64,000 bases of DNA from an uncultured Candidatus Binatia bacterium (lineage in GTDB: Bacteria; Desulfobacterota; Binatia; UBA9968; JAJDTQ01): the NCBI GenBank assembly GCA_965242525.1, contig OZ251459.1, positions 64,001 through 128,000 of the forward strand, written 5' to 3'. Both the position numbers and the translations under genes were made by a program. Shown piece after piece: positions 1 to 64,000 of this stretch. Numbering within the stretch: position 1 is the first letter of the stretch; each line of letters starts with the position of its first letter. The notes under the pieces are model-generated. The model was not told the DNA's origin and ran no database searches. It worked only from the letters and a program-made list of their open reading frames with translations.

Positions 1-59
1 CCTGGAGGCTCGATTGTCCAGAGGTTCCCCTGCCTCCCGCGGGAGGACGCGAGGAGCCT

Positions 60-875
60 TCAGCGGCTCGGGTCCGCAAGCGCAACGGGTTCGATGGCGG
101 TGAGCCGGGCCAGGGCGAACCCGTGGCCCGGGTCGAGTCGAAGGGCGCGGAGGTAGTGGTCATCCGCTTGTCCGTGGAAGCCCAGGGCGGTTGCGTTGCG
201 CGCCCGCAAGACATGGATCTCCGCAAGCCACCGGGCATCCGCGGCGAGCATCGGTTCCGCCGCGTCGAGGAAACTGAGGGATGGCCGGTGCTCCCCGAGG
301 GAGTAGTGGGCCTGCGCCACGAAGTAGTGGGTGTAGGGGTTCGCCGAGTCCATGCCGATGGCCTGCTCGAACGTCGCCAGCGCCTGCTTGTACTGCCCGC
401 GTCCCAGCAGCAGCCGGCCCTGCTGCACGAGCTTCATGGACGCGGTCCTCTGGGGCGGTGCGGCGCCGGCAACCTCGGGCAACCGCGGCAACTCGTAGGA
501 AGCCCCGGAGCCGCCCAAGTCCTCCGGGTTGGCCTCCATGACGGGCGTCGGTTCCAGGGGCGCGGACACGAGCGGCCCGGGCATCGCCGCGGGCTCCCGG
601 CCTGTCCCGGCAGGCCCGGTTTCGCGGACCCGCGGCGCCGGTTCCCGGGCGGTCTCGGACAGGTCCTCTTCCCGGATGGTCCCCTGGCGCAGGAGCGGGG
701 ACGCTGCGGCGTCATCGGGGGCCGGCGCGCTCTGCGAAAAGCCCGTTCCGCACGCGAGACACACGGCCAGGAACACCGCCCCCGCGGTCAACCGCCTCGG
801 GGTCCCTTTCCCCGGGGCGCCGTTCGCATGGCCCGATGGCGCCGCATCCACCGCGGTTTGCCGCAAGGGTGTCAC
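60..875 (-). CDS. Tetratricopeptide-repeat exported protein
   Basis: C-terminal TPR-like helices (GQYKQALATFEQAIGMDSANPYTHYFVAQAHYSLGE) and a hydrophobic signal-like segment (AVFLAVCLACGTG). Start moved to GTG 875, which overlaps the upstream stop (GTGA). Confidence 0.75.
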   Translation of the reverse strand: MTPLRQTAVDAAPSGHANGAPGKGTPRRLTAGAVFLAVCLACGTGFSQSAPAPDDAAASPLLRQGTIREEDLSETAREPAPRVRETGPAGTGREPAAMPGPLVSAPLEPTPVMEANPEDLGGSGASYELPRLPEVAGAAPPQRTASMKLVQQGRLLLGRGQYKQALATFEQAIGMDSANPYTHYFVAQAHYSLGEHRPSLSFLDAAEPMLAADARWLAEIHVLRARNATALGFHGQADDHYLRALRLDPGHGFALARLTAIEPVALADPSR

Positions 876-1018
876 AACAGTATCACCGCCAGCACCGTGC
901 CGAGGGCGAACGGCACCAGCGCCGCCGGCGGCAGGTTCCCGCTCACCGTGTCGAGGACCACCAGCAGCGACAACCCGATGAAGACGAGACCCGGATAGGT
1001 CACCACGAATTCGATCAT
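872..1018 (-). CDS. Small (48 aa) two-helix membrane protein
   Basis: ATG at 1018; almost entirely hydrophobic; stop overlaps the start of the TPR gene. Confidence 0.55.
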   Translation of the reverse strand: MIEFVVTYPGLVFIGLSLLVVLDTVSGNLPPAALVPFALGTVLAVILL

Positions 1019-1109
1019 GGCCAAGGCCCGACCGCTCCCCAGCCCCGGAAGTGGCCCGCACCGCGTTCGGTCACGTCCGAACATGGAGGATGGATTCCCT
1101 CACCCCGGC

Positions 1110-1246
1110 CATCCTGTCCCCGTCCGTCCTGAGCAAAGCATTCCATCCCCGTTCGTCCTGAGGATAGCATCCCATCCCCGTTCGTCCTGAGCGTAGCATC
1201 CCATCCCCGTTCGTCCTGAGCGTAGCGAAGCGAAGTCGAAGGACGC
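1110..1246 (+). repeat. Four tandem 29-bp units ending in a 40-bp REP-like core (family A, copy 1)
   Basis: Units CATCCCATCCCCGTTCGTCCTGAGCGTAG at 1110, 1139, 1168 and 1197. Core CCGTTCGTCCTGAGCGTAGCGAAGCGAAGTCGAAGGACGC at 1207-1246. Confidence 0.9.
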
Positions 1247-1401
1247 ACTTTCCCACAAGGAGATGGAGTCCGAGCAGGCATTGTCCAGACGCCTTACGCC
1301 ACATGCCATTGTGAGCGTCGGTTCCGGGGGTGTCAAGGCGAAGGACCGGAGCGCGCCGGAGGCAGGACGCGACCGCCGCCTCGGCTCGACCCTCCGGCCT
1401 G

Positions 1402-1449
1402 TTGACTCCAAGTCCACGATAAGGCGATAATGGAATCAACAATTCCATT
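1402..1449 (+). promoter_or_regulatory. Sigma70-like promoter with overlapping palindromic operator
   Basis: TTGACT (1402-1407), 18 bp, GATAAT (1426-1431). Perfect inverted repeat AATGGAAT-caaca-ATTCCATT (1429-1449). Confidence 0.6.
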
Positions 1450-1461
1450 TTGCGACCTGAA

Positions 1462-2643
1462 ATGGAACTGATAAGTCGATTCTTCCAAGTCCCGGACCGG
1501 AGTTTCTTTCTGTTCGGTCCCCGCGGGACCGGCAAGTCCACGTGGTTGCGTCACCGGCTGCCCGACGCCTTGCACCTCGACTTGCTGGACCCGGAGTCCC
1601 ATCGCAGCCTGAGCGCCCGTCCCGAGCGCCTCCGGGAACGGCTTGCGGGTTCGCCCGGCAAGACGACGGTGGTCATCCACGAGATACAGCGCGCGCCGGA
1701 GCTGCTCACGGTGGTCCACGCCCTGCTGGAGGAGCCGTCGCCGCCCCGGTTCGTGCTGACCGGGTCCAGCGCCCGCAAGCTCCGCCGCGGCGGCGTGGAC
1801 CTGCTGGGGGGCCGGGCGGTGCAGTGCACGCTGCATCCCTTCATGGCCGCGGAGTTGCCTGCCTTCGACCTGGAGCAGGCGTTGCGCATGGGCCTGTTGC
1901 CCCTGGCGGTGGGCGCGTCCGAACCGGCGGCCGTCCTCGACGCATACGCGAGCCTGTACCTGGACCAGGAGGTACGGGCCGAGGGGATGACCCGCAACGT
2001 CGGCGCGTTCACCCGGTTCCTGGAAGCCGTCAGCTTCTCCCACGGCGCGCAACTCAACGTCGCCGCGGTGGCCCGGGAGTGCCAGGTGGAGCGCAAGGTG
2101 GTGGCCGGGTACGTCGGTATCCTGGAGGACCTGCTGATCGCCTTCCGGCTGCCGGTCTTCCGCAAGCGCGCCAAGCGGGCCACCGCGACCCACGAGAAGC
2201 TCTACCTGTTCGACGCCGGCGTGTTCCGCTCGCTGCGCCCCAGGGGACCCCTCGACCGCCCCGAAGAGATGGACGGGCAGGCCCTGGAAGGGCTGGTGGC
2301 CCAGCATCTGCGGGCCTGGGCCGCCTATTCCCGGCAGGACGCGGGCCTGTTCTTCTGGCGCACCCGCGCCGGCGCCGAGGTGGACTTCGTGGTTTACGGC
2401 GAGTCGGGACTCCAGGCTTTCGAGGTCAAGAACGCCGACAGGGTCCATTCCCGCGACCTGCGGGCGCTCAGGACCTTTCGCGAGGACTACCCCGAAGCGG
2501 AAACCGCCCTGCTCTACCGCGGTCGAGAGCGCCTGCGCATGGACGGGATCTGGTGTCTGCCGGTCGCGGAGTTCCTGTGGCGGATGGCGCCGGACCGGGA
2601 CCTGCTGGATGTCCCTTCCTCCCGCGCCGGAAGATCAGGGTGA
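1462..2643 (+). CDS. AAA_14 ATPase with DUF4143 and C-terminal nuclease-like motif
   Basis: Walker A GPRGTGKS, TGSSA motif, KLYLFDAGV, C-terminal EVDF...FEVK. Walker B reads IHEIQ. ATG at 1462. Confidence 0.85.
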   Translation: MELISRFFQVPDRSFFLFGPRGTGKSTWLRHRLPDALHLDLLDPESHRSLSARPERLRERLAGSPGKTTVVIHEIQRAPELLTVVHALLEEPSPPRFVLTGSSARKLRRGGVDLLGGRAVQCTLHPFMAAELPAFDLEQALRMGLLPLAVGASEPAAVLDAYASLYLDQEVRAEGMTRNVGAFTRFLEAVSFSHGAQLNVAAVARECQVERKVVAGYVGILEDLLIAFRLPVFRKRAKRATATHEKLYLFDAGVFRSLRPRGPLDRPEEMDGQALEGLVAQHLRAWAAYSRQDAGLFFWRTRAGAEVDFVVYGESGLQAFEVKNADRVHSRDLRALRTFREDYPEAETALLYRGRERLRMDGIWCLPVAEFLWRMAPDRDLLDVPSSRAGRSG

Positions 2644-2680
2644 CGGCCCTGTTCCCGTGCGCCCCTGCTCGTCCACCGAC

Positions 2681-5600
2681 TCAACCGGCAGAAACGCCCC
2701 CGAGCGGTCCCACGCCGAGGACTTCCACGAGCTCGGCGACCACGGCCACGGCGTCCTCGTCCTCCTCCGCCAACTCGATGGGGGCGAACTCGCGGTTGAC
2801 GGGTTCGAGCACGATCCTGACGTGCCGCCAGCCGTTTTCGTCCTCGGCCTTCTCGCTGCGATAGCGCTTCACCGTGAAGCGAAGGCCGGTGTCCGGATCG
2901 ACCGCGTCGCGTAGCTGCACGAGCACCACGCGCCCCTGACGGGAGCCGGTCACGGGATGGGCGAACAGGCAGTAGGCGCCGTCGGGTATGGCGGGTTCCA
3001 TGGACCGTCCGACGACCTTCGCCGCGAACATCCCGGGACGCAGCGAGCGGTGTGTGTCGAGTTCCACCCAGTCCCATTCGGGATCGTCGGGTACGGATCG
3101 AGGGTTGCCGAACGCGCCTGCGGCCGCCTGGAGCGGCGCCAGCGGCACGCAAGTCACGTAGCGTGCAGCGGCCGTCGGCGTCACGAGCCGCAGCGTCCGT
3201 TCGTTCGCCGCCGCGGCGTCGTGGAACCAGGAGCGGTCGTCGCGCACGCGGTTGCGGACGTCGAGCATGTGGAGGTAACCGGCCAGGCGCCGGAAGTGCT
3301 GCACCATGGCGTTCTCGTCGTGGAGGTCGTTGGCGGCGACCTCGATCACGTCGTAGCCGTGGTTGCGCAGCCAGTCGCGGATGGCCCGGTCCCTTTCCGC
3401 GGTTTCGGGGTTGCCGTGGAGGGGGCGGCTCAGGCCGTCCAGGTAGATGCACACGCCCTCGTCCGGCTCGTGGTCCTCGGCGCGGTAGATCACGTCCGGC
3501 GTGGTGGTCCCCAGCGTCCGGTCCAGCCGCACCTGTTGGTTGCGAATTCCCTCGCCGAACCCCGCGGCGCGCAGCAGGTGGCGCAGCCGCGTTTCCGCGT
3601 CGTTGACGGGCATGGCGTCGGCCGCGGGCCTTTCCGCGGGTTGCAGCGGCGGGACGGGGTGCTCGAACGCGAGACGCGCTCCCCACGCGTCGAGCCGCTC
3701 ACCGGCGATCCGGCGATGGAGGAGATGGTGGTAATAGGCGTTGCGGAAGTTCTGGAGGCAGTCGATGCAGGAGGACTCGCACGCCCCGGCACAGTTCTCC
3801 ACCACATCCCGGGCCGCTCCCACGACTTCCGCGAACCGCTCGCACAAACGGTCGAGGAGGCCGGAGCCTCCGGGCATGGGGTCCCACAGCATCGCGTCCA
3901 CCTCCGGGCGCTCCACGTGGCCCATCACCAGTATCTGCAAGTCGTCCACGTGCATGTCCAGCACGTGGGTCGCGCCCAGTCGCAACGCCTCCAGCACGCT
4001 GTACCCGGTGGCGGCGTCGTCGCACGCGGGCAGCGAGAAGGCGTCCGCGGTCACGTCGGCGTAGAAGCCGATGTCTTCCGGGGCGCGCCGGCACCTTTCG
4101 GTATGGGACTTGCGGAACTCCTCGCGCTGGCGCTCGGACGAGAACGGCGAGACGCTTTGGCCGCACACCACGCAGACCGGGTAGCCGAACACTCCCCGTT
4201 TCCTGATGGAAGTCGAAGCTCCCACGTTGACGAGCCGCATCCGCACCCCCCGCCGCAACGACATGGGCCGTGTCCCCCAACGGTACGCTTGTCCGCCGCC
4301 GTGCTGGCCCAGCTCGAGTCCATGGACGGCGACGCCGAGTTGGAACCGCAGGTCCTCTTCGTCGGAGATGTGCGACGTGTGGACGAGGTCGGCGTCGCAG
4401 ATGGCCATGGTCCGCAGGGCTTGTCCGTTGAGGGAGGAACTTGCGTCCCCAGAGGCGGGCTTGACGGCTTGCCGTTCCGCGGAAACTTCGTAAACCGGCG
4501 TCTCGGCCTGCTCTTCGCCGAGGTCCCGGTGGAACCGCCGCGCTACGAAACGGTGGCCGTTGGCGTAGATGAGGTTGCCGGGAACGTATTCCCGCAAGGC
4601 CGCGGCAGGGGGTCGAGGCAAGCGGAAGTCCCTGGCGCCGGCGTGCCAGAAGGGGATCTCCGCCCATCCCACCACCGTGCCGACCTCGAGACCGTAACCG
4701 GGCAGGAAACCCTCGGCCGCCAGCACGTTGAAGGTGTTGGAGTCGTCGTGCCCCTCGGCCTGGCTGCGCCGCCGTTCCTGGCCCTTGAGGCGCTTCACGA
4801 ACCTGTCGCAACGGCGGAACAACGCTTCGTCCTCGGGGTCGAGGGCGCCTTGCCGCTCGCGCCGCTCGTCGAGCCGCGTGATCTGGTCCATGGCCCAACG
4901 CAAGCGCCGGCGCAGACGGGAGACGACGCTTTCCAGATGGTCGGCGAACGTGTCCACGTGGCCGCGGAGCGCCGCGGGTTTCGTCACGTCCTCGTCCTCG
5001 TCCGGCCAACCCTGGTCGAAGACCCGCCCCACGTCCGCGGCCAGGTCGGTTGCGTTGTCCCGCACGAGCTCGCGCAGGGCGCCGAAGTCGAACGGCGCGG
5101 TGCGCAGTTCGCCGTCCCGGAACAGGTACGGCTCCACGCGCCCGGGCAGGCAGCCGTCCAGGACGCCGCGGACCGCGTGGCGTTCCGTTTCCGGGCGGTT
5201 CGGGTCGCGGCCGTATCGGTGCAGCGCGCCGATGACGGTAGCGTGGACGTGCTTGGCCACCATGAACTCGTTGCGCAGGTTGAAGGCCGGGGGATCGATC
5301 CTGCCGGCGAGCAGCTTGGCGGGTTCGGCGAAGTAGGCGCGGTCATGGGACACGGGGCGGCAGTAGGTGACGTCCACCGCCATGCGATGGCGGCGTCCCG
5401 CCCGCCCGGTGCGCTGCCAGTAGTTGGCCGGCAGCGGCGGCACGTTGCGCATGAGCACCGCGTCGAGCTGGCCGATGTCGATGCCGAGCTCCAGCGTCGG
5501 GGTGCACACCAGGCAGTTCACCGCGTCGGTTGCGCCCTTGAACAGGTTCTCCAGGCGTTCGCGCTCGTCGTCGGGAACCATGGCCGTGTGCTCTTCCGGG

Positions 5601-8600
5601 CGCAGCATGGCGTAAACCCCGTCCAGCAGTTGCAGGTCGTAGTGGTCGGGGTCTTCCGGCGCCCATTCCAGGACGCCGTCGCAGCGCCAAGCGGGGCAGC
5701 GGTCGTAGGGCAGGTCCCGCGTGGTGGTGCGGCGGCAACTCCGGCAGCGCCGGACGCCCCGGTTGGGGTTCAGTCCCAGCCGGTCCGCGTTCACCTGGTA
5801 AACGCCGCTGACCCGGGGCAACGGGCGCCCCTTGGACCCCTTGAGGCGCACCGGCGACAGCAGCTTGCGTTCCACCAGGAAGGCGAACAGGCTTTCCAGG
5901 AACGACGGGACGGCTTCCCGGGGCACGCCCCACTTGCCGGCCATCTGGCGCAACGTGGTGTCGCCGCCGTCGCTCAGCCATTGGGTGACCAGGTTGGGCT
6001 TCTCGTGCGGTTCCCGGCGCAGCTTGGTGGCGTTGGGGGACAGGAACCCCGGAAGGTAGCCCTGCTGGATTTCCCGGTCCCCTTCCTGCCACATCTTCGT
6101 GAAGATCTCGTACTCCGGGTCGTGCAGGGCGCCCCTGCGCCGCAGGTAGTCGAGCACGCTGGCCACGCCCTCGCGCAGGCGTTCCGGCGCGAGGCGGAGG
6201 TCGTGGGCGTGTTCCTGTATCCACGGCGCGGCAGCGTCGAGGCCCCGGTATTCGACTTTCATCCGTCCCCAGGGTTCGAGGCCCAGGGCCTGTCGAGCCG
6301 ACAGCGTCACCTCTCGCAGTACCTGGAAGCGCAGGTACTTGCGGCGCTCCTGTGCGTGGCGGTCGCCGCCCCCTTCCTGTCGGGCCACCTGCCAGACTTC
6401 CGGGATCAAGGCTCGCGACAGCGTTGCGTCGGCATCCAGCAGGTCGTCGAGGCAGGCGGTGAGGTCGCCCACCGAGCGCGGCTGGGCCTTGATGCCCTCC
6501 GCCATCAGCGCCCGCAGCCGGAAGCGTCGGGCGTGGTCCTTCATCCAGCCGGCCTGGAACGCCGCGTCCTGGCGGTTATCGCAGAACACCAGCAGGCGTT
6601 GGCGTTCGGCGTGGTGCACCATGTCCTGGGTGAGGACGTGGACGTCGGCCACGTTGATGGCGCGCACCGGTCGCGCGGGTTCGCGGTATCGTCCAACGCC
6701 GGAGCGGCCCGCCGCGCTGCACGACAGGCAACTGGCGAGTTGCCCCGGGTTGTCAGCCTTCGAGTGCACCGCGTGCAGTCGGACCGCGGCGCCGGACTTG
6801 CCGCAATGAAGGCAGCGGGAGGCCGGCAGGGCATGGGCGGCGCCGCAGTGGCGGCAGAAGTGGAGCGCCGCGGTGCGGCGGGCGAGCGGCGTTTCGTCGG
6901 GCGCTTCGTCGTCATCGTCGCCGGCGCCGATGAGGCGGTCCGTCAGAACCACCCGCTTGCCCCCGAGGCTCTCTTCCAGCGGTTCCCACCACGAGCCCGC
7001 GGCCCCGGCCTCGCCGCCGCCCGGCCGCTTGCCGGTGAACAGGAAGTCCTTGAGGAACGCCACGTAGTAGTGCTGTCCGCAAGTGGTGCAGGTGGTGACC
7101 GGGAAGTGGGCTTTGCTCTCGCCTGACTCCCGGATCGCGGTTGCGTCCTCCGCGGCAAGCCAGAGCTTCGGGCCGTCCCACGCCTCCGGGAACGATACCA
7201 CGGCGCCGCCGATGCCGCGCACGAACACGTGGGCCACGGGCCGCAACAGGGGTCGGCCCTCGCGGCGCGCCGCGGCCCCAAGGGTCAGCCAGGCCAGGAC
7301 TTCCGCTTCGGTCACCACCCGCCCCAGGCGTTGCCCCAGGGCTTCGGCCAATTCGTCGAGGGCCTTGGGGGTCGTGAGCGCTTCGTTCAGGCGGAAGACC
7401 AGTTCGTTCCGGGACAACGCATCGTACAGGCGCCGGGGCCAGCCTTCCGGCCCGCCGGCCGCATCGCCATCCAGCTCCCGTCCGGACAGCGAGCGGTAGG
7501 CTCCGCCCACGCCGTCGCCCGACGCCTCTTCGTCTTCCACCGCGCGAACGCAGCGGTCGAGGATCCCGGCTGCGTCCCCGTCGGGTCCGGGCGGTACGGA
7601 ACGGGATTCCGCCCACACTTCGGATTCGTAGTCCTCCTCCACGGTGACCACCGCTTCGGAGGCCACGCCGAAGAAACGCGCGGCGAAATGGCGAGCGGCC
7701 TGCGGGTCTTCGCCATCGACGATGGTGGCGGAAGTGGCGACACAGGTGGTGTGGCCGGGGTCGGCGTTGCAGAACGCGCGCAGCCGCCGGATCAGGCAGG
7801 CCGTTTCCGCGCCCAGGGCGCCGGTGAAGGTGTGGGCCTCGTCGAACACGAGGAAGTCCAGCCGCGCCCCGTCGAACAGTTCCACGTCCTGCTGGCGCGT
7901 GAGCAGCAGTTCGAGTTGCTTCACGTTGGTGAGCAGGATCCGCGGTTGCCGGCCCGGGGCGCGCATGACCTCCCGGGAGCAGACCTCTTCCGCGGGATGG
8001 ACCGTCTCGCCCCTGCCTTCCCCCTGCGTCCGTCGGAGTCGGGCTTCGTAGTCGGCCCGTGACGAACCGGGTCCGAGCCGGACGCCGGCCACTTCCGTCT
8101 CCCGCTCCGGCGTCTTGCCCACGTAGATGCCGAAGGGGATGCCCGCGCCCGCTAGCAGCCCGCGCAGGCGCATGAGTTGATCTTCGGCCAGGGCGTTCAT
8201 GGGATAGACGACGACCGCGCTGACCCCGGGCGGCGCGCCGTCGTCCCGCAGGCGCAGGCATTGGCTGACCATGGGGTAGAGGAAGCACTCGGTCTTGCCC
8301 GAGCCGGTGCCGGTGGAGACCAGGGTGGTCCGCCCTTGGACGATGGCGCGGATGGCGCGTTCCTGATGGCTGTACAGGTGGGTGACGCGCCGCGGGATGC
8401 GCTCGCGCAGGTGGGGGTGGAGCAGCCCTTCGTTCACCAGGGCGTCCACCGAGGCGCCTTCCCGGAACGGGCGCGACAGGCTGACGTAAGGCCCCTTGAG
8501 CAGGGGCGAGCGGCGGGTCTCGTCCAGCGACAGCAGCGCCCGCATCTGTCCGTGCAGTCGCGGGTCGGCAAAGGGATAGGCGGTGAGCTGGTAGCGCAGG

Positions 8601-8647
8601 AAGCTCTTGACGACGTTCTCTGTGTAGGCAATGGGGTTCAGCGCCAT
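2681..8647 (-). CDS. Giant YprA/DruE-type SF2 helicase + DUF1998 Zn domain + Vsr/DUF559-like nuclease + S24 (LexA-type) peptidase domain
   Basis: TGTGSGKTE, DEAH, TSAT, TPTLELGIDIG, QRTGRAGRR; several CxxC pairs; DPMPGGSG...CAGACESSCIDCL; TPDVIY...IYLDG...HG; AAAG...GRSMEP...VKRY. GGAGG RBS upstream. Confidence 0.88.
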   Translation of the reverse strand: MALNPIAYTENVVKSFLRYQLTAYPFADPRLHGQMRALLSLDETRRSPLLKGPYVSLSRPFREGASVDALVNEGLLHPHLRERIPRRVTHLYSHQERAIRAIVQGRTTLVSTGTGSGKTECFLYPMVSQCLRLRDDGAPPGVSAVVVYPMNALAEDQLMRLRGLLAGAGIPFGIYVGKTPERETEVAGVRLGPGSSRADYEARLRRTQGEGRGETVHPAEEVCSREVMRAPGRQPRILLTNVKQLELLLTRQQDVELFDGARLDFLVFDEAHTFTGALGAETACLIRRLRAFCNADPGHTTCVATSATIVDGEDPQAARHFAARFFGVASEAVVTVEEDYESEVWAESRSVPPGPDGDAAGILDRCVRAVEDEEASGDGVGGAYRSLSGRELDGDAAGGPEGWPRRLYDALSRNELVFRLNEALTTPKALDELAEALGQRLGRVVTEAEVLAWLTLGAAARREGRPLLRPVAHVFVRGIGGAVVSFPEAWDGPKLWLAAEDATAIRESGESKAHFPVTTCTTCGQHYYVAFLKDFLFTGKRPGGGEAGAAGSWWEPLEESLGGKRVVLTDRLIGAGDDDDEAPDETPLARRTAALHFCRHCGAAHALPASRCLHCGKSGAAVRLHAVHSKADNPGQLASCLSCSAAGRSGVGRYREPARPVRAINVADVHVLTQDMVHHAERQRLLVFCDNRQDAAFQAGWMKDHARRFRLRALMAEGIKAQPRSVGDLTACLDDLLDADATLSRALIPEVWQVARQEGGGDRHAQERRKYLRFQVLREVTLSARQALGLEPWGRMKVEYRGLDAAAPWIQEHAHDLRLAPERLREGVASVLDYLRRRGALHDPEYEIFTKMWQEGDREIQQGYLPGFLSPNATKLRREPHEKPNLVTQWLSDGGDTTLRQMAGKWGVPREAVPSFLESLFAFLVERKLLSPVRLKGSKGRPLPRVSGVYQVNADRLGLNPNRGVRRCRSCRRTTTRDLPYDRCPAWRCDGVLEWAPEDPDHYDLQLLDGVYAMLRPEEHTAMVPDDERERLENLFKGATDAVNCLVCTPTLELGIDIGQLDAVLMRNVPPLPANYWQRTGRAGRRHRMAVDVTYCRPVSHDRAYFAEPAKLLAGRIDPPAFNLRNEFMVAKHVHATVIGALHRYGRDPNRPETERHAVRGVLDGCLPGRVEPYLFRDGELRTAPFDFGALRELVRDNATDLAADVGRVFDQGWPDEDEDVTKPAALRGHVDTFADHLESVVSRLRRRLRWAMDQITRLDERRERQGALDPEDEALFRRCDRFVKRLKGQERRRSQAEGHDDSNTFNVLAAEGFLPGYGLEVGTVVGWAEIPFWHAGARDFRLPRPPAAALREYVPGNLIYANGHRFVARRFHRDLGEEQAETPVYEVSAERQAVKPASGDASSSLNGQALRTMAICDADLVHTSHISDEEDLRFQLGVAVHGLELGQHGGGQAYRWGTRPMSLRRGVRMRLVNVGASTSIRKRGVFGYPVCVVCGQSVSPFSSERQREEFRKSHTERCRRAPEDIGFYADVTADAFSLPACDDAATGYSVLEALRLGATHVLDMHVDDLQILVMGHVERPEVDAMLWDPMPGGSGLLDRLCERFAEVVGAARDVVENCAGACESSCIDCLQNFRNAYYHHLLHRRIAGERLDAWGARLAFEHPVPPLQPAERPAADAMPVNDAETRLRHLLRAAGFGEGIRNQQVRLDRTLGTTTPDVIYRAEDHEPDEGVCIYLDGLSRPLHGNPETAERDRAIRDWLRNHGYDVIEVAANDLHDENAMVQHFRRLAGYLHMLDVRNRVRDDRSWFHDAAAANERTLRLVTPTAAARYVTCVPLAPLQAAAGAFGNPRSVPDDPEWDWVELDTHRSLRPGMFAAKVVGRSMEPAIPDGAYCLFAHPVTGSRQGRVVLVQLRDAVDPDTGLRFTVKRYRSEKAEDENGWRHVRIVLEPVNREFAPIELAEEDEDAVAVVAELVEVLGVGPLGGVSAG

Positions 8648-8731
8648 CGTGGCATCCTCCGTCTCGTCACCGGAGCCGGCTGACTAGCTGGACCGCGGGC
8701 GGTTCGCGGCGCATGGAGTCGAACGCGGGCG

Positions 8732-9967
8732 TCACCAGCGCCACAGGGCGCTACAGGGTACGGCGTGCAGCCGCTCGCCGAACGGCACCACCGAACCGCC
8801 TGCGTACAGGACGATGCCGCGGACGAAGCGGTCCCCCGCGGCCTGTGCGAGGTCCCGGAGACCCGTGAAGGCGCGCTCGGAGACCGCGCGAGTGGCCTTC
8901 ACTTCGACCCCGACCACCGAACCGGCTCGGTCCTCCAGCACCACGTCCACCTCCCGTTGGTCGTGGGTCCGGTAGTGGAACAGCCGCGGGCGTCGTCGGC
9001 TCCAGCCGGCCTGCTTGAACAACTCCATGATCACGAAGTTCTCCAACAGGCGGCCCGTCGCCTCGTCCGCGGCGCGCCCGGGCGCGCCGCCGAGGTTGTT
9101 CAGGTGCGCCGCCAAGCCCGTGTCGGTCACCAGCAGCTTCGGCGCCTTGGCCATCCGCTTGCCCACGTTGCGAAACCACGCAGGAAGGGAGTGCGCCAGG
9201 AACGCTCCGGCCAGCAGCGCCAGATAGCGTTTGAGGGTGGTCTGCGGCAGCGCCAGGGTGCGGGCGAGGTCTGCGTGGTTCGCCAGTGTGGCCTGCCGTG
9301 CCGCAACCAGGGTGAGCAGGCGCGGCAGTTCGCCGATCCCCTCGACGTTGGCCAAGTCGCGGACCTCGCGCTGCAGGACCGTCTCCACGTAACTCTCGTA
9401 CCAGGCGCGCCGTCGGTGCACAGTGCGGCGCGTCATCATTTCGGGATAGCCGCCGCGGACCGCCCGCGTGAACAGGTCGGCCTGGGATACCGCGGGAGGC
9501 GGCGTGGACGGCAGGTCCGCGTCGAAGACGGCGTCCACGAAGCCTTCCACCGCGCCTTCCAGTTCTCCTTGGGAGAACGGCCACAAGGTGTCGATCTCGA
9601 TGCGGCCGGCGAGCGCCTGCGACAGGTCGGGGACCACGTTGACCGCGGCCGACCCGGTGAGCAGGAAGCGGCCCGGACGGCGGTCGCGGTCGATGGCCAG
9701 CTTGACGGCGCGGAACAGCGCCGGCACGCGCTGTACCTCGTCGATGACCACGGGGCCGGGTTGACCGGCGATGAACTGGTCCGGGTCCGCGCGCGCCGCA
9801 GCCAGCGTCGCCGCATCATCCAGGGTAAGGTACGAAGCTCGATGCGGACCGTGAGCGATTAGCTGCGCGAGAGTGCTCTTGCCGGACTGCCGCGGCCCCT
9901 GGATGAACACCGCCGGGGTATCCGCCAGCGCCTCCAGGACAACGGTCTCGATATTCCTCCGCTGCAT
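8732..9967 (-). CDS. AAA_14 ATPase with DUF4143 (second, divergent paralog)
   Basis: GPRQSGKS, IDEVQ, LTGSA, GGYP, KLLVTDTGL, EVDVV...VEVK. Confidence 0.88.
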   Translation of the reverse strand: MQRRNIETVVLEALADTPAVFIQGPRQSGKSTLAQLIAHGPHRASYLTLDDAATLAAARADPDQFIAGQPGPVVIDEVQRVPALFRAVKLAIDRDRRPGRFLLTGSAAVNVVPDLSQALAGRIEIDTLWPFSQGELEGAVEGFVDAVFDADLPSTPPPAVSQADLFTRAVRGGYPEMMTRRTVHRRRAWYESYVETVLQREVRDLANVEGIGELPRLLTLVAARQATLANHADLARTLALPQTTLKRYLALLAGAFLAHSLPAWFRNVGKRMAKAPKLLVTDTGLAAHLNNLGGAPGRAADEATGRLLENFVIMELFKQAGWSRRRPRLFHYRTHDQREVDVVLEDRAGSVVGVEVKATRAVSERAFTGLRDLAQAAGDRFVRGIVLYAGGSVVPFGERLHAVPCSALWRW

Positions 9968-10005
9968 GGCTGAATTTTAGCCAGCTAGTGGTTGATTTGC
10001 AACCA
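9967..10005 (-). promoter_or_regulatory. Near-consensus sigma70 promoter (predicted leaderless mRNA) covered by two 17-bp palindromes
   Basis: Minus strand: TTGCAA (10002-9997), 17 bp, TAAAAT (9979-9974), 6 bp, ATG. Boxes TGGCTGAATTTTAGCCA (9967-9983) and TGGTTGATTTGCAACCA (9989-10005). Confidence 0.7.
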
Positions 10006-10084
10006 ACGACGTCTTCACACACGAGAGGATCCGTCCCCGGGACAGATGTTGTGACGCTTGGGCTGGCTGCCTGTGCTGCAAGGT

Positions 10085-10114
10085 TTGCCACAAGACTTTT
10101 CAGTTTGGTATAAA
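10085..10114 (+). promoter_or_regulatory. Sigma70-like promoter of the XRE-ImmA/PIN pair
   Basis: TTGCCA (10085-10090), 18 bp, TATAAA (10109-10114) with an extended -10 TG, in an AT-rich intergenic patch. Confidence 0.6.
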
Positions 10115-10168
10115 ATGAAATCAAGACAAGTTTCGAGTTCGGTCATGTCAAGGATGGAGCAAGGGACG

Positions 10169-11302
10169 ATGGCGGATGAGACCTGCATTGCGGCGAACGT
10201 TGTCCGGCTGCGGCTGGACCGGGGGCTGACGCAGGGGGCTCTTGCGGAGCGGGCCGGGATTTCGCGGGTGGCGCTTGGCCAGATCGAGCGGGGAGCGGCC
10301 GTTCCGCGGGCGCGTACCCTCGCTGACTTGGCGAGAGCGCTGGCAGTCCCGGTGGGAGAGTTGGTCACCCCTGTCCGGCCTCTCGAAAGCGTCCGGTTTC
10401 GCGCCCGGACGCGGGTCCCGGGGCGGGAGCAGATCTTGGCAGTGGTCTCCAAGTGGCTGGGAGCCTATGTCGAGCTGGAAACCGACCTGAACGACCGCTC
10501 TCCGTTCCGCTTCGAGGCCGCTGCAACGGGCGGCGGAAGTCCCTCGGAAGTTGCGCGAGCCGCTCGTCGGGCGGTCGATCTCAGACCGGAGGAACCCGTG
10601 CGGGACATCTGTGGGTTACTGGAGGAAAACGGCGTGAAGCTCCTTCTCCTCGAGACCACTCGCGATTCCTTTTTCGGGCTGAGCGTGGGGAAGGGTGACG
10701 GTGGCCCCGCGGTGGTGGTCAACACTTGGAGTCGGATCTCGGTGGAGCGCTGGATCTTTACCGCCGCGCACGAACTCGGTCACTTGCTGTTGCATCCTTA
10801 CGAGTACCGACGAGACGCCACCGAGATGCGGGCGGAGCCGGAGCGGGGTGCCGACGCCTTCGCGGGTGAGTTCCTGATGCCGGAGACGGCGTTTGCGGAA
10901 GAGTGGGAGGCGACCCGTGGACGCTCCCTGCTGGCGCGTGTCCTCAAGGTCAAGCGGATCTTCCGGGTGAGCTACAAGACCGTGCTCCATCGGTTGGTGG
11001 AGTCGGGGCGGGAGACGTCCGCGGTCTGGCCTACGTTCCAGGGCCAGCACCGCAGCTACTTCGGCCAAACGCTTCGCAAGACCGACGAACCTGAAGCCAT
11101 CAGGAAGGGTGAGTTCGCGTGGAACTGGAGCCGCTCGGGAGAACCTGCCAGCCTCTCCGAGCACGACTTCGTCGAAGATCGGTTGTCACGGCTCGTGAGG
11201 CAGGCAGTCGAGAGTGAACGCATCTCGCTCGGACGCGCCGCCGAAATCCTGGGTCTCACGAGGGAGCGGATGAGAAAGCAGGCAGGTGAGTGGGCCAAGT
11301 AG
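10169..11302 (+). CDS. XRE helix-turn-helix fused to ImmA/IrrE metallopeptidase
   Basis: HTH RGLTQGALAERAGISRVALGQIERG; zinc motif FTAAHELGH; ADAFAGEFLMP; C-terminal ISLGRAAEILGL. Start chosen at ATG 10169. Confidence 0.9.
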   Translation: MADETCIAANVVRLRLDRGLTQGALAERAGISRVALGQIERGAAVPRARTLADLARALAVPVGELVTPVRPLESVRFRARTRVPGREQILAVVSKWLGAYVELETDLNDRSPFRFEAAATGGGSPSEVARAARRAVDLRPEEPVRDICGLLEENGVKLLLLETTRDSFFGLSVGKGDGGPAVVVNTWSRISVERWIFTAAHELGHLLLHPYEYRRDATEMRAEPERGADAFAGEFLMPETAFAEEWEATRGRSLLARVLKVKRIFRVSYKTVLHRLVESGRETSAVWPTFQGQHRSYFGQTLRKTDEPEAIRKGEFAWNWSRSGEPASLSEHDFVEDRLSRLVRQAVESERISLGRAAEILGLTRERMRKQAGEWAK

Positions 11303-11814
11303 GACCAGTGCAGGCCGGGGCCACGGTCTTGCTCGCCGATGCGGACGTGCTCATCGACTACCGGGACTCCGATCTGACCATGCTCAAGCTCGTGGCGCAG
11401 CATGTGGGGAGGGTAGCCGTCATACCGCCCGTGCTCGACGAGGTGCATGGCCTCACCGCGGGACGATGCGCGCGACTCGGCATCGAGGTCGTCGAAGTCG
11501 AGACGGAGCAGATGCTTCAGGCCGCGGAGGTCGGGTCGAGCGTCTCGTTCAACGACCGCCTTTGCATGGTGGTGTGCCGTGGGGAAGGTTGGACATGCGT
11601 CACCAACGACGGCGCCCTCCGACGGCTGTGCAAACGCCACGGTGTCAAGTCACGTTATGGCCTTGGCCTCATGGTGGATCTGGCCGCGGCTGGTGTTCTC
11701 ACGCGAGGCCAGGCAGTGGCGGTTGCCCGCAAGATTCAAGCCTCGAATCCACTGCACATCAATGAACGGGTGATGAAGCGTTTCCTGAACGCTCTGGCCA
11801 AAATCAGCCGATGA
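11290..11814 (+). CDS. PIN-fold ribonuclease (putative toxin partner of the XRE-ImmA protein)
   Basis: LLADADVLID...VLDEV...SFNDRLC...VTNDGALRR acidic pattern; overlaps the 3' end of the ImmA gene. Confidence 0.75.
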   Translation: MGQVGPVQAGATVLLADADVLIDYRDSDLTMLKLVAQHVGRVAVIPPVLDEVHGLTAGRCARLGIEVVEVETEQMLQAAEVGSSVSFNDRLCMVVCRGEGWTCVTNDGALRRLCKRHGVKSRYGLGLMVDLAAAGVLTRGQAVAVARKIQASNPLHINERVMKRFLNALAKISR

Positions 11815-11895
11815 TCCGCGGACTTCCGGGTAAACGCCGTCGTTGGCTCTCTGGCAAGAGGGCTGCGTAGAGCGGCGTCCCTGTTTCGGGCGGCG

Positions 11896-14800
11896 CTACT
11901 CGAACAGTTTCTTCTGTCCGCTTTTCGCGGACGGTTTCGAGTCGTAATCCGGTTCGGGTTCGGCGGCCTTTGGCAGGGGCTCGGTTCCCGGGGCCGGGGC
12001 GTCGCGGCCGCTTCGGCTCCGGTACTCGGCGTCGTCCATGAGCTTGCGGGCGTAGAGGGTGTCCAGGAGCAGGAGGTGGGTCGTCTCGTTGAGATGGCCG
12101 CGGGTGCGGAGGTCGTCCACCATGGTCCAGTAGGGCGCTTCGTACAGGACCTTCCCGACGCGGACTCCGACCAGGAGCGCCACGTAGCCGTGTTCGCCGA
12201 CCAGTTCGCGGACGAAGTCGTCGGTGAGAAGGTCGAGGCAGTCCTCTCCGTCGGTGACGCGCCGCTGTGCCAGATCGACGAGGAGTTGGGCGTAGCCGTG
12301 GACGCCGAGGAGGTTGCGGGCGTGCAGGTGGCATTCCCGCCAGGATTCCTCCGCGCCCTGGGCAAGCTGCCAGTCGTGGAAACGGGAGCCGAGCTGGCTG
12401 GCCACGGGCTGCGGATGCCTGGCGCGCTCGTCGTGCCCGAGGCCGTAGTCGGCGAGGCGGAGGGTTTCCGGGAGCATCCAGCCTTCGCCGTGGTTCTGGG
12501 AGAGGAAGGCGTCGATGCCGCGCTCGCGGTCGCCGCCCGCGGCTTCGACCTTCGCTTGGAGGTCATGGAAGGCGACGAGGGTCAGGACGGTGTGGCGGAG
12601 TTCGGGGTCCTTGTCCTTGTCAACGCGCCAGAATCCCTTGGGATCCAGTTTCCCGGAATGGAATGCACCAGCAATTTCCGATTGTGGGAGGTCGCAGTGC
12701 CGCAGGATGTGGCGCAAGTCTTCCTCAACGAGGCCGAACGCTGTCGAAACCAGCAGGTCCAGGATGATGTTCATCCTCAAGCGTTCACGACCTGTCAAGG
12801 CTGGTCTCATTCGCTCGGTATAGGAAGTGGAAGATGACGACTCGGTTCCTCGCAGGACCGTGGATAGGGGCTGGATATGACGCATTTCGGCAACGCTGCA
12901 TACCGGCAGGGGAGTTTCTTCGATGATGAACCAACTCGTATGCAGCCCCGAGAAACGCACGCGAAGAGAGAAGTCATAGACGAAGGAGTTCAGGATAGTG
13001 CCAAGCGGAAGGCATTGGTCTGCGGAGCAGTTCAGAACTCCGATGGAGTGTCCGCAAGGCACACCGGCTAGTGGTGAAACGATCATCGTCCGAGTATTCG
13101 TCGATGACGTGATGTCCATGAGCGCGATCTTCGGTTTCCGCACCGCGTAGAGGTAGTCGGTACAGTGTGCTCGATCCATCAGGTACTGCGGCTCGATCTG
13201 CTTGCGCTCCCAGGGAATTTCCCGCCAAACGGAACCGCGGCCTTTGCCGCTGACCCAACCCTTCTGGCTGGAATCGAACTGGCCGATCATTCGGCCTTCG
13301 TAGAACGGCAACGCTACGTCCCTGACCCCTCCCTCTTCCCGGGCGTCGTTGCCATCCCCTGACAGAGTAGGTGCGGGCGGGACACCCACGGTCCAAGGGG
13401 GCGTTGCGTACTCGGAGGTAGTTGTAGGTGGGTCCCGGTCCTGAATCCATGCGTCCCCTTCCCGCGACAGCACCACCCCCGCTGGGATGCTTGCCCGTGG
13501 GATTGGCAGCCGGTCATACGGCGGCTGTGCGCAACGCAAGCGCCAGTCGGTACGGGCTGCGTCGCCGGGTTTCAGCAGGTGGCCATGCACGAAACGGGCT
13601 TCGGCTTCGCGGCGTTCCGGGTCGGCGGTGGTGTCGAACAGCCACTCCTCCAACTCGATTTCCGCCTGTTCCGGCTGGGAAGGATCGGCGCCGAGTTCCG
13701 CCCACAGCTCCCCGATCGGCCGCCAGTCGCCGAGCAGCCAGCGGCTGTACTCGTCGGGGCGGTAGCCCTTCGCCTCCCACTGCGGGCGGGGCGGGAAGAG
13801 GCGGGAGTCGCTGGTCATGTTGAAATCGCCTTGAGAATAACGAATGCCCCAGCCGTCCGGGCCATCGTCGCCGAGCAGCACAGCGTTGGCGTAGATCTTC
13901 TCCAGGATCTCCAGGTCGCGCTTCGACTGGATTTCGAAGATGGCGTGGCTCCTAGGGCTGAAGCGCTCGACCTGCGCCCGAGTGTAGGGGATGGTAAGGT
14001 GCTCGGCGCGCTCCCAATCGTCGAGGTTGCGGCGCATGAAGGCGGTGCGGATGGTCTCGGTGGCGGCGCCCTTCTCAACGATGATTGGGTTGAACTTGTA
14101 GCTCCTGTGGATCGGGAAGACCTTGTCGCGGTTCTCGATGCCGAACAGCCATTCCCATCGGCAGTGTCTGAGAAACAGTGTGCGCAGCGCGCCCGTGCCG
14201 AGGTCCGAGTAGAGGCCGGAGGGGACGACGAATCCGAGTCGACCGCCTATGCGAGACAAGGCATGTGCCTGTTCCAAGAACAGCTTGTATGTGTATGCCT
14301 TGCCTTTGCCTCGATGCACGAAAGGATGTGTTGTATCTGCAAAACTGAATGAACGAACTCTGGCCTGTCGCCACCGATCGTGAAATCTACTGTTCTCTCG
14401 GCTGTGAACTATAGTGTATAGTGCAACGTTCTGATTCTCGCCTGTTCCAAGGGGATCGCCGAACGGATTCGCAACATGTTTCATCCAGTTCGAATCATTC
14501 GCAAATCTACTATTGTAGTCGAGCCAACTGCATTCCACAGAGACTTCGTTAAAATAAGCTCTCTGTTTTTCTAACGCTTCCTGTTTTCCATAGGAGCGAT
14601 AGAGCGGATCGATATTTGAAAAGTATTCCTTGGAACTCGGTTGAAGTGTTTCCCACGGCGGATTGCCCAGCATCGCGTCGAAGCCCGATTCCGGCGCCCG
14701 GAACACGTCCGGGAACTCCAGCTCCCAATGGAAGAAGCGCATCTCCGCGGCGACCCGTCGGGCCACGTTCCGGGTCTCGTCCCGCGGTTGGGCGAAGGTC

Positions 14801-17553
14801 GTGGGGAGCGGGGCGCGGTCCAGTTCGTCCGCGGGCCAGAACCAGCAGGCGCACCACAGGTCCATGGCGTTCTTGAGCGAGCGCCAGGCCGTTGAACCCA
14901 GGAAGTCCCGCCGGTAGAGGTGCGCGCGCTCCCGGGCGTCCTGCACCGGCAGGGCGTGCATGTCCGCCAGCACGTTCAGCGCCTCGTCGTGGGCGCGTCC
15001 GGCTTCCGTCAGCAGGTCTTCCCGGAACAGGTCGGCGCCGGCCAGGAAGCGCTTCAGGTCCGGGGTCAGGGTGTCCTTCGTGAACTCCTTGAGGGCCTTG
15101 CCGCGGGCGTCTTTCCCGAAGTGCGTTCCGTTGCCGTGGTTCTTGTCGCCGCCTTCGCGGTTCTTCCACGCCATGACCGGGTAGTGGGCGAACTGGTCGA
15201 ACCACGCGCCGACGAGCGCGTTGCCGCACTTGACCTTGTGGTCCAGGAAACCGAACGGCAGGGTGCGGTCCATGGTCTCGATCCAGAGGGACAGGCGGCA
15301 GAGCTCCACCGCCAGCGGGTCGAGGTCCACCGCGTAAAGGCAGCGTTCCACCACGTGCCGGCGCAGCACCGCCTTGAGACGCGGCTCGAAGCGGTCGTCG
15401 TCGGGGCGGCAGGGGATCAACTCGTCGCTCAGGCCTTCGTCCTGTTCGTCCCGCTTGTCCCGAAGGCCCAGCAGGTGGACCAGGGCCCGGTCGCCGTCCG
15501 GTTCGATGCGTCCGTGGTGTTGCAGCGAGGCGTAGAGCGCGTCGGTGAGGAAACGCAGCGCGGCCAGCGGGAAGCTGCCGGAACCGCACGCCGGGTCGCA
15601 GACCTTCAGGTCGAGGATCCGCTCCGGGAGCTTCGGCGTCCAGTGCGCGGGCGGCGCGTTGGCGTCCGGCGTCCCGTCCTCGTCCACGGGCGGGTCGTAG
15701 GCCAGCGGGCGCAGCGTGCGCTGCACCGTCGGAACGGCCAGGCCGGGACGGGTGTAGAAGCTGCCCGAACCCTTGCGGGTGCCGCCCCATCGCACCAAGT
15801 ACCACTCGCCGGGCAGGACGACCCGGGACACGAGTTGCTTCGCCTTGGCGCCGAGTTGGGCGTCGAACGCGAGTCGGCGCGCCGAGGCGTCCCGGCCTCC
15901 GGCCTTGTGGGGTTTGACCAGGCCCGCTGCCTGCGCCGCCCGTCGCGCCCAGGTCTCCGCCCGGGTGCGGTTGCGTTGCCGCTCGTCGGAGCCGTCCGCG
16001 GTGTCTGCGGTCTCGTCCGGCTCGCCGTCGCGGCCCTCGGAAGATCCGTCGTCGTCTTCCGCCCGTTCCCCGACGGGAGCGTTGGCGGTCTCCGCTCCGT
16101 CGTCCGCCTCCACGCCTTCTTCCGCGGCTTCCGCTTTCGAGTCGCCTGCGAGGTTGGCGAACAGCGCCTTGAGGGCGGCGTCGTCCATGGCTTCCAGGCG
16201 CGAGAGGGGCAGCGCCGGCTGGTCGCCCACCGCCAGGAAGACCACCGGGTCGCCGGCCGGCGCGGTCTTCAACTCGTAGTCCAGCAGCCCTTCGTAGAGG
16301 ACGCCGATGTATTCGGACGAGAGATCGGAAAAGTCCACGGGAACGCGCGCCTGCTTGCTGCTCCGGCCCTGGCGAATGCGGACCGTGGTGCGGGTGAGCA
16401 GGCACAATATCCGGTAAACGTCCCGGTCCGGCATCGTGGTCTCGCGCTCGAAGCACGCGTTCTCGTAAACGGCCAGCGCTTGGGAGAGGCCGTCCGTTTC
16501 GCCCGCGGCCTCGCTCGGGGCGAACAGTTCGCCGCCGTAATCCTTCACCGGCAGGTCCGGGAAATGGGACCCCTGCCGCACGAGCCGGAACAGCGCCAGG
16601 ACCCGCGGCCAAGCGCCGTAGCTCTCGGCCAAGGCGCCGGGGTGGAGGGCGTCGCGTTCCAGCCGTTCGAGCAGGCCGTTCAGGCCGTAGCTTTCGTGGT
16701 AGAGGGCGTTGTCCCGGGGCAGCAGGTCGCGGGACTCCGCGAACAGGACCACCACCAGCCGCATGGCCACCCGGCAGGCTGCGCGGTAGATGTCCGCGGG
16801 AGCCGCCGCGGCGCACCGCTCCTTCAGCGCGTCGCCGTGGCCCGAGATCAGTACTTCCACCGCTTTGCGCACCCGCTCGCCAAGCACCTCGGACAGTTCC
16901 GCCTGTCCCTTGCGGGTGTCGCGGACGGCTTGCAGGAGCGGCGTCGGGGCGTCTTCGACCGCGGGAGTCCAGAGTTCCGGGCACAGCAGAGCGCGCAACG
17001 CCGTTACCTGCGGGGCGAGCTCGCCTTCCTCGAACCACAGGTCCAGGTCCCATTCGCACCACGCGTCGTAGTCCAGTCCGGCGAACAGCAGCCGCCACTG
17101 GCGTCCGTTGGTCACCAACGCGAGATGCTCGTTGCCGGCGCGGAGCCAGCCGAGCACCCGGCTGACCACGAGGCGGCTCCTGCCGATGCCCAGGCGTTTC
17201 TCGCCGTCCAGGAACACCGGCAGCCGCCCGCCGCGCCGGCCCTCCCACAGATGGCGGGGCTTGACCGTCTCTCCCGTAACGGCGCGTCGTCCCCACTCCG
17301 GCGCCACCCGGCTGCCGCGGGACCAGGCGCCGGTGGAGGCGTCCAGCCCGCAGACCCGTTCCAGCACGAAGGCGACGAACTCCGAGGCGTCGCCTTCGCC
17401 GTTCAGCAACGCTCCGGCGCGCTGGCGCAACTGGCCCTCGACATACTCGTGGAGCCGCGGGACGCCCCGGGAAAGCGCCTGCAACCGCGCGCTGTCCAGC
17501 AGCAGGCCCCCATGGCGCAGGTCTCCCCAGCAGTCGGTCAGGGTGTGGTCCAT
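11896..17553 (-). CDS. Large N6-adenine DNA methyltransferase (DrmMI / Type IIG Eco57I-like)
   Basis: IGVLYEGLL, RKGSGSFYT, motif I DPACGSGSF, FHWELEFPDVF, motif IV GFDAMLGNPPW, N-terminal VTNGRQWRL. Confidence 0.92.
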   Translation of the reverse strand: MDHTLTDCWGDLRHGGLLLDSARLQALSRGVPRLHEYVEGQLRQRAGALLNGEGDASEFVAFVLERVCGLDASTGAWSRGSRVAPEWGRRAVTGETVKPRHLWEGRRGGRLPVFLDGEKRLGIGRSRLVVSRVLGWLRAGNEHLALVTNGRQWRLLFAGLDYDAWCEWDLDLWFEEGELAPQVTALRALLCPELWTPAVEDAPTPLLQAVRDTRKGQAELSEVLGERVRKAVEVLISGHGDALKERCAAAAPADIYRAACRVAMRLVVVLFAESRDLLPRDNALYHESYGLNGLLERLERDALHPGALAESYGAWPRVLALFRLVRQGSHFPDLPVKDYGGELFAPSEAAGETDGLSQALAVYENACFERETTMPDRDVYRILCLLTRTTVRIRQGRSSKQARVPVDFSDLSSEYIGVLYEGLLDYELKTAPAGDPVVFLAVGDQPALPLSRLEAMDDAALKALFANLAGDSKAEAAEEGVEADDGAETANAPVGERAEDDDGSSEGRDGEPDETADTADGSDERQRNRTRAETWARRAAQAAGLVKPHKAGGRDASARRLAFDAQLGAKAKQLVSRVVLPGEWYLVRWGGTRKGSGSFYTRPGLAVPTVQRTLRPLAYDPPVDEDGTPDANAPPAHWTPKLPERILDLKVCDPACGSGSFPLAALRFLTDALYASLQHHGRIEPDGDRALVHLLGLRDKRDEQDEGLSDELIPCRPDDDRFEPRLKAVLRRHVVERCLYAVDLDPLAVELCRLSLWIETMDRTLPFGFLDHKVKCGNALVGAWFDQFAHYPVMAWKNREGGDKNHGNGTHFGKDARGKALKEFTKDTLTPDLKRFLAGADLFREDLLTEAGRAHDEALNVLADMHALPVQDARERAHLYRRDFLGSTAWRSLKNAMDLWCACWFWPADELDRAPLPTTFAQPRDETRNVARRVAAEMRFFHWELEFPDVFRAPESGFDAMLGNPPWETLQPSSKEYFSNIDPLYRSYGKQEALEKQRAYFNEVSVECSWLDYNSRFANDSNWMKHVANPFGDPLGTGENQNVALYTIVHSRENSRFHDRWRQARVRSFSFADTTHPFVHRGKGKAYTYKLFLEQAHALSRIGGRLGFVVPSGLYSDLGTGALRTLFLRHCRWEWLFGIENRDKVFPIHRSYKFNPIIVEKGAATETIRTAFMRRNLDDWERAEHLTIPYTRAQVERFSPRSHAIFEIQSKRDLEILEKIYANAVLLGDDGPDGWGIRYSQGDFNMTSDSRLFPPRPQWEAKGYRPDEYSRWLLGDWRPIGELWAELGADPSQPEQAEIELEEWLFDTTADPERREAEARFVHGHLLKPGDAARTDWRLRCAQPPYDRLPIPRASIPAGVVLSREGDAWIQDRDPPTTTSEYATPPWTVGVPPAPTLSGDGNDAREEGGVRDVALPFYEGRMIGQFDSSQKGWVSGKGRGSVWREIPWERKQIEPQYLMDRAHCTDYLYAVRKPKIALMDITSSTNTRTMIVSPLAGVPCGHSIGVLNCSADQCLPLGTILNSFVYDFSLRVRFSGLHTSWFIIEETPLPVCSVAEMRHIQPLSTVLRGTESSSSTSYTERMRPALTGRERLRMNIILDLLVSTAFGLVEEDLRHILRHCDLPQSEIAGAFHSGKLDPKGFWRVDKDKDPELRHTVLTLVAFHDLQAKVEAAGGDRERGIDAFLSQNHGEGWMLPETLRLADYGLGHDERARHPQPVASQLGSRFHDWQLAQGAEESWRECHLHARNLLGVHGYAQLLVDLAQRRVTDGEDCLDLLTDDFVRELVGEHGYVALLVGVRVGKVLYEAPYWTMVDDLRTRGHLNETTHLLLLDTLYARKLMDDAEYRSRSGRDAPAPGTEPLPKAAEPEPDYDSKPSAKSGQKKLFE

Positions 17554-17731
17554 GGCTCGTCAGCGTCTCTTCGACCAAGCGCGGGGTCCGGCCCGCTCAG
17601 AGCGGTTGTCCGGGGTCGGGATGAAGGCGTCGCCCTGTCGCACGGATATTGAAGTCATTCCGTTCAGCACGTAAAATCAGGATGGGCTTTTAGTCCGGCG
17701 GCAGAGGAAATTGGCTCTTCCGGCTTGCCCG

Positions 17732-18112
17732 TCACAGGACGCCACCCAGATCGAATGCGTCGATCTGCCGCATTATGCCGTCCATCGTATCGCGCCCTGT
17801 CACCCTCGAAACGGGCGCGTCAGGCCCTCGACGGGCGAAAATCACGTACTGGATCAAGCGGTCGTCGAGGAATTGAAGTCCGATGTGCGCGTCGTTCCCA
17901 TCGTTCCAGACAGCACGAAGATTTCCGTTTTCCAGCAGGACAAGGCGTCCGCGTCTCGTAAACGGGTTCTTCTTCAGAAAGTTCCAAAAGGCCGTCTCGG
18001 ATGCCTCACTGAGTGAGTACCCTTCGAGTTCGGCCTGCTCTTTCAGGACGTTGATCCGGCTTTCGTACAGGTTGTGACGCTCCCCTCCCACGCGAAGAAC
18101 TCCTATTCCCAT
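17732..18112 (-). CDS. Hypothetical protein (126 aa) between the helicase and methyltransferase genes
   Basis: Lower-GC, globular-looking frame from ATG 18112; the ORF track's longer N-terminus overlaps the SNF2 gene. Confidence 0.55.
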   Translation of the reverse strand: MGIGVLRVGGERHNLYESRINVLKEQAELEGYSLSEASETAFWNFLKKNPFTRRGRLVLLENGNLRAVWNDGNDAHIGLQFLDDRLIQYVIFARRGPDAPVSRVTGRDTMDGIMRQIDAFDLGGVL

Positions 18113-18180
18113 CCCGCCAAAGTCCCGACTTGACCTCAAGCAGCCGGACCGCCCCGTTGACTGTCCCGACGAGGCGCGGG

Positions 18181-21100
18181 TCAACCCGTTTCCGGCAACC
18201 GTACCTCGATGGCCACCGGGAACACGTGGGCGTCTCCCGCCAGCGCGAAGCGTGCGGGCAAGAGGCGGTCCAGGATCCGGGCGCGTTCCTGCTGCAACTG
18301 TTCGCGGATCTCTTCGTAGTGGGCGAGGCGGCGCTTGAGTTCCCGTTCCTTTTCTTCCAGGGACCGCTCCATTTCCGCGAGCCGCTCGGTGGCGTCGAAG
18401 AGTTCGCCCTGGCGTTGTCTTTGGCCGAGGGCTTCGATCTCTCGGTTCAGCCGTGTGGCCGTGGATTGCTCGATGAGCGTGGAGACCTCGCCTTGGCGTT
18501 GCCGGTAGCGTTCGTCCTCCCGTTTGCGGGCGGCTTCGCCGTCCACCGCCAGTTGGCGGCGCAGCCGCCCGGTCACCTGTGTCCCGTAGCCGCGCAGCCA
18601 TGTGCGCAGGCCGTTGCGGACGTCTTCGAGGACCTCCCGGGCGCGCTCCCGGTGGGCGGGGTCCGCGGCGTCCCGGGCGCCTCGCCGGGACCGGGCAGGG
18701 ACGTGCGGCAGCGGCTCTCCCAGGTCGCCGTTCCGCACCGGGAAGGCCAGGGTGCGCACCCAGCGGTGGAAGGTCTCCCGCAGCTCGTTCACAGCCAGTT
18801 CCTCGACGCTGAGCAGGACCACGGCTTCGGCGTCCGCGGGAACGGCGCCCAGCCGCACCGTCCAGCGCGAGACCTGCTGCTCGCCGGGGTAGCGGCGGCG
18901 CGTCAGTAAACCCAGGGCCCGCCGCATCAGCGGATGCGCCAGGTGCAGGAGCCGAGCGTCGCGTCGGGGCAGGAACACGCTCAAGCGCCCGAGGCGCTGG
19001 ATGAACGGTTCCGCGCTGAAGGCGAGCAGCGGCATGGGGCCTTGCCCGCCTCCGTGGACCGGCAGGCGCACGGCTTCGTCGATGACGTCGCGCCAGCCGC
19101 GCAGGTCCGGTTGGGCCATCCGGTAGAATCCCGGTTGCGCCGCCGCCCGTAGCTGCGGTCTGCCGCTGTCGGAAGTCGTCAGGGCGGTTTCGAGGGTGTC
19201 GCCGAGGGCTTGCGGGTCCAGGTCGATCTCCGCGGCCAGGACCTCGAGCAACGCTGCTTCCCCCTCTGCCTCGCGGCCCAACGACACCCTGGCGTCCGCG
19301 TCCATGGACGCGGCGCCCAGGACGGCCCGGAGGCCGGCATCCAGGTCGGCCCGGACCCGCGCCGCGTCCTCGCCTCCGATCAGGCGGCGGTGCGTGGCGC
19401 GGTCGAACAGTTCGTTCACCGAGCCCAGGTCTGCGCGGATTTCGTCGGCCTTGCGGACCACGTGGTCGAGGAAGCGCAGGTCCGGGTCGGTTGCGCTGAA
19501 GAAGTGGTGCACGGTCACGTCACGGGCCTGTCCGTAGCGGTCCAGGCGACCGTTCCGCTGCTCCAGCCTCGACGGGTTCCACGGGCAGTCGTAGTGCAGC
19601 AGGTAGCGCGCGGTGCGGTGCAGGTTGAGACCTTCGGAAGCGGCGTCCGTGGCCACCAGGACGCGCACCGGGTCGTCAGGGTCGTTGAAGGCCGCCTTGA
19701 CGTTCTCGCGGTCCGTGTCGTTCATGCCCTCGGCCCCGCCGCTGCCGAACAGGGTGAGCACGTGTTCCGGGGAGTAGCGTTCCGCCAGTCGTCGGGCAAG
19801 GTAGTCGAGCGTGGTCTTGTACTCGGTGAAGACGATCAGCCGTTCGTCGGCGCGGAACCCGCCGCTGGTCCGGAGAAGGCGTTCGATCAAGGCGGTGAGG
19901 GCGTCGAAACGGGTATCGACTCCGGGCGTCTGGCGGACCACCGGCGGGCCGTCGAGGACGAAGCCGAGGGCGTCCAGGGCGCGCTCGATGCCTGCGATTT
20001 CGTCCTGCACGTGGTCCGCGAAGTTCTTCAGCCACGCGCCCACCACGGTGGCCGCGGTGGCCTCGCGCTGCTGCGTTTCCCGGTCGTCTCCGGTCTCCTG
20101 CCGCAGGGACCGTTCCGCGGCCGTCAGCGCAGCCTCCGAGGCAGCGGACTCGTCGGCGAAACCCTGGCGCGCCCGGCGCCAGGATTCGGCGAACGCGGTG
20201 GGGCAGGAGAGCAGCCGCTTGCCCAGGATCTCCACCGCGAAGCTGCCCGCGCGGCGCCGCGGCCGGTCGCCTTGGGCCACGAGCCGGCGCACGGCTTTGC
20301 GAAAGGCGTCGAACGCGGCCACGAGACCGGCTTCCCGCAGCTCGGTGCGGAGGGTGAGGGCCTCGGGCGGCCGCCGTTGGCAGAAGCGGGGCGCGGGGGC
20401 CGTCCCGGGCACGGGGTCTTCTTCCCGCTCATGCCGCGTCCCTGCGTCCGTCCGCCCGGGGGGTTGGTCGATGTGGCGTTTCAGCCGGCGCACCACCACG
20501 TCGTCCACCCGTGCGCGCATGGCCGGGGTCATCTCGCTGGTGCGGGTGAAGCGCACGGGGTCGAGCATTTCCAGGAGGCCGGTGAAAGAGCGCGTGTGGC
20601 CGTTGTGCGGCGTGGCGGAGAGGAACAGTCGGTGCTCGAAGCGGGGCGCCGCCAGGCGCAGGGTCTCGCACAGGCCGCTGTCCTCGCCGAAGGGAGACGG
20701 CATGAGGTTGTGGCATTCGTCCACGATCAACAGGTCCCAGGGCAGGTGCGGGGAGCCGTCCGGCGTTTGGCAGGCGGCCAGGAACTGCTCGCGCACGTCG
20801 GGCTGGCGCAGGTAGTGGTAGGAGGCGACGATGCGGCTGAACGAGCGCCAGGGGTTGGCGTCCATGCCGAGACGACGGCGCAGGCGCTCGACGCCCTGAC
20901 GGTCCACCACGTCGAAGCGCAGCGAGAACTTCTCCCACAACTCGTCCCGCCATTGCTGGCGCAGGGAAGCGGGCGTGAGCACCAGCACGCGCCGGATGCG
21001 GCGGCGCAGCAGCAACTCGGTGAGGATCAGGCCGGCCTCTACCGTTTTGCCGAGACCCACGTCGTCCGCGAGGAGCAGGTTTACCCTCGGCATGCGCAGG

Positions 21101-21507
21101 GCCTTCAGCAGCGGCATGAGCTGGTAGTCCTCCACGCGCACGCCGCCGTGGAAGGGGCTGGCGAGGGGCTCGCGGTTCAGCGGGCCGGAGCCGTCCGGGT
21201 CCAGGTAGGGCGACAGCGCCGTCCAGCGCGCCGCCCGCAGGAGCGCGTCGAACTCGCCGGACGGCATGGGGTCCCGGCCGGCGTCCGGCAACGCGGTAGG
21301 CTCCAGGAGAGGGGGCTCATGTTCGATCTCCCACAGCAGCCGTTCCGCGGGCGGCTCGTGCAGGTCCTTGTACTCCACGTGCACCAGGTGCAGCCGCCCG
21401 GAATCGCCGTCGAACGGTTCTACTGCGGCCACCACGCCGAGCCGGTTGCGCACGGTGGCGATCATGCCGGCCCGAGGGACGGCGTATGGGGCGGCCGGGA
21501 CGCTCAT
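18181..21507 (-). CDS. drmD: SNF2-family helicase, DISARM DrmD-like
   Basis: LLADDVGLGKTVEAG, DECH, LSATPHNG, ATDAASEGLNL, WNPSRLEQRNGRLDRYGQ; coiled-coil C-terminus; lies upstream of an N6 methyltransferase. Confidence 0.85.
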   Translation of the reverse strand: MSVPAAPYAVPRAGMIATVRNRLGVVAAVEPFDGDSGRLHLVHVEYKDLHEPPAERLLWEIEHEPPLLEPTALPDAGRDPMPSGEFDALLRAARWTALSPYLDPDGSGPLNREPLASPFHGGVRVEDYQLMPLLKALRMPRVNLLLADDVGLGKTVEAGLILTELLLRRRIRRVLVLTPASLRQQWRDELWEKFSLRFDVVDRQGVERLRRRLGMDANPWRSFSRIVASYHYLRQPDVREQFLAACQTPDGSPHLPWDLLIVDECHNLMPSPFGEDSGLCETLRLAAPRFEHRLFLSATPHNGHTRSFTGLLEMLDPVRFTRTSEMTPAMRARVDDVVVRRLKRHIDQPPGRTDAGTRHEREEDPVPGTAPAPRFCQRRPPEALTLRTELREAGLVAAFDAFRKAVRRLVAQGDRPRRRAGSFAVEILGKRLLSCPTAFAESWRRARQGFADESAASEAALTAAERSLRQETGDDRETQQREATAATVVGAWLKNFADHVQDEIAGIERALDALGFVLDGPPVVRQTPGVDTRFDALTALIERLLRTSGGFRADERLIVFTEYKTTLDYLARRLAERYSPEHVLTLFGSGGAEGMNDTDRENVKAAFNDPDDPVRVLVATDAASEGLNLHRTARYLLHYDCPWNPSRLEQRNGRLDRYGQARDVTVHHFFSATDPDLRFLDHVVRKADEIRADLGSVNELFDRATHRRLIGGEDAARVRADLDAGLRAVLGAASMDADARVSLGREAEGEAALLEVLAAEIDLDPQALGDTLETALTTSDSGRPQLRAAAQPGFYRMAQPDLRGWRDVIDEAVRLPVHGGGQGPMPLLAFSAEPFIQRLGRLSVFLPRRDARLLHLAHPLMRRALGLLTRRRYPGEQQVSRWTVRLGAVPADAEAVVLLSVEELAVNELRETFHRWVRTLAFPVRNGDLGEPLPHVPARSRRGARDAADPAHRERAREVLEDVRNGLRTWLRGYGTQVTGRLRRQLAVDGEAARKREDERYRQRQGEVSTLIEQSTATRLNREIEALGQRQRQGELFDATERLAEMERSLEEKERELKRRLAHYEEIREQLQQERARILDRLLPARFALAGDAHVFPVAIEVRLPETG

Positions 21508-21707
21508 GGGGCGTTGTCATACTTGCCTTTGCCGTGGTAGCGCAAACGACGGGGCCGGGGAGGTCGTTGCGAACCGGTCATGCGGCTGCCGGTGATCGAC
21601 GCCACACGCCCGCGGCGCGCTTTGACAGCCTTGGGCCAGCGTGTTACTTGCCCTAGGGGTTCGGGTTGGCGGCGTCCGGGATCAGGGTTCGGGACCGGAG
21701 GGATGAC

Positions 21708-21884
21708 GTGAAGGACCGGATTCGACAGATCGACGAGGAGTACGGCTTCCACCTCACCGAGGACGAGATCGAGTCCATTGCGAAGCAGGCGGAGGAAACC
21801 CGTCTCCTGCTGCAGGAACTCGACAAGGTGGACTTGACCGGCGTCATGCCCATGGTGAAGTTCGACCGGAAGCCGGGGAGCTGA
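21708..21884 (+). CDS. Small acidic GatC/AtzG-like helical protein
   Basis: GGAGG RBS, GTG start; YGFHLTEDEIESIA...LDKVDLTGVMP resembles GatC-like amidase partner peptides (weak). Confidence 0.5.
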   Translation: MKDRIRQIDEEYGFHLTEDEIESIAKQAEETRLLLQELDKVDLTGVMPMVKFDRKPGS

Positions 21885-21900
21885 AAGGGACCTGCACGGC

Positions 21901-23175
21901 ATGGACGAAGCCACGAGGGAACGCATCCTCCAGCACATCGACGGCCGGGAACTGGCCGAGCTTACCAGGGACCTGGTGGACATCCTGAGCCCCACCGGGG
22001 CGGAGAAGGAGATCGGCGAGTTCATCCTCGACTGGTACGGGCGGAACGGGCTCAAGCCCATCCGCCAGGAGATCGACCCCGACCGGGTGAACGCGGTGGG
22101 CGTGCTGCAGGGCAGCGGCGGCGGGGTTTCGTTGATGATCAACGGCCACATGGACACGAGCTTCACCGGGCGGGAGGACGACCTGGTGCTGTGCCGGGAG
22201 TTGGAGCCCCGGAGCGAGCTCCGGGGGGCCATCCGGGACGGCAAGGTCTTCGGCCTGGCCGCGTCCAACATGAAGTCGGGGCTGGCGGCGTTCATGGTGG
22301 CGGGCAAGGCGCTCCGGCAGAGCGGCGCGGCGCTCAAGGGCGACCTGATCCTGGCGGCCGTGGCGGGCGAGATCTCCCGCACCCCCATCGGTCCCTACCA
22401 GTCCGGGGCCTACCGGGGCGAGGGCACCGGCACCCGCCACCTGCTGACCTACGGGGTCCAGTCCGACTACGCCATCGTGGCCGACCGCTCGGCGTTGTCC
22501 ATCATCTGGGCCCAGACCGGCGTGGCCCAGTTCCGCATCGACACCTTCGGGAACCCGCACGCGGCCTGGGGCGTCACCCGACGGCAGGAGCCGCCCGAGG
22601 AGCAGAGCGCGGTGCTGAAGATGGCCCGGGTGGTGCAGGCGGTGGACGCCTGGGCGGAGGAGTTCGAGGCCAACCACGTCTATACGTCCGCCAACGGCCC
22701 CATCATCCCCAAGGTCAACATCGGCTCGGTGCAGGGGGGAGCGCCCTACCGGCCCAACTACTATCCGGGCATCTGCTCCCTGTACGTGGACGTGCGCATC
22801 CCGCCCGAGCTCCGGCCCGTCGAGGTGCAGCGCGAACTGCGCGCGGTCATGGACGCCACCGGCTACGAGTACGACATCCAGATGTACACGTCCAAGATGG
22901 GGTACGAGGCCAGGGGCATCGAGCCGGTGGTGGAGGTCATCGAGGCGGCCCACCAGGAGCTGTTCGGCGAGAAGACGACGCCCGCCACCACCGCGCGCTC
23001 CAGCATCTGGACCGACACCAACATCTACAACGAGATGGGCATCCCCGCCTGCAAGTTCGGTCTCGGCGGCGGCCGCTGGACCACCCGTTCGGAGCAGATC
23101 GACATCGACGAGATCGTGCGGGCGTCGCAGATCTACGCACTGTCCGCAGCGGCCATCTGCAACTGGAGCCGATGA
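21901..23175 (+). CDS. M20/ArgE-DapE family metallo-hydrolase (non-canonical ligands)
   Basis: NGHMDT, GLAASNMKSG, AGEIS, WTDTN, EQIDIDE. Confidence 0.85.
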   Translation: MDEATRERILQHIDGRELAELTRDLVDILSPTGAEKEIGEFILDWYGRNGLKPIRQEIDPDRVNAVGVLQGSGGGVSLMINGHMDTSFTGREDDLVLCRELEPRSELRGAIRDGKVFGLAASNMKSGLAAFMVAGKALRQSGAALKGDLILAAVAGEISRTPIGPYQSGAYRGEGTGTRHLLTYGVQSDYAIVADRSALSIIWAQTGVAQFRIDTFGNPHAAWGVTRRQEPPEEQSAVLKMARVVQAVDAWAEEFEANHVYTSANGPIIPKVNIGSVQGGAPYRPNYYPGICSLYVDVRIPPELRPVEVQRELRAVMDATGYEYDIQMYTSKMGYEARGIEPVVEVIEAAHQELFGEKTTPATTARSSIWTDTNIYNEMGIPACKFGLGGGRWTTRSEQIDIDEIVRASQIYALSAAAICNWSR

Positions 23176-23214
23176 CGGTCCCGCCGCGGCGCGACGCCCC
23201 TTCCCGGAGAAGCA

Positions 23215-23721
23215 ATGGAACCGGCACTGGCTGAGAAGCTCGTCCACGGCCTGAAGGCCGCGGGCATCGATTTCCTGACGTACCTGCCGGAAAGCCGCCT
23301 GAGCCAGATCCTGCCGCTGTTGCGCGAGGACGGCACGGTCCGGTTGGTGCCCACCGCCAGCGAGCAGGAGGCGGTTACCATCGCCGCGGGCGCGGCCCTG
23401 GGGGGCAAGCGGGCGGCCTGCTACATGGAGAGCACCGGCCCCTACGTCTCCGCCTACTCGCTGCTCACCGTGGGAAAGCAGATGGGCGTGCCGATACTGC
23501 TCCTGGTGGGCTTCCTGGGCAGCTTCGCGGACCAGCGCAACAGCTTCCTCTACGTGACCATCGGCATGCGGATGCTCCCGACCCTGGAGGGCCTGGGCCT
23601 CGAATACCGCGTGCTGGAGGACGGGGAGAACCTGGAACGGCACATTCGGGACGCCCAGCGGGTCAGCGACTCCATGCGCGCCCCGGTGGCCCTGGTCTTC
23701 TCGGGGGAGTTCGCCCGATGA
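23215..23721 (+). CDS. ThDP-dependent decarboxylase alpha subunit (sulfopyruvate/phosphonopyruvate decarboxylase-like)
   Basis: YLPES, SEQEAVTIAAGAALGG; ATGA overlap with the beta subunit. Confidence 0.8.
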   Translation: MEPALAEKLVHGLKAAGIDFLTYLPESRLSQILPLLREDGTVRLVPTASEQEAVTIAAGAALGGKRAACYMESTGPYVSAYSLLTVGKQMGVPILLLVGFLGSFADQRNSFLYVTIGMRMLPTLEGLGLEYRVLEDGENLERHIRDAQRVSDSMRAPVALVFSGEFAR

Positions 23722-24320
23722 TCCGCCGCGAATGCCTGGAGCTCATCGCGCCGCTGATGACCGACCAACTGGTGCTCACGTCCCAGAGCGGTCAACGCAT
23801 CGAGTGGTTCCACCTGTCCCGACACGAAGGCAACCTGCTGGTGGGGATGATGGGGTGCGCCACGGGCGTGGGCATGGGACTGGCCCTGGCGCTGCCCCAC
23901 CGCCGCGTCATCGTGCTGGAGTCGGACGGCAGCGTACTGCTGTCGCTGTTCAACCTTCCTACCCTCGGCAACCTGAACCCCTCCAACCTGACGGTGTTCG
24001 TGTTCGACAACGGCGTCTATAGCGGCAGCGCCATCAGCGAGCCCACAGCCACCTCCGGCAAGAGCGACCTGGCGGCCATGGCCCGGGCCTCCGGCGTCGA
24101 GTCCGCGGTGACCGTGCACGACCTCGACGGGTTCCGGCGGCACGGCCTGCCGGGGGTGACCGGGGAGGGACTCCACTACGTGGTGTGCAAGGTGGAAGAG
24201 AGCCTCGTGCACCGCCAGATCCCGCGTCCCGACACCGACCTGGCGGAGAACAAGTACCGGTTCGTGCGCTACCTCGAACGCACCGAGGGCAAGACCATTC
24301 CCTTCATCGGCCTGGGATAG
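23718..24320 (+). CDS. ThDP-dependent decarboxylase beta subunit
   Basis: GMMG...GMGLALALP, ESDGSVLL...FDNGVY ThDP-binding motif. Confidence 0.82.
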   Translation: MIRRECLELIAPLMTDQLVLTSQSGQRIEWFHLSRHEGNLLVGMMGCATGVGMGLALALPHRRVIVLESDGSVLLSLFNLPTLGNLNPSNLTVFVFDNGVYSGSAISEPTATSGKSDLAAMARASGVESAVTVHDLDGFRRHGLPGVTGEGLHYVVCKVEESLVHRQIPRPDTDLAENKYRFVRYLERTEGKTIPFIGLG

Positions 24321-24382
24321 GTTCCGGGCCGGTTCCGATCCGAGGATTCCGGGTTATCGGTTCAAATCAAAAGGAGGTCAGC

Positions 24383-24895
24383 ATGGCAACCAACCCCGAA
24401 GCGTTGAAACGGCAGGAAGCGGAGAAGGTCGATTACGACTGGGGCACGCTCTGGCCGCACTACCACAAGGAGCGGATGAACTGGGCCACCGGGTTCCGCA
24501 CCCGCGGCGACGTGGACATCCTGTTCCTTTCGGGCTCCACCGGACGGGACCCGTTCGAGGACGCGCCCAACAGGAACCCCGCGGAGGAGCGGGAGGGGCG
24601 CGGCAAGGTGGTGGGCGGCATCAAGGAGCAGACGCGCCAGGCGTGGCAGGATATCAAGGACAACCTGGAGATGATGGGCGGCGAGCTGAAGCACATCGTC
24701 ATGCTGCGCTACTTCCTCACCCGGAGGGAGGACGTGTTCGACATGCGCGACGAGATGTACAAGTTCTTCGAGGAGCACGAGCCCGACCTGCGCGCCCATC
24801 CTCGTCCCGCCACGTTGCTGCGGGGCGTGGGCATCGACTTGCCGGACATGCTCATCGAGATCGAAGCATGGGCCGCGGTGCCGCGGAAGAAGTAG
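24383..24895 (+). CDS. RidA/YjgF-family protein
   Basis: AGGAGG RBS; LSGSTG, IKEQTRQAW, RPATLLRGV...LIEIEAWA. Confidence 0.8.
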   Translation: MATNPEALKRQEAEKVDYDWGTLWPHYHKERMNWATGFRTRGDVDILFLSGSTGRDPFEDAPNRNPAEEREGRGKVVGGIKEQTRQAWQDIKDNLEMMGGELKHIVMLRYFLTRREDVFDMRDEMYKFFEEHEPDLRAHPRPATLLRGVGIDLPDMLIEIEAWAAVPRKK

Positions 24896-24964
24896 CCCCG
24901 GGAAAGTAGCCTCGTGAACCGGGGGTCCGGCGCGCCTTCGCGGACCCCCGACCCCCTCTCGCCC

Positions 24965-25738
24965 TCAAGGCCAGTCCAGCTCCGCGGTCACCGGAGCGTG
25001 GTCCGAAGGCTTGGAGCCTTTCCTCTCGTCCCTGTCCACGCCCGCGGAGGTGGAGCGCGACGCCAACTCCGGGGTGGCGAGTATGTGGTCGATGCGCAGC
25101 CCCTGGTTCCTCGGGAACGCGAGCTGCCGGTAGTCCCACCACGAGTAGATCCCCGGGTCCGGGTTGTGCATGCGCACCACGTCCCGGAGGCCCCAGTCCA
25201 GCAGCCGCGACATGACCTCGGTCATTTCGGGATTGAACAGCACCGTGCCCTGCCAGGACTCCGGGTCCGACGTGTCCGCCTCCTCCGGCGCGATGTTGAA
25301 GTCCCCGGAGACCAGCAACGGCGTGTCCGGGGCGTGGTTCCCGTCCAGATAGACGAGCAGCCGCTCCAGCCATTCCCGCTTGTATGCGTACTTGTCGGAC
25401 TCCACCTTGTCCCCGTTGGGGACGTACACCGACAGGAACCGTATGCCACGGACCGTCCCGCCGATGCAGCGCGCCTGGGGGTCGTCCACTTGGTCGTCGA
25501 ACCCCGTGCGCACGTCCTCGATGGGCGCCCGGGACAGGATGGCCACGCCGTTGTAGGTCTTCTGGCCGTGCACCGCGGCGTGGTAACCCTGCTCCTTCAC
25601 CGCGTCGTGGGGAAACCGGTCGTCGGTGACCTTGGTCTCCTGGAGGCACACCACGTCCGGGCTTTCCCGCGACAGCCAGCGCAACAGGCGTTCCTCGCGC
25701 GCACGCACCGAGTTCAGGTTCCATGTGACGACTTTCAA
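24965..25738 (-). CDS. xth: Exodeoxyribonuclease III
   Basis: TWNLNS, CLQETK, YNGVAI, YVPNG, GDFN, SWWDYR, GLRIDH, PSDHAPV. Confidence 0.95.
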   Translation of the reverse strand: MKVVTWNLNSVRAREERLLRWLSRESPDVVCLQETKVTDDRFPHDAVKEQGYHAAVHGQKTYNGVAILSRAPIEDVRTGFDDQVDDPQARCIGGTVRGIRFLSVYVPNGDKVESDKYAYKREWLERLLVYLDGNHAPDTPLLVSGDFNIAPEEADTSDPESWQGTVLFNPEMTEVMSRLLDWGLRDVVRMHNPDPGIYSWWDYRQLAFPRNQGLRIDHILATPELASRSTSAGVDRDERKGSKPSDHAPVTAELDWP

Positions 25739-25945
25739 GCTCTCCTCCCCGGCGACGTTTTCGGCTGCATAGATGAGCCGGTGGGTCTTGTCAACGACAA
25801 CGCTGCGCCGCCCGGAAGTCGTCCCCGCGGTCGCCTGCTCGACGGATCGGCGCCTGGGTCATACCCGTTGCTCTCGGCGACAACGGCGTGGGGGCGGCGG
25901 CCGGAACCGCGGGAAGACCGGGTCCGGACCGCGGTTTGCCGTGCG

Positions 25946-26767
25946 CTACGTCCGCGCTTCCGGCTCGGCGCCCACCGTCCAATAGCGTCCGTCGCTTCGC
26001 TTCAAGCCGAGGGGCGTCTCGTAGAGGTCCCGCAGCAGGCCCTCGGTGACCACGTCCGCGGTCCTGCCCGACCGGAACACCCGACCCTCCTTCAGGACGA
26101 GGGTCTTCTCGAAAGCGGGCAGGATTTCCTCGGTATGGTGGGTGACGTAAACCAGGGCGGTCGATCCGCTCGTGCGGCCAAGCTCCTGGAGCGCCGAGAG
26201 CAGGCTTTCCCGCGCCCCCGGGTCCAGCCCTGCGCAAGGCTCGTCCAGGAACATCAGGTAGGGACGGGTCATCAGCGCCCTGCCGATGAGGACCTTCTGT
26301 TGCTCGCCCTGGGAAAGCGCGCCGAACGCCCGGTCCTTCAAGTTGCTGCACCCCATCCGCTCCATGACGGCTTCGGCCCGGGCGTAGTCCTCCTCCCCGG
26401 GATGGACCGTGGACATCTCCAACAGCCCGACCTGCGCGAACTTGCCCGAGACCACCGTGCGCAGCGACTTTTCGCGGACGGGTATCTGCGAGGTCAGCGA
26501 CGCAGTGACCCATCCGATGCCTTTGCGCAACTCCCGGAGGTCCACCCTCCGCTTCCCGTTGCGGTAGATGACCCCGCCCCGGTTGGGCCACAGGTAGCCG
26601 CACGCCAGTTTCAGCAGCGTGGTCTTCCCCGATCCGTTGGGTCCCAGCACCACCCAGTGCTCTCCCCGGTCCACCACCCAGTCGATGGAGTCGAGGATCG
26701 TGTGGCGCGCCGCGGCGTACGAGACGTTCCGCACGTCCAGCGGGACCGTCGTGTTCATCCCGTGCAT
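25946..26767 (-). CDS. ABC ATP-binding protein (ModF-like)
   Basis: GPNGSGKT, LSQGE, LDEP, VTHH. Start trimmed to ATG 26767. Confidence 0.85.
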   Translation of the reverse strand: MHGMNTTVPLDVRNVSYAAARHTILDSIDWVVDRGEHWVVLGPNGSGKTTLLKLACGYLWPNRGGVIYRNGKRRVDLRELRKGIGWVTASLTSQIPVREKSLRTVVSGKFAQVGLLEMSTVHPGEEDYARAEAVMERMGCSNLKDRAFGALSQGEQQKVLIGRALMTRPYLMFLDEPCAGLDPGARESLLSALQELGRTSGSTALVYVTHHTEEILPAFEKTLVLKEGRVFRSGRTADVVTEGLLRDLYETPLGLKRSDGRYWTVGAEPEART

Positions 26768-26849
26768 CCCTTCCCTGACGACCCCGGCGCAACGCGGCCG
26801 ATGGCTTGCCTCCGGGTCCGCGGCGCCCATGGCCGGGTCTCGACGGCGG

Positions 26850-27524
26850 TCATCCGTTTGCGATGCGGCAGGCCTTCCAGTTCTTCGTCCAGTGTTCGTC
26901 GGTTTGCACGTGCCCTTCCCGGACGCTCTTGCAGACGTTGCGAGGGAACTCGCTGGCGGGAAAGGCGGCTTCATGCCGTATCACCACGCCTTCCCGCGCA
27001 CCGCCCAGGGCCGACGGCTCCCGATGCGCCCGCGTCATGAACTCCCGGATTTCATCCACCGACCGGAAAGAACCTTCGAACAGCACGGGAACCACCGGGA
27101 TGCCGCGTTCCTTCGCGTAATCCGCCAGCGTCCGGAACGATGCGAACGAGCCGTCCCGGAAGCGAAGCGCAAAGGCGTAGAAGGTCTCGTCTTCGGCCAC
27201 CGGGTCGTATGCGATGCTGTGCACGCCGTAGATGTCCTCCCCGTAGAGGAACACGTCCGGGTCCGTCACCTTCCACGCATGGTGCTTCCGGACCATCGCC
27301 ATCCATTTACCGGCGGACGGCGCGGAGACGCTGCGCCCATAGACCTCGCCCCTGTGGATGAGCGTGTTGCCGCCGTCGAGCTTCTCGGTGGCCACCACCG
27401 GCGTCCCCACGAACCGCCCCGGCTCCGCAACGAGCTCGTCCCTCTCGCTCACCGTCGGCGAGTAGGGCCAGTAGGGGGTTTTCGGGTACTTGAGCATGGG
27501 ATTGGACGTTGCAACGACGATCAT
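26850..27524 (-). CDS. ATP-dependent RNA ligase family protein
   Basis: KYPKTPY, motif I EKLDGGN, LYGE, HSIAY, REGVVIR, CKSVREGHVQTDEHW. ATG 27524 overlaps the upstream stop; alternative start at 27497. Confidence 0.85.
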   Translation of the reverse strand: MIVVATSNPMLKYPKTPYWPYSPTVSERDELVAEPGRFVGTPVVATEKLDGGNTLIHRGEVYGRSVSAPSAGKWMAMVRKHHAWKVTDPDVFLYGEDIYGVHSIAYDPVAEDETFYAFALRFRDGSFASFRTLADYAKERGIPVVPVLFEGSFRSVDEIREFMTRAHREPSALGGAREGVVIRHEAAFPASEFPRNVCKSVREGHVQTDEHWTKNWKACRIANG

Positions 27525-28033
27525 GCAGGTTTCAACGGTTTTGAAGCATGCTGTGGGCAAAGCTGTTGTACGGTCACGCCCAGACCTCTCGTCAGCGCTT
27601 TCTCTTGATTCCAATCACTGTCCATCGCGTTGAGGATGTTGGCCTTCCCAACTACAGCCGTTGCGAGAAACTTGCGGTCGGATGGGTCCAGACCGTTTTC
27701 TGGCAGTTCCTCGAAGCCCCTGCGTTTATCGCTGCCTGGATCGCTGCATTGCGTAATCGAAACGCGACGCACGCGTTCTCCGCTGTACTGATGATTAAAG
27801 ACGTACTTGAAGAACATGTCTCCCAACCCTGGCCCGCCTTTCCAGTTTAAGTTTTTACTATATTCATCGAATATGAGGTCCTGGTCGTCAACGACAACAA
27901 CTTGCCGACTGTGCGGACTGCAAATTTCTCTCAGTTTCTCTCTGCATGTCAATTGGCACCCCTCGTCCGCGTGTATGTCTCCTCGTCCATTGGCCACGAT
28001 GGCAACGTTGGTTTCCACGACGTAAGCTGTCAT
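27521..28033 (-). CDS. PIN-like domain protein
   Basis: VVETNVAIVAN...IFDEY...DPSDRKFLATA...MDSDW; low GC; ATGA-coupled to the upstream ATPase. Confidence 0.65.
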   Translation of the reverse strand: MTAYVVETNVAIVANGRGDIHADEGCQLTCREKLREICSPHSRQVVVVDDQDLIFDEYSKNLNWKGGPGLGDMFFKYVFNHQYSGERVRRVSITQCSDPGSDKRRGFEELPENGLDPSDRKFLATAVVGKANILNAMDSDWNQEKALTRGLGVTVQQLCPQHASKPLKPA

Positions 28034-29424
28034 TTCGAGGCTCCCATCCGTCTTTTCATGGATGCATCGACGATGGCGGCAATCTCACCCATTTCATCTC
28101 CAAAAAAATTCTCTGGCCAATTTTCTATTTTACCCCACTCATTCAGCTTAAGGTCGTTCAATTTGGCTGCGCCACGGCTTGTCTCAACGAAATAGAGCTT
28201 CATATCCGATGAAGGCACTTTCTCTTCGGCTACACGGCGCTGGAAGCGCCGCAGCAAGTGCTCGCTGTGGCTTTCTACGATAATTTGTACCTCACGTTTC
28301 TTGGCAACCTCGATCATCACTTCTGCCAACCCGCTCTGGACGGATGGATGTAGATGGATCTCAGGTTGTTCCATCATCACGATGGAGCCTTCCGGCACGT
28401 AGTACAGGAGTACTAGGACGGGCAGCACTTGGGAGACGCCGAACCCGACATCCGTCAACGTTGTCTCGGGACCACGCGGATCTTTTTTCACGCGGGCTTG
28501 GTAAAGGTTTGTCCCGGATCCGATCTCTTCGATGCGGAACGAATGGATCATGTCTAATTCGTGTAACCAATAGGCGATCATTTCCTGAAACGTCTTGAGC
28601 CTTCCGCGTCCGATGTTTCGCTCCTCTCCTCCCGCGGTAGCCGCGAGAATGGCATCGACAGTGCGTTCGCCGCGTGGCCCCACCCCGTCAGGGCTAGCCC
28701 CGGACCATCGGTACTCGCGTTGCGGATATTCTCGGAGAGGGCCGAGGTAGAATATCTTGTCCATTAGGCCTTCATACTCGTACTCGAACTCGCTAAGAAA
28801 GCTGGTGTTCTGAAAGTACGTCTGGGCTTGGTCCGGAAAGAGGTGGCTCTTGGTCGGGCCGGACAGGGGCCATCCTCGCCCTTGATTACGAACGAAGTTG
28901 AACGGACGCTTACCCTCTGATTTGATCTGGAATTCCTGGGATCCTTTTGTCCTTGTCTCGTCACTGATCTTGGGTTCGATCCCGAACGTAGTTTCCGAGA
29001 AGCCGTATTCCATGCGGCGCGCTGACAGATGTTCGTCTATCAACCCTATCTGGTTCAACCCTACTCGAGTGCTCAACCGCAGGTCGTCTCCTTCGTAGAG
29101 TATGTCCTTGCGACTACCCATGGGATCATGGATCTTGAGAGGCTTCAGCAACTCCCAATTTAACATCCAGCTAATGTCTGTATTCCGGTCGTTTCCATGC
29201 ACGATGGCCTGGTAGTTCCCGAGGTTCACCATCTCGTTGGGTCCGCCGAAATCCAGCACGAGCCTCCGGTCCGTTGCATTCTTGGTTTGTTTGAGCAGTA
29301 GCAGCAACTGGAGGATGCTGCTCTTGCCGGAGCTGTTCTCCCCAAACAGGCCGGTGACCTTGCCGAAATGCATTTGCAGTTCGCGCCAAGCCTTGAAGTT
29401 GGTGACTTGAAGCTCTTTCAACAT
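28030..29424 (-). CDS. ABC/AAA_21-type ATPase with DUF3696-like C-terminus
   Basis: NFKA, GENSSGKSS, YLGPLR, DVGFGVSQVLP, EQPEIHLHP, ESHSEH, WPENFF. Confidence 0.85.
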   Translation of the reverse strand: MLKELQVTNFKAWRELQMHFGKVTGLFGENSSGKSSILQLLLLLKQTKNATDRRLVLDFGGPNEMVNLGNYQAIVHGNDRNTDISWMLNWELLKPLKIHDPMGSRKDILYEGDDLRLSTRVGLNQIGLIDEHLSARRMEYGFSETTFGIEPKISDETRTKGSQEFQIKSEGKRPFNFVRNQGRGWPLSGPTKSHLFPDQAQTYFQNTSFLSEFEYEYEGLMDKIFYLGPLREYPQREYRWSGASPDGVGPRGERTVDAILAATAGGEERNIGRGRLKTFQEMIAYWLHELDMIHSFRIEEIGSGTNLYQARVKKDPRGPETTLTDVGFGVSQVLPVLVLLYYVPEGSIVMMEQPEIHLHPSVQSGLAEVMIEVAKKREVQIIVESHSEHLLRRFQRRVAEEKVPSSDMKLYFVETSRGAAKLNDLKLNEWGKIENWPENFFGDEMGEIAAIVDASMKRRMGASK

Positions 29425-30770
29425 GGGTTGTTCTCCTTCCTTTGGTTTGCATCAAGTTCTCTGACATCCGTAGGTTCCGGGCGTGGGCCGGTGCGATCCT
29501 CCGCTTTCAGCGCGTCCAGCGCTTCCCGGACCAGCTTTCGCCGTAGCGCCTTTTCCTCGTCCGGGGGGAGGCTGGCGTCGCCGGCCACGTGCACGATTCC
29601 GTGGCCCAGGACCACGCGGTTGGAGCCCACCATCCTGGCGATGGGGAGGGCGGAGGTCATCTGCACGACCGGGACGCCGGCTTTTTCGAGTTCGGTGGTG
29701 ATCGCAGCGCCGCTGCGAGTGCTGGTGCCTCACGTGGAGGTGAGGATCACCGCGTCCACGCCTTCGCGCTTCACCTTCTCGGCCATCTCCCGGCCCAGGC
29801 GGCGGGTGTTGGAAAGGGGGTTGGAGAGGCCGGAGGTGGAGAGGAACTCCCCGTGGACCTTGCCCACCGCGCCTTCCTGTTCCAGTTCCCTCAGGGCGTC
29901 CAGGGGCACCAACCGGTCCGGGTCGGCCTGCACGAAGCGCGGGTCGTAGCCGCCGTGGGAGATCTCGTAGTCCTCGCCTCGGAGGTCGTCCGCGCCGGTG
30001 ATGTCGTAGGCGCCCCACCGGGTGGCCGCCATCCCCTCGATGGCGTCCGGGTTGCCTTTGGGGACGAGGCCGCCGTCGGTGATGAGCATCACCGTGGCGC
30101 TGGAAAGGTCTTCTACTCCTCTGGGCTTGGCCACGGGCTCGAAAGAGGTAACGGGCATCTCGGAGTCGAAGGGCCGTCCCTGCACCTTGGCCAGGACCAT
30201 GTCCACCAGCCGCTCGGCCGACGACTTGTCCACGAACTCGTCCCGTATCAACCCTCGGGTGAGGTAGCCTTCTTCCCGCGGCGCTCCGATGGGCTCCCCG
30301 GCCGCGAGCTTTCGCGCCAGCCGGGCCATGCGCTGCACGACCTCCTTCATGCCGGCCGCGTTCCGGCCGGAATCGACGATGTAGAGGCCCTCCCGGTAGA
30401 GGTCCACTCCCGGGTTCTCCTCGTGCATGGCCGTGAGCGCGGGGATACCGAGTTGCGTCTGCACCGCGCTGCACAGGGCCCCTGCGGCCATGCCGTAGCG
30501 GCCGGCGTCGAAGCACGGGCCGGCCACGAACAGGTCTGCCCGGGAGTTGCGGACGTGCTCCAGCACCGCGGCGATGAGCTCCTCCTGGCGCTCCACCGCG
30601 TAGTTGTCGCCGCAGACCAGGGTCTTGACCACCGCGGCCCCGTCCCCGATTGTCTGCTGTAGCAGGCGGCCGGGACCCAGGGCTTCGTCCGCGGCCCGAA
30701 GAGGGCTTCCCGCATGCTCCTCGCCGCCCATCCCGCCGAAGAACTGGTTGAGGTAGTGGACGATCCTCAT
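29418..30770 (-). CDS. grdB: Glycine/sarcosine/betaine reductase selenoprotein B (UGA at 29730-29732 read as Sec)
   Basis: MRIVHYLNQFFGG, AGPCFDAGRYG, HGGYD, DPDRLVPLD, LTST-UGA-GTSTRSGA; the frame continues to the stop at 29418, joining two ORF-track entries. Confidence 0.88.
29702..29718 (-). promoter_or_regulatory. Putative bacterial SECIS hairpin
   Basis: UCGCAGC-GGC-GCUGCGA stem-loop starts 11 nt after the in-frame UGA and has G in the apical loop. Confidence 0.7.
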
Positions 30771-30838
30771 GGCTTCCGACCCCTTTCCCGGCTCGTGCGC
30801 AGACTCAGCCGGTCAGGACAGGCCTGCCGATGCCGCAT

Positions 30839-30888
30839 GGATTCCCGCCCCCGCTTCCGCGAGGACATGCTTTCGCGGGAATGACGGA
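30839..30888. repeat. Interrupted family B REP-like palindrome
   Basis: GGATTCCCGC...[insert]...GCTTTCGCGGGAATGACGG matches the arms at 48625-48772. Confidence 0.6.
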
Positions 30889-30994
30889 GAGCTGAATGAC
30901 GGAGAACCTTCTTCATCGTCGTTCCGGACTTGAGCCGGGGTTCCCTGCTCGGACAGGCCCCAACCCGTGCGCCGGGGCGAAGCCGAACCGGCTC

Positions 30995-32275
30995 CTAATA
31001 GACCACCGCCCGCAGCCGGGACGCGCCCTGCTGGTTGGCGACGCCCGCCACGTTCATGGCGCTCAGTTCCCGCGTCCCGGCAAGGAGTTCGCCCATGGCG
31101 GACGTAGCTGCGACCACCCGCGGGGCCGGCGCCGCTTGCCACCGGGTGTCGTTGCCGCCGCCATAGACGATGGCGTTCACCTCGGGAAAATTGAACAGCA
31201 GCGCGGACTCCACCCGGCGGTCCCGCGACACGTCCGAGACCATGACCGCGGTGCGGACGCCCTGGGTCTCCAGCAGCCGGGCGGTCTCCGCCAAGTCCGC
31301 GTGGGGCACGCCCCCGCCGTACTTGGTGAGCACCGCGGCGTCCGCGCGCAACGCCCACTGGACCATGCTGGCCGCGGCGCGGCAGTTCCGGTCCCGGTCG
31401 GCGTTGTCCGCCCCGGCAATGGTGGCCACCGTGCCGACGAAATCCAGCTCGCCCGCCTGATGCCGGCGGTAGAGCTCGGTGACGACGGGATGGTTCTGGT
31501 AGCCGTAGGTCTCGGCGCCGCCCATGGATGTGTAGTACGAGGTCACCAGCGCGCCGTCGAGCCACTCGTCCGGATGCAGCAGGACCGGCAGCATGCCGGT
31601 GGTGTTCAGCCCGTAGAGCACCGGCTCGTCCAACTCCGCCTGCCGTTGGCGGGAGAAGACCTGCCCCACGTAAGCCACCCGGGGCAGGCCCGGGCGACCG
31701 GGCGGGCCGGGGCCGACGGTCTCGAAGGCGCGGCTTTCCGCGGGCGCGTGCGGGAACGCGGCCCGGGCCACGTGGACCGCGGTCTTGAGTCCGGCCACGC
31801 GCTTGGCCTTCCGGGCCGTGGATGCCCCCTTGCCCGGCGCCGTGTGGGGGATGACCACCAGGTGGTGCAGTTTCGAGTAGCACGAGCCCTCGGCCGCGGG
31901 TCCCGTCATCTCCAGGACCCGGCCGATGGAGCCTCTGGAGCCGCCGCCGGCGTGCTCGTCGAGGACCGTGACCGCCATGCCCTCCAGCACGTGGGTGGCG
32001 CCCATGCCCGCGGTCAGGGGCGGTCCCAGGATGCCCGGGAAGTCGGGGCCGGAGTCGGAGGCCTTGGCCCGGGGTTCGATGATGTCGAAGACCGGTCCCG
32101 CCCGGCAGGGCTCCCCCGGCGCCGCGTGCTCGAAGTCGACGCCTTCCAGCGTCTCGTCTTCGAGCAGGAGATCGCGAAGCTCGTCCGTGTCGATCTCGAT
32201 TGTAGTTCCGTCGAGTCGGGTCGAAGCGCCGAAGCGAAGGGTCCGCACCGGGTGGCGCGCCAGCGTCAGGTTCAC
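30995..32275 (-). CDS. grdE: Glycine/sarcosine/betaine reductase component B alpha/beta proprotein
   Basis: PGEPCRAGPVFDIIEPRAK, DFPG, GATHVLEG, LHPDEWLDGA, TYGYQNHPVV, TKYGGGVPHAD; directly upstream of grdB. Confidence 0.8.
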   Translation of the reverse strand: MNLTLARHPVRTLRFGASTRLDGTTIEIDTDELRDLLLEDETLEGVDFEHAAPGEPCRAGPVFDIIEPRAKASDSGPDFPGILGPPLTAGMGATHVLEGMAVTVLDEHAGGGSRGSIGRVLEMTGPAAEGSCYSKLHHLVVIPHTAPGKGASTARKAKRVAGLKTAVHVARAAFPHAPAESRAFETVGPGPPGRPGLPRVAYVGQVFSRQRQAELDEPVLYGLNTTGMLPVLLHPDEWLDGALVTSYYTSMGGAETYGYQNHPVVTELYRRHQAGELDFVGTVATIAGADNADRDRNCRAAASMVQWALRADAAVLTKYGGGVPHADLAETARLLETQGVRTAVMVSDVSRDRRVESALLFNFPEVNAIVYGGGNDTRWQAAPAPRVVAATSAMGELLAGTRELSAMNVAGVANQQGASRLRAVVY

Positions 32276-32601
32276 GCGGTGACCTCCAGGGTCCGGGTTC
32301 GGCGCCGGTGGCCGGTGCGGGTCTGCTTCGCCGTCGCCAACCCTGCCCCGACGAACCGCGGCGCGGTTCCGTGCGCCTGCTCGGACAGGCTCTCAGGATT
32401 CCACATTCCCGCGGCAATGGCAAAGACGCCGGCTGCGCTGTTGCAGCGCCGCATGGATGACGGCCGGCCTGAGGGCTTGCGCTGCCGGGCCGCCGCCGGC
32501 AGGGGCGGCAGCCTGTCGCGGGTGGACCCGGCCGCACGGACAGGGGGACCGACGGCGAACGCAACCAGGGACGCCGCGGGCTGCGCATCGGGCGCCGCCC
32601 C

Positions 32602-34104
32602 TCATGCGCCGGCGCGTTCGGTCCCGGCGTAGGCGGCCGCGGCCGAGCCGTACTCCGCGGCGTGGACTCCGTAGTCCGTGAAGTCGCCATCGAAGCACTG
32701 GAGCGCCCACCGGGCGGCCTCCCGGTATTCCGGGCTTGCGGTCAGGCGGTGCAGCTTCAGGAAGAAGAGCGCCGCGGCGCCGTTCTCCGTGACGAGGGTG
32801 AGCGGAAAGCGAAGGTAGGCGGGACCCTTCTCGGCGATGTCGAAGAAACCCCCTGCCGGGTTCCGCAGGCGGGTGCGGACGAAACCCGCCAGCGCCCGGG
32901 CGCGCTCCAGGAACAGCCGTTCGCCGGTCGCTTCGAAGCCGTCCGCCAGGGCGCGTCCCATGAGCGTCTGGTCCGTGAGCAGGCCCCACAGCCGGGGCGC
33001 GTGGTCGAAGTAGTGCGCCATGCCCCGGGACGGGTCCCAGCAGCGTTCCAGCAGGAACTCCAGGGTCTCCAGGGCGCGCTGCTCGCAGTCCTTGCGTCCC
33101 AGGACCGCGGCCGCCTTCAGGCAGGCGGACACGGCTCGGGCGTTGGCGTCGGTGTACATCCACGGATCGGTGATGGAGAACATGGCCCTTCGAGGGTGCA
33201 GGGTAGATCCTTGCGGGGTCTCCCGGCCGGGGAAGACGCGGATGTAGTCGCGGCAGCCGTGGAAGAACGGCCGGACCGGGTCCCGGAACCCCCGGACCAT
33301 GTAGTCCACGACCTCCTCGGCGAGCTCCCGGAAGAAGGGTTCCCGGGTCAGCTCGAACATGTGGAGGGCGTTGCCCAACAGCCCGGCGTGGTCGGACAGC
33401 AGCTTCTCGTGGTGGGGTTCGCTCCAGTCCCGTTTCGACGAGTAGCGAAAGAACCCGCCTTCCGGGTCGTGGGTGCGGCTTTGGCGCATGGCGTAGAGGG
33501 TCCGCCGCACGTGGTTGAGGCAGCGCGCGTCGCCGGTGGCCTCGTAACGCCCCAACAGGAACTCGTTGGCCTCGCAGTGGGGGAACTTGCGGTCGGTTCC
33601 GTAACCCCCGTACACGGGGTCGGCGAGTTCCCATACCGCCTCCGCGACCGCGGCGGCCGCGTCCGGGCGCACGCGGCCCTCGCTTGGCGCCGGGGGCGGA
33701 TCCGGCGGCGGGGGCGCGGTCTCGCGCTCCCGGCAGCCCACGTGGACCCGCACCAGCACGTCGCCGAAGTCCCGGGACGACAGGTAGTTGACGCTGGCCA
33801 CGTAGTCCCCGTCCGCGCGCAGGAACACGATGGTGGGCCAGCCGTTGCGGTTGTAACGCGCGTCGATGTCCGGCCGCTGGGCGTCCTCCACCCGAACGGG
33901 CACGAAATAGGCGTTCAGGAGCGCGATGACCTCGGTGTCCGAGAAGGTGGTCTCGTCCATGCGCTGGCACACGCCGCACCAGAAGGCGCCCAGGTACAGC
34001 ATCACCGGTTTCCCCTCGGTGCGGGCGCGCTCGAAAGCGTCCGCGCCCCAGTCGGTCCAGTGGATCCGGTGGGCACTGTTGGGGTTGGGGGAGAAGCGGA
34101 ACAT
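32602..34104 (-). CDS. DUF255/YyaL thioredoxin-domain protein
   Basis: IHWTDWG, WCGVCQRMDETTF, QRPDID, GWPT, GGFFRYS, PHHEKLL. Start trimmed to ATG 34104. Confidence 0.85.
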   Translation of the reverse strand: MFRFSPNPNSAHRIHWTDWGADAFERARTEGKPVMLYLGAFWCGVCQRMDETTFSDTEVIALLNAYFVPVRVEDAQRPDIDARYNRNGWPTIVFLRADGDYVASVNYLSSRDFGDVLVRVHVGCRERETAPPPPDPPPAPSEGRVRPDAAAAVAEAVWELADPVYGGYGTDRKFPHCEANEFLLGRYEATGDARCLNHVRRTLYAMRQSRTHDPEGGFFRYSSKRDWSEPHHEKLLSDHAGLLGNALHMFELTREPFFRELAEEVVDYMVRGFRDPVRPFFHGCRDYIRVFPGRETPQGSTLHPRRAMFSITDPWMYTDANARAVSACLKAAAVLGRKDCEQRALETLEFLLERCWDPSRGMAHYFDHAPRLWGLLTDQTLMGRALADGFEATGERLFLERARALAGFVRTRLRNPAGGFFDIAEKGPAYLRFPLTLVTENGAAALFFLKLHRLTASPEYREAARWALQCFDGDFTDYGVHAAEYGSAAAAYAGTERAGA

Positions 34105-34237
34105 GGCGCGGGGCTCCCGGACGGGCCGGAGGGCCGAACCATGATGGAAGCGCTTGCGCCAAGCGGCGGGCGAGGGCGGGGTGAAGCTCCCCGAGGACGG
34201 CCGCGGCAGCAACCTCGCAACGCCTAGCCGGCCCCGG

Positions 34238-34957
34238 TCACGCCTCCGCCGGGCGCTCGGCCCGCCATGCGTGCAGGTAGTTCACGATCTCGTCCAGCGG
34301 CAGCACGTCGGCGTACTTCTGGTTCATGTCGAACAGGTTGACGGCGTGGCACGCTTCGTGCCGGTCGAACACGCACTCCTCGGCCACCACCATGCGGAAC
34401 CGGTAGGTGCAGCCGTCCACCACGCTCGCCCGGACGCAGCCGCTGGTGCTCTCGCCGCAGGCGATGACGGTGTCGATGCCGTGCTGGTTCAGGTGGGCCA
34501 CCAGGGGCGTGCCCCAGAAGGCGCTGGGCGAGAGCTTGCGCAGCACCGCCTCTCCGGGAAGCGGCTGCACTTCGTCGATGATGTCGAACTTGCGCCGGCG
34601 CCTTTCCATGGCTTCGGGGGACGGGTTCCCCGCGTTGCCGTCGCGCCGGAACGACCATTCGTCCACCCCGGCTTCGGGCAGGCCCGATATGTGGATGACG
34701 GGGATGCCTGCCTCGCGCGCCGTCCGCAACAGCCTCTGGATGTGGGGGACGGCGTTCCAGCCGGCCATGCCGCAGCTCCCCGGCCACTCGCTGATGGCCT
34801 CCAGCACCTGCTCCGGCCTGTCGCCGAAGACCCACCTGTACAGGTCGATGAGGAGCAGGGCGGGCTTCTTGCCGAACCCGATGGGCCGGGGCGGCTTCAT
34901 GGCCACGTGCGCCTTGTCCTGTTCCGTCAGAAAACGATCCCATACGCGTTCGCTCAT
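34238..34957 (-). CDS. Isochorismatase-family cysteine amidohydrolase
   Basis: PALLLID, KLSPSAFWGT, GESTSGCVRASVVD, DMNQKYADV. Confidence 0.9.
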   Translation of the reverse strand: MSERVWDRFLTEQDKAHVAMKPPRPIGFGKKPALLLIDLYRWVFGDRPEQVLEAISEWPGSCGMAGWNAVPHIQRLLRTAREAGIPVIHISGLPEAGVDEWSFRRDGNAGNPSPEAMERRRRKFDIIDEVQPLPGEAVLRKLSPSAFWGTPLVAHLNQHGIDTVIACGESTSGCVRASVVDGCTYRFRMVVAEECVFDRHEACHAVNLFDMNQKYADVLPLDEIVNYLHAWRAERPAEA

Positions 34958-34988
34958 GATCGACTCCTTCTCCGGCCTGTGGTTCTCC

Positions 34989-35144
34989 GCGTCCTTCGAC
35001 TCCGCTTCGCTACGCTCAGGACGAACGGGGTTGGTTGCTTCGCCATAACGGGGTTTGGTTGGTTGCTTTGCTATGCTTCCTTCGGCTCTGCTCCGCTATG
35101 CTTCCTTCGGCTCTGCTCCGCTACGCTTCCTTGGGATCTGCTCC
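34989..35144 (-). repeat. Family A REP-like core (copy 2) plus adjacent tandem duplications
   Basis: Reverse core at 34989-35028 (1 mismatch), a duplicated AACGGGGTT(T)GGTTG segment, then three 25-bp units GCTATGCTTCCTTCGGCTCTGCTCC at 35070, 35095 and 35120. Confidence 0.85.
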
Positions 35145-35424
35145 GCGGCGTTCCTCCCGAGTTCGCCGCCGCCTGCCGTTGCCCGTGTGGCTCCTGAATA
35201 CTACCGCCGGCCCGTGACTGCAAGACGCTTCCGCGGAGGACCGCGGCGCCGATGGCCGGACCGACGGCTTCATCGAGACGCCGGACGCTTCCGCGGAGCA
35301 CTCCCCGGCTTCGGTCCCGATCGGCGGTCCGCACCGGGTCTCGGGGGGCGGTCCACCCGCGGCCGTTGCCGTGCGGAGGACGCGGCCCTTGTGACGATGG
35401 AGCTACGATACTATCCTCCGGGTC

Positions 35425-36666
35425 GTGGTCATGCGGTTCCAACGATCCTTCCTCGAACCATGGGCCGGGCTGTGCGCCGTCCTGGCGCTCGTGTCGTTCC
35501 ATTTCTCGGCCGCGCTTGCGGCCGCGGCCGAGCCTCCGTTGCAAACGCTGGCCCGGACCGAGGTCGGCGCCGACCACGGAGTCTTCGTGCAGGCGGAGGA
35601 CGGCACGGTCCTGGCGTCGCTGAACGCGGAGCGTCCGTACCACCCCGCCTCGGTCACGAAGGTTGCGACCACGCTGGCGTTCCTTTCCACGCTTCGCCCG
35701 GACCAGCGCTTTCGGACCAAGGTCCTCGCCGCGGGTCCGACCGCCGAGGGGAGTCTGCGCGGGGACCTCATCGTCCAGGGACAGGGTGATCCGTACTTCC
35801 TGTTCGAGAACGCGTTCCTGGTCCTGTTGCGGCTGCGGTCCGGGGGAATCCTGCGTGTGGACGGCGCGGTCCGGGTCGAAGGCTCCTTCTTCCTCGACTG
35901 GACTCCCGACCCCGAGGGGCGAAGGCTCCAACGCGCCTGGACGGGCCGCGAAGGCGCGTCGCGCTGGCCGGTGGTGACCGGGGCCCTCTTCCCCGGCGCG
36001 CACATGCCGCTGGAGGACCATGCGCTCCGGTTCACGCGCGTCGGGGCGCGGAACCACGGCGCCCGGCGTTTGCTGACGACGCACGCCTCCCCGCCGCTGG
36101 TCCGCCACCTCAAGGACTTCAACAGCTACTCCAACGACATCTTCCACGAGTTCTCGTACCGCATCGGCGGCCCCGAAGCGGTCCAGCGCATCCTTCGGTC
36201 GAAGGTCCGCGGCGTGCCCCGATCGTCCCTGGTCATCGACAACGCCGCGGGCGACGGCCGCACCAACCGGATGAGTCCGCGGGCGGCCGCGGCCTTGGTG
36301 CAAGCCCTGGGAAGGACCCTCCACGGCCGCGGCCTGTCGTTCTCCGACGTGCTCCCCGTGGCCGGCGTGGACCCCGGGACGTTGCAGGACCGGTTGGCGG
36401 CGCGCCGCTACCGCGGCGCGGTGGCGGGCAAGAGCGGCACGGTGCGGGTGCTTCGCATATCGACCCTGGCCGGGGTCGCCCATACCCGGAAGTACGGCCG
36501 GGCGTTCTTCGCGGTCATGAGCCGGGGCGTGCCGTTGTGGCAGGCGAGACTGCGCCAGAACGCCTTCCTCCGCGGCCTCCTGGACCAAGCCGGGGCGCGC
36601 CCCCTGCGGACGGGCCCTCCGCGCCCCCCCGCCTTCACGGAGGCGCGGCTGGAAGCGCCCCGGTAG
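35425..36666 (+). CDS. dacB: D-Ala-D-Ala carboxypeptidase/endopeptidase (peptidase S13, PBP4)
   Basis: Signal peptide; PASVTK (SxxK), GQGDP, GVDPGTL, GKSGT. Confidence 0.8.
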   Translation: MVMRFQRSFLEPWAGLCAVLALVSFHFSAALAAAAEPPLQTLARTEVGADHGVFVQAEDGTVLASLNAERPYHPASVTKVATTLAFLSTLRPDQRFRTKVLAAGPTAEGSLRGDLIVQGQGDPYFLFENAFLVLLRLRSGGILRVDGAVRVEGSFFLDWTPDPEGRRLQRAWTGREGASRWPVVTGALFPGAHMPLEDHALRFTRVGARNHGARRLLTTHASPPLVRHLKDFNSYSNDIFHEFSYRIGGPEAVQRILRSKVRGVPRSSLVIDNAAGDGRTNRMSPRAAAALVQALGRTLHGRGLSFSDVLPVAGVDPGTLQDRLAARRYRGAVAGKSGTVRVLRISTLAGVAHTRKYGRAFFAVMSRGVPLWQARLRQNAFLRGLLDQAGARPLRTGPPRPPAFTEARLEAPR

Positions 36667-36711
36667 CGTCCCGTACCGGGGGAATCAAGGGAACCGGGCC
36701 GGCGCCGGCCG

Positions 36712-37017
36712 CTACTGACGCGGCGCGGTCCTTTCGATGACGGTCTCCATGCTCTTGACGGCGGCGCGCGAGATTTCGGCCTGCGTCTCCATTCCCTTGA
36801 CGGCGGCGCGCGAAGTTTCGGCCTGCTGGTCGAGTGCGCGCATGGCTTCCGCGTGCCTGGCGTCTTCCCTTCGGGCGCGTTCCGTGGTGGCCTTGTCCAT
36901 CTGCCGGAGACCCCGGAGGATGGCTATCAGGGACCCCACCGCGGCGAAGACGACGACCCCCCGGAGAAAGAGGCTTGCGATTGCGAGTTCCAGTTCGTAT
37001 CCGGTCATGGCCTTCAT
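36712..37017 (-). CDS. Small membrane-anchored coiled-coil protein with a 14-aa internal duplication
   Basis: AGGAGG RBS; one TM helix; 42-bp tandem duplication at 36743-36826. Confidence 0.6.
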   Translation of the reverse strand: MKAMTGYELELAIASLFLRGVVVFAAVGSLIAILRGLRQMDKATTERARREDARHAEAMRALDQQAETSRAAVKGMETQAEISRAAVKSMETVIERTAPRQ

Positions 37018-37029
37018 CCCTCCTGCGAT

Positions 37030-37047
37030 TGATAACGTCCGTTATCA
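37030..37047. promoter_or_regulatory. Perfect 8-2-8 palindrome (candidate operator)
   Basis: TGATAACG-TC-CGTTATCA, just upstream of the RBS of the 37017 gene. Confidence 0.5.
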
Positions 37048-37272
37048 CGCAGAAGCGGCGCAGGCAGTCCGTGTCAGGGACCCATCCCGGTGGGCAGGAT
37101 GCCCGTGGGGGCCGTACCATCCACTTCGTCCTTCCGCAAACCTACCCGTGTGCAGCGTCCGGGTCAATGGCGGACGGCGTCGGTCCGTTCTTGCTTCGAC
37201 CGCATACTCGGGGTATCTGTGGGAGCGCACGGGATCGACTCGTGACGGTTCGCGGAAAGGAGGCGCTCGTCG

Positions 37273-38121
37273 ATGGCTGACAGACCCCTGGAAGGGAAGG
37301 TGGCGCTGGTGACCGGCGCCGGCAGCCCCATCGGATTCGGTCGGCGCATGACCTTCGCCTTGGCGGGCGCGGGCGCGCGCGTGGCCATGGTGGACGTGAG
37401 GGAGGAATGGCTCGAACAGACCGCGGACGAGGTGCGGGCCGAAGCCGGGAAGGACAGCGTGCTGCCCATCGCGGCCAGCGTGGCCGACCCGGACGACGTG
37501 GCCCGGGCGGTGGAGTCCGCGGTCGCCGGTCTCGGGGGGCTGGACATCCTCGTCAACAACGCCGGCACCAATCCGCGCAACGTCGGCTTGGCCTCCGACT
37601 TTCGCATGAAGTGCTGGGAGGTCTCGCCCGAGGCCTGGGACCGGGTGGTGGCGGTCAACTGCAGCGGACCCTTCTACGCGGTGCGCGCCGCGGTGGAGGG
37701 CATGATCGCCCGGAAGTGGGGCCGCATCATCGGCGTCACCACCAGCCTGGACACCATGTACCGGGCTTACGGCTCGCCCTACGGCCCGTCCAAGGCCGGC
37801 CACGAGGCATTCATGGCCACCCTGGCCCGGGAGTTGGAGGGCACCGGGGTCACCGCCAACGTGCTGGTGCCGGGCGGCCCGGCCAACACCAACCTGATAC
37901 CGCAGGACGCGGACTACGACCGGGATCAACTGATCCAGCCGCCGGTCATGGAGAAGCCGGTGGTGTGGTTGGCGTCGGAGGCGTCCGACGGCGTCAACGG
38001 CCGGCGCTTCATCGCCTACCACTGGGACGAGAGCCTGCCGCTGGAAGAGCGTCTGGCCAAGGCGAGCGCGCCCGCGGCCTGGCCCCAGGCCGGGCAGGCC
38101 GCCATTGCCCCGGGCCGCTAG
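37273..38121 (+). CDS. Short-chain dehydrogenase/reductase
   Basis: TGAGSPIGFG, NNAG, YGPSK. Confidence 0.92.
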   Translation: MADRPLEGKVALVTGAGSPIGFGRRMTFALAGAGARVAMVDVREEWLEQTADEVRAEAGKDSVLPIAASVADPDDVARAVESAVAGLGGLDILVNNAGTNPRNVGLASDFRMKCWEVSPEAWDRVVAVNCSGPFYAVRAAVEGMIARKWGRIIGVTTSLDTMYRAYGSPYGPSKAGHEAFMATLARELEGTGVTANVLVPGGPANTNLIPQDADYDRDQLIQPPVMEKPVVWLASEASDGVNGRRFIAYHWDESLPLEERLAKASAPAAWPQAGQAAIAPGR

Positions 38122-38189
38122 GCCCGGACGGTTCGTTCGTTCTTTCCTTCCCGGAAGGAGCTGGCGCCGCGTTCCGCTTCCGGGGCGCG

Positions 38190-39710
38190 TCAGTCGCCTC
38201 CGGCGGCGCCCCTTCGTCCGAGCCGCGCGAGGCCTCCCCGGATGGTGGGCAGGAAGATGAGGACCACGGCGAAGACCAGCAGGGCCGCGGTCATGGGTCG
38301 TTCCCACATGAAGCGGACGCCGTCGGTCAGGTTCATGGCGCGGGCGAAGTTGTCTTCCAGCAGCGGCCCGAGGATGAACCCGATCAGCATCGGCGCCAGC
38401 GGGAAACCGGCCATGCGCATGATCGTCGCCGCGACCCCCATGCCGGTCAGCAGCAGCAGTTCCGTGGCGTTGTTCTGGCCGATGTAGCTGCCCATCATGG
38501 TGAAGAACAGGATGAACGGGATGAGGTAGTTGCGGGGGATCTCCAGCAGCTTGGCGATGTAGGGGATGAGCGGCAGGTTGAGGATCAACAGCACCACGTT
38601 GCCGAGGTACATGGAGATGATGACGGCCCAGAAGATGGAGGGGTTGTCCACCATCAGGCGGGGGCCGGGGGCCACGTTCAGGGCGATCAGCGCCCCCAGC
38701 AGTATCGCGGTGGTGCCCGACCCCGGGATCCCCAGGGTCAGCAGCGGCACGAACGAGCCGGTGCAGGCCGCGTTGTTGGCGGTTTCCGGCGCGGCCAGCC
38801 CCTTGATGGACCCCTTCCCGAACCGGTCCCGGTCCTCCCCCTTGGCGATGTTGCGTTCGACCGCGTAGCCGAGGAACGACGCGATGGTCGCGCCCGCGCC
38901 CGGCATGACGCCCACGAAGAAACCCTGGAGCGACTGGCGCCCGATCACGGGGGCGATCTCCCTTGCCTCGCTCCGGGTGATCCGCAGGTTCGTGATCTTG
39001 CCTTCGCCTTTCCCGCCCCGTTCCGCGCGCTTGGGGTTGAGCACCAGGTACAGGGCCTCCGGCAGGGCGAACAGCGCCATGGCCAGGGTAATGAAGCTGA
39101 TGCCGCTCTGGAGGTCCCGGATCCCCAGGGTGAAGCGCGGCGCGTTGAACAGCGCGCTCTCGCCCACGGTGGCCAGCATCACGCCGAGGACGGTCATCAT
39201 CAGCGCCTTGGCCACCTGGCCCGAGCCGGCGAAGGCCGCGATGGCCGCGAGGCCCACGACCATGAGCGCGAAGTACTCCGCGGAGTGGAACAGCAGGGCC
39301 ACGCTGGCCAGCCCCGGGGCGAACCCCATCAGCAGGACGGCGCCGATGGTGCCCCCCGAGAAGGAGGCGATGGCCGCAACGGTCAGCGCCTTGCCGGCCT
39401 GTCCCCGGCGCGCCATGGGGTAGCCGTCGAAGGCGGTGGCCACGGTGCCGGCGACCCCGGGCGCGTTGATGAGTATGGACGAGGTGGAGCCGCCGAATAT
39501 GGCGCCGTAATAGACTCCCGCCAGCAGGATCAGCGCGGCCGCGGGATCGCCGATCTGTATGGCCACCGGGATCATGATGGCGATGATCGACATGGGGCCC
39601 AAGCCCGGCAGCATGCCGATGAAGGTGCCGATCAGGCACCCGGCGATGACCATCAGGAGGTTCTGGATCCCGAAGGCGGTGGCCAGGCCGGTGAGGATTC
39701 CTTCGATCAT
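38190..39710 (-). CDS. tctA: Tripartite tricarboxylate transporter large permease
   Basis: GMLPGLG, YYGAIFGGS, PETANNA, LTLGIPGS. Confidence 0.95.
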   Translation of the reverse strand: MIEGILTGLATAFGIQNLLMVIAGCLIGTFIGMLPGLGPMSIIAIMIPVAIQIGDPAAALILLAGVYYGAIFGGSTSSILINAPGVAGTVATAFDGYPMARRGQAGKALTVAAIASFSGGTIGAVLLMGFAPGLASVALLFHSAEYFALMVVGLAAIAAFAGSGQVAKALMMTVLGVMLATVGESALFNAPRFTLGIRDLQSGISFITLAMALFALPEALYLVLNPKRAERGGKGEGKITNLRITRSEAREIAPVIGRQSLQGFFVGVMPGAGATIASFLGYAVERNIAKGEDRDRFGKGSIKGLAAPETANNAACTGSFVPLLTLGIPGSGTTAILLGALIALNVAPGPRLMVDNPSIFWAVIISMYLGNVVLLILNLPLIPYIAKLLEIPRNYLIPFILFFTMMGSYIGQNNATELLLLTGMGVAATIMRMAGFPLAPMLIGFILGPLLEDNFARAMNLTDGVRFMWERPMTAALLVFAVVLIFLPTIRGGLARLGRRGAAGGD

Positions 39711-39728
39711 CGCGCCGTCCCCGCGGAC

Positions 39729-40214
39729 TCAGAGGAACCAGGGCCAGGGGCGCAGGAAGATGCCGAGCACCTGCTGCACCAGGTACCAGACCAGGAACGC
39801 CGCAAGCACGGAGACCGGGACCAGGACCACGAAGCGCCGCTCCCCGAGGGTCACGGACGCCAGCACCAGGAAGAGGGTCGTGGTGGCCACGAACCCCGCG
39901 GGTCGAAGCAGCAGCGCATAGGCGACCATGAGCGCCAGCAGCAGGACCGCCTGGCCGAGCTTGTACTGCCGCAGCCTGCGGACGTCGATGCCGTCGGACT
40001 CGGTTTCCCCGTGGGCCCCGGGGCCGGACTGGACCAGCACCGCCAACCCCACCAGCGCGCCGATGACGCTCAGCCATTTGGGCAGCACGTTGGGGAGGAA
40101 GGTCATGTTGCGCTCGAAGGGAAGGAGGCCGGCCTCCATGACCACGAAGGCGGTGTACCCATAGGCCAGGCAGACGACCACGAAGATTCCGGCTATGGCT
40201 CGTTCCAGGGTCAC
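39729..40214 (-). CDS. tctB: Tripartite tricarboxylate transporter small permease
   Basis: 4-TM protein between tctC and tctA. Confidence 0.85.
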   Translation of the reverse strand: MTLERAIAGIFVVVCLAYGYTAFVVMEAGLLPFERNMTFLPNVLPKWLSVIGALVGLAVLVQSGPGAHGETESDGIDVRRLRQYKLGQAVLLLALMVAYALLLRPAGFVATTTLFLVLASVTLGERRFVVLVPVSVLAAFLVWYLVQQVLGIFLRPWPWFL

Positions 40215-40253
40215 GGGTCCCCTCCTGCCGGTCCCGCGTGTGAACGGGAGGCA

Positions 40254-40286
40254 GGCCGGGGCGCCTCCCCAACGGGCGCCCCGGCC
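40254..40286 (-). terminator. GC-rich hairpin after tctC (attenuator or mRNA stabiliser)
   Basis: GGCCGGGGCGCC...GGCGCCCCGGCC stem; no clear U-tract. Confidence 0.45.
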
Positions 40287-40296
40287 GTTTCGGTCG

Positions 40297-41295
40297 CTAC
40301 TTCAGGAAGCCGAGCTTCTGCATCAGGGTCTTGATGACCTTCTCCTGGTTTTCCAGGAAGGCCACGAAGTCCTTGCCGGAGTTGTGGATATCGACCCAGC
40401 CGTTGCGGTCGCGCACGGCCTTCCATTCGGGCGTGGCGTACATGGCGGCCAGGGCCTTGCGGTACAGGTTCGCCTTGTCCTCCGGCAGTCCCGGGGCGGC
40501 GAAGAAACCGCGCCAGTTGACGAACGTCGCGTCGTACTTCTGCTCCTTCAGGGTCGGCGCATCCCGGAACGCCGGGACGCGTTGGTCGGAGGTCACGGCG
40601 AGGATGCGCATCTCCCCGGCCTTGGCCAGCCCCACGGCCTCGGAGAAACCGGTGGAGCCCGCGGCCACCTCTCCCGACAGGATCGCCGCGTTCAGCTTCC
40701 CGCCGGCGTCGTAGGGGATGTACTTGACCTTGGTGGGGTCGGCTCCGGCCGCCTGGAACCCCAGCGCGGCCACCAGGTGGTCCATTCCTCCCGGCACCGA
40801 GCCGCCGCCCACGGACACTTTGCGCGGGTCCTTCCTGTAAGCCGCCACCAGGTCCGAGAAGTCCTCGTAGGGGCTGTCCTTGCCGGTGATGATGGCCGCG
40901 TAGTCGCCGATGGTGCCGGCGATCATCGTCAGGTCGCGGAAGTTGTAGGGGAAGCGCCCCACCAGCGAGCGGATGATGATGGGGGTCGAGTTGACCATGA
41001 GCGTGCCGTGGTTGGACGCGGCGTTCTCGACCAGGTAGCCGATGGCCTTGCCGCCGCCTCCGCCGGACATGTTCTCGTACGAGGCGGAGCCGACGATGCC
41101 GGACTTGGTCAGCGCCTCGCCCGTGCCCCGGGCGGTGCCGTCCCAGCCGCCGCCGGCGCCGCCGGGAATGAGGAAGTGGATCTTGTCGATCAGTTTCTCC
41201 GCCGCATGGACGGAGTTGGCTGCGCCCAGGGCCAGTGTGGTTGCCGCGACCGCGGCCAAGCCGAATCGTACCGCGAAACCGGTCCGTCTCATCAT
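40297..41295 (-). CDS. tctC: Tripartite tricarboxylate transporter substrate-binding protein
   Basis: IPGGAGGGWD, GGGGG, NWRG; signal peptide from ATG 41295 with AGGAGG RBS. Confidence 0.92.
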   Translation of the reverse strand: MMRRTGFAVRFGLAAVAATTLALGAANSVHAAEKLIDKIHFLIPGGAGGGWDGTARGTGEALTKSGIVGSASYENMSGGGGGKAIGYLVENAASNHGTLMVNSTPIIIRSLVGRFPYNFRDLTMIAGTIGDYAAIITGKDSPYEDFSDLVAAYRKDPRKVSVGGGSVPGGMDHLVAALGFQAAGADPTKVKYIPYDAGGKLNAAILSGEVAAGSTGFSEAVGLAKAGEMRILAVTSDQRVPAFRDAPTLKEQKYDATFVNWRGFFAAPGLPEDKANLYRKALAAMYATPEWKAVRDRNGWVDIHNSGKDFVAFLENQEKVIKTLMQKLGFLK

Positions 41296-41488
41296 GTGTT
41301 CCTCCTGTACCGGGAAATTGTCACGAAGTCCGTAACCCAAACGGGTCCGAATGTCCAGCGTCCGAAGGTCCGGCGCGAGCCGTGTACGGCGAGGCCGGCG
41401 GCGGAACGGTGACGGCGGCAAGATCGTTGTTGATGTTGTTTCCCAAATGCGGTAAGCAGACCCATCGACAAACCGAGGAGGTCTCTGC

Positions 41489-42490
41489 ATGAACCGGAAA
41501 GCCCTGTTATCGAGTCTGGTCCTGGCGGTCGTCTTGCTGCCGGGCCTGAGCGCGTTCGCCCAGTGGAACATTTCCGTGGTGGGGTCGCCGTCCGGCGGCA
41601 CGCTCCAGGTGAAGGCGGAGGGGATCGGGGAAGCCCTGCGCCGGGCCATCCCCAATTCCAACGTCAGCGTCCCCACGTCCAGTCCCGGCGCGGGCCTGGC
41701 GCTCATCGGCACGGGCAAGGCGGAAGTGGCCGTGGGCGCCTCGGCGCGGATGGCGGTGAGCGCCCTGCGGGGCTTGGCGCCGTTCAAGAGGAAGTACGAT
41801 TTCAAGCTGCTGGCGTTCTGGGGCGCGGACCTCTTCATGTTCGTGGCCACGCCCAAGGCCGGCATCGAGACCTTCGGCGACTACGTGTCGGGCAAGTCCA
41901 AGGACGGCATCTCGGTGGGTCCTCCGGGAAGCGGCTCCTACCAGGTCTTCTCCGACGTGGCCAAGGTGCACGGCACCAACTTCAAGGAGATGGAAGCCTG
42001 GGGCGCGAAGATCCACTACCAGTACTCGGCGCCCTCCCTGGAGCTGCTCCAGGACGGCCAGATCGAGGGACTGGGGGGCCTGTGGGGGCAACCGAGCGCC
42101 CGGATCGTCGATCTTACCAACAACCGCGAGATGGTCTGGGTGGGCCTGGACAAGGACGCCATCGACAACCTCGGCGCGGAGTTCGGTTATGAGTACGTGA
42201 AGCTCGACAACCCCGGGGACTTCGGCTACGGCTACAAGTTCGTCAACAAGGAGCCCCTGCATACGGTGCGCATGGCCGACATCATCACCATCCGCTCGGA
42301 CCTGCCGGTGGACCAGGCTTACACCATCACCAAGGCCGTCTTCGGCAGCAACGATTACCTGGTGAACGTGCACCAGTCCTTCAAGGCGCTTACCGCGGCC
42401 AACACCATCGCCCTGGACCAGGCGTCGGGCGAGTTGGACCTGCACGAAGGCACCAAGAAGTATTTCCGCGAAGTGGGCGCAATGAAGTAG
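41489..42490 (+). CDS. TAXI-family TRAP solute receptor
   Basis: Signal peptide; SPSGGT, VGPPGSGS, YTITKAVF, LHEGTKKYFRE. Confidence 0.9.
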   Translation: MNRKALLSSLVLAVVLLPGLSAFAQWNISVVGSPSGGTLQVKAEGIGEALRRAIPNSNVSVPTSSPGAGLALIGTGKAEVAVGASARMAVSALRGLAPFKRKYDFKLLAFWGADLFMFVATPKAGIETFGDYVSGKSKDGISVGPPGSGSYQVFSDVAKVHGTNFKEMEAWGAKIHYQYSAPSLELLQDGQIEGLGGLWGQPSARIVDLTNNREMVWVGLDKDAIDNLGAEFGYEYVKLDNPGDFGYGYKFVNKEPLHTVRMADIITIRSDLPVDQAYTITKAVFGSNDYLVNVHQSFKALTAANTIALDQASGELDLHEGTKKYFREVGAMK

Positions 42491-42603
42491 CGGCGCATGG
42501 CGGCGGACGCGGGGTCTCCTTTCCCGCGTCCGCTCCAGGCTCGCGGTCGCGCTGCCGGCGCCCCCGCGCGGCGTGACCGCGAGGCCCCGTTCCCGTTCAG
42601 CCC

Positions 42604-44544
42604 ATGTCCTTCCTGACCACCCTGGGCCGGGTGTACGCCGAGTACGCCGAAGGCGGCCGCCGGCAGTTCACCGGCGTTGCCCGCAAGCTCGTCACCGGCT
42701 TCGCCATCCTGTACTCCTGCTACCACCTCTACGTCTTCCTCATCGGCGTCGGCAAGCTCAACGTGTTCCAGCACCGGGCGACGCACCTGCTGTGGCTGCT
42801 GGCCTTCTCCTTCATCGTGTATGCGCCGGGCGCCGGGAAGGGGCGGGTGGGGGCATGGGACTGGTTCCTGGCCGGCCTGTGCATCGCCATCTGGGGCTAC
42901 ATGATGCTCCACCTGGAGCGCATCACCCTGTGGCTCAGCCTCATCGACGAACCGCCGGTGCTGGACCTGGTCTTCGGCAGCCTGCTCATCCTGCTGGTGC
43001 TGGAAGGGGTGCGGCGGGTGTCGCGGATGCCGCTGGTGTTCGTCACCGTGGCCTTCCTGCTCTACATGTTCCACGGCAACCTCCTGGGCGGGATCTGGTG
43101 GCACTCGGGCATGACTTTCGACCGGGTCATCGACGTTCTGTTCCTCAGCCCCGAGGGCATGTGGGGCTCGCTGATGAACATCTCGGCCACCTACATCATC
43201 CTGTTCGTGCTCTTCGGCCAGTTGCTGCTGCACTGCGGCGGCGCCGCGTTCTTCGTGGACCTGGCCGACGCGGTGGCCGGGCGCGCCCGGGGCGGGCCGG
43301 CCAAGGTGGCGGTGGTGGGGAGCGGCCTGTTCGGCACCATCTCCGGCAGCCAGATCGCCAACGTCGCCACCAGCGGCTCCTTCACCATCCCGATGATGAA
43401 GCGCGTGGGGTTCCGGCCCCAGTTCGCCGGCGCGGTGGAGTTGTCCGCCTCCATGGGCGGGATGTTCATGCCCCCGGTGATGGCCTCCACCGTGTTCCTG
43501 ATGAGCGACATCAGCGGCATCCCCTACGTGGAGATCATCGTGGCGGCGTTCATACCCGCCTGCCTCTACTTCTTCACGGTCTTCTGGCAGGTGCACATGG
43601 AGAGCGTGAAGATGGGCATCACCTCTCCCACCGAGGGCCGGCGCACGGCCTGGAACGTGCTCAAGGAGGACGGCCACTTCATCGCGCCGCTGGTGGTCAT
43701 CGTCTGGGTCCTGCTGGAGGGCTATACGCCCATCCGGGCCGCGCTGGTGGCCATCGCCACGTTGCTGGTGGTGACGGCGCTGCGGAAGAAGGGCCGCAAG
43801 GACCTGGTCCGGAACGTGCTGAAGGGGCTGGAGACCGGGGCCACCACCTCCATCATCGTGGCGTTGCCCATCGCCGCGGGCGCCATCATGGTCACCGCCA
43901 TCTCGGCCACCGGCCTCGGCGGCAAGTTCGGCTCCATGGTGATGCTCTTCTCCGGCGGCTACCTGTTCCCGGCCCTGGTCATCGCCATGATCGCCTCCCT
44001 GGTGCTGGGAGCGCCGCTGTCGGTGGCCGCCACCTACATCCTCACGGCCATCATGATCGTGCCCGTCACCGTGCAACTGGGCGTGGCGCCGCTGGCCGCG
44101 CACCTGTTCGCGGTCTATTTCGCGGTCATCGCGCCCATGTCCCCGCCCGCGGGCCCGGCCATGTTTCTGGCCGGCGGGCTGGCCGGAGCCAACCCCATGG
44201 TGGTGGGGCTCCTCGGCATACGTCTCGCCATCGGCGCGTTCGTGCTGCCGTTCCTGTTCGTTTTCAATTCCGGCCTGCTGATGGCCGGCGGCATCCTCGA
44301 CATCCTGTCCTCCACCGCGGTGGCCGCGCTTGCGTTGTTCGCCCTGGCCGCGGGCTTCGAGGGCTGGATCGCCAAGGCGACCGCGGCGTGGGAGCGCATC
44401 CTCCTGGTGGCGGGAGGTTTCCTCATGATCTTTCCGGGTCCGTGGACCCTGGGGGTCGGCGCCGCCGCGGTGGTGGCGGCCATCCTGGCGCACCTGGTGA
44501 GGACCCGGGCCGGAAGCCGCGAGTCCGGCGCCGCGCCGGCGTGA
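42604..44544 (+). CDS. TRAP fused (4TM/12TM) permease
   Basis: GGPAKVAV, GTISGS, FTIPMMK, MPPVM, SPP. Confidence 0.92.
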   Translation: MSFLTTLGRVYAEYAEGGRRQFTGVARKLVTGFAILYSCYHLYVFLIGVGKLNVFQHRATHLLWLLAFSFIVYAPGAGKGRVGAWDWFLAGLCIAIWGYMMLHLERITLWLSLIDEPPVLDLVFGSLLILLVLEGVRRVSRMPLVFVTVAFLLYMFHGNLLGGIWWHSGMTFDRVIDVLFLSPEGMWGSLMNISATYIILFVLFGQLLLHCGGAAFFVDLADAVAGRARGGPAKVAVVGSGLFGTISGSQIANVATSGSFTIPMMKRVGFRPQFAGAVELSASMGGMFMPPVMASTVFLMSDISGIPYVEIIVAAFIPACLYFFTVFWQVHMESVKMGITSPTEGRRTAWNVLKEDGHFIAPLVVIVWVLLEGYTPIRAALVAIATLLVVTALRKKGRKDLVRNVLKGLETGATTSIIVALPIAAGAIMVTAISATGLGGKFGSMVMLFSGGYLFPALVIAMIASLVLGAPLSVAATYILTAIMIVPVTVQLGVAPLAAHLFAVYFAVIAPMSPPAGPAMFLAGGLAGANPMVVGLLGIRLAIGAFVLPFLFVFNSGLLMAGGILDILSSTAVAALALFALAAGFEGWIAKATAAWERILLVAGGFLMIFPGPWTLGVGAAAVVAAILAHLVRTRAGSRESGAAPA

Positions 44545-44557
44545 AAGGACCCTGACA

Positions 44558-44932
44558 GTGCCGCAGGAAAAGATCTCCAACGTGTCCATGCCCGTCCGGG
44601 ACCAGCAGGCCGCCAAGGCCTTCTACATGGAGAAGCTGGGCTTCGATCTCGTCGTCGAGGAGGAGATGCCCGACATGAGCGACAAGTGGATCCAGCTCAA
44701 GCCCTCCGCCGGCGACGCGACCGTCTCGCTGGTCACCTGGATGCCGTCCATGGCCCCGGGGTCCCTGGACGGCGTGGTGCTGGGCACCGACGACATCGAG
44801 TCGAGCCGGGCCCGGTTCCTGGAGCGCGGGGTGGAGGTCTCCGAGGTCACGGACGAGCACTGGGGCCGCTGGGCGACTTTCCGGGACGTGGACGGCAACG
44901 GCTGGGTGCTGGTGCAGTCGGCCTACGCATAG
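44558..44932 (+). CDS. VOC/glyoxalase family protein
   Basis: VRDQQAAKAFYMEKLGF, WGRWATFRDVDGN. Confidence 0.88.
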   Translation: MPQEKISNVSMPVRDQQAAKAFYMEKLGFDLVVEEEMPDMSDKWIQLKPSAGDATVSLVTWMPSMAPGSLDGVVLGTDDIESSRARFLERGVEVSEVTDEHWGRWATFRDVDGNGWVLVQSAYA

Positions 44933-44993
44933 GCGGCGCGTCCGTCCGCCCCCTTGGCGCGAACACGTCGAAAGGGAACCCCGAACGATTGCG

Positions 44994-45033
44994 CCGTTGG
45001 TCCTGAGCGTAGCGAAGCGAAGTCGAAGGACGC
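44994..45033 (+). repeat. Family A REP-like core (copy 3)
   Basis: 39/40 identical to copy 1; flanks resemble those of copy 5. Confidence 0.85.
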
Positions 45034-45172
45034 GCTTTCCCATGGGAAGAGACGCCTCGAGCCGGAATTGATCAGAGGTTCCGAAAGCGGGACGGTGGCG
45101 CGAGTGGAACGAGAACGGAACGAGGCCGAAGTCTCCGCGGGCTCCTCCCCCGGACTGCACGCCGCGCCGTGG

Positions 45173-45784
45173 ATGAGGGCGTTGGGGGCGGCGGCCCTCC
45201 TGCTGCTGGCCTCGGCGTGCAGCGTCCCTCCGCCGGAACGCCAGAGCGACGTCTGCCAGGTCTTCGAGCAGTACCCCGACTGGTACGACTACGCCCTCGC
45301 CTCCCAGCGCACGTGGGGGACGCCGGTGCACGTCCTCATGGCCTTCGTGCGCCACGAGTCGAGCTTCCGCAGCCACGCCAAGCCGCCCATGCGCTGGCTC
45401 CTGTTCATCCCCCTGGGGCGCCCGTCGTCCGCCAAGGGTTACGCCCAGGCCCAGGACCCGGTGTGGAGCGAGTACGAGGCGGAGCGGGGAAGCCTCTTCC
45501 GCAGCCGTTCGGACATGGAAGACGCCCTGGACTTCATCGGCTGGTACAACCACAAGACATGGCGCGAGCTCGGCATCTCCCGGGACGACGCCGAGCGGCT
45601 CTACCTCGCCTACCACGAGGGGCGCGGCGGCTATCGACGCGGCACCTGGAAGAAGAAGCCGCAGGTGCAGAGCGTCGCCAAGCGCGTGGGCCGGACCGCC
45701 GGCCACTACCGCTCCCAGCTCGCCCGGTGCGAGTCCCGTTTCCGTTGCGACTCCTGGTACCAGGTGTGGCCGTTCTGCCGCTGA
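45173..45784 (+). CDS. Lytic transglycosylase (SLT-like) lipoprotein
   Basis: Lipobox LASAC; HESSF, SSAKGYAQA, LYLAYHEG. Confidence 0.82.
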   Translation: MRALGAAALLLLASACSVPPPERQSDVCQVFEQYPDWYDYALASQRTWGTPVHVLMAFVRHESSFRSHAKPPMRWLLFIPLGRPSSAKGYAQAQDPVWSEYEAERGSLFRSRSDMEDALDFIGWYNHKTWRELGISRDDAERLYLAYHEGRGGYRRGTWKKKPQVQSVAKRVGRTAGHYRSQLARCESRFRCDSWYQVWPFCR

Positions 45785-45886
45785 CCGTCCCGCACGGCTC
45801 CGAATCCACCGCGGCGTTCCCTGCCGAGCTTCGTTGCCTGCCCGGTTTCCGGTAGTCCGCGCGTTGCGGTCCCACGACGACGCCGA

Positions 45887-47620
45887 ATGCTCAGCAAGCT
45901 GCTCATACGGAACTTCAAGCGCTTCGACGAGGTCGAGATCGAGCTCGGAAGTCCGGTGGTGTTCATCGGTCCCAACAACTCGGGCAAGACGTCGGCCATG
46001 CAGGCGCTGGCCCTCTGGGACGTCGGCCTGAAGCGCTGGAACGAGAAGCGGTACGGAAAGACGGCGCCCGGGAGGCGCCCGGGGGTGACCGTCAGCCGCC
46101 GAGACCTCGTTGCGATTCCGGTTCCCGGCGCCAACCTGCTATGGCGCGGCCTGCACGTGCGCGACGTGTCCAGGGTCGAGGGACGGCAGCGCACCGGCAA
46201 CGTCCGCATCGATATCGTCGTCGAGGGAATGAACAACGGCCGACCCTGGACCTGTGGGCTGGAGTTCGACTACGCCAACGACGAGTCCTTCTATTGCCGA
46301 CCGCTGCGCCGGTCCGACGGCAAGGCTCCGGACCGCATGCCGGTTCCGCCCGAGGCGGGACTCGCACGAATCGCCTTCCTGCCGCCCATGTCAGGACTTG
46401 CGGCCACGGAGACCCGTCTCGACCACGGCGCGGTGGACGTCCGAATCGGGGAGGGACGGACCGCCGAGGTGCTGCGCAACCTCTGCTTCCGGGTGCACGA
46501 AGAAAAGCCGTCGGACTGGCGGCAGTTGACGGAACAGGTTCGGAGCCTGTTCGGGACCGAGGTGGATCCGCCGCGCTACGTTGCCGAACGCGGCGAGATC
46601 GTGATGAGTTACCGGGAGCACGGGACCAGGCTCGACCTGTCTTCCGCCGGTCGAGGGTTGCAGCAGACGCTGCTCCTCCTGGCCTACATGTACGCCAACC
46701 CCGGCGCCGTCCTGCTCCTGGACGAACCGGACGCGCACCTGGAGATCCTGCGCCAGCGCCAGACCTACCGCCTGTTGACCGAGGTTGCGCACGAGAGCGG
46801 CAGCCAGATCATCGCCGCAAGCCACTCCGAAGTGCTGCTCAACGAGGCCGCGGGCCGGGATTTGGTGGTGGCGTTCATGGGTCGGGCGCACCGCGTTGAC
46901 GACCGCGGCAACCAGGTCCTGAAGGCGCTCCGAGAGATCGGTTTCGACCAGTACTACCAGGCGGAGCAGACCGGATGGGTGCTTTACCTGGAGGGATCGA
47001 CGGACCTGTCGGTCCTCCATGCCTTCGCCCGACGCCTCGGGCACGAACGGGCCTTGCGGGCGCTCGGGATGCCGTTCGTGAAATATGTCGGAAACGACGC
47101 CAGCGCCGTTCGGAACCATTACCATGGGCTGCGCGAAGCCGTGCCTGCGCTGCGGGGAGTCGTGCTGTTCGACCGCTTTCCGTCGGGTCCGCCGGACATG
47201 GCGCCGGTGGAATGCCTCATGTGGAAGCGTCGAGAGATCGAGAACTACCTTTGTTCCCGGTCCACGCTGGAAGCGTACGCAAGGAGTTCGGGGAAGGAGG
47301 CCGCTCCCGGCCCGCTGTTCGCACCCGGTGAAGCCCGCGAGCGTGTGGACTCCATGCGCCAAGCCATCGACGAGGTAGAGTCCGCCCTCGGCACCCTGGG
47401 CAAGGGGTCTCCCTGGGACGGCGATGTCAAGGCCAGCGATGAGTTTCTGGAGCCTCTCTTCGAGGCCTATTTCAAGAAGCTCGGGCTGCCGAACCTCATG
47501 GCGAAGAAGAACTGCCACGAGTTGGTGGAGCACGTTCCCGACGGCGAAATCGATCCCGAAATCGGCGAGAAGCTGGACGCCATCGCGCGGGTGGCCGAGA
47601 GCGCCGAGGGGGGATCGTAG
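45887..47620 (+). CDS. OLD-like ABC ATPase with TOPRIM-like C-terminus
   Basis: NFKRF, GPNNSGKT, LDEPDAHL, ASHS, YLEGSTD, LFDR, RREIENYL. Confidence 0.75.
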   Translation: MLSKLLIRNFKRFDEVEIELGSPVVFIGPNNSGKTSAMQALALWDVGLKRWNEKRYGKTAPGRRPGVTVSRRDLVAIPVPGANLLWRGLHVRDVSRVEGRQRTGNVRIDIVVEGMNNGRPWTCGLEFDYANDESFYCRPLRRSDGKAPDRMPVPPEAGLARIAFLPPMSGLAATETRLDHGAVDVRIGEGRTAEVLRNLCFRVHEEKPSDWRQLTEQVRSLFGTEVDPPRYVAERGEIVMSYREHGTRLDLSSAGRGLQQTLLLLAYMYANPGAVLLLDEPDAHLEILRQRQTYRLLTEVAHESGSQIIAASHSEVLLNEAAGRDLVVAFMGRAHRVDDRGNQVLKALREIGFDQYYQAEQTGWVLYLEGSTDLSVLHAFARRLGHERALRALGMPFVKYVGNDASAVRNHYHGLREAVPALRGVVLFDRFPSGPPDMAPVECLMWKRREIENYLCSRSTLEAYARSSGKEAAPGPLFAPGEARERVDSMRQAIDEVESALGTLGKGSPWDGDVKASDEFLEPLFEAYFKKLGLPNLMAKKNCHELVEHVPDGEIDPEIGEKLDAIARVAESAEGGS

Positions 47621-47659
47621 AGGTCCCTGCCGCTTCGCCGGTAGCGTGGGAAGCCCCCG

Positions 47660-48550
47660 ATGTCGGAGCTCACGGACGCGGCCGCGGGCCTGTTCTACCG
47701 CTTTGCCGCAAGCGGCGCGTTGCCCGCTTCGTGGTTTCGCAGCGTCGATCCCGGCAGCGTGGCGAGGGCTAGACGCACCGGGAGGCTTCGCCTGGAGATC
47801 GTGAGCCACTGCTGGCGGTACGGGCATTTCCTGACCTACCAGCTCAGCTCCCTCGTCAACCACCGCACCGACCGGCTCCACGTCACCATGACCGTCTATC
47901 ACGCGCCGGAGGACGAACCGGTCCGGCGCGTGCTGCGGTTCTTCGAGGGCATCCGCGTGCCGGGGGTTTCGTGGCGCTGGCGCGCCCTTCCCAGGGAGAG
48001 CCTCTTCCGCCGCAGCATCGGCCGCAACTTGGCCGCCCGCTCCACCCGCGCCGACTGGATCTGGTTCACGGACGCGGACGTCGTGTTCCACGACGGCTGC
48101 CTCGCCGCGCTGGCGGACCTGTTGCAGGGCAGGGACGACGCCCTGGTCCATCCCCGGACGCCTCTGGGCACTCCGCTGTTGCCGGAAGACCACGAGTTGC
48201 TGCGGCAGGGCAGGGCCGGGCCCGCGGTGCGCGACGTACCGCGGGAGGAGTTCCGCCCTTTCGGCGGCAACCACGACCGGGCCAAGGGACCCTACCAGAT
48301 CACCCACGGCGACATGGCCCGGGCCATCGGTTACTGCGAGTCCATCGGCCTCTACCAGCGGCCCGCCCCCCGGTTTCGCAAGTGTTACGAGGACCGCGCG
48401 TTCCGTTGGCTCCTGGGCACGGACGGCGCCGCCCTCGACATCCCCGGGGTGTGCCAGATCCGCCACGCGGCCAAGGGACGGTACCGCGAGGGTTCGGCCG
48501 CGGGCAGGCTCCGCTCCTTCATGCGAAAGAGCCGGGACCCGCGAACCTGA
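47660..48550 (+). CDS. Glycosyltransferase, GT-A fold (family 2-like)
   Basis: RRSIGRN, WFTDADVVF (DxD), YEDRAF. Confidence 0.8.
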   Translation: MSELTDAAAGLFYRFAASGALPASWFRSVDPGSVARARRTGRLRLEIVSHCWRYGHFLTYQLSSLVNHRTDRLHVTMTVYHAPEDEPVRRVLRFFEGIRVPGVSWRWRALPRESLFRRSIGRNLAARSTRADWIWFTDADVVFHDGCLAALADLLQGRDDALVHPRTPLGTPLLPEDHELLRQGRAGPAVRDVPREEFRPFGGNHDRAKGPYQITHGDMARAIGYCESIGLYQRPAPRFRKCYEDRAFRWLLGTDGAALDIPGVCQIRHAAKGRYREGSAAGRLRSFMRKSRDPRT

Positions 48551-48624
48551 AACTCCGCCACCTCGGGGCGCTTCAGCTTTCGAGCGGGTAAGGCAGGAGG
48601 GAAAGGCGTACGACAGGGACCAGG

Positions 48625-48857
48625 CCGTCATTCCCGCGAAAGCGGGAATCCACTATGCCACCTGCCCGATTGTCCAGAGTCTCCTGTCCAATCTACAGGG
48701 CGCCAGGGGGTTTGCTCGCAAGGATGGAAACACAAGGGGTTTTCTGGATTCCCGCTTTCGCGGGAATGACGGGGGTGGGGCGTCTGCGGGAATGACAGGG
48801 TAGGTTTTCGCGGGAGTGACGGAGTAGGCGTCTGCGGGAGTGACGGAGTGGGTGTCT
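48625..48857. repeat. Family B REP doublet (REPIN/MITE-like) followed by four 24-26 bp tandem units
   Basis: Perfect 28-bp inverted arms CCGTCATTCCCGCGAAAGCGGGAATCCA (48625-48652 and 48745-48772) with a 92-bp spacer; units GCGGGARTGAC... at 48760, 48786, 48810 and 48834. Confidence 0.9.
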
Positions 48858-48926
48858 GCGGCGCCTGCCTTCCGGCTTGTTGCCCGGGTTGGCGGCCTGG
48901 TCGCGGGACCGGGCGCGCGCGGCCTT

Positions 48927-49639
48927 TCAGACGCCCAGGTAGCGGCGCCTTACGTCACCGGCCGCGGCCAGGGCCGCGGAGTCGCCGGTCCAGGTGATGC
49001 GGCCCTTCTCCATGATGTAGTGGCGGTCGGCGAGCTGCATCAGGGCGCCGTGGTTGCTGTCGATGAGCAGGATGGCCTGCCCGACGGCCTTGAGCCGGTC
49101 CAGACAGCGCCAGATCTCGGCGCACACGAGCGGGGCCAAGCCCTCGGTGGCCTCGTCCAGCAGGATGAGCCTCGCGTTGGTCATGAGCGCCCGACCGATG
49201 GCGAGCATCTGTTGCTCGCCTCCGGAAAGGGCGGAGCCCATGAAGTTCGTGCGGGACTCCAGCGCGGGGAACATGTCGTACACCCGTTCCAGGGTCCAGG
49301 GCTCTCCCCCCGCGCCCTCCGGACCGGCCCCGCGCCCCGCGGCCACCAGCAGGTTCTCCCGCACCGTGAGGTTGGGAAAGACCTGCCGCCCCTCCGGCAC
49401 CAGCCCGATGCCGGCCCGCGCCACCGCATGGCTCGGCCAGCCCCGTATGTCCACGCCCCGGAACCGGATGGTCCCTGCCCGGGGCCGCGCCAGTCCCATG
49501 ATGGACCTCACCGTGGTGGTCTTGCCCATGCCGTTCCGGCCCATGAGGGTCACCATCTCGCCGGCGTCCACCCGCAGCGCCACGTCGAAGAGGATCTGGC
49601 TGGAACCGTAGAAGGTCCGCACTCCGTCGAGCTCCAGCA

Positions 49640-49640
<1 letters not shown>
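48927..49640 (-). CDS. livF: HAAT-family ABC ATP-binding protein (LivF-like)
   Basis: GRNGMGKT, LSGGEQQ, LDEATEGLAP. Confidence 0.9.
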
Positions 49641-50381
<741 letters not shown>

Positions 50382-50389
<8 letters not shown>

Positions 50390-51365
50390 CGGAGTCCCTC
50401 CCGGACCGGAGCCAGCCCCAGACGCCGTAGCGGGCGAACAGCACCACGAGGACCAGCATGGGTCCCAGGACCACCATCCAGTGCTCCATGTAGGCGGACA
50501 GCGCCTCTTCCAGGAGGAGCAGCGCGGCCGCGCCCACCACCGGACCCATCAGCGTCCCCATGCCCCCCAGGATTACCATGACCATGATCTCCCCGGAGAC
50601 GGTCCAGTGCATCAGCCCGGGGCTGACGAAGCCCATGTAGTTGGCCATCAGCGCGCCGGCGAGGCCGGCCACGGCCCCGGCCACGACGAAGCCCGCGAGC
50701 TTGTAGCGATAGACCGGGAACCCCAGGGCCTGCATGCGCTGCTCGTTCTCCTTGCAGCCCTGCAGCACCATCCCGAAGCGGGAGTGGACCAGCCGCCGGC
50801 CGAGCAGCAGGAAGACCGCCAACGCGGCCAGGCAGACGTAGTAGAAGACCGTTTCGTTTTCCAGGTCGAGTCCCGGAACGCGGTTCCGCCGCCCGATGCC
50901 CAGGCCGTCGTCGCCGCCGTACACTTCCAGGGAAACGAAGAAGTAGTAGAGCATCTGCGCGAACGCCAGCGTGATCATGATGAAGTACATGCCGCTGGTG
51001 CGCAGGCTGACGGCGCCCACCAGGAGGGCCAGGACGGCCGCGGCCGCCGCGGCCAGGGGCCAGGCCGTCAGGGCGCTCTCCAGGCCGGCGAGGGAGGACC
51101 ACCCGGCCGGGGAGCCGCCGTCCGCGGCGTGGAACGAGAGGATGCCCACCACGTAGGCGCCCGCGCCGAAGTACGCCGAGTGGCCGAAGCTCACCATCCC
51201 GCCGAAGCCCAGGATGAGGTCGAGGCTCACCGCGGCCAGCGCGTAGATGAAGATCCGGGTGAAGAGGCCGATGAGGAACGACTCGTCCAGCGCCGCGGCC
51301 GCGGGGGGCAGGGCGGCCAGGGCCGCCGCGCCCGCAGCCGTGAGCACCGCCCTCGGGTCAGCCAT
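50382..51365 (-). CDS. livM: HAAT-family ABC permease (LivM-like)
   Basis: GMVSFGH, ITLAFAQ, ENE, ILGGMG. Confidence 0.9.
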
Positions 51366-52278
51366 GGGCCGGGAGGAGTCCCCTCGGGCGCCACACCAGG
51401 ACGGCCGCCATGAGGATGTAGATGGACATGGACGCGAGGGAGGCGCTGACGCCGTTGGCGGTGGCGGGGTCGAGGAAGAGGCCGAAGGAGACCGGCAGGA
51501 AGGCCCGGCCCATGGTGTCGATGAACCCCACCAGGACGGCTCCCAGGAGCGCCCCGCGCACGGAGCCGATGCCCCCGATGACGATCACCACGAAGGTCAG
51601 GATCAGGATGTTCTCGCCCATCCCCACCTCCACCGACCACACCGGCCCGGCCATGGCGCCGGCGAGCCCGGCCAGCAGCGCGCCCAACCCGAACACCAGA
51701 GTGTGGAGCATGGGGACGTTGACGCCCAGGGCGCCGATGATCTCGCGGTTGCTGGCCGCGGCGCGGATCATCATGCCCGTGCGGGTGCGCACGATGAGCC
51801 CGTAGAGCAGCAGCGCTACCAGGATGCCCACCGCGATGATGGCCAGGCGGTACACCGGGTAGTCCACGCCCGGAAGGATCCGGACCGCTCCCGACAGGGC
51901 CTCCGGCACGTCCAGGAACAGCGCGCGAGGACCCCAGACGATCTTGGTCAGCCCGTTGAAGAACAGGATGAGGCCGAACGTGGCCAGCACCTGGTCCAGG
52001 TGGTCCCGGGCGTAGAGGGTGCGCAGGGCCGCCACCTCCACGGCCACGCCCACCAGCGCCGCGGCGCAGAGCGTCGCCCCCAGGGCCAGCAGGAACGATC
52101 CCGTGAGCTGATAGACCGTGGCGCACACGTACGCGCCGACCATGTACAGCGAGCCGTGGGCCAGGTTGATCATCCCCATGATGCCGAACACCAGGGTCAG
52201 CCCGGCCGCCATGAGGAACAGCATCACCCCCAGTTGCAGGCCGTTGAGCGCCTGCTCGAGCACCATCAGGGCAGACAT
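51358..52278 (-). CDS. livH: HAAT-family ABC permease (LivH-like)
   Basis: GLTLVFG...NLAHG, VVIVIGGIGS, RPRGL. Confidence 0.9.
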   Translation of the reverse strand: MSALMVLEQALNGLQLGVMLFLMAAGLTLVFGIMGMINLAHGSLYMVGAYVCATVYQLTGSFLLALGATLCAAALVGVAVEVAALRTLYARDHLDQVLATFGLILFFNGLTKIVWGPRALFLDVPEALSGAVRILPGVDYPVYRLAIIAVGILVALLLYGLIVRTRTGMMIRAAASNREIIGALGVNVPMLHTLVFGLGALLAGLAGAMAGPVWSVEVGMGENILILTFVVIVIGGIGSVRGALLGAVLVGFIDTMGRAFLPVSFGLFLDPATANGVSASLASMSIYILMAAVLVWRPRGLLPAHG

Positions 52279-52363
52279 GGGACGTGCGCGCGAGCCGGGC
52301 GTCCCGCCTCACCCGGCCGGGAGGCCGTTCCCGTGGGGCGGGACGCCCGGGCAACGGGGGACG

Positions 52364-53527
52364 TTACATCCTGCACTGGCCGGCATAGGCGTCCGCGTGG
52401 TCGGAGAACGCCTTGCCGATGATCCGGTTGGTCAGCACCTTGCCCTCGCGCACCACCTCCCGGACGTGGATGTCCTGGACGGGATGCTGGTTCGGGCCGA
52501 ACCGGAAGCTCCCTCGCACCGACTCGAAGTCGGCCTTGCGCAAGGCCGCCCGGAACGCGTCCTTGTCGGAGACCTTGCCGCCGGTGCTCGCGAGCGCTCC
52601 GGCGATGAGCCGAGCCGCGTCATAGCCCTGGCTGGCGTAGAGCGAGGGGAGGCGGTCGTATGCCTTTCGGAACCCGGACACGAACGCCTCGTTGGCCGGG
52701 ACGTCGATGTCCTTGTTCCACTGGGAGGAGTTGACCACCCCCAGGGCCGCGTCCCCCACCGCCCCGAGGATGGTCTGGTCGAAGGAGAAGGCGGGGCCGA
52801 ACAGCGGTATCTTCCCGGTGAGGCCCGCCTGGTGGTACTGCTTGATGAAGCTGATGCCCATGCCGCCGGGCAGGAAGAAGAACACCGCGTCCGGGTTGGC
52901 GCCGCGCAAGGCCGCGATCTCTGCGGCGTAGTCCTTCTGGCCCAGCTTGGTGTAGGTCTCCCCGGCCAACGAGCCGTCGTAGAAGCGCTTGAAGCCCCGC
53001 AGCGCGTCCTTTCCCGCGGGGTAGTTGGGGGCGAGGATGTAGGGGTTCCGGTACCCCTTCGCCTTCACGTACTGCCCCATGGCTTCGTGGAGGTTGTCGT
53101 TCTGCCACGCCACGTTGAAATAGTTCTCGTGGCAGTCCTTGCCCGCCAGCAGCGAGGGACCGGCGTTGGGGCTGATGTAGAAAACCCCCGCGCCCACCAC
53201 TTTCGGCACCACCGCGAGGGCGAGGTTGGACCAGATGATCCCCGTCACGATGTCCACCTCGTCGCGTTTCAGGAAGCGGTTGGCCACCTGCAGCGCCTTG
53301 CCCGACTTGCGGGCGTCGTCCTCCACCAGCAACTCCACGGGTGTTCCGCCGAGCTTGCCGCCTTCCTGGTCCACGGCCAGTTTGAAGCCGTCCCGCACCG
53401 CCACCCCGAGGGCGCTCCCGCCCCCGGAAAGTGTGGTGATCATGCCGACCTTTACCTGGGCCCCGAGCGTGGCCGGCGCGCCGGCCAGCAGGGCCACGGT
53501 GAGAAACGCCATCGTCCGCTTGCGCAT
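52364..53527 (-). CDS. HAAT-family ABC substrate-binding protein (aromatic-acid-binding type)
   Basis: Signal peptide from ATG 53527; TGIIWSN, SPNAGPS, APNYPAGKD, FFLPGGMG. Confidence 0.88.
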   Translation of the reverse strand: MRKRTMAFLTVALLAGAPATLGAQVKVGMITTLSGGGSALGVAVRDGFKLAVDQEGGKLGGTPVELLVEDDARKSGKALQVANRFLKRDEVDIVTGIIWSNLALAVVPKVVGAGVFYISPNAGPSLLAGKDCHENYFNVAWQNDNLHEAMGQYVKAKGYRNPYILAPNYPAGKDALRGFKRFYDGSLAGETYTKLGQKDYAAEIAALRGANPDAVFFFLPGGMGISFIKQYHQAGLTGKIPLFGPAFSFDQTILGAVGDAALGVVNSSQWNKDIDVPANEAFVSGFRKAYDRLPSLYASQGYDAARLIAGALASTGGKVSDKDAFRAALRKADFESVRGSFRFGPNQHPVQDIHVREVVREGKVLTNRIIGKAFSDHADAYAGQCRM

Positions 53528-53596
53528 CGGTAAGGGAACCCCCTGTGCAAAGAGTCCGGGGATCATACACTTGAGGCCGGTCCATCGTCAACACGA

Positions 53597-53821
53597 CACA
53601 TGGCCATGGACGGGGAGACTTCCCTCGCCCTTCTTCCCCGTTCACATGGGACATGGAGGATGGGATTGCCCGCACCCTCTTTCCCGTTCACATGGGACAC
53701 GGAGGAAGGGATTTCTGCACCCTTTTCCCGTTCACATGAGCCATGGATGAGGGATTTCCCTCCCCCCTGACCTTCCACCCCCCGTTCGTCCTGAGCGTAG
53801 CGAAGCGAAGTCGAAGGACGC
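53597..53821 (+). repeat. Four ~45-bp tandem units ending in a family A core (copy 4)
   Basis: CACATG starts at 53597, 53643, 53689 and 53733; each unit ends in CCCGTT; core at 53782-53821. Confidence 0.85.
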
Positions 53822-53872
53822 GCTCGTTCCTCTACCTGAGACCGCCGCCCTCGGACGGTCTGCCGGTGCGGC

Positions 53873-54892
53873 TCAGCTCGCCTCCCGGTAGAGGTCCAGG
53901 GCCTTCAGCACCGGGGCGTCGCTCATGGACAGGAGGACGGCGTCGGCGGACGCGGAGTGGGCGTGCTGGCGCCACAGGGGCACCACGAAAGAGTCGCCCT
54001 TTTGCCACCGGTACTCCCGGCCGCCGATGATGGTGGCGCCGGCGCCCTGATAGACGTGGTAGATGACCGTGCTCGTGTGCCGGTGGGCCGCGGTCTCGCG
54101 GCCGGGCTCCAGGAACTGCACGGCGCACTGGATGGTGGGCATGGTGGGGCCTCCGCTGACCGGGTTGCGGAACTCCAGGAGGTAGCCGTCGAAGGGGTCC
54201 CGGCCCTTGCGGCTGCGCCGGAGCCGCTCCAGGTCCCGCTCCGTGTCGGCCCACTTGTAGTGGAAGAACTCCCCGGGCGGCGCAGCGGCCGGGCGCGCGT
54301 GGCCGTAGAACCCCGTCACCTCGTCACTGGTCGCCTCCAGCGTCTGCCGCTCCTGGTGGTAGGGCTCGAAGAAGAGCTGGTGCAACGCCTGGGCGAGGGG
54401 GATGTCGAGGCCGTCGAGCCACAGTATGGGCTTGCCCGATTCGTTGACGTGGTCGTGCCAGGAGAGCTGCGGCGTCAGGATGAGGTCGCCCTCTTCCATC
54501 ACGCACTGCTGGCCGTTGACCGTGGTGTAGGCGTCCCGTCCCTGCAGGACGAAGCGAAAGGCCGCGGCCGAGTGGCGGTGGGTGCGGGCGTACTCTCCGT
54601 CCTTGACGTACTGGAACGACACGTGGATGGTGTGCGTGGTGCCGTGGCCGCCGGGGATGCCGGGGTTCAGCAGGCGCACGGTGCGCCGCTCGGCGTCTTC
54701 GAGGCTCACCACCTCGCCGGCCCGGAGCAGGCTCTCGTGGACGTCCGCCCAACGCCACAGGTGCGGCTGGACGCTGGTGACGGGGTAGGGGGGCAGGTCC
54801 TCCAACCCCAGGCTCCAATGGCCTTCGAGGCTCTTCTCGCCCATGTCGCGGTTGAGCTGTTCGATGGAATCGAGGATGCGTTCCCGTTTCAT
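53873..54892 (-). CDS. Gentisate 1,2-dioxygenase-like bicupin
   Basis: AERRTVRLLNPG, HRHSAAAFRF, WHDH, WLDGLDIP, HRHTS. Start trimmed to ATG 54892. Confidence 0.85.
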   Translation of the reverse strand: MKRERILDSIEQLNRDMGEKSLEGHWSLGLEDLPPYPVTSVQPHLWRWADVHESLLRAGEVVSLEDAERRTVRLLNPGIPGGHGTTHTIHVSFQYVKDGEYARTHRHSAAAFRFVLQGRDAYTTVNGQQCVMEEGDLILTPQLSWHDHVNESGKPILWLDGLDIPLAQALHQLFFEPYHQERQTLEATSDEVTGFYGHARPAAAPPGEFFHYKWADTERDLERLRRSRKGRDPFDGYLLEFRNPVSGGPTMPTIQCAVQFLEPGRETAAHRHTSTVIYHVYQGAGATIIGGREYRWQKGDSFVVPLWRQHAHSASADAVLLSMSDAPVLKALDLYREAS

Positions 54893-55055
54893 TCCGGTCT
54901 CCCTCCGCGCGTCGTCTTGAACCGGCCCGATAGCATACACCACCGGGGGGACAAGTGGAACGCGGGCCTTCCGCCGCCCCCTCGTCGTTGCAATTGCCGC
55001 GGCAGCCCGATATGTCATGGTCTCGTTCGCCCATCTCCCGACGCAAGGAAGCTCC

Positions 55056-56033
55056 ATGCTGGTAATCTCCGAAGAACAGGTTCGAGGCATCCTGGACATG
55101 GATGAGTTGATCTCCGCGCTGGAGCAGGCCCACGTCCAGTTCTCCACCGGCAAGGCGGTCATGCCGGTGCGCCTGGTGGTCCCGCTGCCGGAGGTCGGAG
55201 GGCGGATCACGAGCATGCCGGCGTTCCTGAGCGAAGGGAGCGCCCTGGGGATCAAGATCATCTCCTACTTCCGGGACAACCCGAGACGGGGACTGCCGCC
55301 CATCCTCGCCACCCTGTCGCTCTACAGCGCCGAGACCGGCAAGCTGCTGGCGCTGATGGACGGGACCTACCTCACCGCGGTCCGCACCGCGTGCGCCTCG
55401 GCCATGGCCACCAGGGTCCTGGCCCGGGCGGAGACGCCGGTGCTCGGAGTCCTGGGGGCGGGCACGCAGGCCCGGACCCACATCAGGGCCCTCGGCAGGG
55501 TGCGCGCCCTCCAACGGGTCCTCGTCTGGAGCCCGTCGGGCGTCAGCGCCATCTACGTGAAGGAGGAGCTGGAGGAGGAAGTGGGCTGCGAGATCCTTCC
55601 GCAGGAGTCCGTGGAGGCGGTGGTCCGAGAGGCGGACATCCTGGCCACGGTGACGGCCGCGTCCGAGCCCGTCCTGAAGGCCGAGTGGTTGCAGCCCGGC
55701 GCGCACGTCAACGCCGTCGGCTCCCACCGGCCCGACGCGCGGGAGCTGGGGAGCGACACGGTGCAACGGGCCGTGGTGGTGGTGGACTCCCGCGACGCCA
55801 TCCACTCCGAGTGCGGCGACATCCTGTTGGCCATGGAGGAAGGCGCCATCACCCGGGACCACATACGGGGCGAGATCGGCGAGGTGCTGGCCGGCGCCAA
55901 GCCGGGACGGACCGGCGACCGCGAGGTCACCCTGTACAAGTCGGTGGGCATCGCGGTCCAGGACGTGGCCGCGGCCGCCCTCGTGTACCGTCGGGCGCTG
56001 GAACAGGGGATCGGCACGGAAGTGGAGATCTAG
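55056..56033 (+). CDS. Ornithine cyclodeaminase/mu-crystallin family imine reductase
   Basis: MPA, GIK, LTAVRTA, GAGTQA, YKSVGIAVQD. Confidence 0.9.
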   Translation: MLVISEEQVRGILDMDELISALEQAHVQFSTGKAVMPVRLVVPLPEVGGRITSMPAFLSEGSALGIKIISYFRDNPRRGLPPILATLSLYSAETGKLLALMDGTYLTAVRTACASAMATRVLARAETPVLGVLGAGTQARTHIRALGRVRALQRVLVWSPSGVSAIYVKEELEEEVGCEILPQESVEAVVREADILATVTAASEPVLKAEWLQPGAHVNAVGSHRPDARELGSDTVQRAVVVVDSRDAIHSECGDILLAMEEGAITRDHIRGEIGEVLAGAKPGRTGDREVTLYKSVGIAVQDVAAAALVYRRALEQGIGTEVEI

Positions 56034-56076
56034 GACACCCGGCGCCTCCCCCGGCGGACGCGCCCGGACGAGTCCC

Positions 56077-57264
56077 ATGGACACGGCCCAGGTCAGGCAA
56101 CGGATCGAGGAACGGCTGGACGAAGCGGAGCTTCGGCGGCTGCTGGTGAGGCTGGTGCAGACGCCGAGCCCCCAGACCGAGCTGCTGGAAAGGGAGCCGC
56201 AGGTGCTGGCGCTCATCCGGGACGTGGTGCGGCCGGAGCTGGAGGCGGAAGGCGTCGCCGCGGCCATCGACGGCATGGGCAACCTCACCGCGCGCTTGCC
56301 GGGCGCGGGGAGGGCGCCGGGTCTGGCGCTGGTCTCGTACGCCATGAACGCTGCGCCCGGCACGATGCCGGATCCGTACTCGGGGAAGGTGGTCGATGGC
56401 GCGCCCCATGGCCTTGACGGCCCGTGCGTGTGGGGCCGGGGCGCATGCGAGCAGAAGGGGAGTCTGGCGGCCATGCTCATGGCGGTGAAGCTGGCGGCCC
56501 GGAGCGGACGGGAGCTTCCCGGAGACCTCTGTTTCGTCACCAGCACCGCGGGCGAGAGCGGCAAGCACGAGTCCCTGGACTACGTGCTGTCCCGCGGCGC
56601 GGTCACCGCGGAATGGGGCCTCATCGACGGCCCGCCCGAGATCCAGTTGGGCAACAAGGGCCGTATCGACGTGCGCGTCGTCGTGCGCGGGCGCCCGGCC
56701 CACAGCAGCCGGCCGTGGGACGGCCTGAACGCGGTGGACGGCGCGGTGCGGGTGCTGGAGCGGCTCGCGCCGCTGATGCCCCATCCCGAGGACAAGAGCC
56801 ATCCCCACCTGGGCCGGGCCTCGCTCACCCCCACTGCCATCGAGAGCTACCCCAAGGCGACCCACACGATCCCCGGCGAGTGCCGCATCCGGCTGGACCG
56901 CCGGCTGCTGCCCGGGGACGACGCCGACGCCGCGGTGCGACAGATTGCACAAGCCATCGGCGCCATGGATCCCTACGAGGTCGTCCTGGAAAAGGAAGAG
57001 TTCATGTATCCCTGCGAGGTGGGGAAGGATGCCGGCGTGGTGGAGGCTCTGGGCGGCGCCATCCGCGCCATGCTGGGACGGGAGCCGGAATACGGCTTCT
57101 CCACCGCGGCCAACGACACCGGGCTGCTCAACGTCCGGGGCATCGAGACCGTCAACTACGGCTCCCGGGCGGTGCGTTTCCAGCACACCGACAACGACTT
57201 GGTGCCGGTCAGGAGCGTGGTGGAGGCCGCCAAGGTGTTCGCGTTCATGGCGCTCCACCGATGA
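56077..57264 (+). CDS. M20-family hydrolase-like protein (degenerate metal ligands)
   Basis: GNL, WGRGACEQKG, GNKG, AHSSRPWDGLNA, AAND, FQHTDND. Confidence 0.8.
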   Translation: MDTAQVRQRIEERLDEAELRRLLVRLVQTPSPQTELLEREPQVLALIRDVVRPELEAEGVAAAIDGMGNLTARLPGAGRAPGLALVSYAMNAAPGTMPDPYSGKVVDGAPHGLDGPCVWGRGACEQKGSLAAMLMAVKLAARSGRELPGDLCFVTSTAGESGKHESLDYVLSRGAVTAEWGLIDGPPEIQLGNKGRIDVRVVVRGRPAHSSRPWDGLNAVDGAVRVLERLAPLMPHPEDKSHPHLGRASLTPTAIESYPKATHTIPGECRIRLDRRLLPGDDADAAVRQIAQAIGAMDPYEVVLEKEEFMYPCEVGKDAGVVEALGGAIRAMLGREPEYGFSTAANDTGLLNVRGIETVNYGSRAVRFQHTDNDLVPVRSVVEAAKVFAFMALHR

Positions 57265-57360
57265 AGCGGCGGCCGGACGCGGCGCCGGCAGGCGGGGCAC
57301 GGGGCCGGCGGCTCCGGTCCTGTGGGGTTTCCGGCGGGGTCTCGTCCGAGGCGGCTTCGT

Positions 57361-57459
57361 CAGGTTCGGACAGCCCGGGTTCAGGCAGCCAGGTTTAGGG
57401 AAACCCTGAACGATTGCCCCCGTTCGTCCTGAGCGTAGCGAAGCGAAGTCGAAGGACGC
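57361..57459 (+). repeat. Family A core (copy 5) preceded by three degenerate 15-bp units
   Basis: Core at 57420-57459; upstream CAGGTTCGGACAGCC / CGGGTTCAGGCAGC / CAGGTTTAGGGAAAC. Confidence 0.75.
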
Positions 57460-57535
57460 GCTTTTCCACAGGGAGAGGGAGTCCAAGCCGGAACGGAACA
57501 GACGTTCCTCATGCAATTCCACGGGAGGTTCGAGC

Positions 57536-58417
57536 ATGCCCATGACCGACGCAAAGTTCATCGACGTGGACGGAGTCCGTACGCGTTATTTCGAGAAGGG
57601 CGAAGGGGAGCCGCTGGTGCTGTGGCACGGCAGCCACTTCGGCACCGAGGACGCGTGCGACAGCGCGCTGGACTGGGAGCCCAACTTCGACGGGTTGGCC
57701 GAGTCGTTCCGGGTCATCGCGGTGGACAAGCTCGGCCAGGGGCACACGGACAACCCCAGGACCGACGACGACTACACGCCGGCCGCGGTGGTGGAGCACG
57801 CCTACGGTTTCCTCAAGGCCCTGGGCATCCGGCAGGCCCACGTGTGCGGCCATTCCCGGGGCGGCTTCGTGGTTGCGCGGCTGACGCTGCTGCATCCCGA
57901 GGCGGTCAAGTCGTGCATCATCGTGGACAGCGGCACCCTCTCTCCCGGACCCTCCCTCACCGAGCTGGTCATGGCGGACGCGCCCGAGCCGCGCCTCGGC
58001 CGGGAGAGCCAGCGGTGGGTCCTGGAGCGCTATTCCTACGGCACCGGGCACATCACGGAACGGTGGGTGGACGCCGCGGTGGAGATCGCCGAGTTGCCCA
58101 AGTACCGGGAATCCGTGCGCAAGATGAGCGGACAGGGACTGAAGGGGAAGCTGTTCATGCCGAACCTCATCCTCGACAAGGAGGAGTGCCTCCAGTGGAT
58201 GATGGAGGGCCGGCTCAAGACCCCCACCCTGGTGGTGTGGGGCTACAACGACCCCACGGCCCAGTACCGGCGGGGGCTGTCGCTGTTCGAGTTCGTGGCC
58301 AACAGCACGGAGAACGCGCAGATGCACGTCATCAACAAGGCAGGCCATTTCTGCTACCGGGAGCACCCCGGGCAGTTCAACCGGGCGGTCAAGGGGTTCA
58401 TCGAGAGCCTCGACTGA
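57536..58417 (+). CDS. Alpha/beta-fold hydrolase (C-C hydrolase-like)
   Basis: DKLGQG, GHSRGG nucleophile, WGYND, AGHF. Confidence 0.88.
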   Translation: MPMTDAKFIDVDGVRTRYFEKGEGEPLVLWHGSHFGTEDACDSALDWEPNFDGLAESFRVIAVDKLGQGHTDNPRTDDDYTPAAVVEHAYGFLKALGIRQAHVCGHSRGGFVVARLTLLHPEAVKSCIIVDSGTLSPGPSLTELVMADAPEPRLGRESQRWVLERYSYGTGHITERWVDAAVEIAELPKYRESVRKMSGQGLKGKLFMPNLILDKEECLQWMMEGRLKTPTLVVWGYNDPTAQYRRGLSLFEFVANSTENAQMHVINKAGHFCYREHPGQFNRAVKGFIESLD

Positions 58418-58474
58418 CGCGCGCTTGGCGGACGCCGCAGGCGGGTCCCGTGGGCCGCGGGCGCGTCCGGTCCT

Positions 58475-59170
58475 TCAGAGGCGGAGCGGGACGGGTTCCT
58501 CCAGGGAGATGGCGCGGGTGGTGACCCGGGCCCGGTAGGGACAGACCTCGACGCCGGCCTCGACCGCACGGCGCAGCCAGCGCCCGTACTCGGGGTCGAT
58601 GTGGTCCGCGGGCCCGAAGCGGTCGCAGTCCCGCCGCTGGATCACGAACAGCAGCGCCGCCCGGTGGCCTTGGCGCCGCAGCCGCATGAGCTCTTTCAGG
58701 TGCTTGGTCCCGCGTTCGCTCACGGCGTCCGGAAAGAGGGCGGCCCGGTCCACTGCCAGGGTGACGTTCTTCACCTCCACGTAGCACCGCTCCCCGGGGT
58801 TCTCCAGCAGGAAGTCGAGCCGGGACCCCGGCGCGGTGCGCACCTCCGGCCGGAGTTGCTCGTAACCTTGCAGTTCCCGGACCGCGCCGGTCTCGATGCC
58901 CTCCCGGGCGAGCCGGTTGGCCGCCAGGGTGTTGATCCCCACCAGCGTTCGGCCCACCCGGATCAACTCCCAGGTGAAGGGCAGTTTCCGTCCCTTGCCC
59001 CGTTGTTCCGAGAGATAGACCCGGCTGCCCGGGGCGTTGCACCCGAGCATGCTGCCGGTGTTGGTGCAGTGGGCGGTCACCCGCGCGCCGTCGTCGAGCT
59101 CCACGTCTGCGAGGAAGCGCTTGTAGCGCCTGACGAGGATGCCGGGAACCAGCGGAGCGGGGAAACGCAT
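58475..59170 (-). CDS. sfsA: Sugar fermentation stimulation protein / DNA-RNA nuclease SfsA
   Basis: RRYKRFLADV, HCTNTGSM, SRLDF, EVKNVTL, FPDAVSERGTKHL. Confidence 0.95.
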   Translation of the reverse strand: MRFPAPLVPGILVRRYKRFLADVELDDGARVTAHCTNTGSMLGCNAPGSRVYLSEQRGKGRKLPFTWELIRVGRTLVGINTLAANRLAREGIETGAVRELQGYEQLRPEVRTAPGSRLDFLLENPGERCYVEVKNVTLAVDRAALFPDAVSERGTKHLKELMRLRRQGHRAALLFVIQRRDCDRFGPADHIDPEYGRWLRRAVEAGVEVCPYRARVTTRAISLEEPVPLRL

Positions 59171-59300
59171 GGCGCTGTCGGTACGGGGAGGGGCGGCTTG
59201 CGGCGCTGCCGGGCGGCGTCCGTGCGGTCCGCGGACGACTTCCGGGGAGCGCGCCCGGGATGCGCGTCAGGGGGGAAGCCTCAGCGCGCCGCTGTCCGCT

Positions 59301-60170
59301 TCAGGCCTCGGCCCCGAGGCACCGTTGCGCGGCGCGGCGGAGCAGGACTCCGATGAGGTGGCGCTTGTACTCCGCGCTGCCTTCGCGGTCGTCCACCGGC
59401 GCGGCTTGGTCGGCGAGGGCGTTCGCGGCTTCCGCAAGGCGCTCGCCGACCGAGTCCGCGGGACCGGCCAGGAGGCTTTCCGCGGCCGCGGAGCGGCAGG
59501 GCCGGGGGCTCACGCAGCCCACCGCGCAACGGGCTTCCCGGATTTCCGCGCCGCCCTCGTCCAGTTCCAGGACCAGGGCGAGGCCCAGGAGCGGCCGCTC
59601 GTGGACCTGGAACTTGAGGTAGGCGGCGCGCTGCCCCGGCCCGGGCAGCGGCACTTCCACTCCGGTGAGGACCTCCTCCCGGCCGAGGGAGGTCTCGTAG
59701 GCTCCGGTCAGGAGCTCGTCCATGGCGAGGACGCGCTCCCCGGACCTTCCCTGGACCCGCGCCGCGGCTCCGAGGGCCAGCAGCAGGGTCGCCGGGTCGG
59801 AATGGGGCTCGGCAAAGCACAGGTTGCCGCCCAGGGTGCCGGCGGCGCGCACGCGCACGTTGGCCACGTTGGCTTCCATCTCGGCCATCACGGGCAGGGA
59901 CTCCCGCACCAGGGCCGAGCGCTCGATGTTCCGGTGGGTGGCCGCGGCGCCCAGGTGCAGGTGCGGGCCGCGGCGCTCGATGCCGTCCAGTCCCGGCACG
60001 GCCTTCACGTCGATGAGGTTCTCGTAGCGCAGCAGGTCATGCCGCATGGCCAGGAGGAGCTCGGTGCCGCCGGCGTAGAGGCTGGCGGTCTCGCCGTAGT
60101 GGTCGAGCATGGCCGCGGCCTCCTTCAGGTCCGCGGGCCGATGGATGGCGAAGCGCCGCAGCGGCATCAT
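59301..60170 (-). CDS. Xanthine dehydrogenase family FAD subunit
   Basis: AGGTEL, IDVK, VRAAGTLGGN, GSAEYK. Start trimmed to ATG 60170. Confidence 0.9.
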   Translation of the reverse strand: MMPLRRFAIHRPADLKEAAAMLDHYGETASLYAGGTELLLAMRHDLLRYENLIDVKAVPGLDGIERRGPHLHLGAAATHRNIERSALVRESLPVMAEMEANVANVRVRAAGTLGGNLCFAEPHSDPATLLLALGAAARVQGRSGERVLAMDELLTGAYETSLGREEVLTGVEVPLPGPGQRAAYLKFQVHERPLLGLALVLELDEGGAEIREARCAVGCVSPRPCRSAAAESLLAGPADSVGERLAEAANALADQAAPVDDREGSAEYKRHLIGVLLRRAAQRCLGAEA

Positions 60171-62458
60171 GGGCGGGTCCCTCCGCGGGCGTCGCGGATG
60201 GCGCGCCACACCTTTTCCGGCGTCAGCGGCGCCCGCCGCACCCGGGCGCCGGTGGCGCGGAAGACGGCGTTGGCGATGTTGGCGGGCAGGGAGTTGAGCG
60301 ACGCCTCGCCGCCGCCCTTGGCGCCGTAGGGTCCCACCCCGTCGCGGTTCTCCACCAGCTCCAGCTTCACCGACCGCGGCATGTCGGAGAAGCGGGGCAG
60401 GCGGTACTCCAGCAGGTTGCCGTTGAGGAGCTGGTTGCGGTCGAACACCAGTTCCTCGAACATGCCGATGCCCATGCCGGTGGTCGCGGCGCCGATGTCC
60501 TGGCCCTCGGCCAGGGCCGGGTTGATGGCCAGGCCCACGTCGCCGGCCGTGCCCAGGGTCTCCATGGTCACCTTGCCGGTCTCCTCGTCCACCGACACCT
60601 CCACTCCGGTGGAGGCGGCTTCCCAGAACACCGGCAACCGGGCGAAGTCCCCGTCCTTGCGGATGTAGGCGCGGCCGATGACCTCGCCGTCCGGCAGCCG
60701 GTAGTAGCGGGTCAGCACCTCGGACCAGTCCAGCCGCGCCTCCCCGCAGACGACGCCGCCCCGGACCGGGCGGATCTCGGACTCCTCGACCCCCAGCACG
60801 TCCGCGGCCATGCGGACCATCTGTTCCCTGGCCTCGCGGCTCGCTTCCTGCACCGCGCGCCCCATGAGCGTGGTGGTGCGGCTCGCGCCGGTGGATCGGT
60901 CGTAGGGCGTGATGGCCGTGTCCGACGACACCACCCGCACCTTGTCGAAGGGGACCCCGAGCTCCTCTGCGGCGATCTGGGGCAGCACCGTGTGGCTGCC
61001 CTGGCCCAGCTCGGTGCTGCCGATCATCAGCGAGACCGAGCCGTCCGCGTGCACGCGCACGGCCGTGGAGGTCAGCGGATAGGCGCCGGCGTCGCTGGCC
61101 GAGCACCCGATGGAGCGTCCGCGGCCCCGGGGCAGGGGCTCCTTCCAGCCGATGTTGTCGGCCACGATGCGCAGGTCCTCGGTGAGGGTGCCGTCGAACG
61201 GGCGCATGCCGGGGAAGAACTCCTGCTTCGGGCGCGCCACGTTGTCCATGCGGAACTCATAGGGATCCTTGCCGATCCGGGCCGCGAGCTCGTCGATCTG
61301 GGACTCTCCCGCCATGGTCACCTGGGCGCAGCCGAAACCCCGGAAGGAGCTGGCCGGCACCGTGTTGGTATAGACCGAGTAGTTGTCGATGCGGACGTTG
61401 GGGATGGAGTAGGGTCCCACGCAGCGGTTGGACGACTTCTCGCACACCAGCGGGCTGTTCTCCGCGTAGGCGCCGGTGTTCATGTAGATCTTCGCCTGGC
61501 GCGCGATGATCTTCCCGTCCGCGTCCACCGCGGTGCGCATCCACGTGAGCGCGTCGTCGCCCCGGGTGGTGAGCATGGCCTCTTCCACGCTGAGCTGGAG
61601 CTTGACCGGCCGGCGGGCCTTCCACGCGCACGCCGACGCCAGCGGCTCGACCTTGGTGTAGGACTTGCTGCCGTAGCCTCCCCCCACGAACGGCACGATG
61701 AGGCGGATCTGGCTCACCGGCAGGTCGAAGATGGTCTTCAGGTCGTGGCGCACCATGAACGGATGCTGGGCCGACGAGTAGATGGTCACGCCATCGTCGC
61801 CCACTTCGGCAATGGCCACGTAGGGCTCCATGGCGTAGGCGTAGGCCATGGGGAAGTAGTACTCGCCCTCCACCACCGCGGCCGCCCGGGCGAACGCCGC
61901 GTCCACGTCGCCCCACTCGACGTGGTGCTCCTGGCACAGGTTGGAGCCCCGGCCCGCGGTGACCTCGCCCTTGAAGCCCCGCAGCGCCCCGGCCTCGAAC
62001 TGCCGCTCGTGCAGCAGGGGCGCGGTCTTCTCCAGCGCCTCCCCGGGCTCCATGACCGCGGGCAGCTCCTCGTACTCCACCCGGATGAGTTCCAGCGCCT
62101 CGTAGGCGGTGATCTCGTCCACGGCGATGACCGCGGCCACGGGCTCGCCCGCGTACCGGACCTTGTCGATGGCGATGAGCGGGTGGTCCTTGACCGCGTG
62201 GCCGAAATAGGGGTTGAGCCCCTCCAGGCGGTCTCCCCGGAGCACGTCGTACACGCCGGCCCGGGCTTCGGCCCCGGACGTGTCCATGGAGACGATGCGG
62301 GCGTGGGCGTAGGGGCTCCGCAGCACCTTGGCGTAGGCCATGCCCGGCAGCTTGACGTCGCTCACGTAGAGCGCCCGGCCCGAGACCTTGGCCCGGCCGT
62401 CCCGGCGCGGCACCGAGCGGTTGACCACCTGGAAGTCGCGGCTGCCGTCGTCGCTCAT
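60167..62458 (-). CDS. Xanthine dehydrogenase family molybdopterin subunit
   Basis: RSPYAHA, GGGYGSK, SFRGFG, ELGQG, GAKGGGE. Start trimmed to ATG 62458. Confidence 0.92.
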   Translation of the reverse strand: MSDDGSRDFQVVNRSVPRRDGRAKVSGRALYVSDVKLPGMAYAKVLRSPYAHARIVSMDTSGAEARAGVYDVLRGDRLEGLNPYFGHAVKDHPLIAIDKVRYAGEPVAAVIAVDEITAYEALELIRVEYEELPAVMEPGEALEKTAPLLHERQFEAGALRGFKGEVTAGRGSNLCQEHHVEWGDVDAAFARAAAVVEGEYYFPMAYAYAMEPYVAIAEVGDDGVTIYSSAQHPFMVRHDLKTIFDLPVSQIRLIVPFVGGGYGSKSYTKVEPLASACAWKARRPVKLQLSVEEAMLTTRGDDALTWMRTAVDADGKIIARQAKIYMNTGAYAENSPLVCEKSSNRCVGPYSIPNVRIDNYSVYTNTVPASSFRGFGCAQVTMAGESQIDELAARIGKDPYEFRMDNVARPKQEFFPGMRPFDGTLTEDLRIVADNIGWKEPLPRGRGRSIGCSASDAGAYPLTSTAVRVHADGSVSLMIGSTELGQGSHTVLPQIAAEELGVPFDKVRVVSSDTAITPYDRSTGASRTTTLMGRAVQEASREAREQMVRMAADVLGVEESEIRPVRGGVVCGEARLDWSEVLTRYYRLPDGEVIGRAYIRKDGDFARLPVFWEAASTGVEVSVDEETGKVTMETLGTAGDVGLAINPALAEGQDIGAATTGMGIGMFEELVFDRNQLLNGNLLEYRLPRFSDMPRSVKLELVENRDGVGPYGAKGGGEASLNSLPANIANAVFRATGARVRRAPLTPEKVWRAIRDARGGTRP

Positions 62459-62955
62459 TTCCCGGCCTCCTGCCTCATCACTGCCGCGGCCTTGCGGATC
62501 GCCTTGACGATGGGGACGTACCCGGTGCAGCGGCAGAGGTTGCCGTCCATGTGGTGGATGATCTCGTGGTCGGAGGGGTTCGGGACGTCGTCGAGCAGCG
62601 CCTTGGCGGACAGGATCATCCCCGGCGTGCAGAAGCCGCACTGGAACGCGAACTCGTCGATGAAGCACTGCTGGATCGGGTGCAGCGTGCGGTCGGCCTT
62701 CTCCAGGCCCTCGATGGTGGTGACGCTCCGCCCTTGGGACTCGTAGGCTAGGTACGTGCAGGAGCTCACCGGCAGGCCGTCCACCAGCACCGTGCAGGCC
62801 CCGCAGACCTGGACCTCGCACGAGATCTTGGTACCGGTGAGGTTCAGCCGGTCCCGGAGCACCTGGGACAGGGTCTCTTGCGGCTCGCACTCCACGGCCA
62901 CGGTCTTGCCGTTGAGTTCGAAGCGCAGGTCCATGTGGGCTTGCGGCTTAGACAT
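62455..62955 (-). CDS. Xanthine dehydrogenase family 2Fe-2S subunit
   Basis: CEVQVCGAC, QCGFCTPG, NLCRCTGY. Confidence 0.93.
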   Translation of the reverse strand: MSKPQAHMDLRFELNGKTVAVECEPQETLSQVLRDRLNLTGTKISCEVQVCGACTVLVDGLPVSSCTYLAYESQGRSVTTIEGLEKADRTLHPIQQCFIDEFAFQCGFCTPGMILSAKALLDDVPNPSDHEIIHHMDGNLCRCTGYVPIVKAIRKAAAVMRQEAGK

Positions 62956-63970
62956 AGTGGGGGATGATCTCCTCGGACCAGAGCAGCATCTCCCTGTACA
63001 TGGTGTCCATGTCCGGGTAGATGAGCTTGAGCTCGAAGTGCTGCACGCCGGCCTCGATGAACTCGTCGAGGCGTTTCCGGACGTCGTCCACCGAGCCGAT
63101 GATGTGGCGGTCCAGCGCGAACTGGATGTTGTCCACGTCGCGCTCGTAGGTGTGGGAGCTCTCGCGGATGGTGGGCAGCGCCAGGGTCAGGGCCTCGTCC
63201 CGGGTGCGGGCGATGGCGGCCAGCTTCTCTACCGCGATCTTGACGCCCGCAGGGTCCCGGCCCGCGTCCTCGGCCGCCTTCCTGAGGATGCCGCAGCCCC
63301 GAGCCATCTCCGCCGGCGAAAGCCATCCGGGGATCCAGCCCTCGCCGTAGCGCCCGGCGCGCACCGCGGCCTGGTCCATCCAGCCGCCCACCCACACCGG
63401 AGGATGGGGTTTCTGCAGCGGCTTGGGGTGGACCTCGGCGTTGTCGAACTTGAGGTACTTGCCCTCGTAGGACGCCATGGGCTGGGTCCAGATGGCCTTC
63501 ATGGCCTCGATGTACTCGTCCGTGCGGTTGCCCCGGCCCTTGACGGGCACCTCGAAGACGTCGAACTCGCTGGAGTCTCGGGTGGCCTTGGAGCCGAGGC
63601 CGACCCCCACCAGGAGCCGCCCGTCGCACAGGTGGTCCAGCGTGGCGCACTGCTTGGCCGCGTAGATGGGGTTGCGCAGCGGCATGACCAGGCACGCCAC
63701 CCCGATCTGGATGTCCTTCGTCTTGGCGGCCAGGTACGACATGGTGGTCATGGCCTCGAAGAAGTTGGCCTCCTGGGCGTCGGTGAGGGCTTCCGCGGCC
63801 CCCGACGAGATGTGGTGCCGGTGCATCTCCGAGCTCCACACCACGTGGTCGTGGAGCCAGACGGTGTCGAAGCCCAGCTCCTCCGAGTTCTGCGCCGCCT
63901 TGACGATGTTCTCCTTGCTGGAAAGCGGTCCGGAGTTGGGCACCCGGATGCCGAATTCGAATTTACCCAT
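62948..63970 (-). CDS. LLM-class flavin/F420-dependent oxidoreductase
   Basis: GFDTVWLHDH, RNP, LDHLCDGRL, PKPLQKPHPPVWVGG; AGGAG RBS. Confidence 0.9.
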   Translation of the reverse strand: MGKFEFGIRVPNSGPLSSKENIVKAAQNSEELGFDTVWLHDHVVWSSEMHRHHISSGAAEALTDAQEANFFEAMTTMSYLAAKTKDIQIGVACLVMPLRNPIYAAKQCATLDHLCDGRLLVGVGLGSKATRDSSEFDVFEVPVKGRGNRTDEYIEAMKAIWTQPMASYEGKYLKFDNAEVHPKPLQKPHPPVWVGGWMDQAAVRAGRYGEGWIPGWLSPAEMARGCGILRKAAEDAGRDPAGVKIAVEKLAAIARTRDEALTLALPTIRESSHTYERDVDNIQFALDRHIIGSVDDVRKRLDEFIEAGVQHFELKLIYPDMDTMYREMLLWSEEIIPHYV

Positions 63971-64000
63971 GTCAGCTCCTCGAATCCTTCGGTGCGGGGC

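Follow-up and report, generated by a model that had tools for sequence, protein, structure and literature searches.

The window analyzed here, 64,000 nucleotides from a contig of an uncultured Candidatus Binatia bacterium (OZ251459.1, positions 64,001 to 128,000; contig C1 below), carries three large genes, armA, armB and armC. All three open reading frames (ORFs) are intact and lie on the minus strand, exactly at the coordinates and with the lengths that a sequence-only reading had given (Table 1). That reading had treated them as one co-oriented set. The common orientation stands, but the genes are not contiguous: the armA-armB gap (627 bp) contains a small conserved ORF, and the armB-armC gap (3.25 kb) contains three further genes, of which two run on the opposite strand. 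Since opposite-strand genes separate armC from armA and armB, transcription of all three as one operon is impossible.

Table 1. Features of the locus; coordinates are positions in the window.
Feature	Coordinates	Strand	Evidence
TPR-repeat gene, island edge	60..1061	-	Pfam TPR matches
Second AAA_14 + DUF4143 gene (PDC-S01-like), convergent with armC, extra cargo	1450..2643	+	Pfam, PADLOC 7e-55
armC, YprA/DruE-like SF2 helicase-nuclease, 1988 aa	2681..8647	-	Pfam, PADLOC, motifs
LexA-like S24 domain of armC, ~residues 1831-1981	2705..3157	-	Pfam, Foldseek, VIA-align
Ala1843-Gly1844 codons, predicted LexA-type self-cleavage site, motif PLxAAAGxF	3116..3121	-	Invariant residues
Vsr-like PD-(D/E)xK nuclease domain of armC, ~residues 1680-1794	3266..3610	-	Fold match
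DUF1998 / MrfA zinc-binding domain of armC, residues 1553-1631	3755..3991	-	Pfam MZB 5.9e-9
AAA_14 + DUF4143 ATPase, 411 aa, PADLOC candidate defence gene PDC-S01	8732..9967	-	Pfam, PADLOC
Divergent intergenic region, AAA_14/DUF4143 gene to HTH-M78 gene	9968..10168	.	Sole sigma-70-like match in 8500-12100
Fused XRE-HTH + ImmA/IrrE (M78) metallopeptidase gene, RmrA-like, CapH/CapP-like	10169..11302	+	Pfam, PADLOC
PIN-domain gene, 174 aa, presumed toxin/effector of embedded pair	11290..11814	+	Pfam PIN 3.8e-5
armB, PglX-like N6-adenine DNA methyltransferase, 1885 aa	11896..17553	-	Pfam, PADLOC, motifs
Small conserved ORF, ~126 aa, armA-armB gap	17732..18112	-	tblastn, residues 16-126 conserved
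armA, SNF2/RapA-like helicase (DrmD/BrxHII-like), 1108 aa	18181..21507	-	Pfam, NCBIfam, PADLOC
M20 peptidase gene, island edge, divergent from armA	21901..23175	+	Pfam Peptidase_M20 8.7e-17

ArmA contains the Pfam domains SNF2-rel_dom and Helicase_C, and its DECH box at residue 263 is intact. It scores 646.3 bits against the NCBIfam model DISARM_DrmD (cut-off 610) and matches DrmD (1.3e-189) and BrxHII (6.9e-65) in PADLOC; the match to RapA reaches 3.8e-45. Homologues of the small ORF downstream of armA were found with tblastn in the loci L011, L015/L025, L019, L023 and L029 (59-74% identity over 111-117 residues), and in L011, L015/L025 and L019 they likewise lie between armA and armB. The ORF has no Pfam match at E<=0.1. 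ArmB was identified by the Pfam Eco57I methylase domain (1.3e-16) and by the PADLOC models REase_MTase_IIG (1387 bits) and DrmMI (5.1e-118). Its SAM motif DPACGSG (residue 653) and its NPPW motif (residue 964) are intact, and Pfam and PADLOC scans found no nuclease domain in the protein.

Pfam searches revealed DEAD, Helicase_C, MZB/DUF1998 and Peptidase_S24 domains in ArmC. Walker A (GTGSGKT, residue 113) and DEAH (residue 269) are intact, and after eight CxxC motifs come DUF1998, the Vsr-like nuclease and finally the S24 tail. A six-frame search of the genome placed the MZB match at C1:67755-67991; it is the only one of the genome's three MZB matches in the window and lies inside armC, and none of the seven PLDc_2 matches falls within C1:64001-128000. 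Both searches agree with the earlier statement that the window holds neither a PLD gene nor a separate DUF1998 gene. The nuclease-like domain proposed for this helicase was recovered in a structure model, in which residues 21-135 of the model resemble I-Bth0305I (3r3p_B; Z 10.9, rmsd 2.6, 98 aligned residues) as well as Vsr (1cw0_A, Z 8.5) and 3hrl_A (Z 8.5), pointing to a Vsr-like fold. D1718, D1737 and H1744 are invariant in alignments of 15 and of 23 sequences.

Class I DISARM consists of drmD-drmMI-drmA-drmB-drmC, and a helicase of about 2000 aa with a fused DUF1998 is typical of Druantia DruE. With class I DISARM the locus has in common a YprA-family helicase, an SNF2 gene above the NCBIfam DrmD equivalog cut-off and a methyltransferase matching DrmMI (5e-118). 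DISARM, however, encodes a separate DrmB and the PLD protein DrmC, whereas here DUF1998 is fused and a PLD DrmC is missing; moreover, in PADLOC the helicase is far closer to DruE (2.6e-99) than to DrmA (1.9e-14). DruE is likewise a YprA helicase of about 2000 aa with fused DUF1998 and zinc modules (PADLOC DruE3/DruE1 about 1e-98), but it ends in a PLD domain where ArmC has Vsr and S24, and the E. coli protein is only 21-38% identical to ArmC, in three pieces. No DruA-D or DruH partner is present among the scanned neighbours; the genes linked to this helicase encode a methyltransferase and an SNF2 protein.

The combination found here corresponds to ARMADA, for which Bell et al. (2025; 10.1101/2025.09.15.676423) describe a BrxHII-like SNF2 protein (ArmA), a PglX-like methyltransferase (ArmB) and a YprA helicase with C-terminal Vsr (ArmC). 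The locus is a member of this family of methylation-based anti-phage systems, Type I. The sequence-only reading had described a methylation-based relative of DISARM whose DrmA/B/C are replaced by a single YprA/DruE-like helicase that carries a fused DUF1998 and a Vsr-like nuclease. This fits the ARMADA definition, and the name ARMADA, which that reading had mentioned, was correct. The suspicion that the core might not be wholly new was also justified, since ArmC has full-length relatives on contigs that Table S1 of Bell et al. lists as "ARMADA Type I helicase" carriers, namely L069 (Syntrophus buswellii CP175563.1, 66% identity) and L099 (VXOC01000021.1, 68% identity), both over residues 1-1978.

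The neighbourhood survey proposed along with that reading confirmed that the three genes are linked in other genomes. Among 80 related loci, with ArmC identities of 63-80%, 47 have armB upstream of armC in the same orientation, and two more carry armA-armB downstream of armC. Neither armA nor armB was found in the DNA covered for 28 loci, about 12 of which have less than 4.2 kb upstream. Across the linked loci identities are 55-77% for ArmA, 55-72% for ArmB and 63-80% for ArmC. These numbers bear on whether the three genes are merely neighbours in a defence island, armB encoding a Type IIG-like restriction-modification enzyme, armA a stand-alone SNF2 helicase and armC a Druantia-like DruE. Such a view could appeal to the best PADLOC names (REase_MTase_IIG, DrmD and DruE, in a 2023 release without ARMADA models) and to the separation of armC from armA and armB. 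Linkage of the genes across many phyla, similar evolutionary rates of the three proteins as judged from the identity ranges, an ArmB in which no nuclease domain was found and the lack of a Druantia partner gene among the scanned neighbours make it very improbable, as does the reported need for all genes in the E. coli Type II system.

Anti-phage activity is described for that E. coli Type II system only; there, all four genes as well as the Walker and NPPW motifs are required, and defence is non-abortive (Bell et al., 2025; PMC13463889). By analogy we infer the function of the present Type I locus, that is, defence, methylation motif and target. The Type II locus (NCTC 12900; EDL933 z5899-z5902) has the same armA-armB-armC order and a homologous domain logic. 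ArmA, ArmB and ArmC each match their Type II namesake best among six EDL933 proteins (DruH, DruE, ArmA-D), but identities are only 23-35%; the ArmB proteins share 23% over 709 aa, and the best OI-172 match of ArmA is likewise ArmA, with 32-35% over the motor motifs. Type II additionally requires armD (GajB-like + RelE) as a fourth gene, and its ArmC is described as ending in Vsr-EEP-Vsr instead of Vsr-S24. Domain and PADLOC scans of the neighbours found no ArmD (UvrD/RelE) gene after armC. With Type I the locus shares the three components, including the NPPW motif of ArmB and the fused OB-CON-DUF1998 and Vsr of ArmC, and the absence of ArmD. It differs in its gene order from the usual armC-first arrangement, which Bell et al. 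[quoted passage not shown] It further adds the S24 domain, which lies outside the text and domain table of Bell et al. We put the probability at about 80% that an ARMADA Type I anti-phage system with the order armA-armB-armC, an S24-tailed ArmC and independent junction cargo explains the locus as a whole.

Throughout the genus the locus is flanked by the same pair of genes, M20 and TPR. The M20 flank is 90-92% identical in congeners; a 294-aa ORF at 21504-22388 on the minus strand was rejected as an antisense shadow of this gene, since its conservation is limited to the overlap with M20 (residues 1-163). On the other side the TPR gene follows armC in the congeneric copies G002, G012, G014, G019 and G022, and a remnant in G006. 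IS insertions and deletions in congeneric copies indicate that the locus is frequently lost. The second AAA_14 gene sits between armC and this conserved flank. It is missing from the position in six congeneric loci with an armC-TPR junction, where the TPR gene comes directly after armC, and an 82% identical homologue lies upstream of ArmC in L035.

The genes between armB and armC likewise vary. The AAA_14 gene upstream of armC (Pfam AAA_14 3.7e-24, DUF4143 1.2e-40; PADLOC PDC-S01 5.6e-164) ends 84 bases before armC on the same strand; the compared loci have no close homologue at this position, only 28-35% matches in L035 and L053. The divergent HTH-M78 gene encodes HTH_3 (2.6e-12) and Peptidase_M78 (2e-17) domains. 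Its ORF opens at 10058, but homologues align from residue 38, so that translation probably starts at ATG 10169. In PADLOC the protein matches RmrA best (5.7e-34), followed by capP (3.1e-16) and capH (4.9e-6). Upstream of ArmC, homologues with 71-76% identity occur in L034, L035, L040, L061, L068, L075, L081 and L094, and one with 49% identity in L093. The PIN gene scores 24.7 bits in Pfam (cut-off 23.6) and has no PADLOC match. It shares 13 bases with the end of the HTH-M78 gene and runs towards armB in convergent orientation. Its homologues adjoin an HTH-M78 gene in L034, L035 and L075 (70-75% identity) and in L093 (44%).

The sequence-only reading had taken the embedded genes for regulators. 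In the form considered here, the HTH-M78 protein would be a CapH/CapP-like regulator of armC, and the PIN and AAA_14 genes would regulate ARMADA as well. The capP and capH matches and the divergent layout, with the AAA_14 gene running into armC, are in line with this. The sole promoter-like site in the gap points towards AAA_14 and armC: a sigma-70-like TTGCAA-17-TAAAAT on the minus strand (10002-9974), 7 bases upstream of ATG 9967, is a consensus match only and the one match in 8500-12100, where shuffles lead to an expectation of 0.2. The layout, with HTH-M78 on one strand and cargo followed by armC on the other, recurs in L034, L040, L068, L075 and L081, and the identity of 71-76% across phyla suggests that the HTH-M78 gene travels with ARMADA. 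Yet in nine of the 47 loci where armB precedes armC, the junction is tight (93-413 bases) and lacks such a gene, an M78 ORF is present in only 10 of 38 gap-bearing loci, and the genes downstream of HTH-M78 differ, being PIN here and a short pAgo in L068 and L081. Together with the missing AAA_14 homologue and a best match to a protein of the stand-alone RosmerTA (RmrT/RmrA) system, this renders a regulatory role unlikely, and the genes are better read as defence or toxin-antitoxin cargo. The HTH-M78 protein resembles RmrA, but its partner here is a PIN protein; unlike CBASS CapH and CapP, it combines HTH and M78 in a single polypeptide. The armB-armC junction is a variable bay for independent cargo, common to many ARMADA I loci; like the S24 tail, it goes unmentioned in the sections consulted of the ARMADA papers (Bell et al., 2025; PMC13463889).

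The C-terminal tail of ArmC gives a modest sequence signal for Peptidase_S24 (residues 1870-1971; 27.4 bits, cut-off 23.3). Foldseek matched it to LexA, lambda cI and UmuD at probability 1.00 (E from 3e-5), and VIA-align to the LexA C-terminal domain (3k2z_B, Z 11.6; 1jhc_A, Z 11.4). Among PDB sequences, neither a 23-sequence profile nor a single sequence retrieved LexA at E<=1 and E<=10; the tail is too distant from S24 proteins of solved structure for detection by sequence only. It has the fold, the Ser-Lys dyad and the Ala-Gly site of LexA, lambda cI and UmuD, but a helicase-nuclease of 1830 residues replaces the DNA-binding repressor N-terminus. Ser1882 (within GRSMEP) is kept in 23 of 23 aligned sequences and Lys1927 (within TVKRY) in 22, the exception being L068 with Arg. 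A1842, A1843 and G1844 are invariant in 15/15 and 23/23 sequences. The Ala-Gly site lies about 38 residues ahead of the Ser, in the stretch aligned with LexA residues 75-204 of 1jhc_A. In the Vsr-S24 model (mean pLDDT 74.8), values drop below 50 at model residues 187-192, directly after the predicted scissile bond.

Of the 80 related loci, 55 carry the tail and 17 lack it, with a stop codon directly behind the Vsr domain; eight were assigned to neither class. Tail-less relatives keep 66-75% ArmC identity elsewhere, and a 68-row tree requires at least six gains or losses, which marks the tail as an optional regulatory add-on. The same module (57-68% identity, same motifs including PLxAAAGxF) ends other restriction enzymes: a Type ISP-like enzyme of 2347 aa in the same genome, the Type I HsdR proteins P0228 and P0237 and the Type_ISP_C protein P0221. 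The S24 fusion, which had been considered possibly new, is absent from the main text and domain Table S2 of Bell et al. but is widespread, this locus being one case among many.

The C-terminal domains of LexA and cI double as dimerisation modules, Vsr-type nucleases nick one strand, and DNA cutting by Type I and Type ISP enzymes takes two motors. The S24 domain, whose fold is that by which LexA, cI and UmuD' dimerise, might hence not cleave at all but only dock two ArmC nickases for double-strand breaks, the more so as two-motor enzymes carry the same tail. The invariant Ser and Ala-Ala-Gly and the nearly invariant Lys (22/23), conserved over at least 10 phyla and three different host enzymes, are not expected for a mere interface, and we regard this explanation as improbable. 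Judging from these residues, ArmC probably cleaves its own tail, the role of which is likely RecA-coupled autoproteolytic control of restriction. The genome encodes RecA, a LexA-sized and a UmuD-sized S24 gene; a LexA-like protein working without RecA has been reported (PMC7101444).

From homology we propose that ArmB would write an N6-adenine mark on host DNA and that ArmC, a YprA-type helicase with an OB-CON-DUF1998 canopy, would load on invading DNA that lacks the mark, probably, like DrmAB and DruE, at single-stranded or forked intermediates. ArmC would then translocate and cut with its Vsr-like nuclease, with the RapA/BrxHII-like SNF2 motor ArmA as a required partner. RecA-ssDNA filaments would trigger self-cleavage at A1843-G1844 and detach a tail of about 145 residues. 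As a tentative preference, this cleavage would lower restriction while chromosomal DNA is damaged and temporarily lacks methylation.

The same structural and residue evidence would also fit an infection sensor, in which RecA filaments arising from phage replication or from ArmC's own unwinding cause the loss of an auto-inhibitory tail, releasing the nuclease and switching restriction on. Druantia III DruE, a relative of ArmC, has been reported to act on ssDNA-containing replication intermediates, and a DNA-damage-type regulator (HTH-M78; capP-like, 3.1e-16) lies beside armC here and in several relatives. The direction of the effect is not readable from sequence. An indispensable inhibitor, however, would be hard to lose at least six times without autoimmunity, and the 17 tail-less relatives are otherwise well conserved, which makes a sensor rather unlikely. 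For the favoured role, the alleviation of Type I EcoKI by ClpXP, acting on HsdR (PMC4231737), offers an analogy, as a translocating restriction motor comes under proteolytic control there as well once host sites appear unmodified. That protease is external, whereas ArmC is predicted to contain its own RecA-coupled protease, and tail cleavage may provide ArmC with a built-in restriction alleviation.

The three large genes of the locus are intact with their motifs kept, and their coordinates and lengths are exactly those claimed in the sequence-only reading, which had proposed a DISARM-related defense locus with a single helicase-nuclease. They are co-oriented, as also claimed, but not adjacent, with other genes in between. 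ARMADA systems are defined by ArmA, a BrxHII/RapA-like SNF2 helicase, ArmB, a PglX-like methyltransferase, and ArmC (text and tables of Bell et al., bioRxiv 10.1101/2025.09.15.676423). ArmC is described there as a YprA helicase nearest to Druantia DruE with a fused OB-CON-DUF1998 module and a C-terminal Vsr nuclease, carrying BrxA-like, zinc beta-barrel and MarR-like inserts between the RecA lobes (Bell et al., 2025). In the window, the armA product is a BrxHII/RapA-like SNF2 helicase (RapA match 3.8e-45; PADLOC BrxHII 6.9e-65) that also scored 646.3 bits with the NCBIfam DISARM DrmD model (equivalog cut-off 610). The armB product is a PglX-like adenine methyltransferase of the Eco57I/PglX/DrmMI kind (Pfam Eco57I; PADLOC DrmMI and REase_MTase_IIG, weak PglX match 2.7e-5), with DPACGSG at residue 653 and NPPW at residue 964. 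ArmC combines in a single ORF a DEAD domain (Walker A at residue 113, DEAH at residue 269), Helicase_C (1024-1086), a fused MZB/DUF1998 module (1553-1631) and Peptidase_S24 (1870-1971); its top PADLOC names were DruE3 and DruE1 (about 1e-98; DruE 2.6e-99), compared to 1.9e-14 for DrmA. An insert of about 540 residues separates the DEAD domain (end about 480) from Helicase_C (start about 1024). It contains five of the eight CxxC motifs of ArmC (520-968), the sixth (1045) being located within Helicase_C, and the CxxC cysteines of the insert are invariant in 15 sequences.

Core genes of the locus and genes lodged between armB and armC (window coordinates)
Feature	Coordinates	Strand	Remarks
armA, SNF2 helicase gene	18181-21507	minus	1108 aa
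armB, methyltransferase gene	11896-17553	minus	1885 aa
armC, helicase gene	2681-8647	minus	1988 aa
AAA_14 + DUF4143 ATPase gene	8732-9967	minus	ends 84 bases before armC start; PADLOC PDC-S01 5.6e-164
Fused XRE-HTH + M78 (ImmA/IrrE) peptidase gene	ORF opens 10058, likely start 10169	plus	Pfam; PADLOC RmrA 5.7e-34
PIN gene	11290-11814	plus	13-base overlap with HTH-M78 gene

[quoted passage not shown] A Pfam and PADLOC scan of the neighbors detected no ArmD after armC; an AAA_14/DUF4143 gene on the other strand (1450-2643, plus) and then a TPR gene are located there instead. The locus thus shares with ARMADA Type I the three components and the lack of armD, whereas the usual armC-first order is replaced by armA-armB-armC. 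It differs from the Type II system of E. coli in having no armD, and its three proteins are only 23-35% identical to ArmA, ArmB and ArmC of strain EDL933, whose Type II system is the experimentally tested one and which were nonetheless the best match of each among six EDL933 proteins compared; the EDL933 proteins have the same accession numbers as in Table S2 of Bell et al. Species-representative genomes were scanned with an alignment of ArmC relatives, yielding 417 confirmed relatives, the best 80 of which were used. ArmC relatives in the loci L069 (Syntrophus buswellii CP175563.1) and L099 (VXOC01000021.1) are 66% and 68% identical, respectively, over residues 1-1978, and both contigs appear in Table S1 of Bell et al. 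as bearing an 'ARMADA Type I helicase'. Based on domain content, gene set and identity to these Table S1-listed contigs, the locus is filed as ARMADA Type I with reversed gene order.

Two related systems were rejected. Class I DISARM has its own separate DrmB (DUF1998) gene and the PLD nuclease DrmC, whereas the window has neither: none of the seven PLDc_2 matches of the genome lies within it, and its sole MZB match lies inside armC, just as the absence of both genes had been claimed. Druantia was discarded since no DruA-D or DruH was among the PADLOC matches of the neighbors scanned; Druantia Type III DruE ends in PLD domains, whereas ArmC of the window ends in Vsr and S24. With the ARMADA domain set and relatives on Table S1 contigs, the sequence-only reading of the locus proved correct, and because the core is already a known system, its novelty had been rated too high. 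Taken alone, the core is one further ARMADA Type I locus beside the thousands listed and carries little weight.

Linkage of armA, armB and armC is conserved, as in ARMADA systems, and the expected association of the genes was borne out in the neighborhoods of homologs. Among the best 80 of the 417 relatives, 47 have armB ahead of armC on the same strand, and armA precedes armB wherever the 10 kb examined extend far enough; in two others (L039 and L053), the only ones with the order armC-armA-armB, armA-armB lie downstream. Within the same 80 loci, armA was seen without armB in L026, L032 and L082; neither gene was present in the DNA examined of 28, about 12 of them on contigs with less than 4.2 kb upstream. 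The best 80 relatives are spread over at least ten phyla at 63-80% identity, and therefore the locus moves horizontally. The plasmid collection contained 194 records matching ArmC, only one of which, from Synechocystis, covers at least 80% of the protein (46.5% identity, in six pieces, the match ending at residue 1829); the ArmC clade is not typical plasmid cargo in the collection searched.

In the window's genus, a full or contig-cut ortholog with 76-80% identity was found in 8 of 25 genomes, including the window's own, and the 16 genomes searched beyond the genus yielded no such ortholog. Where flanks of congeneric loci were examined, ARMADA is bordered by the M20 and TPR genes that flank it in the window. 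The copies in several congeners are decaying: genome G022 (locus L015) has a Mutator-family transposase inside armB and a same-sized ORF inside armA, G014 (L017) an rve integrase inside armB, G010 (L021) a molybdopterin-oxidoreductase/TauD-type ORF in the stead of the absent armB, and G006 (L023) armC fragments only.

The armB-armC interval of the window (8648-11895) holds three genes, which encode the AAA_14/DUF4143, HTH-M78 and PIN proteins. The best PADLOC match of the HTH-M78 protein is RmrA of RosmerTA, CapP and CapH being weaker. RosmerTA consists of RmrA (HTH and M78) beside the toxin gene RmrT; here the RmrA-like protein is encoded beside a PIN gene, the product of which gave no PADLOC match. 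Both AAA_14/DUF4143 genes, the one in the interval and the one after armC (7e-55), fit PDC-S01, a PADLOC candidate family. The sole sigma-70-like site of the stretch, a consensus match only, faces the AAA_14 gene from a divergent region of 201 bases.

Of the 47 loci with armB upstream, 9 have armB and armC spaced by 93-413 bases, and the other 38 by 0.95-9.4 kb. From these 38 gaps, which we term the bay, 133 non-overlapping ORFs of at least 140 aa were taken (a subset of the 360 ORFs with 100 aa or more picked from all upstream regions) and scanned with Pfam, a sample of them also with PADLOC. The bay contains Septu PtuA/PtuB in L031 and a similar pair in L046, Gabija GajA/GajB in L066, a short pAgo with its Aga nuclease partner in L068 (PADLOC pAgo_I 4.9e-177, Aga_REase 8.5e-151) and a similar pair in L081, and a TIR-NACHT protein in L047. 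AbiEii is found in five loci, Fic in three and M78 peptidase ORFs in ten; a Schlafen/AlbA_2 protein in eight loci is usually accompanied by HATPase_c_4 and often directly follows armB. Further contents are a HEC-03B-like ATPase with an RNA ligase (L057, L103; a DarG-like macro domain also in L057), ThiF-JAB with DUF6527 (L043, L049), patatin, RES, Uma2 and C5 methyltransferase proteins and transposases (L049, L091), and many bay ORFs have no Pfam match. In two Vicinamibacterales loci (L068:4393-7169 and L081:5195-7974), the short pAgo and Aga_REase genes lie directly downstream of an HTH-M78 gene.

The HTH-M78 gene of the window recurs with 71-76% identity in eight loci and 49% in a ninth, with varying genes downstream, and no close homolog of the AAA_14 gene was detected at its bay position in the loci compared. 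Its divergent layout relative to AAA_14-armC would suit a control of that transcript by the HTH-M78 protein, and the embedded genes had indeed been taken for regulators. However, bay contents vary across loci, the genes after HTH-M78 differ and AAA_14 is without a close homolog in this place; we therefore read the HTH-M78, PIN and AAA_14 genes as probable cargo instead of ARMADA regulators, and consider such transcriptional control unlikely. The internal cargo bay is widespread and testable. In genome G012, plus-strand ORFs occupy the place of the AAA_14 gene (L034:7651-9581, the same DNA as L011:17655-19588); one of them (L011:17764-18234) has a SMODS nucleotidyltransferase domain (3e-26), so that a CBASS-like cyclase adjoins the HTH-M78 gene.

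Between armA and armB, a gap of 627 bases contains a small ORF (17732-18112, minus, about 126 aa) that drew no Pfam match and shares 59-74% identity with ORFs in six other loci, those of L011, L015/L025 and L019 lying at the same junction; it could represent a fourth component or else small cargo. A 294-aa ORF (21504-22388) overlapping the start of armA was discarded as a candidate fourth gene, since its conservation is confined to the part antisense to the M20 peptidase gene, which lies divergently upstream of armA. Giant proteins are encoded in or beside ARMADA Type I loci at L011:3883-10095 (G012; 2070 aa), L029:1432-7620 (2063 aa) and L037:5331-9395 (1355 aa), with HTH_upst_double_PIN and PIN-TPR-GreABC domains; the G012 gene lies on the opposite strand, with armA and armB on either side. 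Rfam gave nothing in 1-30000 at gathering scores. Neither direct nor inverted repeats bounding cargo or island were detected in 1-24000, where chance-level pairs and a tandem array were the only matches; the array (1110-1225, 29-nt unit, about 4 copies, 84-86% alike in a 58-nt register) is flanked by the TPR gene and the second AAA_14/DUF4143 gene. The G+C content of the window is about 70%, with a dip to 0.64 at 10-16 kb and its lowest patch (0.575) at 28-30 kb. In this patch, a 464-aa AAA_15/AAA_21 and DUF3696 ATPase lies ahead of a 170-aa ORF that had no Pfam match (27524-29424, minus); the pair looks like a second, separate defense-type module, and a similar ATPase in L057 is a PADLOC HEC-03B match.

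ArmC residues 1660-1988 were aligned with the same stretch of 22 loci, and the resulting 23-sequence alignment was used for structure prediction; three further loci were left out, as their stretches ran into the stop codon. The model had a mean pLDDT of 74.8, with values below 50 at model residues 1-20, 80-86, 187-192 and 325-329. Comparison with known structures without Foldseek pre-filtering matched two domains. The first (model 21-135) resembles the catalytic domain of I-Bth0305I (3r3p_B; Z 10.9, rmsd 2.6, 98 aligned) as well as Vsr (1cw0_A, Z 8.5) and 3hrl_A (Z 8.5); 3hrl and 3r3p are also PDB entries given for ArmC Vsr domains in the text and tables of Bell et al. (10.1101/2025.09.15.676423). 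Residues D1718, D1737 and H1744 are invariant in alignments of 15 and 23 sequences, and ArmC is thus predicted to bear an active C-terminal Vsr-type PD-(D/E)xK nuclease.

The second domain (model 172-322) matches LexA (3k2z_B, Z 11.6, rmsd 2.8, 123 aligned; 1jhc_A, Z 11.4, spanning LexA 75-204) as well as lambda repressor and UmuD', and LexA, cI and UmuD were Foldseek matches of probability 1.00 (E from 3e-5). The tail of ArmC is thus predicted to have the fold of the LexA C-terminal domain. S1882 of the GxSMEP motif and A1842-A1843-G1844 of PLxAAAGxF are kept in all 23 sequences, and K1927 of TVKRY in 22, with Arg in L068. We take S1882, K1927 and A1843-G1844 to be the LexA catalytic and cleavage residues, from motif resemblance and from the range of the structural alignment; the tail would accordingly combine a Ser-Lys dyad with a predicted Ala-Gly scissile bond upstream, as in S24 proteins, where this bond is Ala-Gly or Cys-Gly. 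Pfam Peptidase_S24 exceeded its cut-off on ArmC by only 4 bits. PDB chains searched by sequence alone gave no match at E<=1 with the 23-sequence profile and two chance matches (E>0.5) with the S24 stretch, so that no S24 protein was recovered. The link to LexA is based on Pfam, fold and motifs.

The tail is present in 55 of the best 80 of the 417 relatives; 17 of the 80 have a stop at most 10 codons past the Vsr domain (about residues 1800-1820), and 8 are beyond judgement (6 cut by the contig end, 2 broken). Of 8000 candidates scored in a search with ArmC 1640-1988, 1402 proteins reached E<=1e-3, and most of the 120 matches listed are about 1980 aa long with PF00717. On a tree of ArmC residues 1-1760 (68 rows, split or short matches left out), the well-supported branches demand at least six gains or losses of the tail, which is therefore a discrete, dispensable add-on.

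The same module ends other restriction motors. A genome search matched ArmC residues of about 1815-1980 to the ends of other long frames in the genus with 50-60% identity. Outside the window, the own genome encodes a Type ISP-like single-chain restriction-modification enzyme of 2347 aa (L024:5064-12107; G000:C1 about 2421063-2428106) with PLDc_2, a ResIII/SNF2 motor, N6_Mtase/Eco57I, Type_ISP_C and S24, the S24 module being 58% identical to that of ArmC. A tail-only search among longer proteins gave 2042 matches at E<=1e-10 among 6639 candidates. Two Type I HsdR subunits (P0228 and P0237; 1205 and 1182 aa; HSDR_N, SWI2_SNF2, T1R_D3-like and S24) are among the 120 matches listed, as are a Type_ISP_C and S24 protein (P0221) and 664-aa proteins of no evident kind (P0181). 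When seven such tails were aligned, all of them shared the cleavage-site strand, the serine and the lysine. The 2347-aa enzyme is followed by a HATPase_c gene (727 aa) and an ORF of 433 aa that lacks Pfam matches, and frames of 1111-1272 aa with an ArmC-type tail were seen in the genomes G002, G003, G006, G007, G010 and G025.

S24, LexA or peptidase is mentioned neither in the text or domain table S2 of Bell et al. (figures and PDF supplement aside) nor in the passages of the mBio paper PMC13463889 that were covered. A literature search, subscription journals aside, found nothing linking S24/LexA-like domains to YprA, DUF1998, Druantia, HsdR or restriction alleviation. The suggestion that the S24 fusion is perhaps new holds insofar as it is undescribed in the ARMADA text and table S2, but the fusion is widespread and not special to this locus. 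The LexA-like tail common to ArmC, HsdR and Type ISP enzymes is undescribed in the literature covered, widespread and testable.

From the observed domain fold, motifs, modularity, conservation and gene linkage we infer how core and tail would work. According to the text of Bell et al. (10.1101/2025.09.15.676423), phage protection by ARMADA is demonstrated for the E. coli Type II system only, which protects from phage directly and not by abortive infection and requires all of its genes, NPPW in ArmB and the Walker motifs in both ArmA and ArmC. In the window's system, ArmB would mark self DNA, and ArmC would load on unmarked foreign DNA, translocate and cut it with its Vsr domain, with ArmA assisting in some manner. 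All hallmarks of a self-cleaving S24 protein appear to have been kept under selection on three different host enzymes, and it seems probable from the motifs that the ArmC tail cleaves itself, most simply on RecA filaments. Beside these kept residues, a tail that merely pairs two nickases and does not cleave itself is quite improbable. RecA, a LexA-sized and a UmuD-sized S24 gene are present in the window's genome, RecA indicating co-protease availability only.

ArmC, HsdR and Type ISP enzymes would all be methylation-guided, ATP-driven motors and, as such, a threat to a chromosome with unmodified sites after damage and repair. How hosts stay safe from methylation-based translocating nucleases after damage or replication is a long-standing question, solved so far, to our knowledge, only for a few Type I enzymes via ClpXP. 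By analogy, tail cleavage may tentatively be proposed to lower restriction during the SOS state; the same danger from Type I enzymes is met by ClpXP-mediated restriction alleviation (PMC4231737, in the part covered). The opposite outcome, in which cleavage activates ArmC in infected cells, is rather doubtful. In a bolder reading, to which we assign as a whole a probability of about 40%, the LexA-like module of about 165 residues, with the PLxAAAGxF strand, the GxSMEP serine and the TVKRY lysine, would be a portable RecA-sensing, self-cleaving switch that bacteria attached to ATP-driven restriction motors from no fewer than three unrelated classes, namely ARMADA ArmC, the HsdR of Type I enzymes and Type ISP enzymes. 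It would wire restriction directly to SOS, as built-in alleviation to the benefit of a damaged, under-methylated chromosome or as infection-triggered nuclease release, and the armB-armC bay of ARMADA Type I would gather other defense systems.

The bay is a practical lead to new defense genes. If this bolder reading is true, a self-cleaving LexA-type domain on ArmC, HsdR and Type ISP enzymes would connect SOS with restriction in a direct and genetically simple way.

Follow-up and report, generated by a model that had tools for sequence, protein, structure and literature searches.

Why should a large DruE-like DNA helicase end in a domain that resembles the self-cleaving part of the LexA repressor, and in which direction would such a domain switch the enzyme? 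The helicase gene lies near the start of the window, that is, the whole stretch of 64,000 nucleotides that was analysed. How cells protect themselves from their own defence nucleases during DNA repair is understood for only a few Type I enzymes, where the protection acts in trans. The analysis described here suggests that, by way of the C-terminal tail, signals of DNA damage probably control enzymes that cut DNA, most likely by turning them off.

The helicase that carries the tail

The gene and the domains upstream of the tail are as follows.

2681..8647, minus strand: DruE-like helicase gene (P0001), 1988 residues, from the open reading frame and its translation, stop codon included
8105..8371, minus strand: first lobe of the DEAD/DEAH helicase motor, residues 93-181 (best stretch), Pfam PF00270, E 8.9e-21
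5390..5578, minus strand: second lobe, Helicase_C, residues 1024-1086, Pfam PF00271, E 1.1e-11
3755..3991, minus strand: MrfA Zn-binding domain MZB (formerly DUF1998), residues 1553-1631, Pfam PF09369, 36.9 bits against a cut-off of 24.2
3278..3610, minus strand: putative DUF559/MTES_1575-like nuclease domain, about residues 1680-1790, a tentative identity

In Pfam, the 1988-residue protein matches DEAD, Helicase_C, MZB/DUF1998 and Peptidase_S24. DruE models are its top PADLOC matches (DruE3, E 2.6e-99; DruE1, E 1e-97), over partial stretches of the profiles, and they score 332 bits as against 50 bits for the DrmA models (best DrmA, 50.5). Among solved structures, the nearest chain is 9tu7_Y (E 3.1e-85), and 9wae_A and then YprA (6znp) come next. 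9tu7_Y and 9wae_A are helicases of about 2000 residues, and we infer that both are DruE, although DruE does not appear in their entry names. Judged from these matches, the protein that bears the tail is a DruE-like helicase.

The initial annotation had called this protein a helicase-nuclease. The helicase part stands, as a DruE-like protein with DEAD and MZB domains, while the nuclease part is tentative. Residues 1640-1800 match no nuclease family in Pfam, and a match to MTES_1575 is seen in one of the 13 aligned family members (P0218), with 28.8 bits (E 1.3e-6), which is under the cut-off of 38.2; the same member matches DUF559 at E 1.3e-3. Pro-1717, Asp-1718, Asp-1737, Gly-1738, Asp-1753 and Arg-1757 are invariant within the putative nuclease region of alignment A2. 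Pfam scans of the helicase and of the 13 relatives give no match to a PLD family. Two plus-strand open reading frames (2609-2914 and 2957-7126), which overlap positions 2700-3170, are taken as shadow frames of this gene with its GC content of 70%.

The tail is related to LexA, UmuD and lambda cI

The catalytic elements of the tail were located as follows.

2735..3040, minus strand: Peptidase_S24 catalytic core, residues 1870-1971, PF00717 profile positions 32-113 of 116
3107..3148, minus strand: cleavage-site motif VPLAPLQAAAGAFG, residues 1834-1847, aligned to the LexA AAG site
3119-3121 and 3116-3118, minus strand: codons of Ala1843 and Gly1844, the predicted scissile bond, aligned to the invariant A-G of LexA
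2993..3010, minus strand: GRSMEP, residues 1880-1885, with the predicted nucleophile Ser1882 (tcc, 3002-3004), aligned to the invariant LexA Ser
2861..2875, minus strand: TVKRY, residues 1925-1929, with the predicted general base Lys1927 (aag, 2867-2869), aligned to the invariant LexA Lys

Peptidase_S24 (PF00717) exceeds its curated cut-off of 23.3 both in the whole protein (27.4 bits, E 2.9e-6) and in a search of the last 189 residues alone (33.0 bits, E 5.5e-8), and it matches 13/13 aligned family members. A profile of the tail family matches 22 PDB sequences at E ≤ 1, namely 14 of LexA, four of UmuD and four of lambda cI, and no others; a PDB search with the single tail sequence gave two chance-level matches and nothing more. 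When the tail profile is aligned by HHalign with 13 genuine LexA proteins, the probability is 98.35% (E 1e-14) over 125 columns, and AAG of the tail falls on AAG, GxSM on GxSM and TVKRY on TLKHY of LexA. Ser1882 and Lys1927 also align to the Ser and Lys of the LexA of M. tuberculosis (6a2r). The distance from Gly to Ser is 38 residues in the tail and 34 in the 13 LexA proteins, and that from Ser to Lys is 45 and 37 residues, respectively. These results bear out the earlier proposal that the helicase ends in an S24-type module with an Ala-Gly site, a GxSM serine and a VKR lysine: all three are in the translation, align with LexA and are strongly conserved. By homology the tail is a genuine LexA/UmuD/cI-type S24 module and not a chance resemblance, and it is very likely to be a functional, self-cleaving one.

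The conservation of the site is high at both short and long range. Among 121 close relatives, A1843 is kept in 120, G1844 in 117, the serine in all 121 and the lysine in 120. Across the tail-family representatives, Ala occupies P1 in 129/132 (131/132 if Cys is counted as well) and P2 in 131/132, Gly occupies P1' in 129/132, and the serine and the lysine are kept in 146/147 and 147/148, respectively. The cleavage site, the serine and the lysine occur together in 124 of the 128 representatives, which share at most 50% mutual identity and carry varied cargos, and this joint retention of site and dyad across divergent tails argues that selection maintains cleavage. LexA proteins from the same phylum (n = 13) have Ala (8), Pro (4) or Ser (1) at P2, as opposed to the nearly uniform Ala of the tails. 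In this small sample, the bias is compatible with a further constraint towards an -AA end. The tail family also has conserved insertions of its own relative to LexA, D-P-[DE]-T-G and G-W-R-H.

In LexA, cI and UmuD, the S24 domain forms dimers and binds in the groove of the RecA filament, and for many nucleases a double-strand break takes two active sites. The tail might remain uncut in the cell and act as a dimerisation domain, or as a docking handle for the RecA filament that recruits the enzyme to ssDNA or holds it off. A purely structural role, however, leaves the joint retention of Ala-Gly, Ser and Lys in 124/128 unexplained, and we regard it as quite improbable.

The tail is an optional module within the DruE-like family

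The boundary of the module is given by relatives that lack it.

3224..3238, minus strand: D-R-S-W-F, residues 1804-1808, end point of natural tail-less relatives, 33/34 of which stop 0-12 residues past W-F (1807-1808)
2684..3223, minus strand: add-on module, linker plus S24 tail, residues 1809-1988, from presence and absence among core relatives

The initial annotation had asked how widely homologues keep the domain: it is present in 86 of the 120 closest core relatives, and the other 34 stop just before the position of the tail. The tail-less proteins terminate 35-47 residues upstream of the predicted cut. Presence and absence of the tail require at least four state changes on the core tree, and the linker differs in length among relatives, for example between P0064 and P0073. 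From this pattern, residues 1809-1988 are an optional add-on tethered through a linker. That the tail is optional in the DruE-like family, and common to many other enzyme classes, had been missed in the initial annotation.

The predicted cleavage product, residues 1-1843, would closely resemble the natural relatives without a tail, whose ends lie near residue 1808. This agrees with a pro-enzyme switch, in which the S24 tail would block the helicase-nuclease, perhaps in the form of a locked dimer, until RecA filaments on phage ssDNA or on replication intermediates induce self-cleavage and yield the active enzyme. Two preprints (10.64898/2026.05.13.724313, 10.64898/2026.05.13.724758), in the parts available, report that dimerisation inhibits canonical DruE of Druantia III, that DruH primes it and that ssDNA triggers it; DruH is absent from the eight neighbouring genes scanned here, so the tail could stand in for a sensor. 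The same resemblance counts against an off-switch: a cleaved product that looks like an intact, presumably active tail-less enzyme would suit activation at least as well, unless its new end is a degron.

The same tail is fused to many other enzymes

A tail-family search of 1.84 billion representative proteins gave 1799 clusters at E ≤ 1e-3. The cargos of 58 tail-family representatives, each of at least 300 residues, were surveyed with Pfam. They comprise Type ISP (11), DruE-like (5), HsdR-like (4), IIG or N6-methyltransferase (2), PLD (2), HNH (4), AlbA_2 (2), LlaJI (1) and McrBC (1) proteins and the helicases SLFN-g3 (1), UvrD (1) and other ResIII (2), and 22/58 have no further Pfam domain. 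The cargos of the tail family, as classified in this way, are diverse and mostly of the restriction type. At least ten enzyme classes carry the module: HsdR, Type ISP, IIG, DruE-like, PLD, HNH, McrBC, LlaJI, Schlafen-type helicases and UvrD-like. The McrBC, AlbA_2 and SLFN-type helicase cargos fall outside the classical methylation-guided group. The host genome of the DruE-like helicase encodes a second tail-bearing enzyme, a Type ISP-like protein, at a distance of 2.4 Mb.

Full-length HsdR accounts for four of the 15 tail-bearing open reading frames from whole genomes, and in three of these four a same-strand N6_Mtase gene is located 3-5 kb upstream. The earlier suggestion that the enzyme is held inactive and then switched on is not favoured by this distribution, in which variable linkers join the tail to restriction enzymes that include HsdR in hsdM-linked operons. 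Type I HsdR, Type ISP and IIG proteins in ordinary restriction-modification contexts have to cleave incoming DNA while it is still unmodified, and those that lack the tail do not require an activator. Generic inhibition of more than ten unrelated cargos through variable linkers is also hard to picture, and RecA filaments arise on damaged host DNA as well, so that activation would hit the cell when it is most vulnerable. We consider the pro-enzyme switch rather unlikely, though still a serious rival. Since the tail is found on HsdR and other enzymes that act at once on incoming DNA, and for which a need of proteolytic shut-off following DNA damage is known, an off-switch is favoured over activation, and since the cargos are varied and the linkers variable, the mechanism would be independent of the cargo.

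The tail is absent from 50,697 phage records and present in one of 72,556 plasmid records, and an HTH domain is found by Pfam in 0/58 tail-family representatives. An origin as the remnant of a phage repressor was ruled out on the phage records and the lack of HTH in these representatives. The literature searched contained no account of an S24 tail attached to restriction or defence enzymes, though supplementary domain tables might hold one; S24, LexA and self-cleavage are absent from the available part of a 2025 review on restriction-modification biology.

Gene neighbourhood

The genes upstream of the helicase are as follows.

8732..9967, minus strand: AAA_14 + DUF4143 ATPase (PADLOC candidate PDC-S01), 85 bp upstream of the helicase, same strand
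10058..11302, plus strand: HTH + Peptidase_M78 regulator candidate (ImmA/IrrE-type, PADLOC RmrA-like), divergent from the helicase
11896..17553, minus strand: Type IIG/DrmMI-like methyltransferase-restriction protein, 1885 residues, PADLOC REase_MTase_IIG 1387 bits, DrmMI 393.7 bits
18181..21507, minus strand: DrmD-like SNF2 helicase, 1108 residues, PADLOC DrmD 630.8 bits

Eight loci were compared, that of the window and seven others. The most recurrent neighbour is the IIG/DrmMI-like methyltransferase, which lies upstream on the same strand in five of the eight (the window, L016 as a piece only, L055, L056 and L057). Because the helicase is downstream of this gene in 5/8 loci, methylation-based discrimination of self from non-self is plausible for the DruE-like gene. 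A DrmD-like gene is also found in L057 (60% identity), with a weak match in L017. A PADLOC scan of eight neighbouring open reading frames detected none of the partners DruH, DruA-D and DruM/F/G.

The slot between the methyltransferase and the helicase differs in content from locus to locus (AbiEii, DUF3800, KAP NTPase, NACHT-LRR, AlbA_2). The AAA_14/DUF4143 gene belongs to this variable slot, is missing from 7/7 other loci and was dropped as a dedicated partner. A promoter-like site at 9974-10002 on the minus strand (one observed against 0.3 expected) is a weak indication.

L015 and L054 have orthologues of the HTH-M78 gene, at 74-76% identity, in the vicinity of the DruE-like gene, and a paralogue of 75% identity elsewhere in the genome is about 80 kb from the other tailed gene without adjoining it. 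With a presence in 3/8 loci and a paralogue that is not beside the other tailed gene, the HTH-M78 gene was dropped as a dedicated partner of the tail. Its type is one that we take to be damage-inducing. The divergent position of this regulator upstream of the helicase pairs more naturally with switching on, in agreement with the pro-enzyme switch and against an off-switch.

A model for damage-triggered shut-off

The reading that we prefer, with a probability of roughly 45%, is that damage-triggered self-cleavage, independent of the cargo, acts as an off-switch by exposing an ssrA-like ...AAA end, so that the tail provides a built-in form of restriction alleviation. The cut at Ala1843-Gly1844 would be triggered by DNA damage or ssDNA, in the simplest case through the RecA-ssDNA filament that also triggers LexA, and would separate the 145-residue S24 domain from the 1843-residue helicase. 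The new C-terminus of the helicase, ...PLQAAA, would resemble the organism's own ssrA tag, ...YALAA, and may serve as a latent degron for ClpXP, as in the N-terminal fragments of LexA and IrvR. Any dimerisation mediated by the S24 domain would be lost upon cleavage. A DNA-translocating nuclease would in this way be turned off temporarily, during the time that the chromosome contains repair intermediates and unmodified sites.

Several published observations agree with such a mechanism. [quoted passage not shown] The host genome encodes RecA (464 bits) and a ClpX zinc finger, and its ssrA tag is ADEQDYALAA. Against the off-switch, SOS induction is reported not to be required for the alleviation of EcoKI (PMC11109961, in the part available), and the McrBC, AlbA_2 and SLFN-type cargos stand outside the classical methylation-guided enzymes. 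The RecA-independent cleavage of a LexA-like protein and the lack of a match to the LexA DNA-binding domain in the host genome, described below, also weigh against it.

Cleavage may also follow from a trigger other than the RecA filament, such as a phage protein, another stress signal or a slow constitutive autolysis that sets the lifetime of the enzyme. RecA-independent cleavage is reported for a LexA-like protein (PMC7101444, in the part available), the insertions D-P-[DE]-T-G and G-W-R-H are specific to the tail as compared with LexA, and the LexA DNA-binding domain has no match in the host genome. On the other hand, RecA is encoded, the catalytic core aligns with the RecA-responsive LexA, UmuD and cI proteins, and no candidate partner gene is conserved beside the tailed genes in the loci compared. 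We judge a trigger of this kind to be improbable.

Extended to any cargo, the off-switch would make the tail a portable cassette for self-destruction on damage, in which the RecA-ssDNA filament induces the self-cut, the ...AAA end is exposed and ClpXP removes the enzyme, so that alleviation occurs in cis. This extension is tentative, and its chances appear to fall somewhat short of even. If it is true, the LexA-type tail is a direct, built-in link from RecA/SOS sensing to restriction in HsdR, Type ISP, IIG, DruE-like and other enzymes. If activation is true instead, the tail would give the enzymes a new means to sense infection, by way of RecA filaments. In either direction, the tail would be a natural, transferable module for the damage-responsive control of proteins, and it implies a weakness or a trigger open to exploitation by phages.

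Comparison with known systems

The tail shares with LexA, UmuD and lambda cI a homologous catalytic core, in which the A-G site, the GxSM serine and the VK[RH] lysine are in register. The S24 domain is likewise C-terminal in LexA and cI, so that cleavage would part an N-terminal cargo from the S24 domain. The cargo of the LexA and cI repressors is a DNA-binding domain, whereas here it is a DEAD helicase of 1800 residues with an MZB domain, and the tail family at large shows no HTH (0/58). The tail differs from LexA itself in the extra DP[DE]TG and GWRH segments and in the longer spacings (38 and 45 residues as compared with 34 and 37).

The combination of a DEAD motor with MZB/DUF1998 is shared with the DruE and YprA/MrfA helicases. 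Published type III DruE proteins, as described in the parts available, have C-terminal PLD nuclease domains and a DruH partner, neither of which was found here (DruH among eight neighbours). The available parts of the Druantia III preprints describe no S24 or LexA-like domain in DruE; LexA is mentioned in one of them, solely in connection with an SOS-inhibitor assay. In place of PLD, the tail-bearing helicase has the putative DUF559-like region and the S24 tail.

Class 1 DISARM consists of DrmD, DrmMI, DrmA, DrmB and DrmC. The locus in the window resembles it in having DrmD-like SNF2 and DrmMI/IIG-like methyltransferase genes upstream on the same strand, and the pairing of a helicase with DUF1998 corresponds to the DrmA and DrmB combination, here fused in one polypeptide. 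It differs in that the methyltransferase scores higher as Type IIG (1387 bits) than as DrmMI (393.7 bits), that the PLD protein DrmC was not found among the neighbours, and that unrelated genes lie between the methyltransferase and the helicase.

The off-switch is proposed to serve the same end as the alleviation of Type I restriction, in which ClpXP acts on HsdR of EcoKI and Lon-like proteases act in P. aeruginosa: proteolysis of the translocating restriction subunit when the chromosome contains unmodified sites or is damaged. HsdR itself is among the cargos of the tail. In those systems the signal is read in trans by a protease that recognises the stalled or translocating enzyme, with no S24 domain involved, whereas in the tailed enzymes the sensor would be within the enzyme itself.

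Domain organization of the DruE-like helicase

The helicase ends in a tail made of a linker and a Peptidase_S24 module (residues 1809-1988).

Window 2681-8647 (-): DruE-like helicase gene, a single ORF of 1988 aa
Helicase residues 93-181: DEAD (Pfam)
Helicase residues 1024-1086: Helicase_C (Pfam)
Helicase residues 1553-1631: MrfA Zn-binding domain MZB/DUF1998 (Pfam)
Helicase residues 1870-1971: Peptidase_S24 (Pfam)

The top PADLOC models of the helicase are DruE (E 2.6e-99 and 1e-97), with DrmA far behind at 50 bits. Among solved chains, a 13-sequence family profile is closest to two helicases with some 2000 residues each, 9tu7_Y (E 3.1e-85) and 9wae_A (E 4.5e-48); next comes YprA/MrfA of B. 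subtilis (6znp). The initial annotation placed a nuclease domain before the tail. In the window helicase, Pfam finds no family in the segment that separates MZB from the tail. Acidic residues are invariant there in the family alignment, and only one of 13 aligned relatives, the most distant one, matches MTES_1575 (below the family cut-off) and DUF559 in this region. A putative nuclease in this region is plausible.

The tail as a LexA-type module

The final 155 residues of the translated helicase read VPLAPLQAAAGAFG ... GRSMEP ... TVKRY, and the motif strings quoted in the initial annotation lie exactly so within window 2700-3170. Against a curated Pfam cut-off of 23.3, Peptidase_S24 reaches 27.4 bits when the full-length protein is scanned and 33.0 bits when the scan is confined to the last 189 aa, in agreement with the proposed S24 assignment. 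The single tail sequence gives no useful match to solved structures. An alignment profile built from the tail plus 54 relatives (A1) retrieves 22 PDB sequences at E<=1, which are LexA (14), UmuD (4) and lambda cI (4) and nothing else, and the tail Ser and Lys align with those of M. tuberculosis LexA. LexA, UmuD and cI dimerise and bind the RecA filament. Profile-profile comparison of A1 with 13 genuine LexA proteins from same-phylum genomes, each with a LexA DNA-binding domain, gives a probability of 98.35% (E 1e-14, 125 columns) and places AAG on the invariant A-G, GRSM on GxSM and TVKRY on TLKHY in register. The scissile Ala-Gly bond, Ser and Lys are thus all present as claimed, and these alignments identify the tail as a LexA-type module with a predicted intact cleavage site (Ala1843-Gly1844) and catalytic dyad (Ser1882 and Lys1927).

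Conservation was counted in 150 representatives (the best of 1799 clusters) plus the query, using only rows covering a given column. P1 is Ala and P1' is Gly in 129 of 132 tails each, P2 is Ala in 131/132, and P3 is Ala, Val, Ile or Leu in 129/132. The catalytic Ser is conserved in 146/147 and Lys in 147/148 tail representatives, and site, Ser and Lys are jointly intact in 124/128. One would not expect a domain of purely structural function to retain the scissile bond and dyad together across very different cargos, and a non-cleaving structural role of the tail is very unlikely.

Presence and absence of the tail among core relatives

A core-only query (residues 1300-1790) finds at least 1533 clusters. 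The best 120 of them, with 67-98% core identity, keep the tail in 86 cases and lack it in 34, and a relative at locus L016, 52% identical, is also without it. All but one of the 34 tail-less relatives (33/34) end 0-12 residues past W-F (1807-1808); the other, P0272, ends within the cleavage motif. The core tree requires at least four tail-state changes, three of them forced by well-supported branches, against an average of about 30 when the labels are shuffled, and some relatives carry long low-complexity inserts between core and tail. These observations indicate that the tail is a separate accessory unit, tethered by a linker, and that several gains or losses of it have occurred between closely related proteins. 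P0272 (1837 aa), a close relative within a tailed clade, ends ...VPLIPLHAARR, which looks like a recently truncated tail.

Distribution of the tail across enzymes and genomes

A search with the last 189 aa against 1.84 billion representative proteins yields 1799 clusters at E<=1e-3, of which 1058 reach E<=1e-10. Pfam assignment of the 58 proteins of at least 300 aa among the best 150 of the 1799 clusters, many of them metagenomic fragments, gives as cargo Type ISP (11/58), DruE-like (5), HsdR-like and HNH (4 each), IIG or N6-methyltransferase, PLD, AlbA_2 and other ResIII helicases (2 each), and LlaJI, McrBC, SLFN-g3 helicase and UvrD (1 each); 22/58 have no Pfam domain besides the tail, and an HTH domain is found in none of the 58. 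Because so many representatives are fragments, the check was repeated on genome-derived ORFs. Fifteen tailed ORFs from species-representative genomes of two phyla comprise four full-length HsdR, two Type ISP, four SLFN-g3 helicases, one IIG, two ResIII helicases, one MZB protein and one without another domain, and an N6_Mtase gene precedes three of the four HsdR genes on their own strand, at a distance of 3-5 kb. The window's genome (positions given as C1) itself encodes a second tailed enzyme 2.4 Mb away, an open frame of 2348 aa that resembles Type ISP and whose tail is 58% identical to that of the window and has the motifs VPLIPLQVAAG...GKSMEP...TVKRY.

C1:2421060-2428106 (+): second tailed enzyme (L014/L004), with PLD-like N-terminus, SNF2 motor, methyltransferase and Type ISP-like end

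The tail is optional and portable, and is joined mainly to restriction-type DNA-translocating enzymes. Its distribution is patchy: 8 of 301 genomes sampled from the window organism's phylum carry it, as do 20 of 301 from the phylum of L015, a compared locus, six of these 20 with two or more copies; tail matches occur in one of 72,556 plasmid records and in none of 50,697 phage records.

The six multi-copy genomes (G301, G332, G409, G451, G499 and G563) have two or three tailed genes each, which are far apart when a single chromosome carries both copies; the two matches in G409 fall on the same short contig. As a raw count ignoring relatedness and genome size, they suggest that multi-copy genomes are more frequent than independent gain would predict. 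A second, partial match to the tail profile (positions ~84-137, the DPETG...TVKRY...W part) lies mid-protein in two HsdR and one SLFN-type helicase (L078, 768-813; L082, 760-802; L094, 341-367).

Genomic neighbourhood

Window 1450-2643 (+): second AAA_14/DUF4143 gene (PADLOC candidate PDC-S01), converging on the helicase gene 3' end
Window 8732-9967 (-): AAA_14/DUF4143 ATPase (PADLOC candidate PDC-S01), upstream, same strand as the helicase
Window 10058-11302 (+): HTH_3 + Peptidase_M78 gene (ImmA/IrrE-type, PADLOC RmrA-like), upstream, divergent from the AAA/helicase pair
Window 11896-17553 (-): Type IIG/DrmMI-like methyltransferase-restriction protein, upstream, same strand
Window 18181-21507 (-): DrmD-like SNF2 helicase, upstream, same strand

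DISARM class 1 consists of DrmD, DrmMI, DrmA, DrmB and DrmC. Of eight loci compared (the window, L015, L016, L017 and L054-L057), five have the IIG/DrmMI-like gene upstream of the helicase gene and in the same orientation, three have HTH-M78, two have DrmD, with a weak DrmD match in one more, and only the window has the upstream AAA gene. The gap between methyltransferase and helicase differs in gene content from locus to locus, with DUF3800 in L016, KAP NTPase, NACHT-LRR and AlbA_2/HATPase_c_4 in L054, and AbiEii in L057. This recurrence of neighbours around a variable gap indicates that the helicase gene is part of a module that resembles DISARM or Druantia, includes a linked methyltransferase and lies within a defence island.

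The AAA_14 + DUF4143 genes flanking the helicase each have another genomic paralogue (53% and 42% identity). The HTH-M78 gene may regulate the operon. Its C-terminus matches UPF0175 weakly, orthologues with 74-76% identity sit close to the DruE-like gene at L015 and L054, and a 75% paralogue lies at C1:2507962-2509098. G+C falls from ~0.70 to 0.64 across the IIG/DrmMI-like gene (window 10001-16000) and is 0.575-0.63 at window 26001-30000; these drops suggest that the pieces were acquired separately. Three ORFs next to the DrmD-like gene, 17732-18601 (-), 21504-22388 (-) and 21844-23643 (-), match nothing in Pfam or PADLOC, and some may be shadow frames; the first has a 49% partial paralogue at C1:3198171-3198512.

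Possible consequence of tail cleavage

The window organism encodes RecA and ClpX. The LexA DNA-binding domain gives no hit in its genome (98.96% complete), although 32/61 sampled genomes of the same phylum have this domain. Two further S24-related ORFs are present:

C1:3519117-3519797 (-): HTH-S24 repressor-like ORF, 226 aa
C1:3123079-3123498 (-): S24-like ORF without catalytic serine, 139 aa

Because the tail is attached to unrelated cargos via variable linkers, a cargo-blind mechanism is needed, and exposure of a C-terminal degron fits this. A signal, most simply RecA-ssDNA, would induce the tail to cut itself, and the exposed degron would then lead to shut-off of the enzyme, whatever the cargo. 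The predicted new C-terminus, ...PLQAAA, is similar to the end of the organism's ssrA tag, ...YALAA. LexA cleavage is reported to uncover latent ClpX signals (PMC10584840), and C-degrons right beside the cleavage site are reported in LexA-like proteins (PMC5742171). This cargo-blind degron is the first of four points that favour such an off-switch. Second, P2 is almost always Ala in tails but variable in the 13 same-phylum LexA proteins (Ala 8, Pro 4, Ser 1). Third, classical restriction enzymes need no activator, yet must be silenced after DNA damage, and HsdR, which ClpXP in E. coli and Lon-like proteases in P. aeruginosa are reported to remove (PMC4231737, PMC12707154, 10.1101/2024.10.21.619520), is one of the tailed cargos. 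Fourth, the gene that most often neighbours the helicase gene at the compared loci is a linked methyltransferase.

Five points are contrary. The cleaved protein would resemble natural tail-less enzymes. The upstream HTH-M78 regulator is of a damage type, ImmA/IrrE/CapP-type M78 proteases having a damage-sensing role. For DruE, inhibition through dimerisation and a trigger in the form of ssDNA are reported (10.64898/2026.05.13.724313, 10.64898/2026.05.13.724758). Alleviation of EcoKI is reported not to need SOS induction (PMC11109961), and one LexA-like protein is reported to be cleaved without RecA (PMC7101444). Weighing these against the four favourable points, we assign a probability of roughly 0.45 to the predicted off-switch; the activation proposed in the initial annotation, in which RecA* cleavage of the tail turns the enzyme on, is less probable, and a self-cleavage trigger other than RecA is unlikely.

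Comparison with known systems

The architecture already stands in automatic annotation as precomputed Pfam domains, under the source protein name 'ATP-dependent helicase YprA (DUF1998 family)/SOS-response transcriptional repressor LexA'. A literature search restricted to article text found no paper describing or interpreting an S24 tail on defence enzymes, and a term look-up in a 2025 review of R-M biology (PMC12707154) returned neither S24, LexA nor self-cleavage. By term look-up, the Druantia III preprints (10.64898/2026.05.12.722862, 10.64898/2026.05.13.724758, 10.64898/2026.05.13.724313, 10.64898/2026.05.12.724681) describe no S24 or LexA-like domain in DruE and contain no LexA, S24 or peptidase term, except LexA in one for an SOS-inhibitor assay only. 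Type III DruE, as reported there, has PLD nuclease domains at its end and DruH as partner, whereas the window helicase has no PLD match in Pfam and no Dru partner gene among the eight neighbouring ORFs scanned with PADLOC. The tail would put an already known type of self-cleaving switch to a new use.
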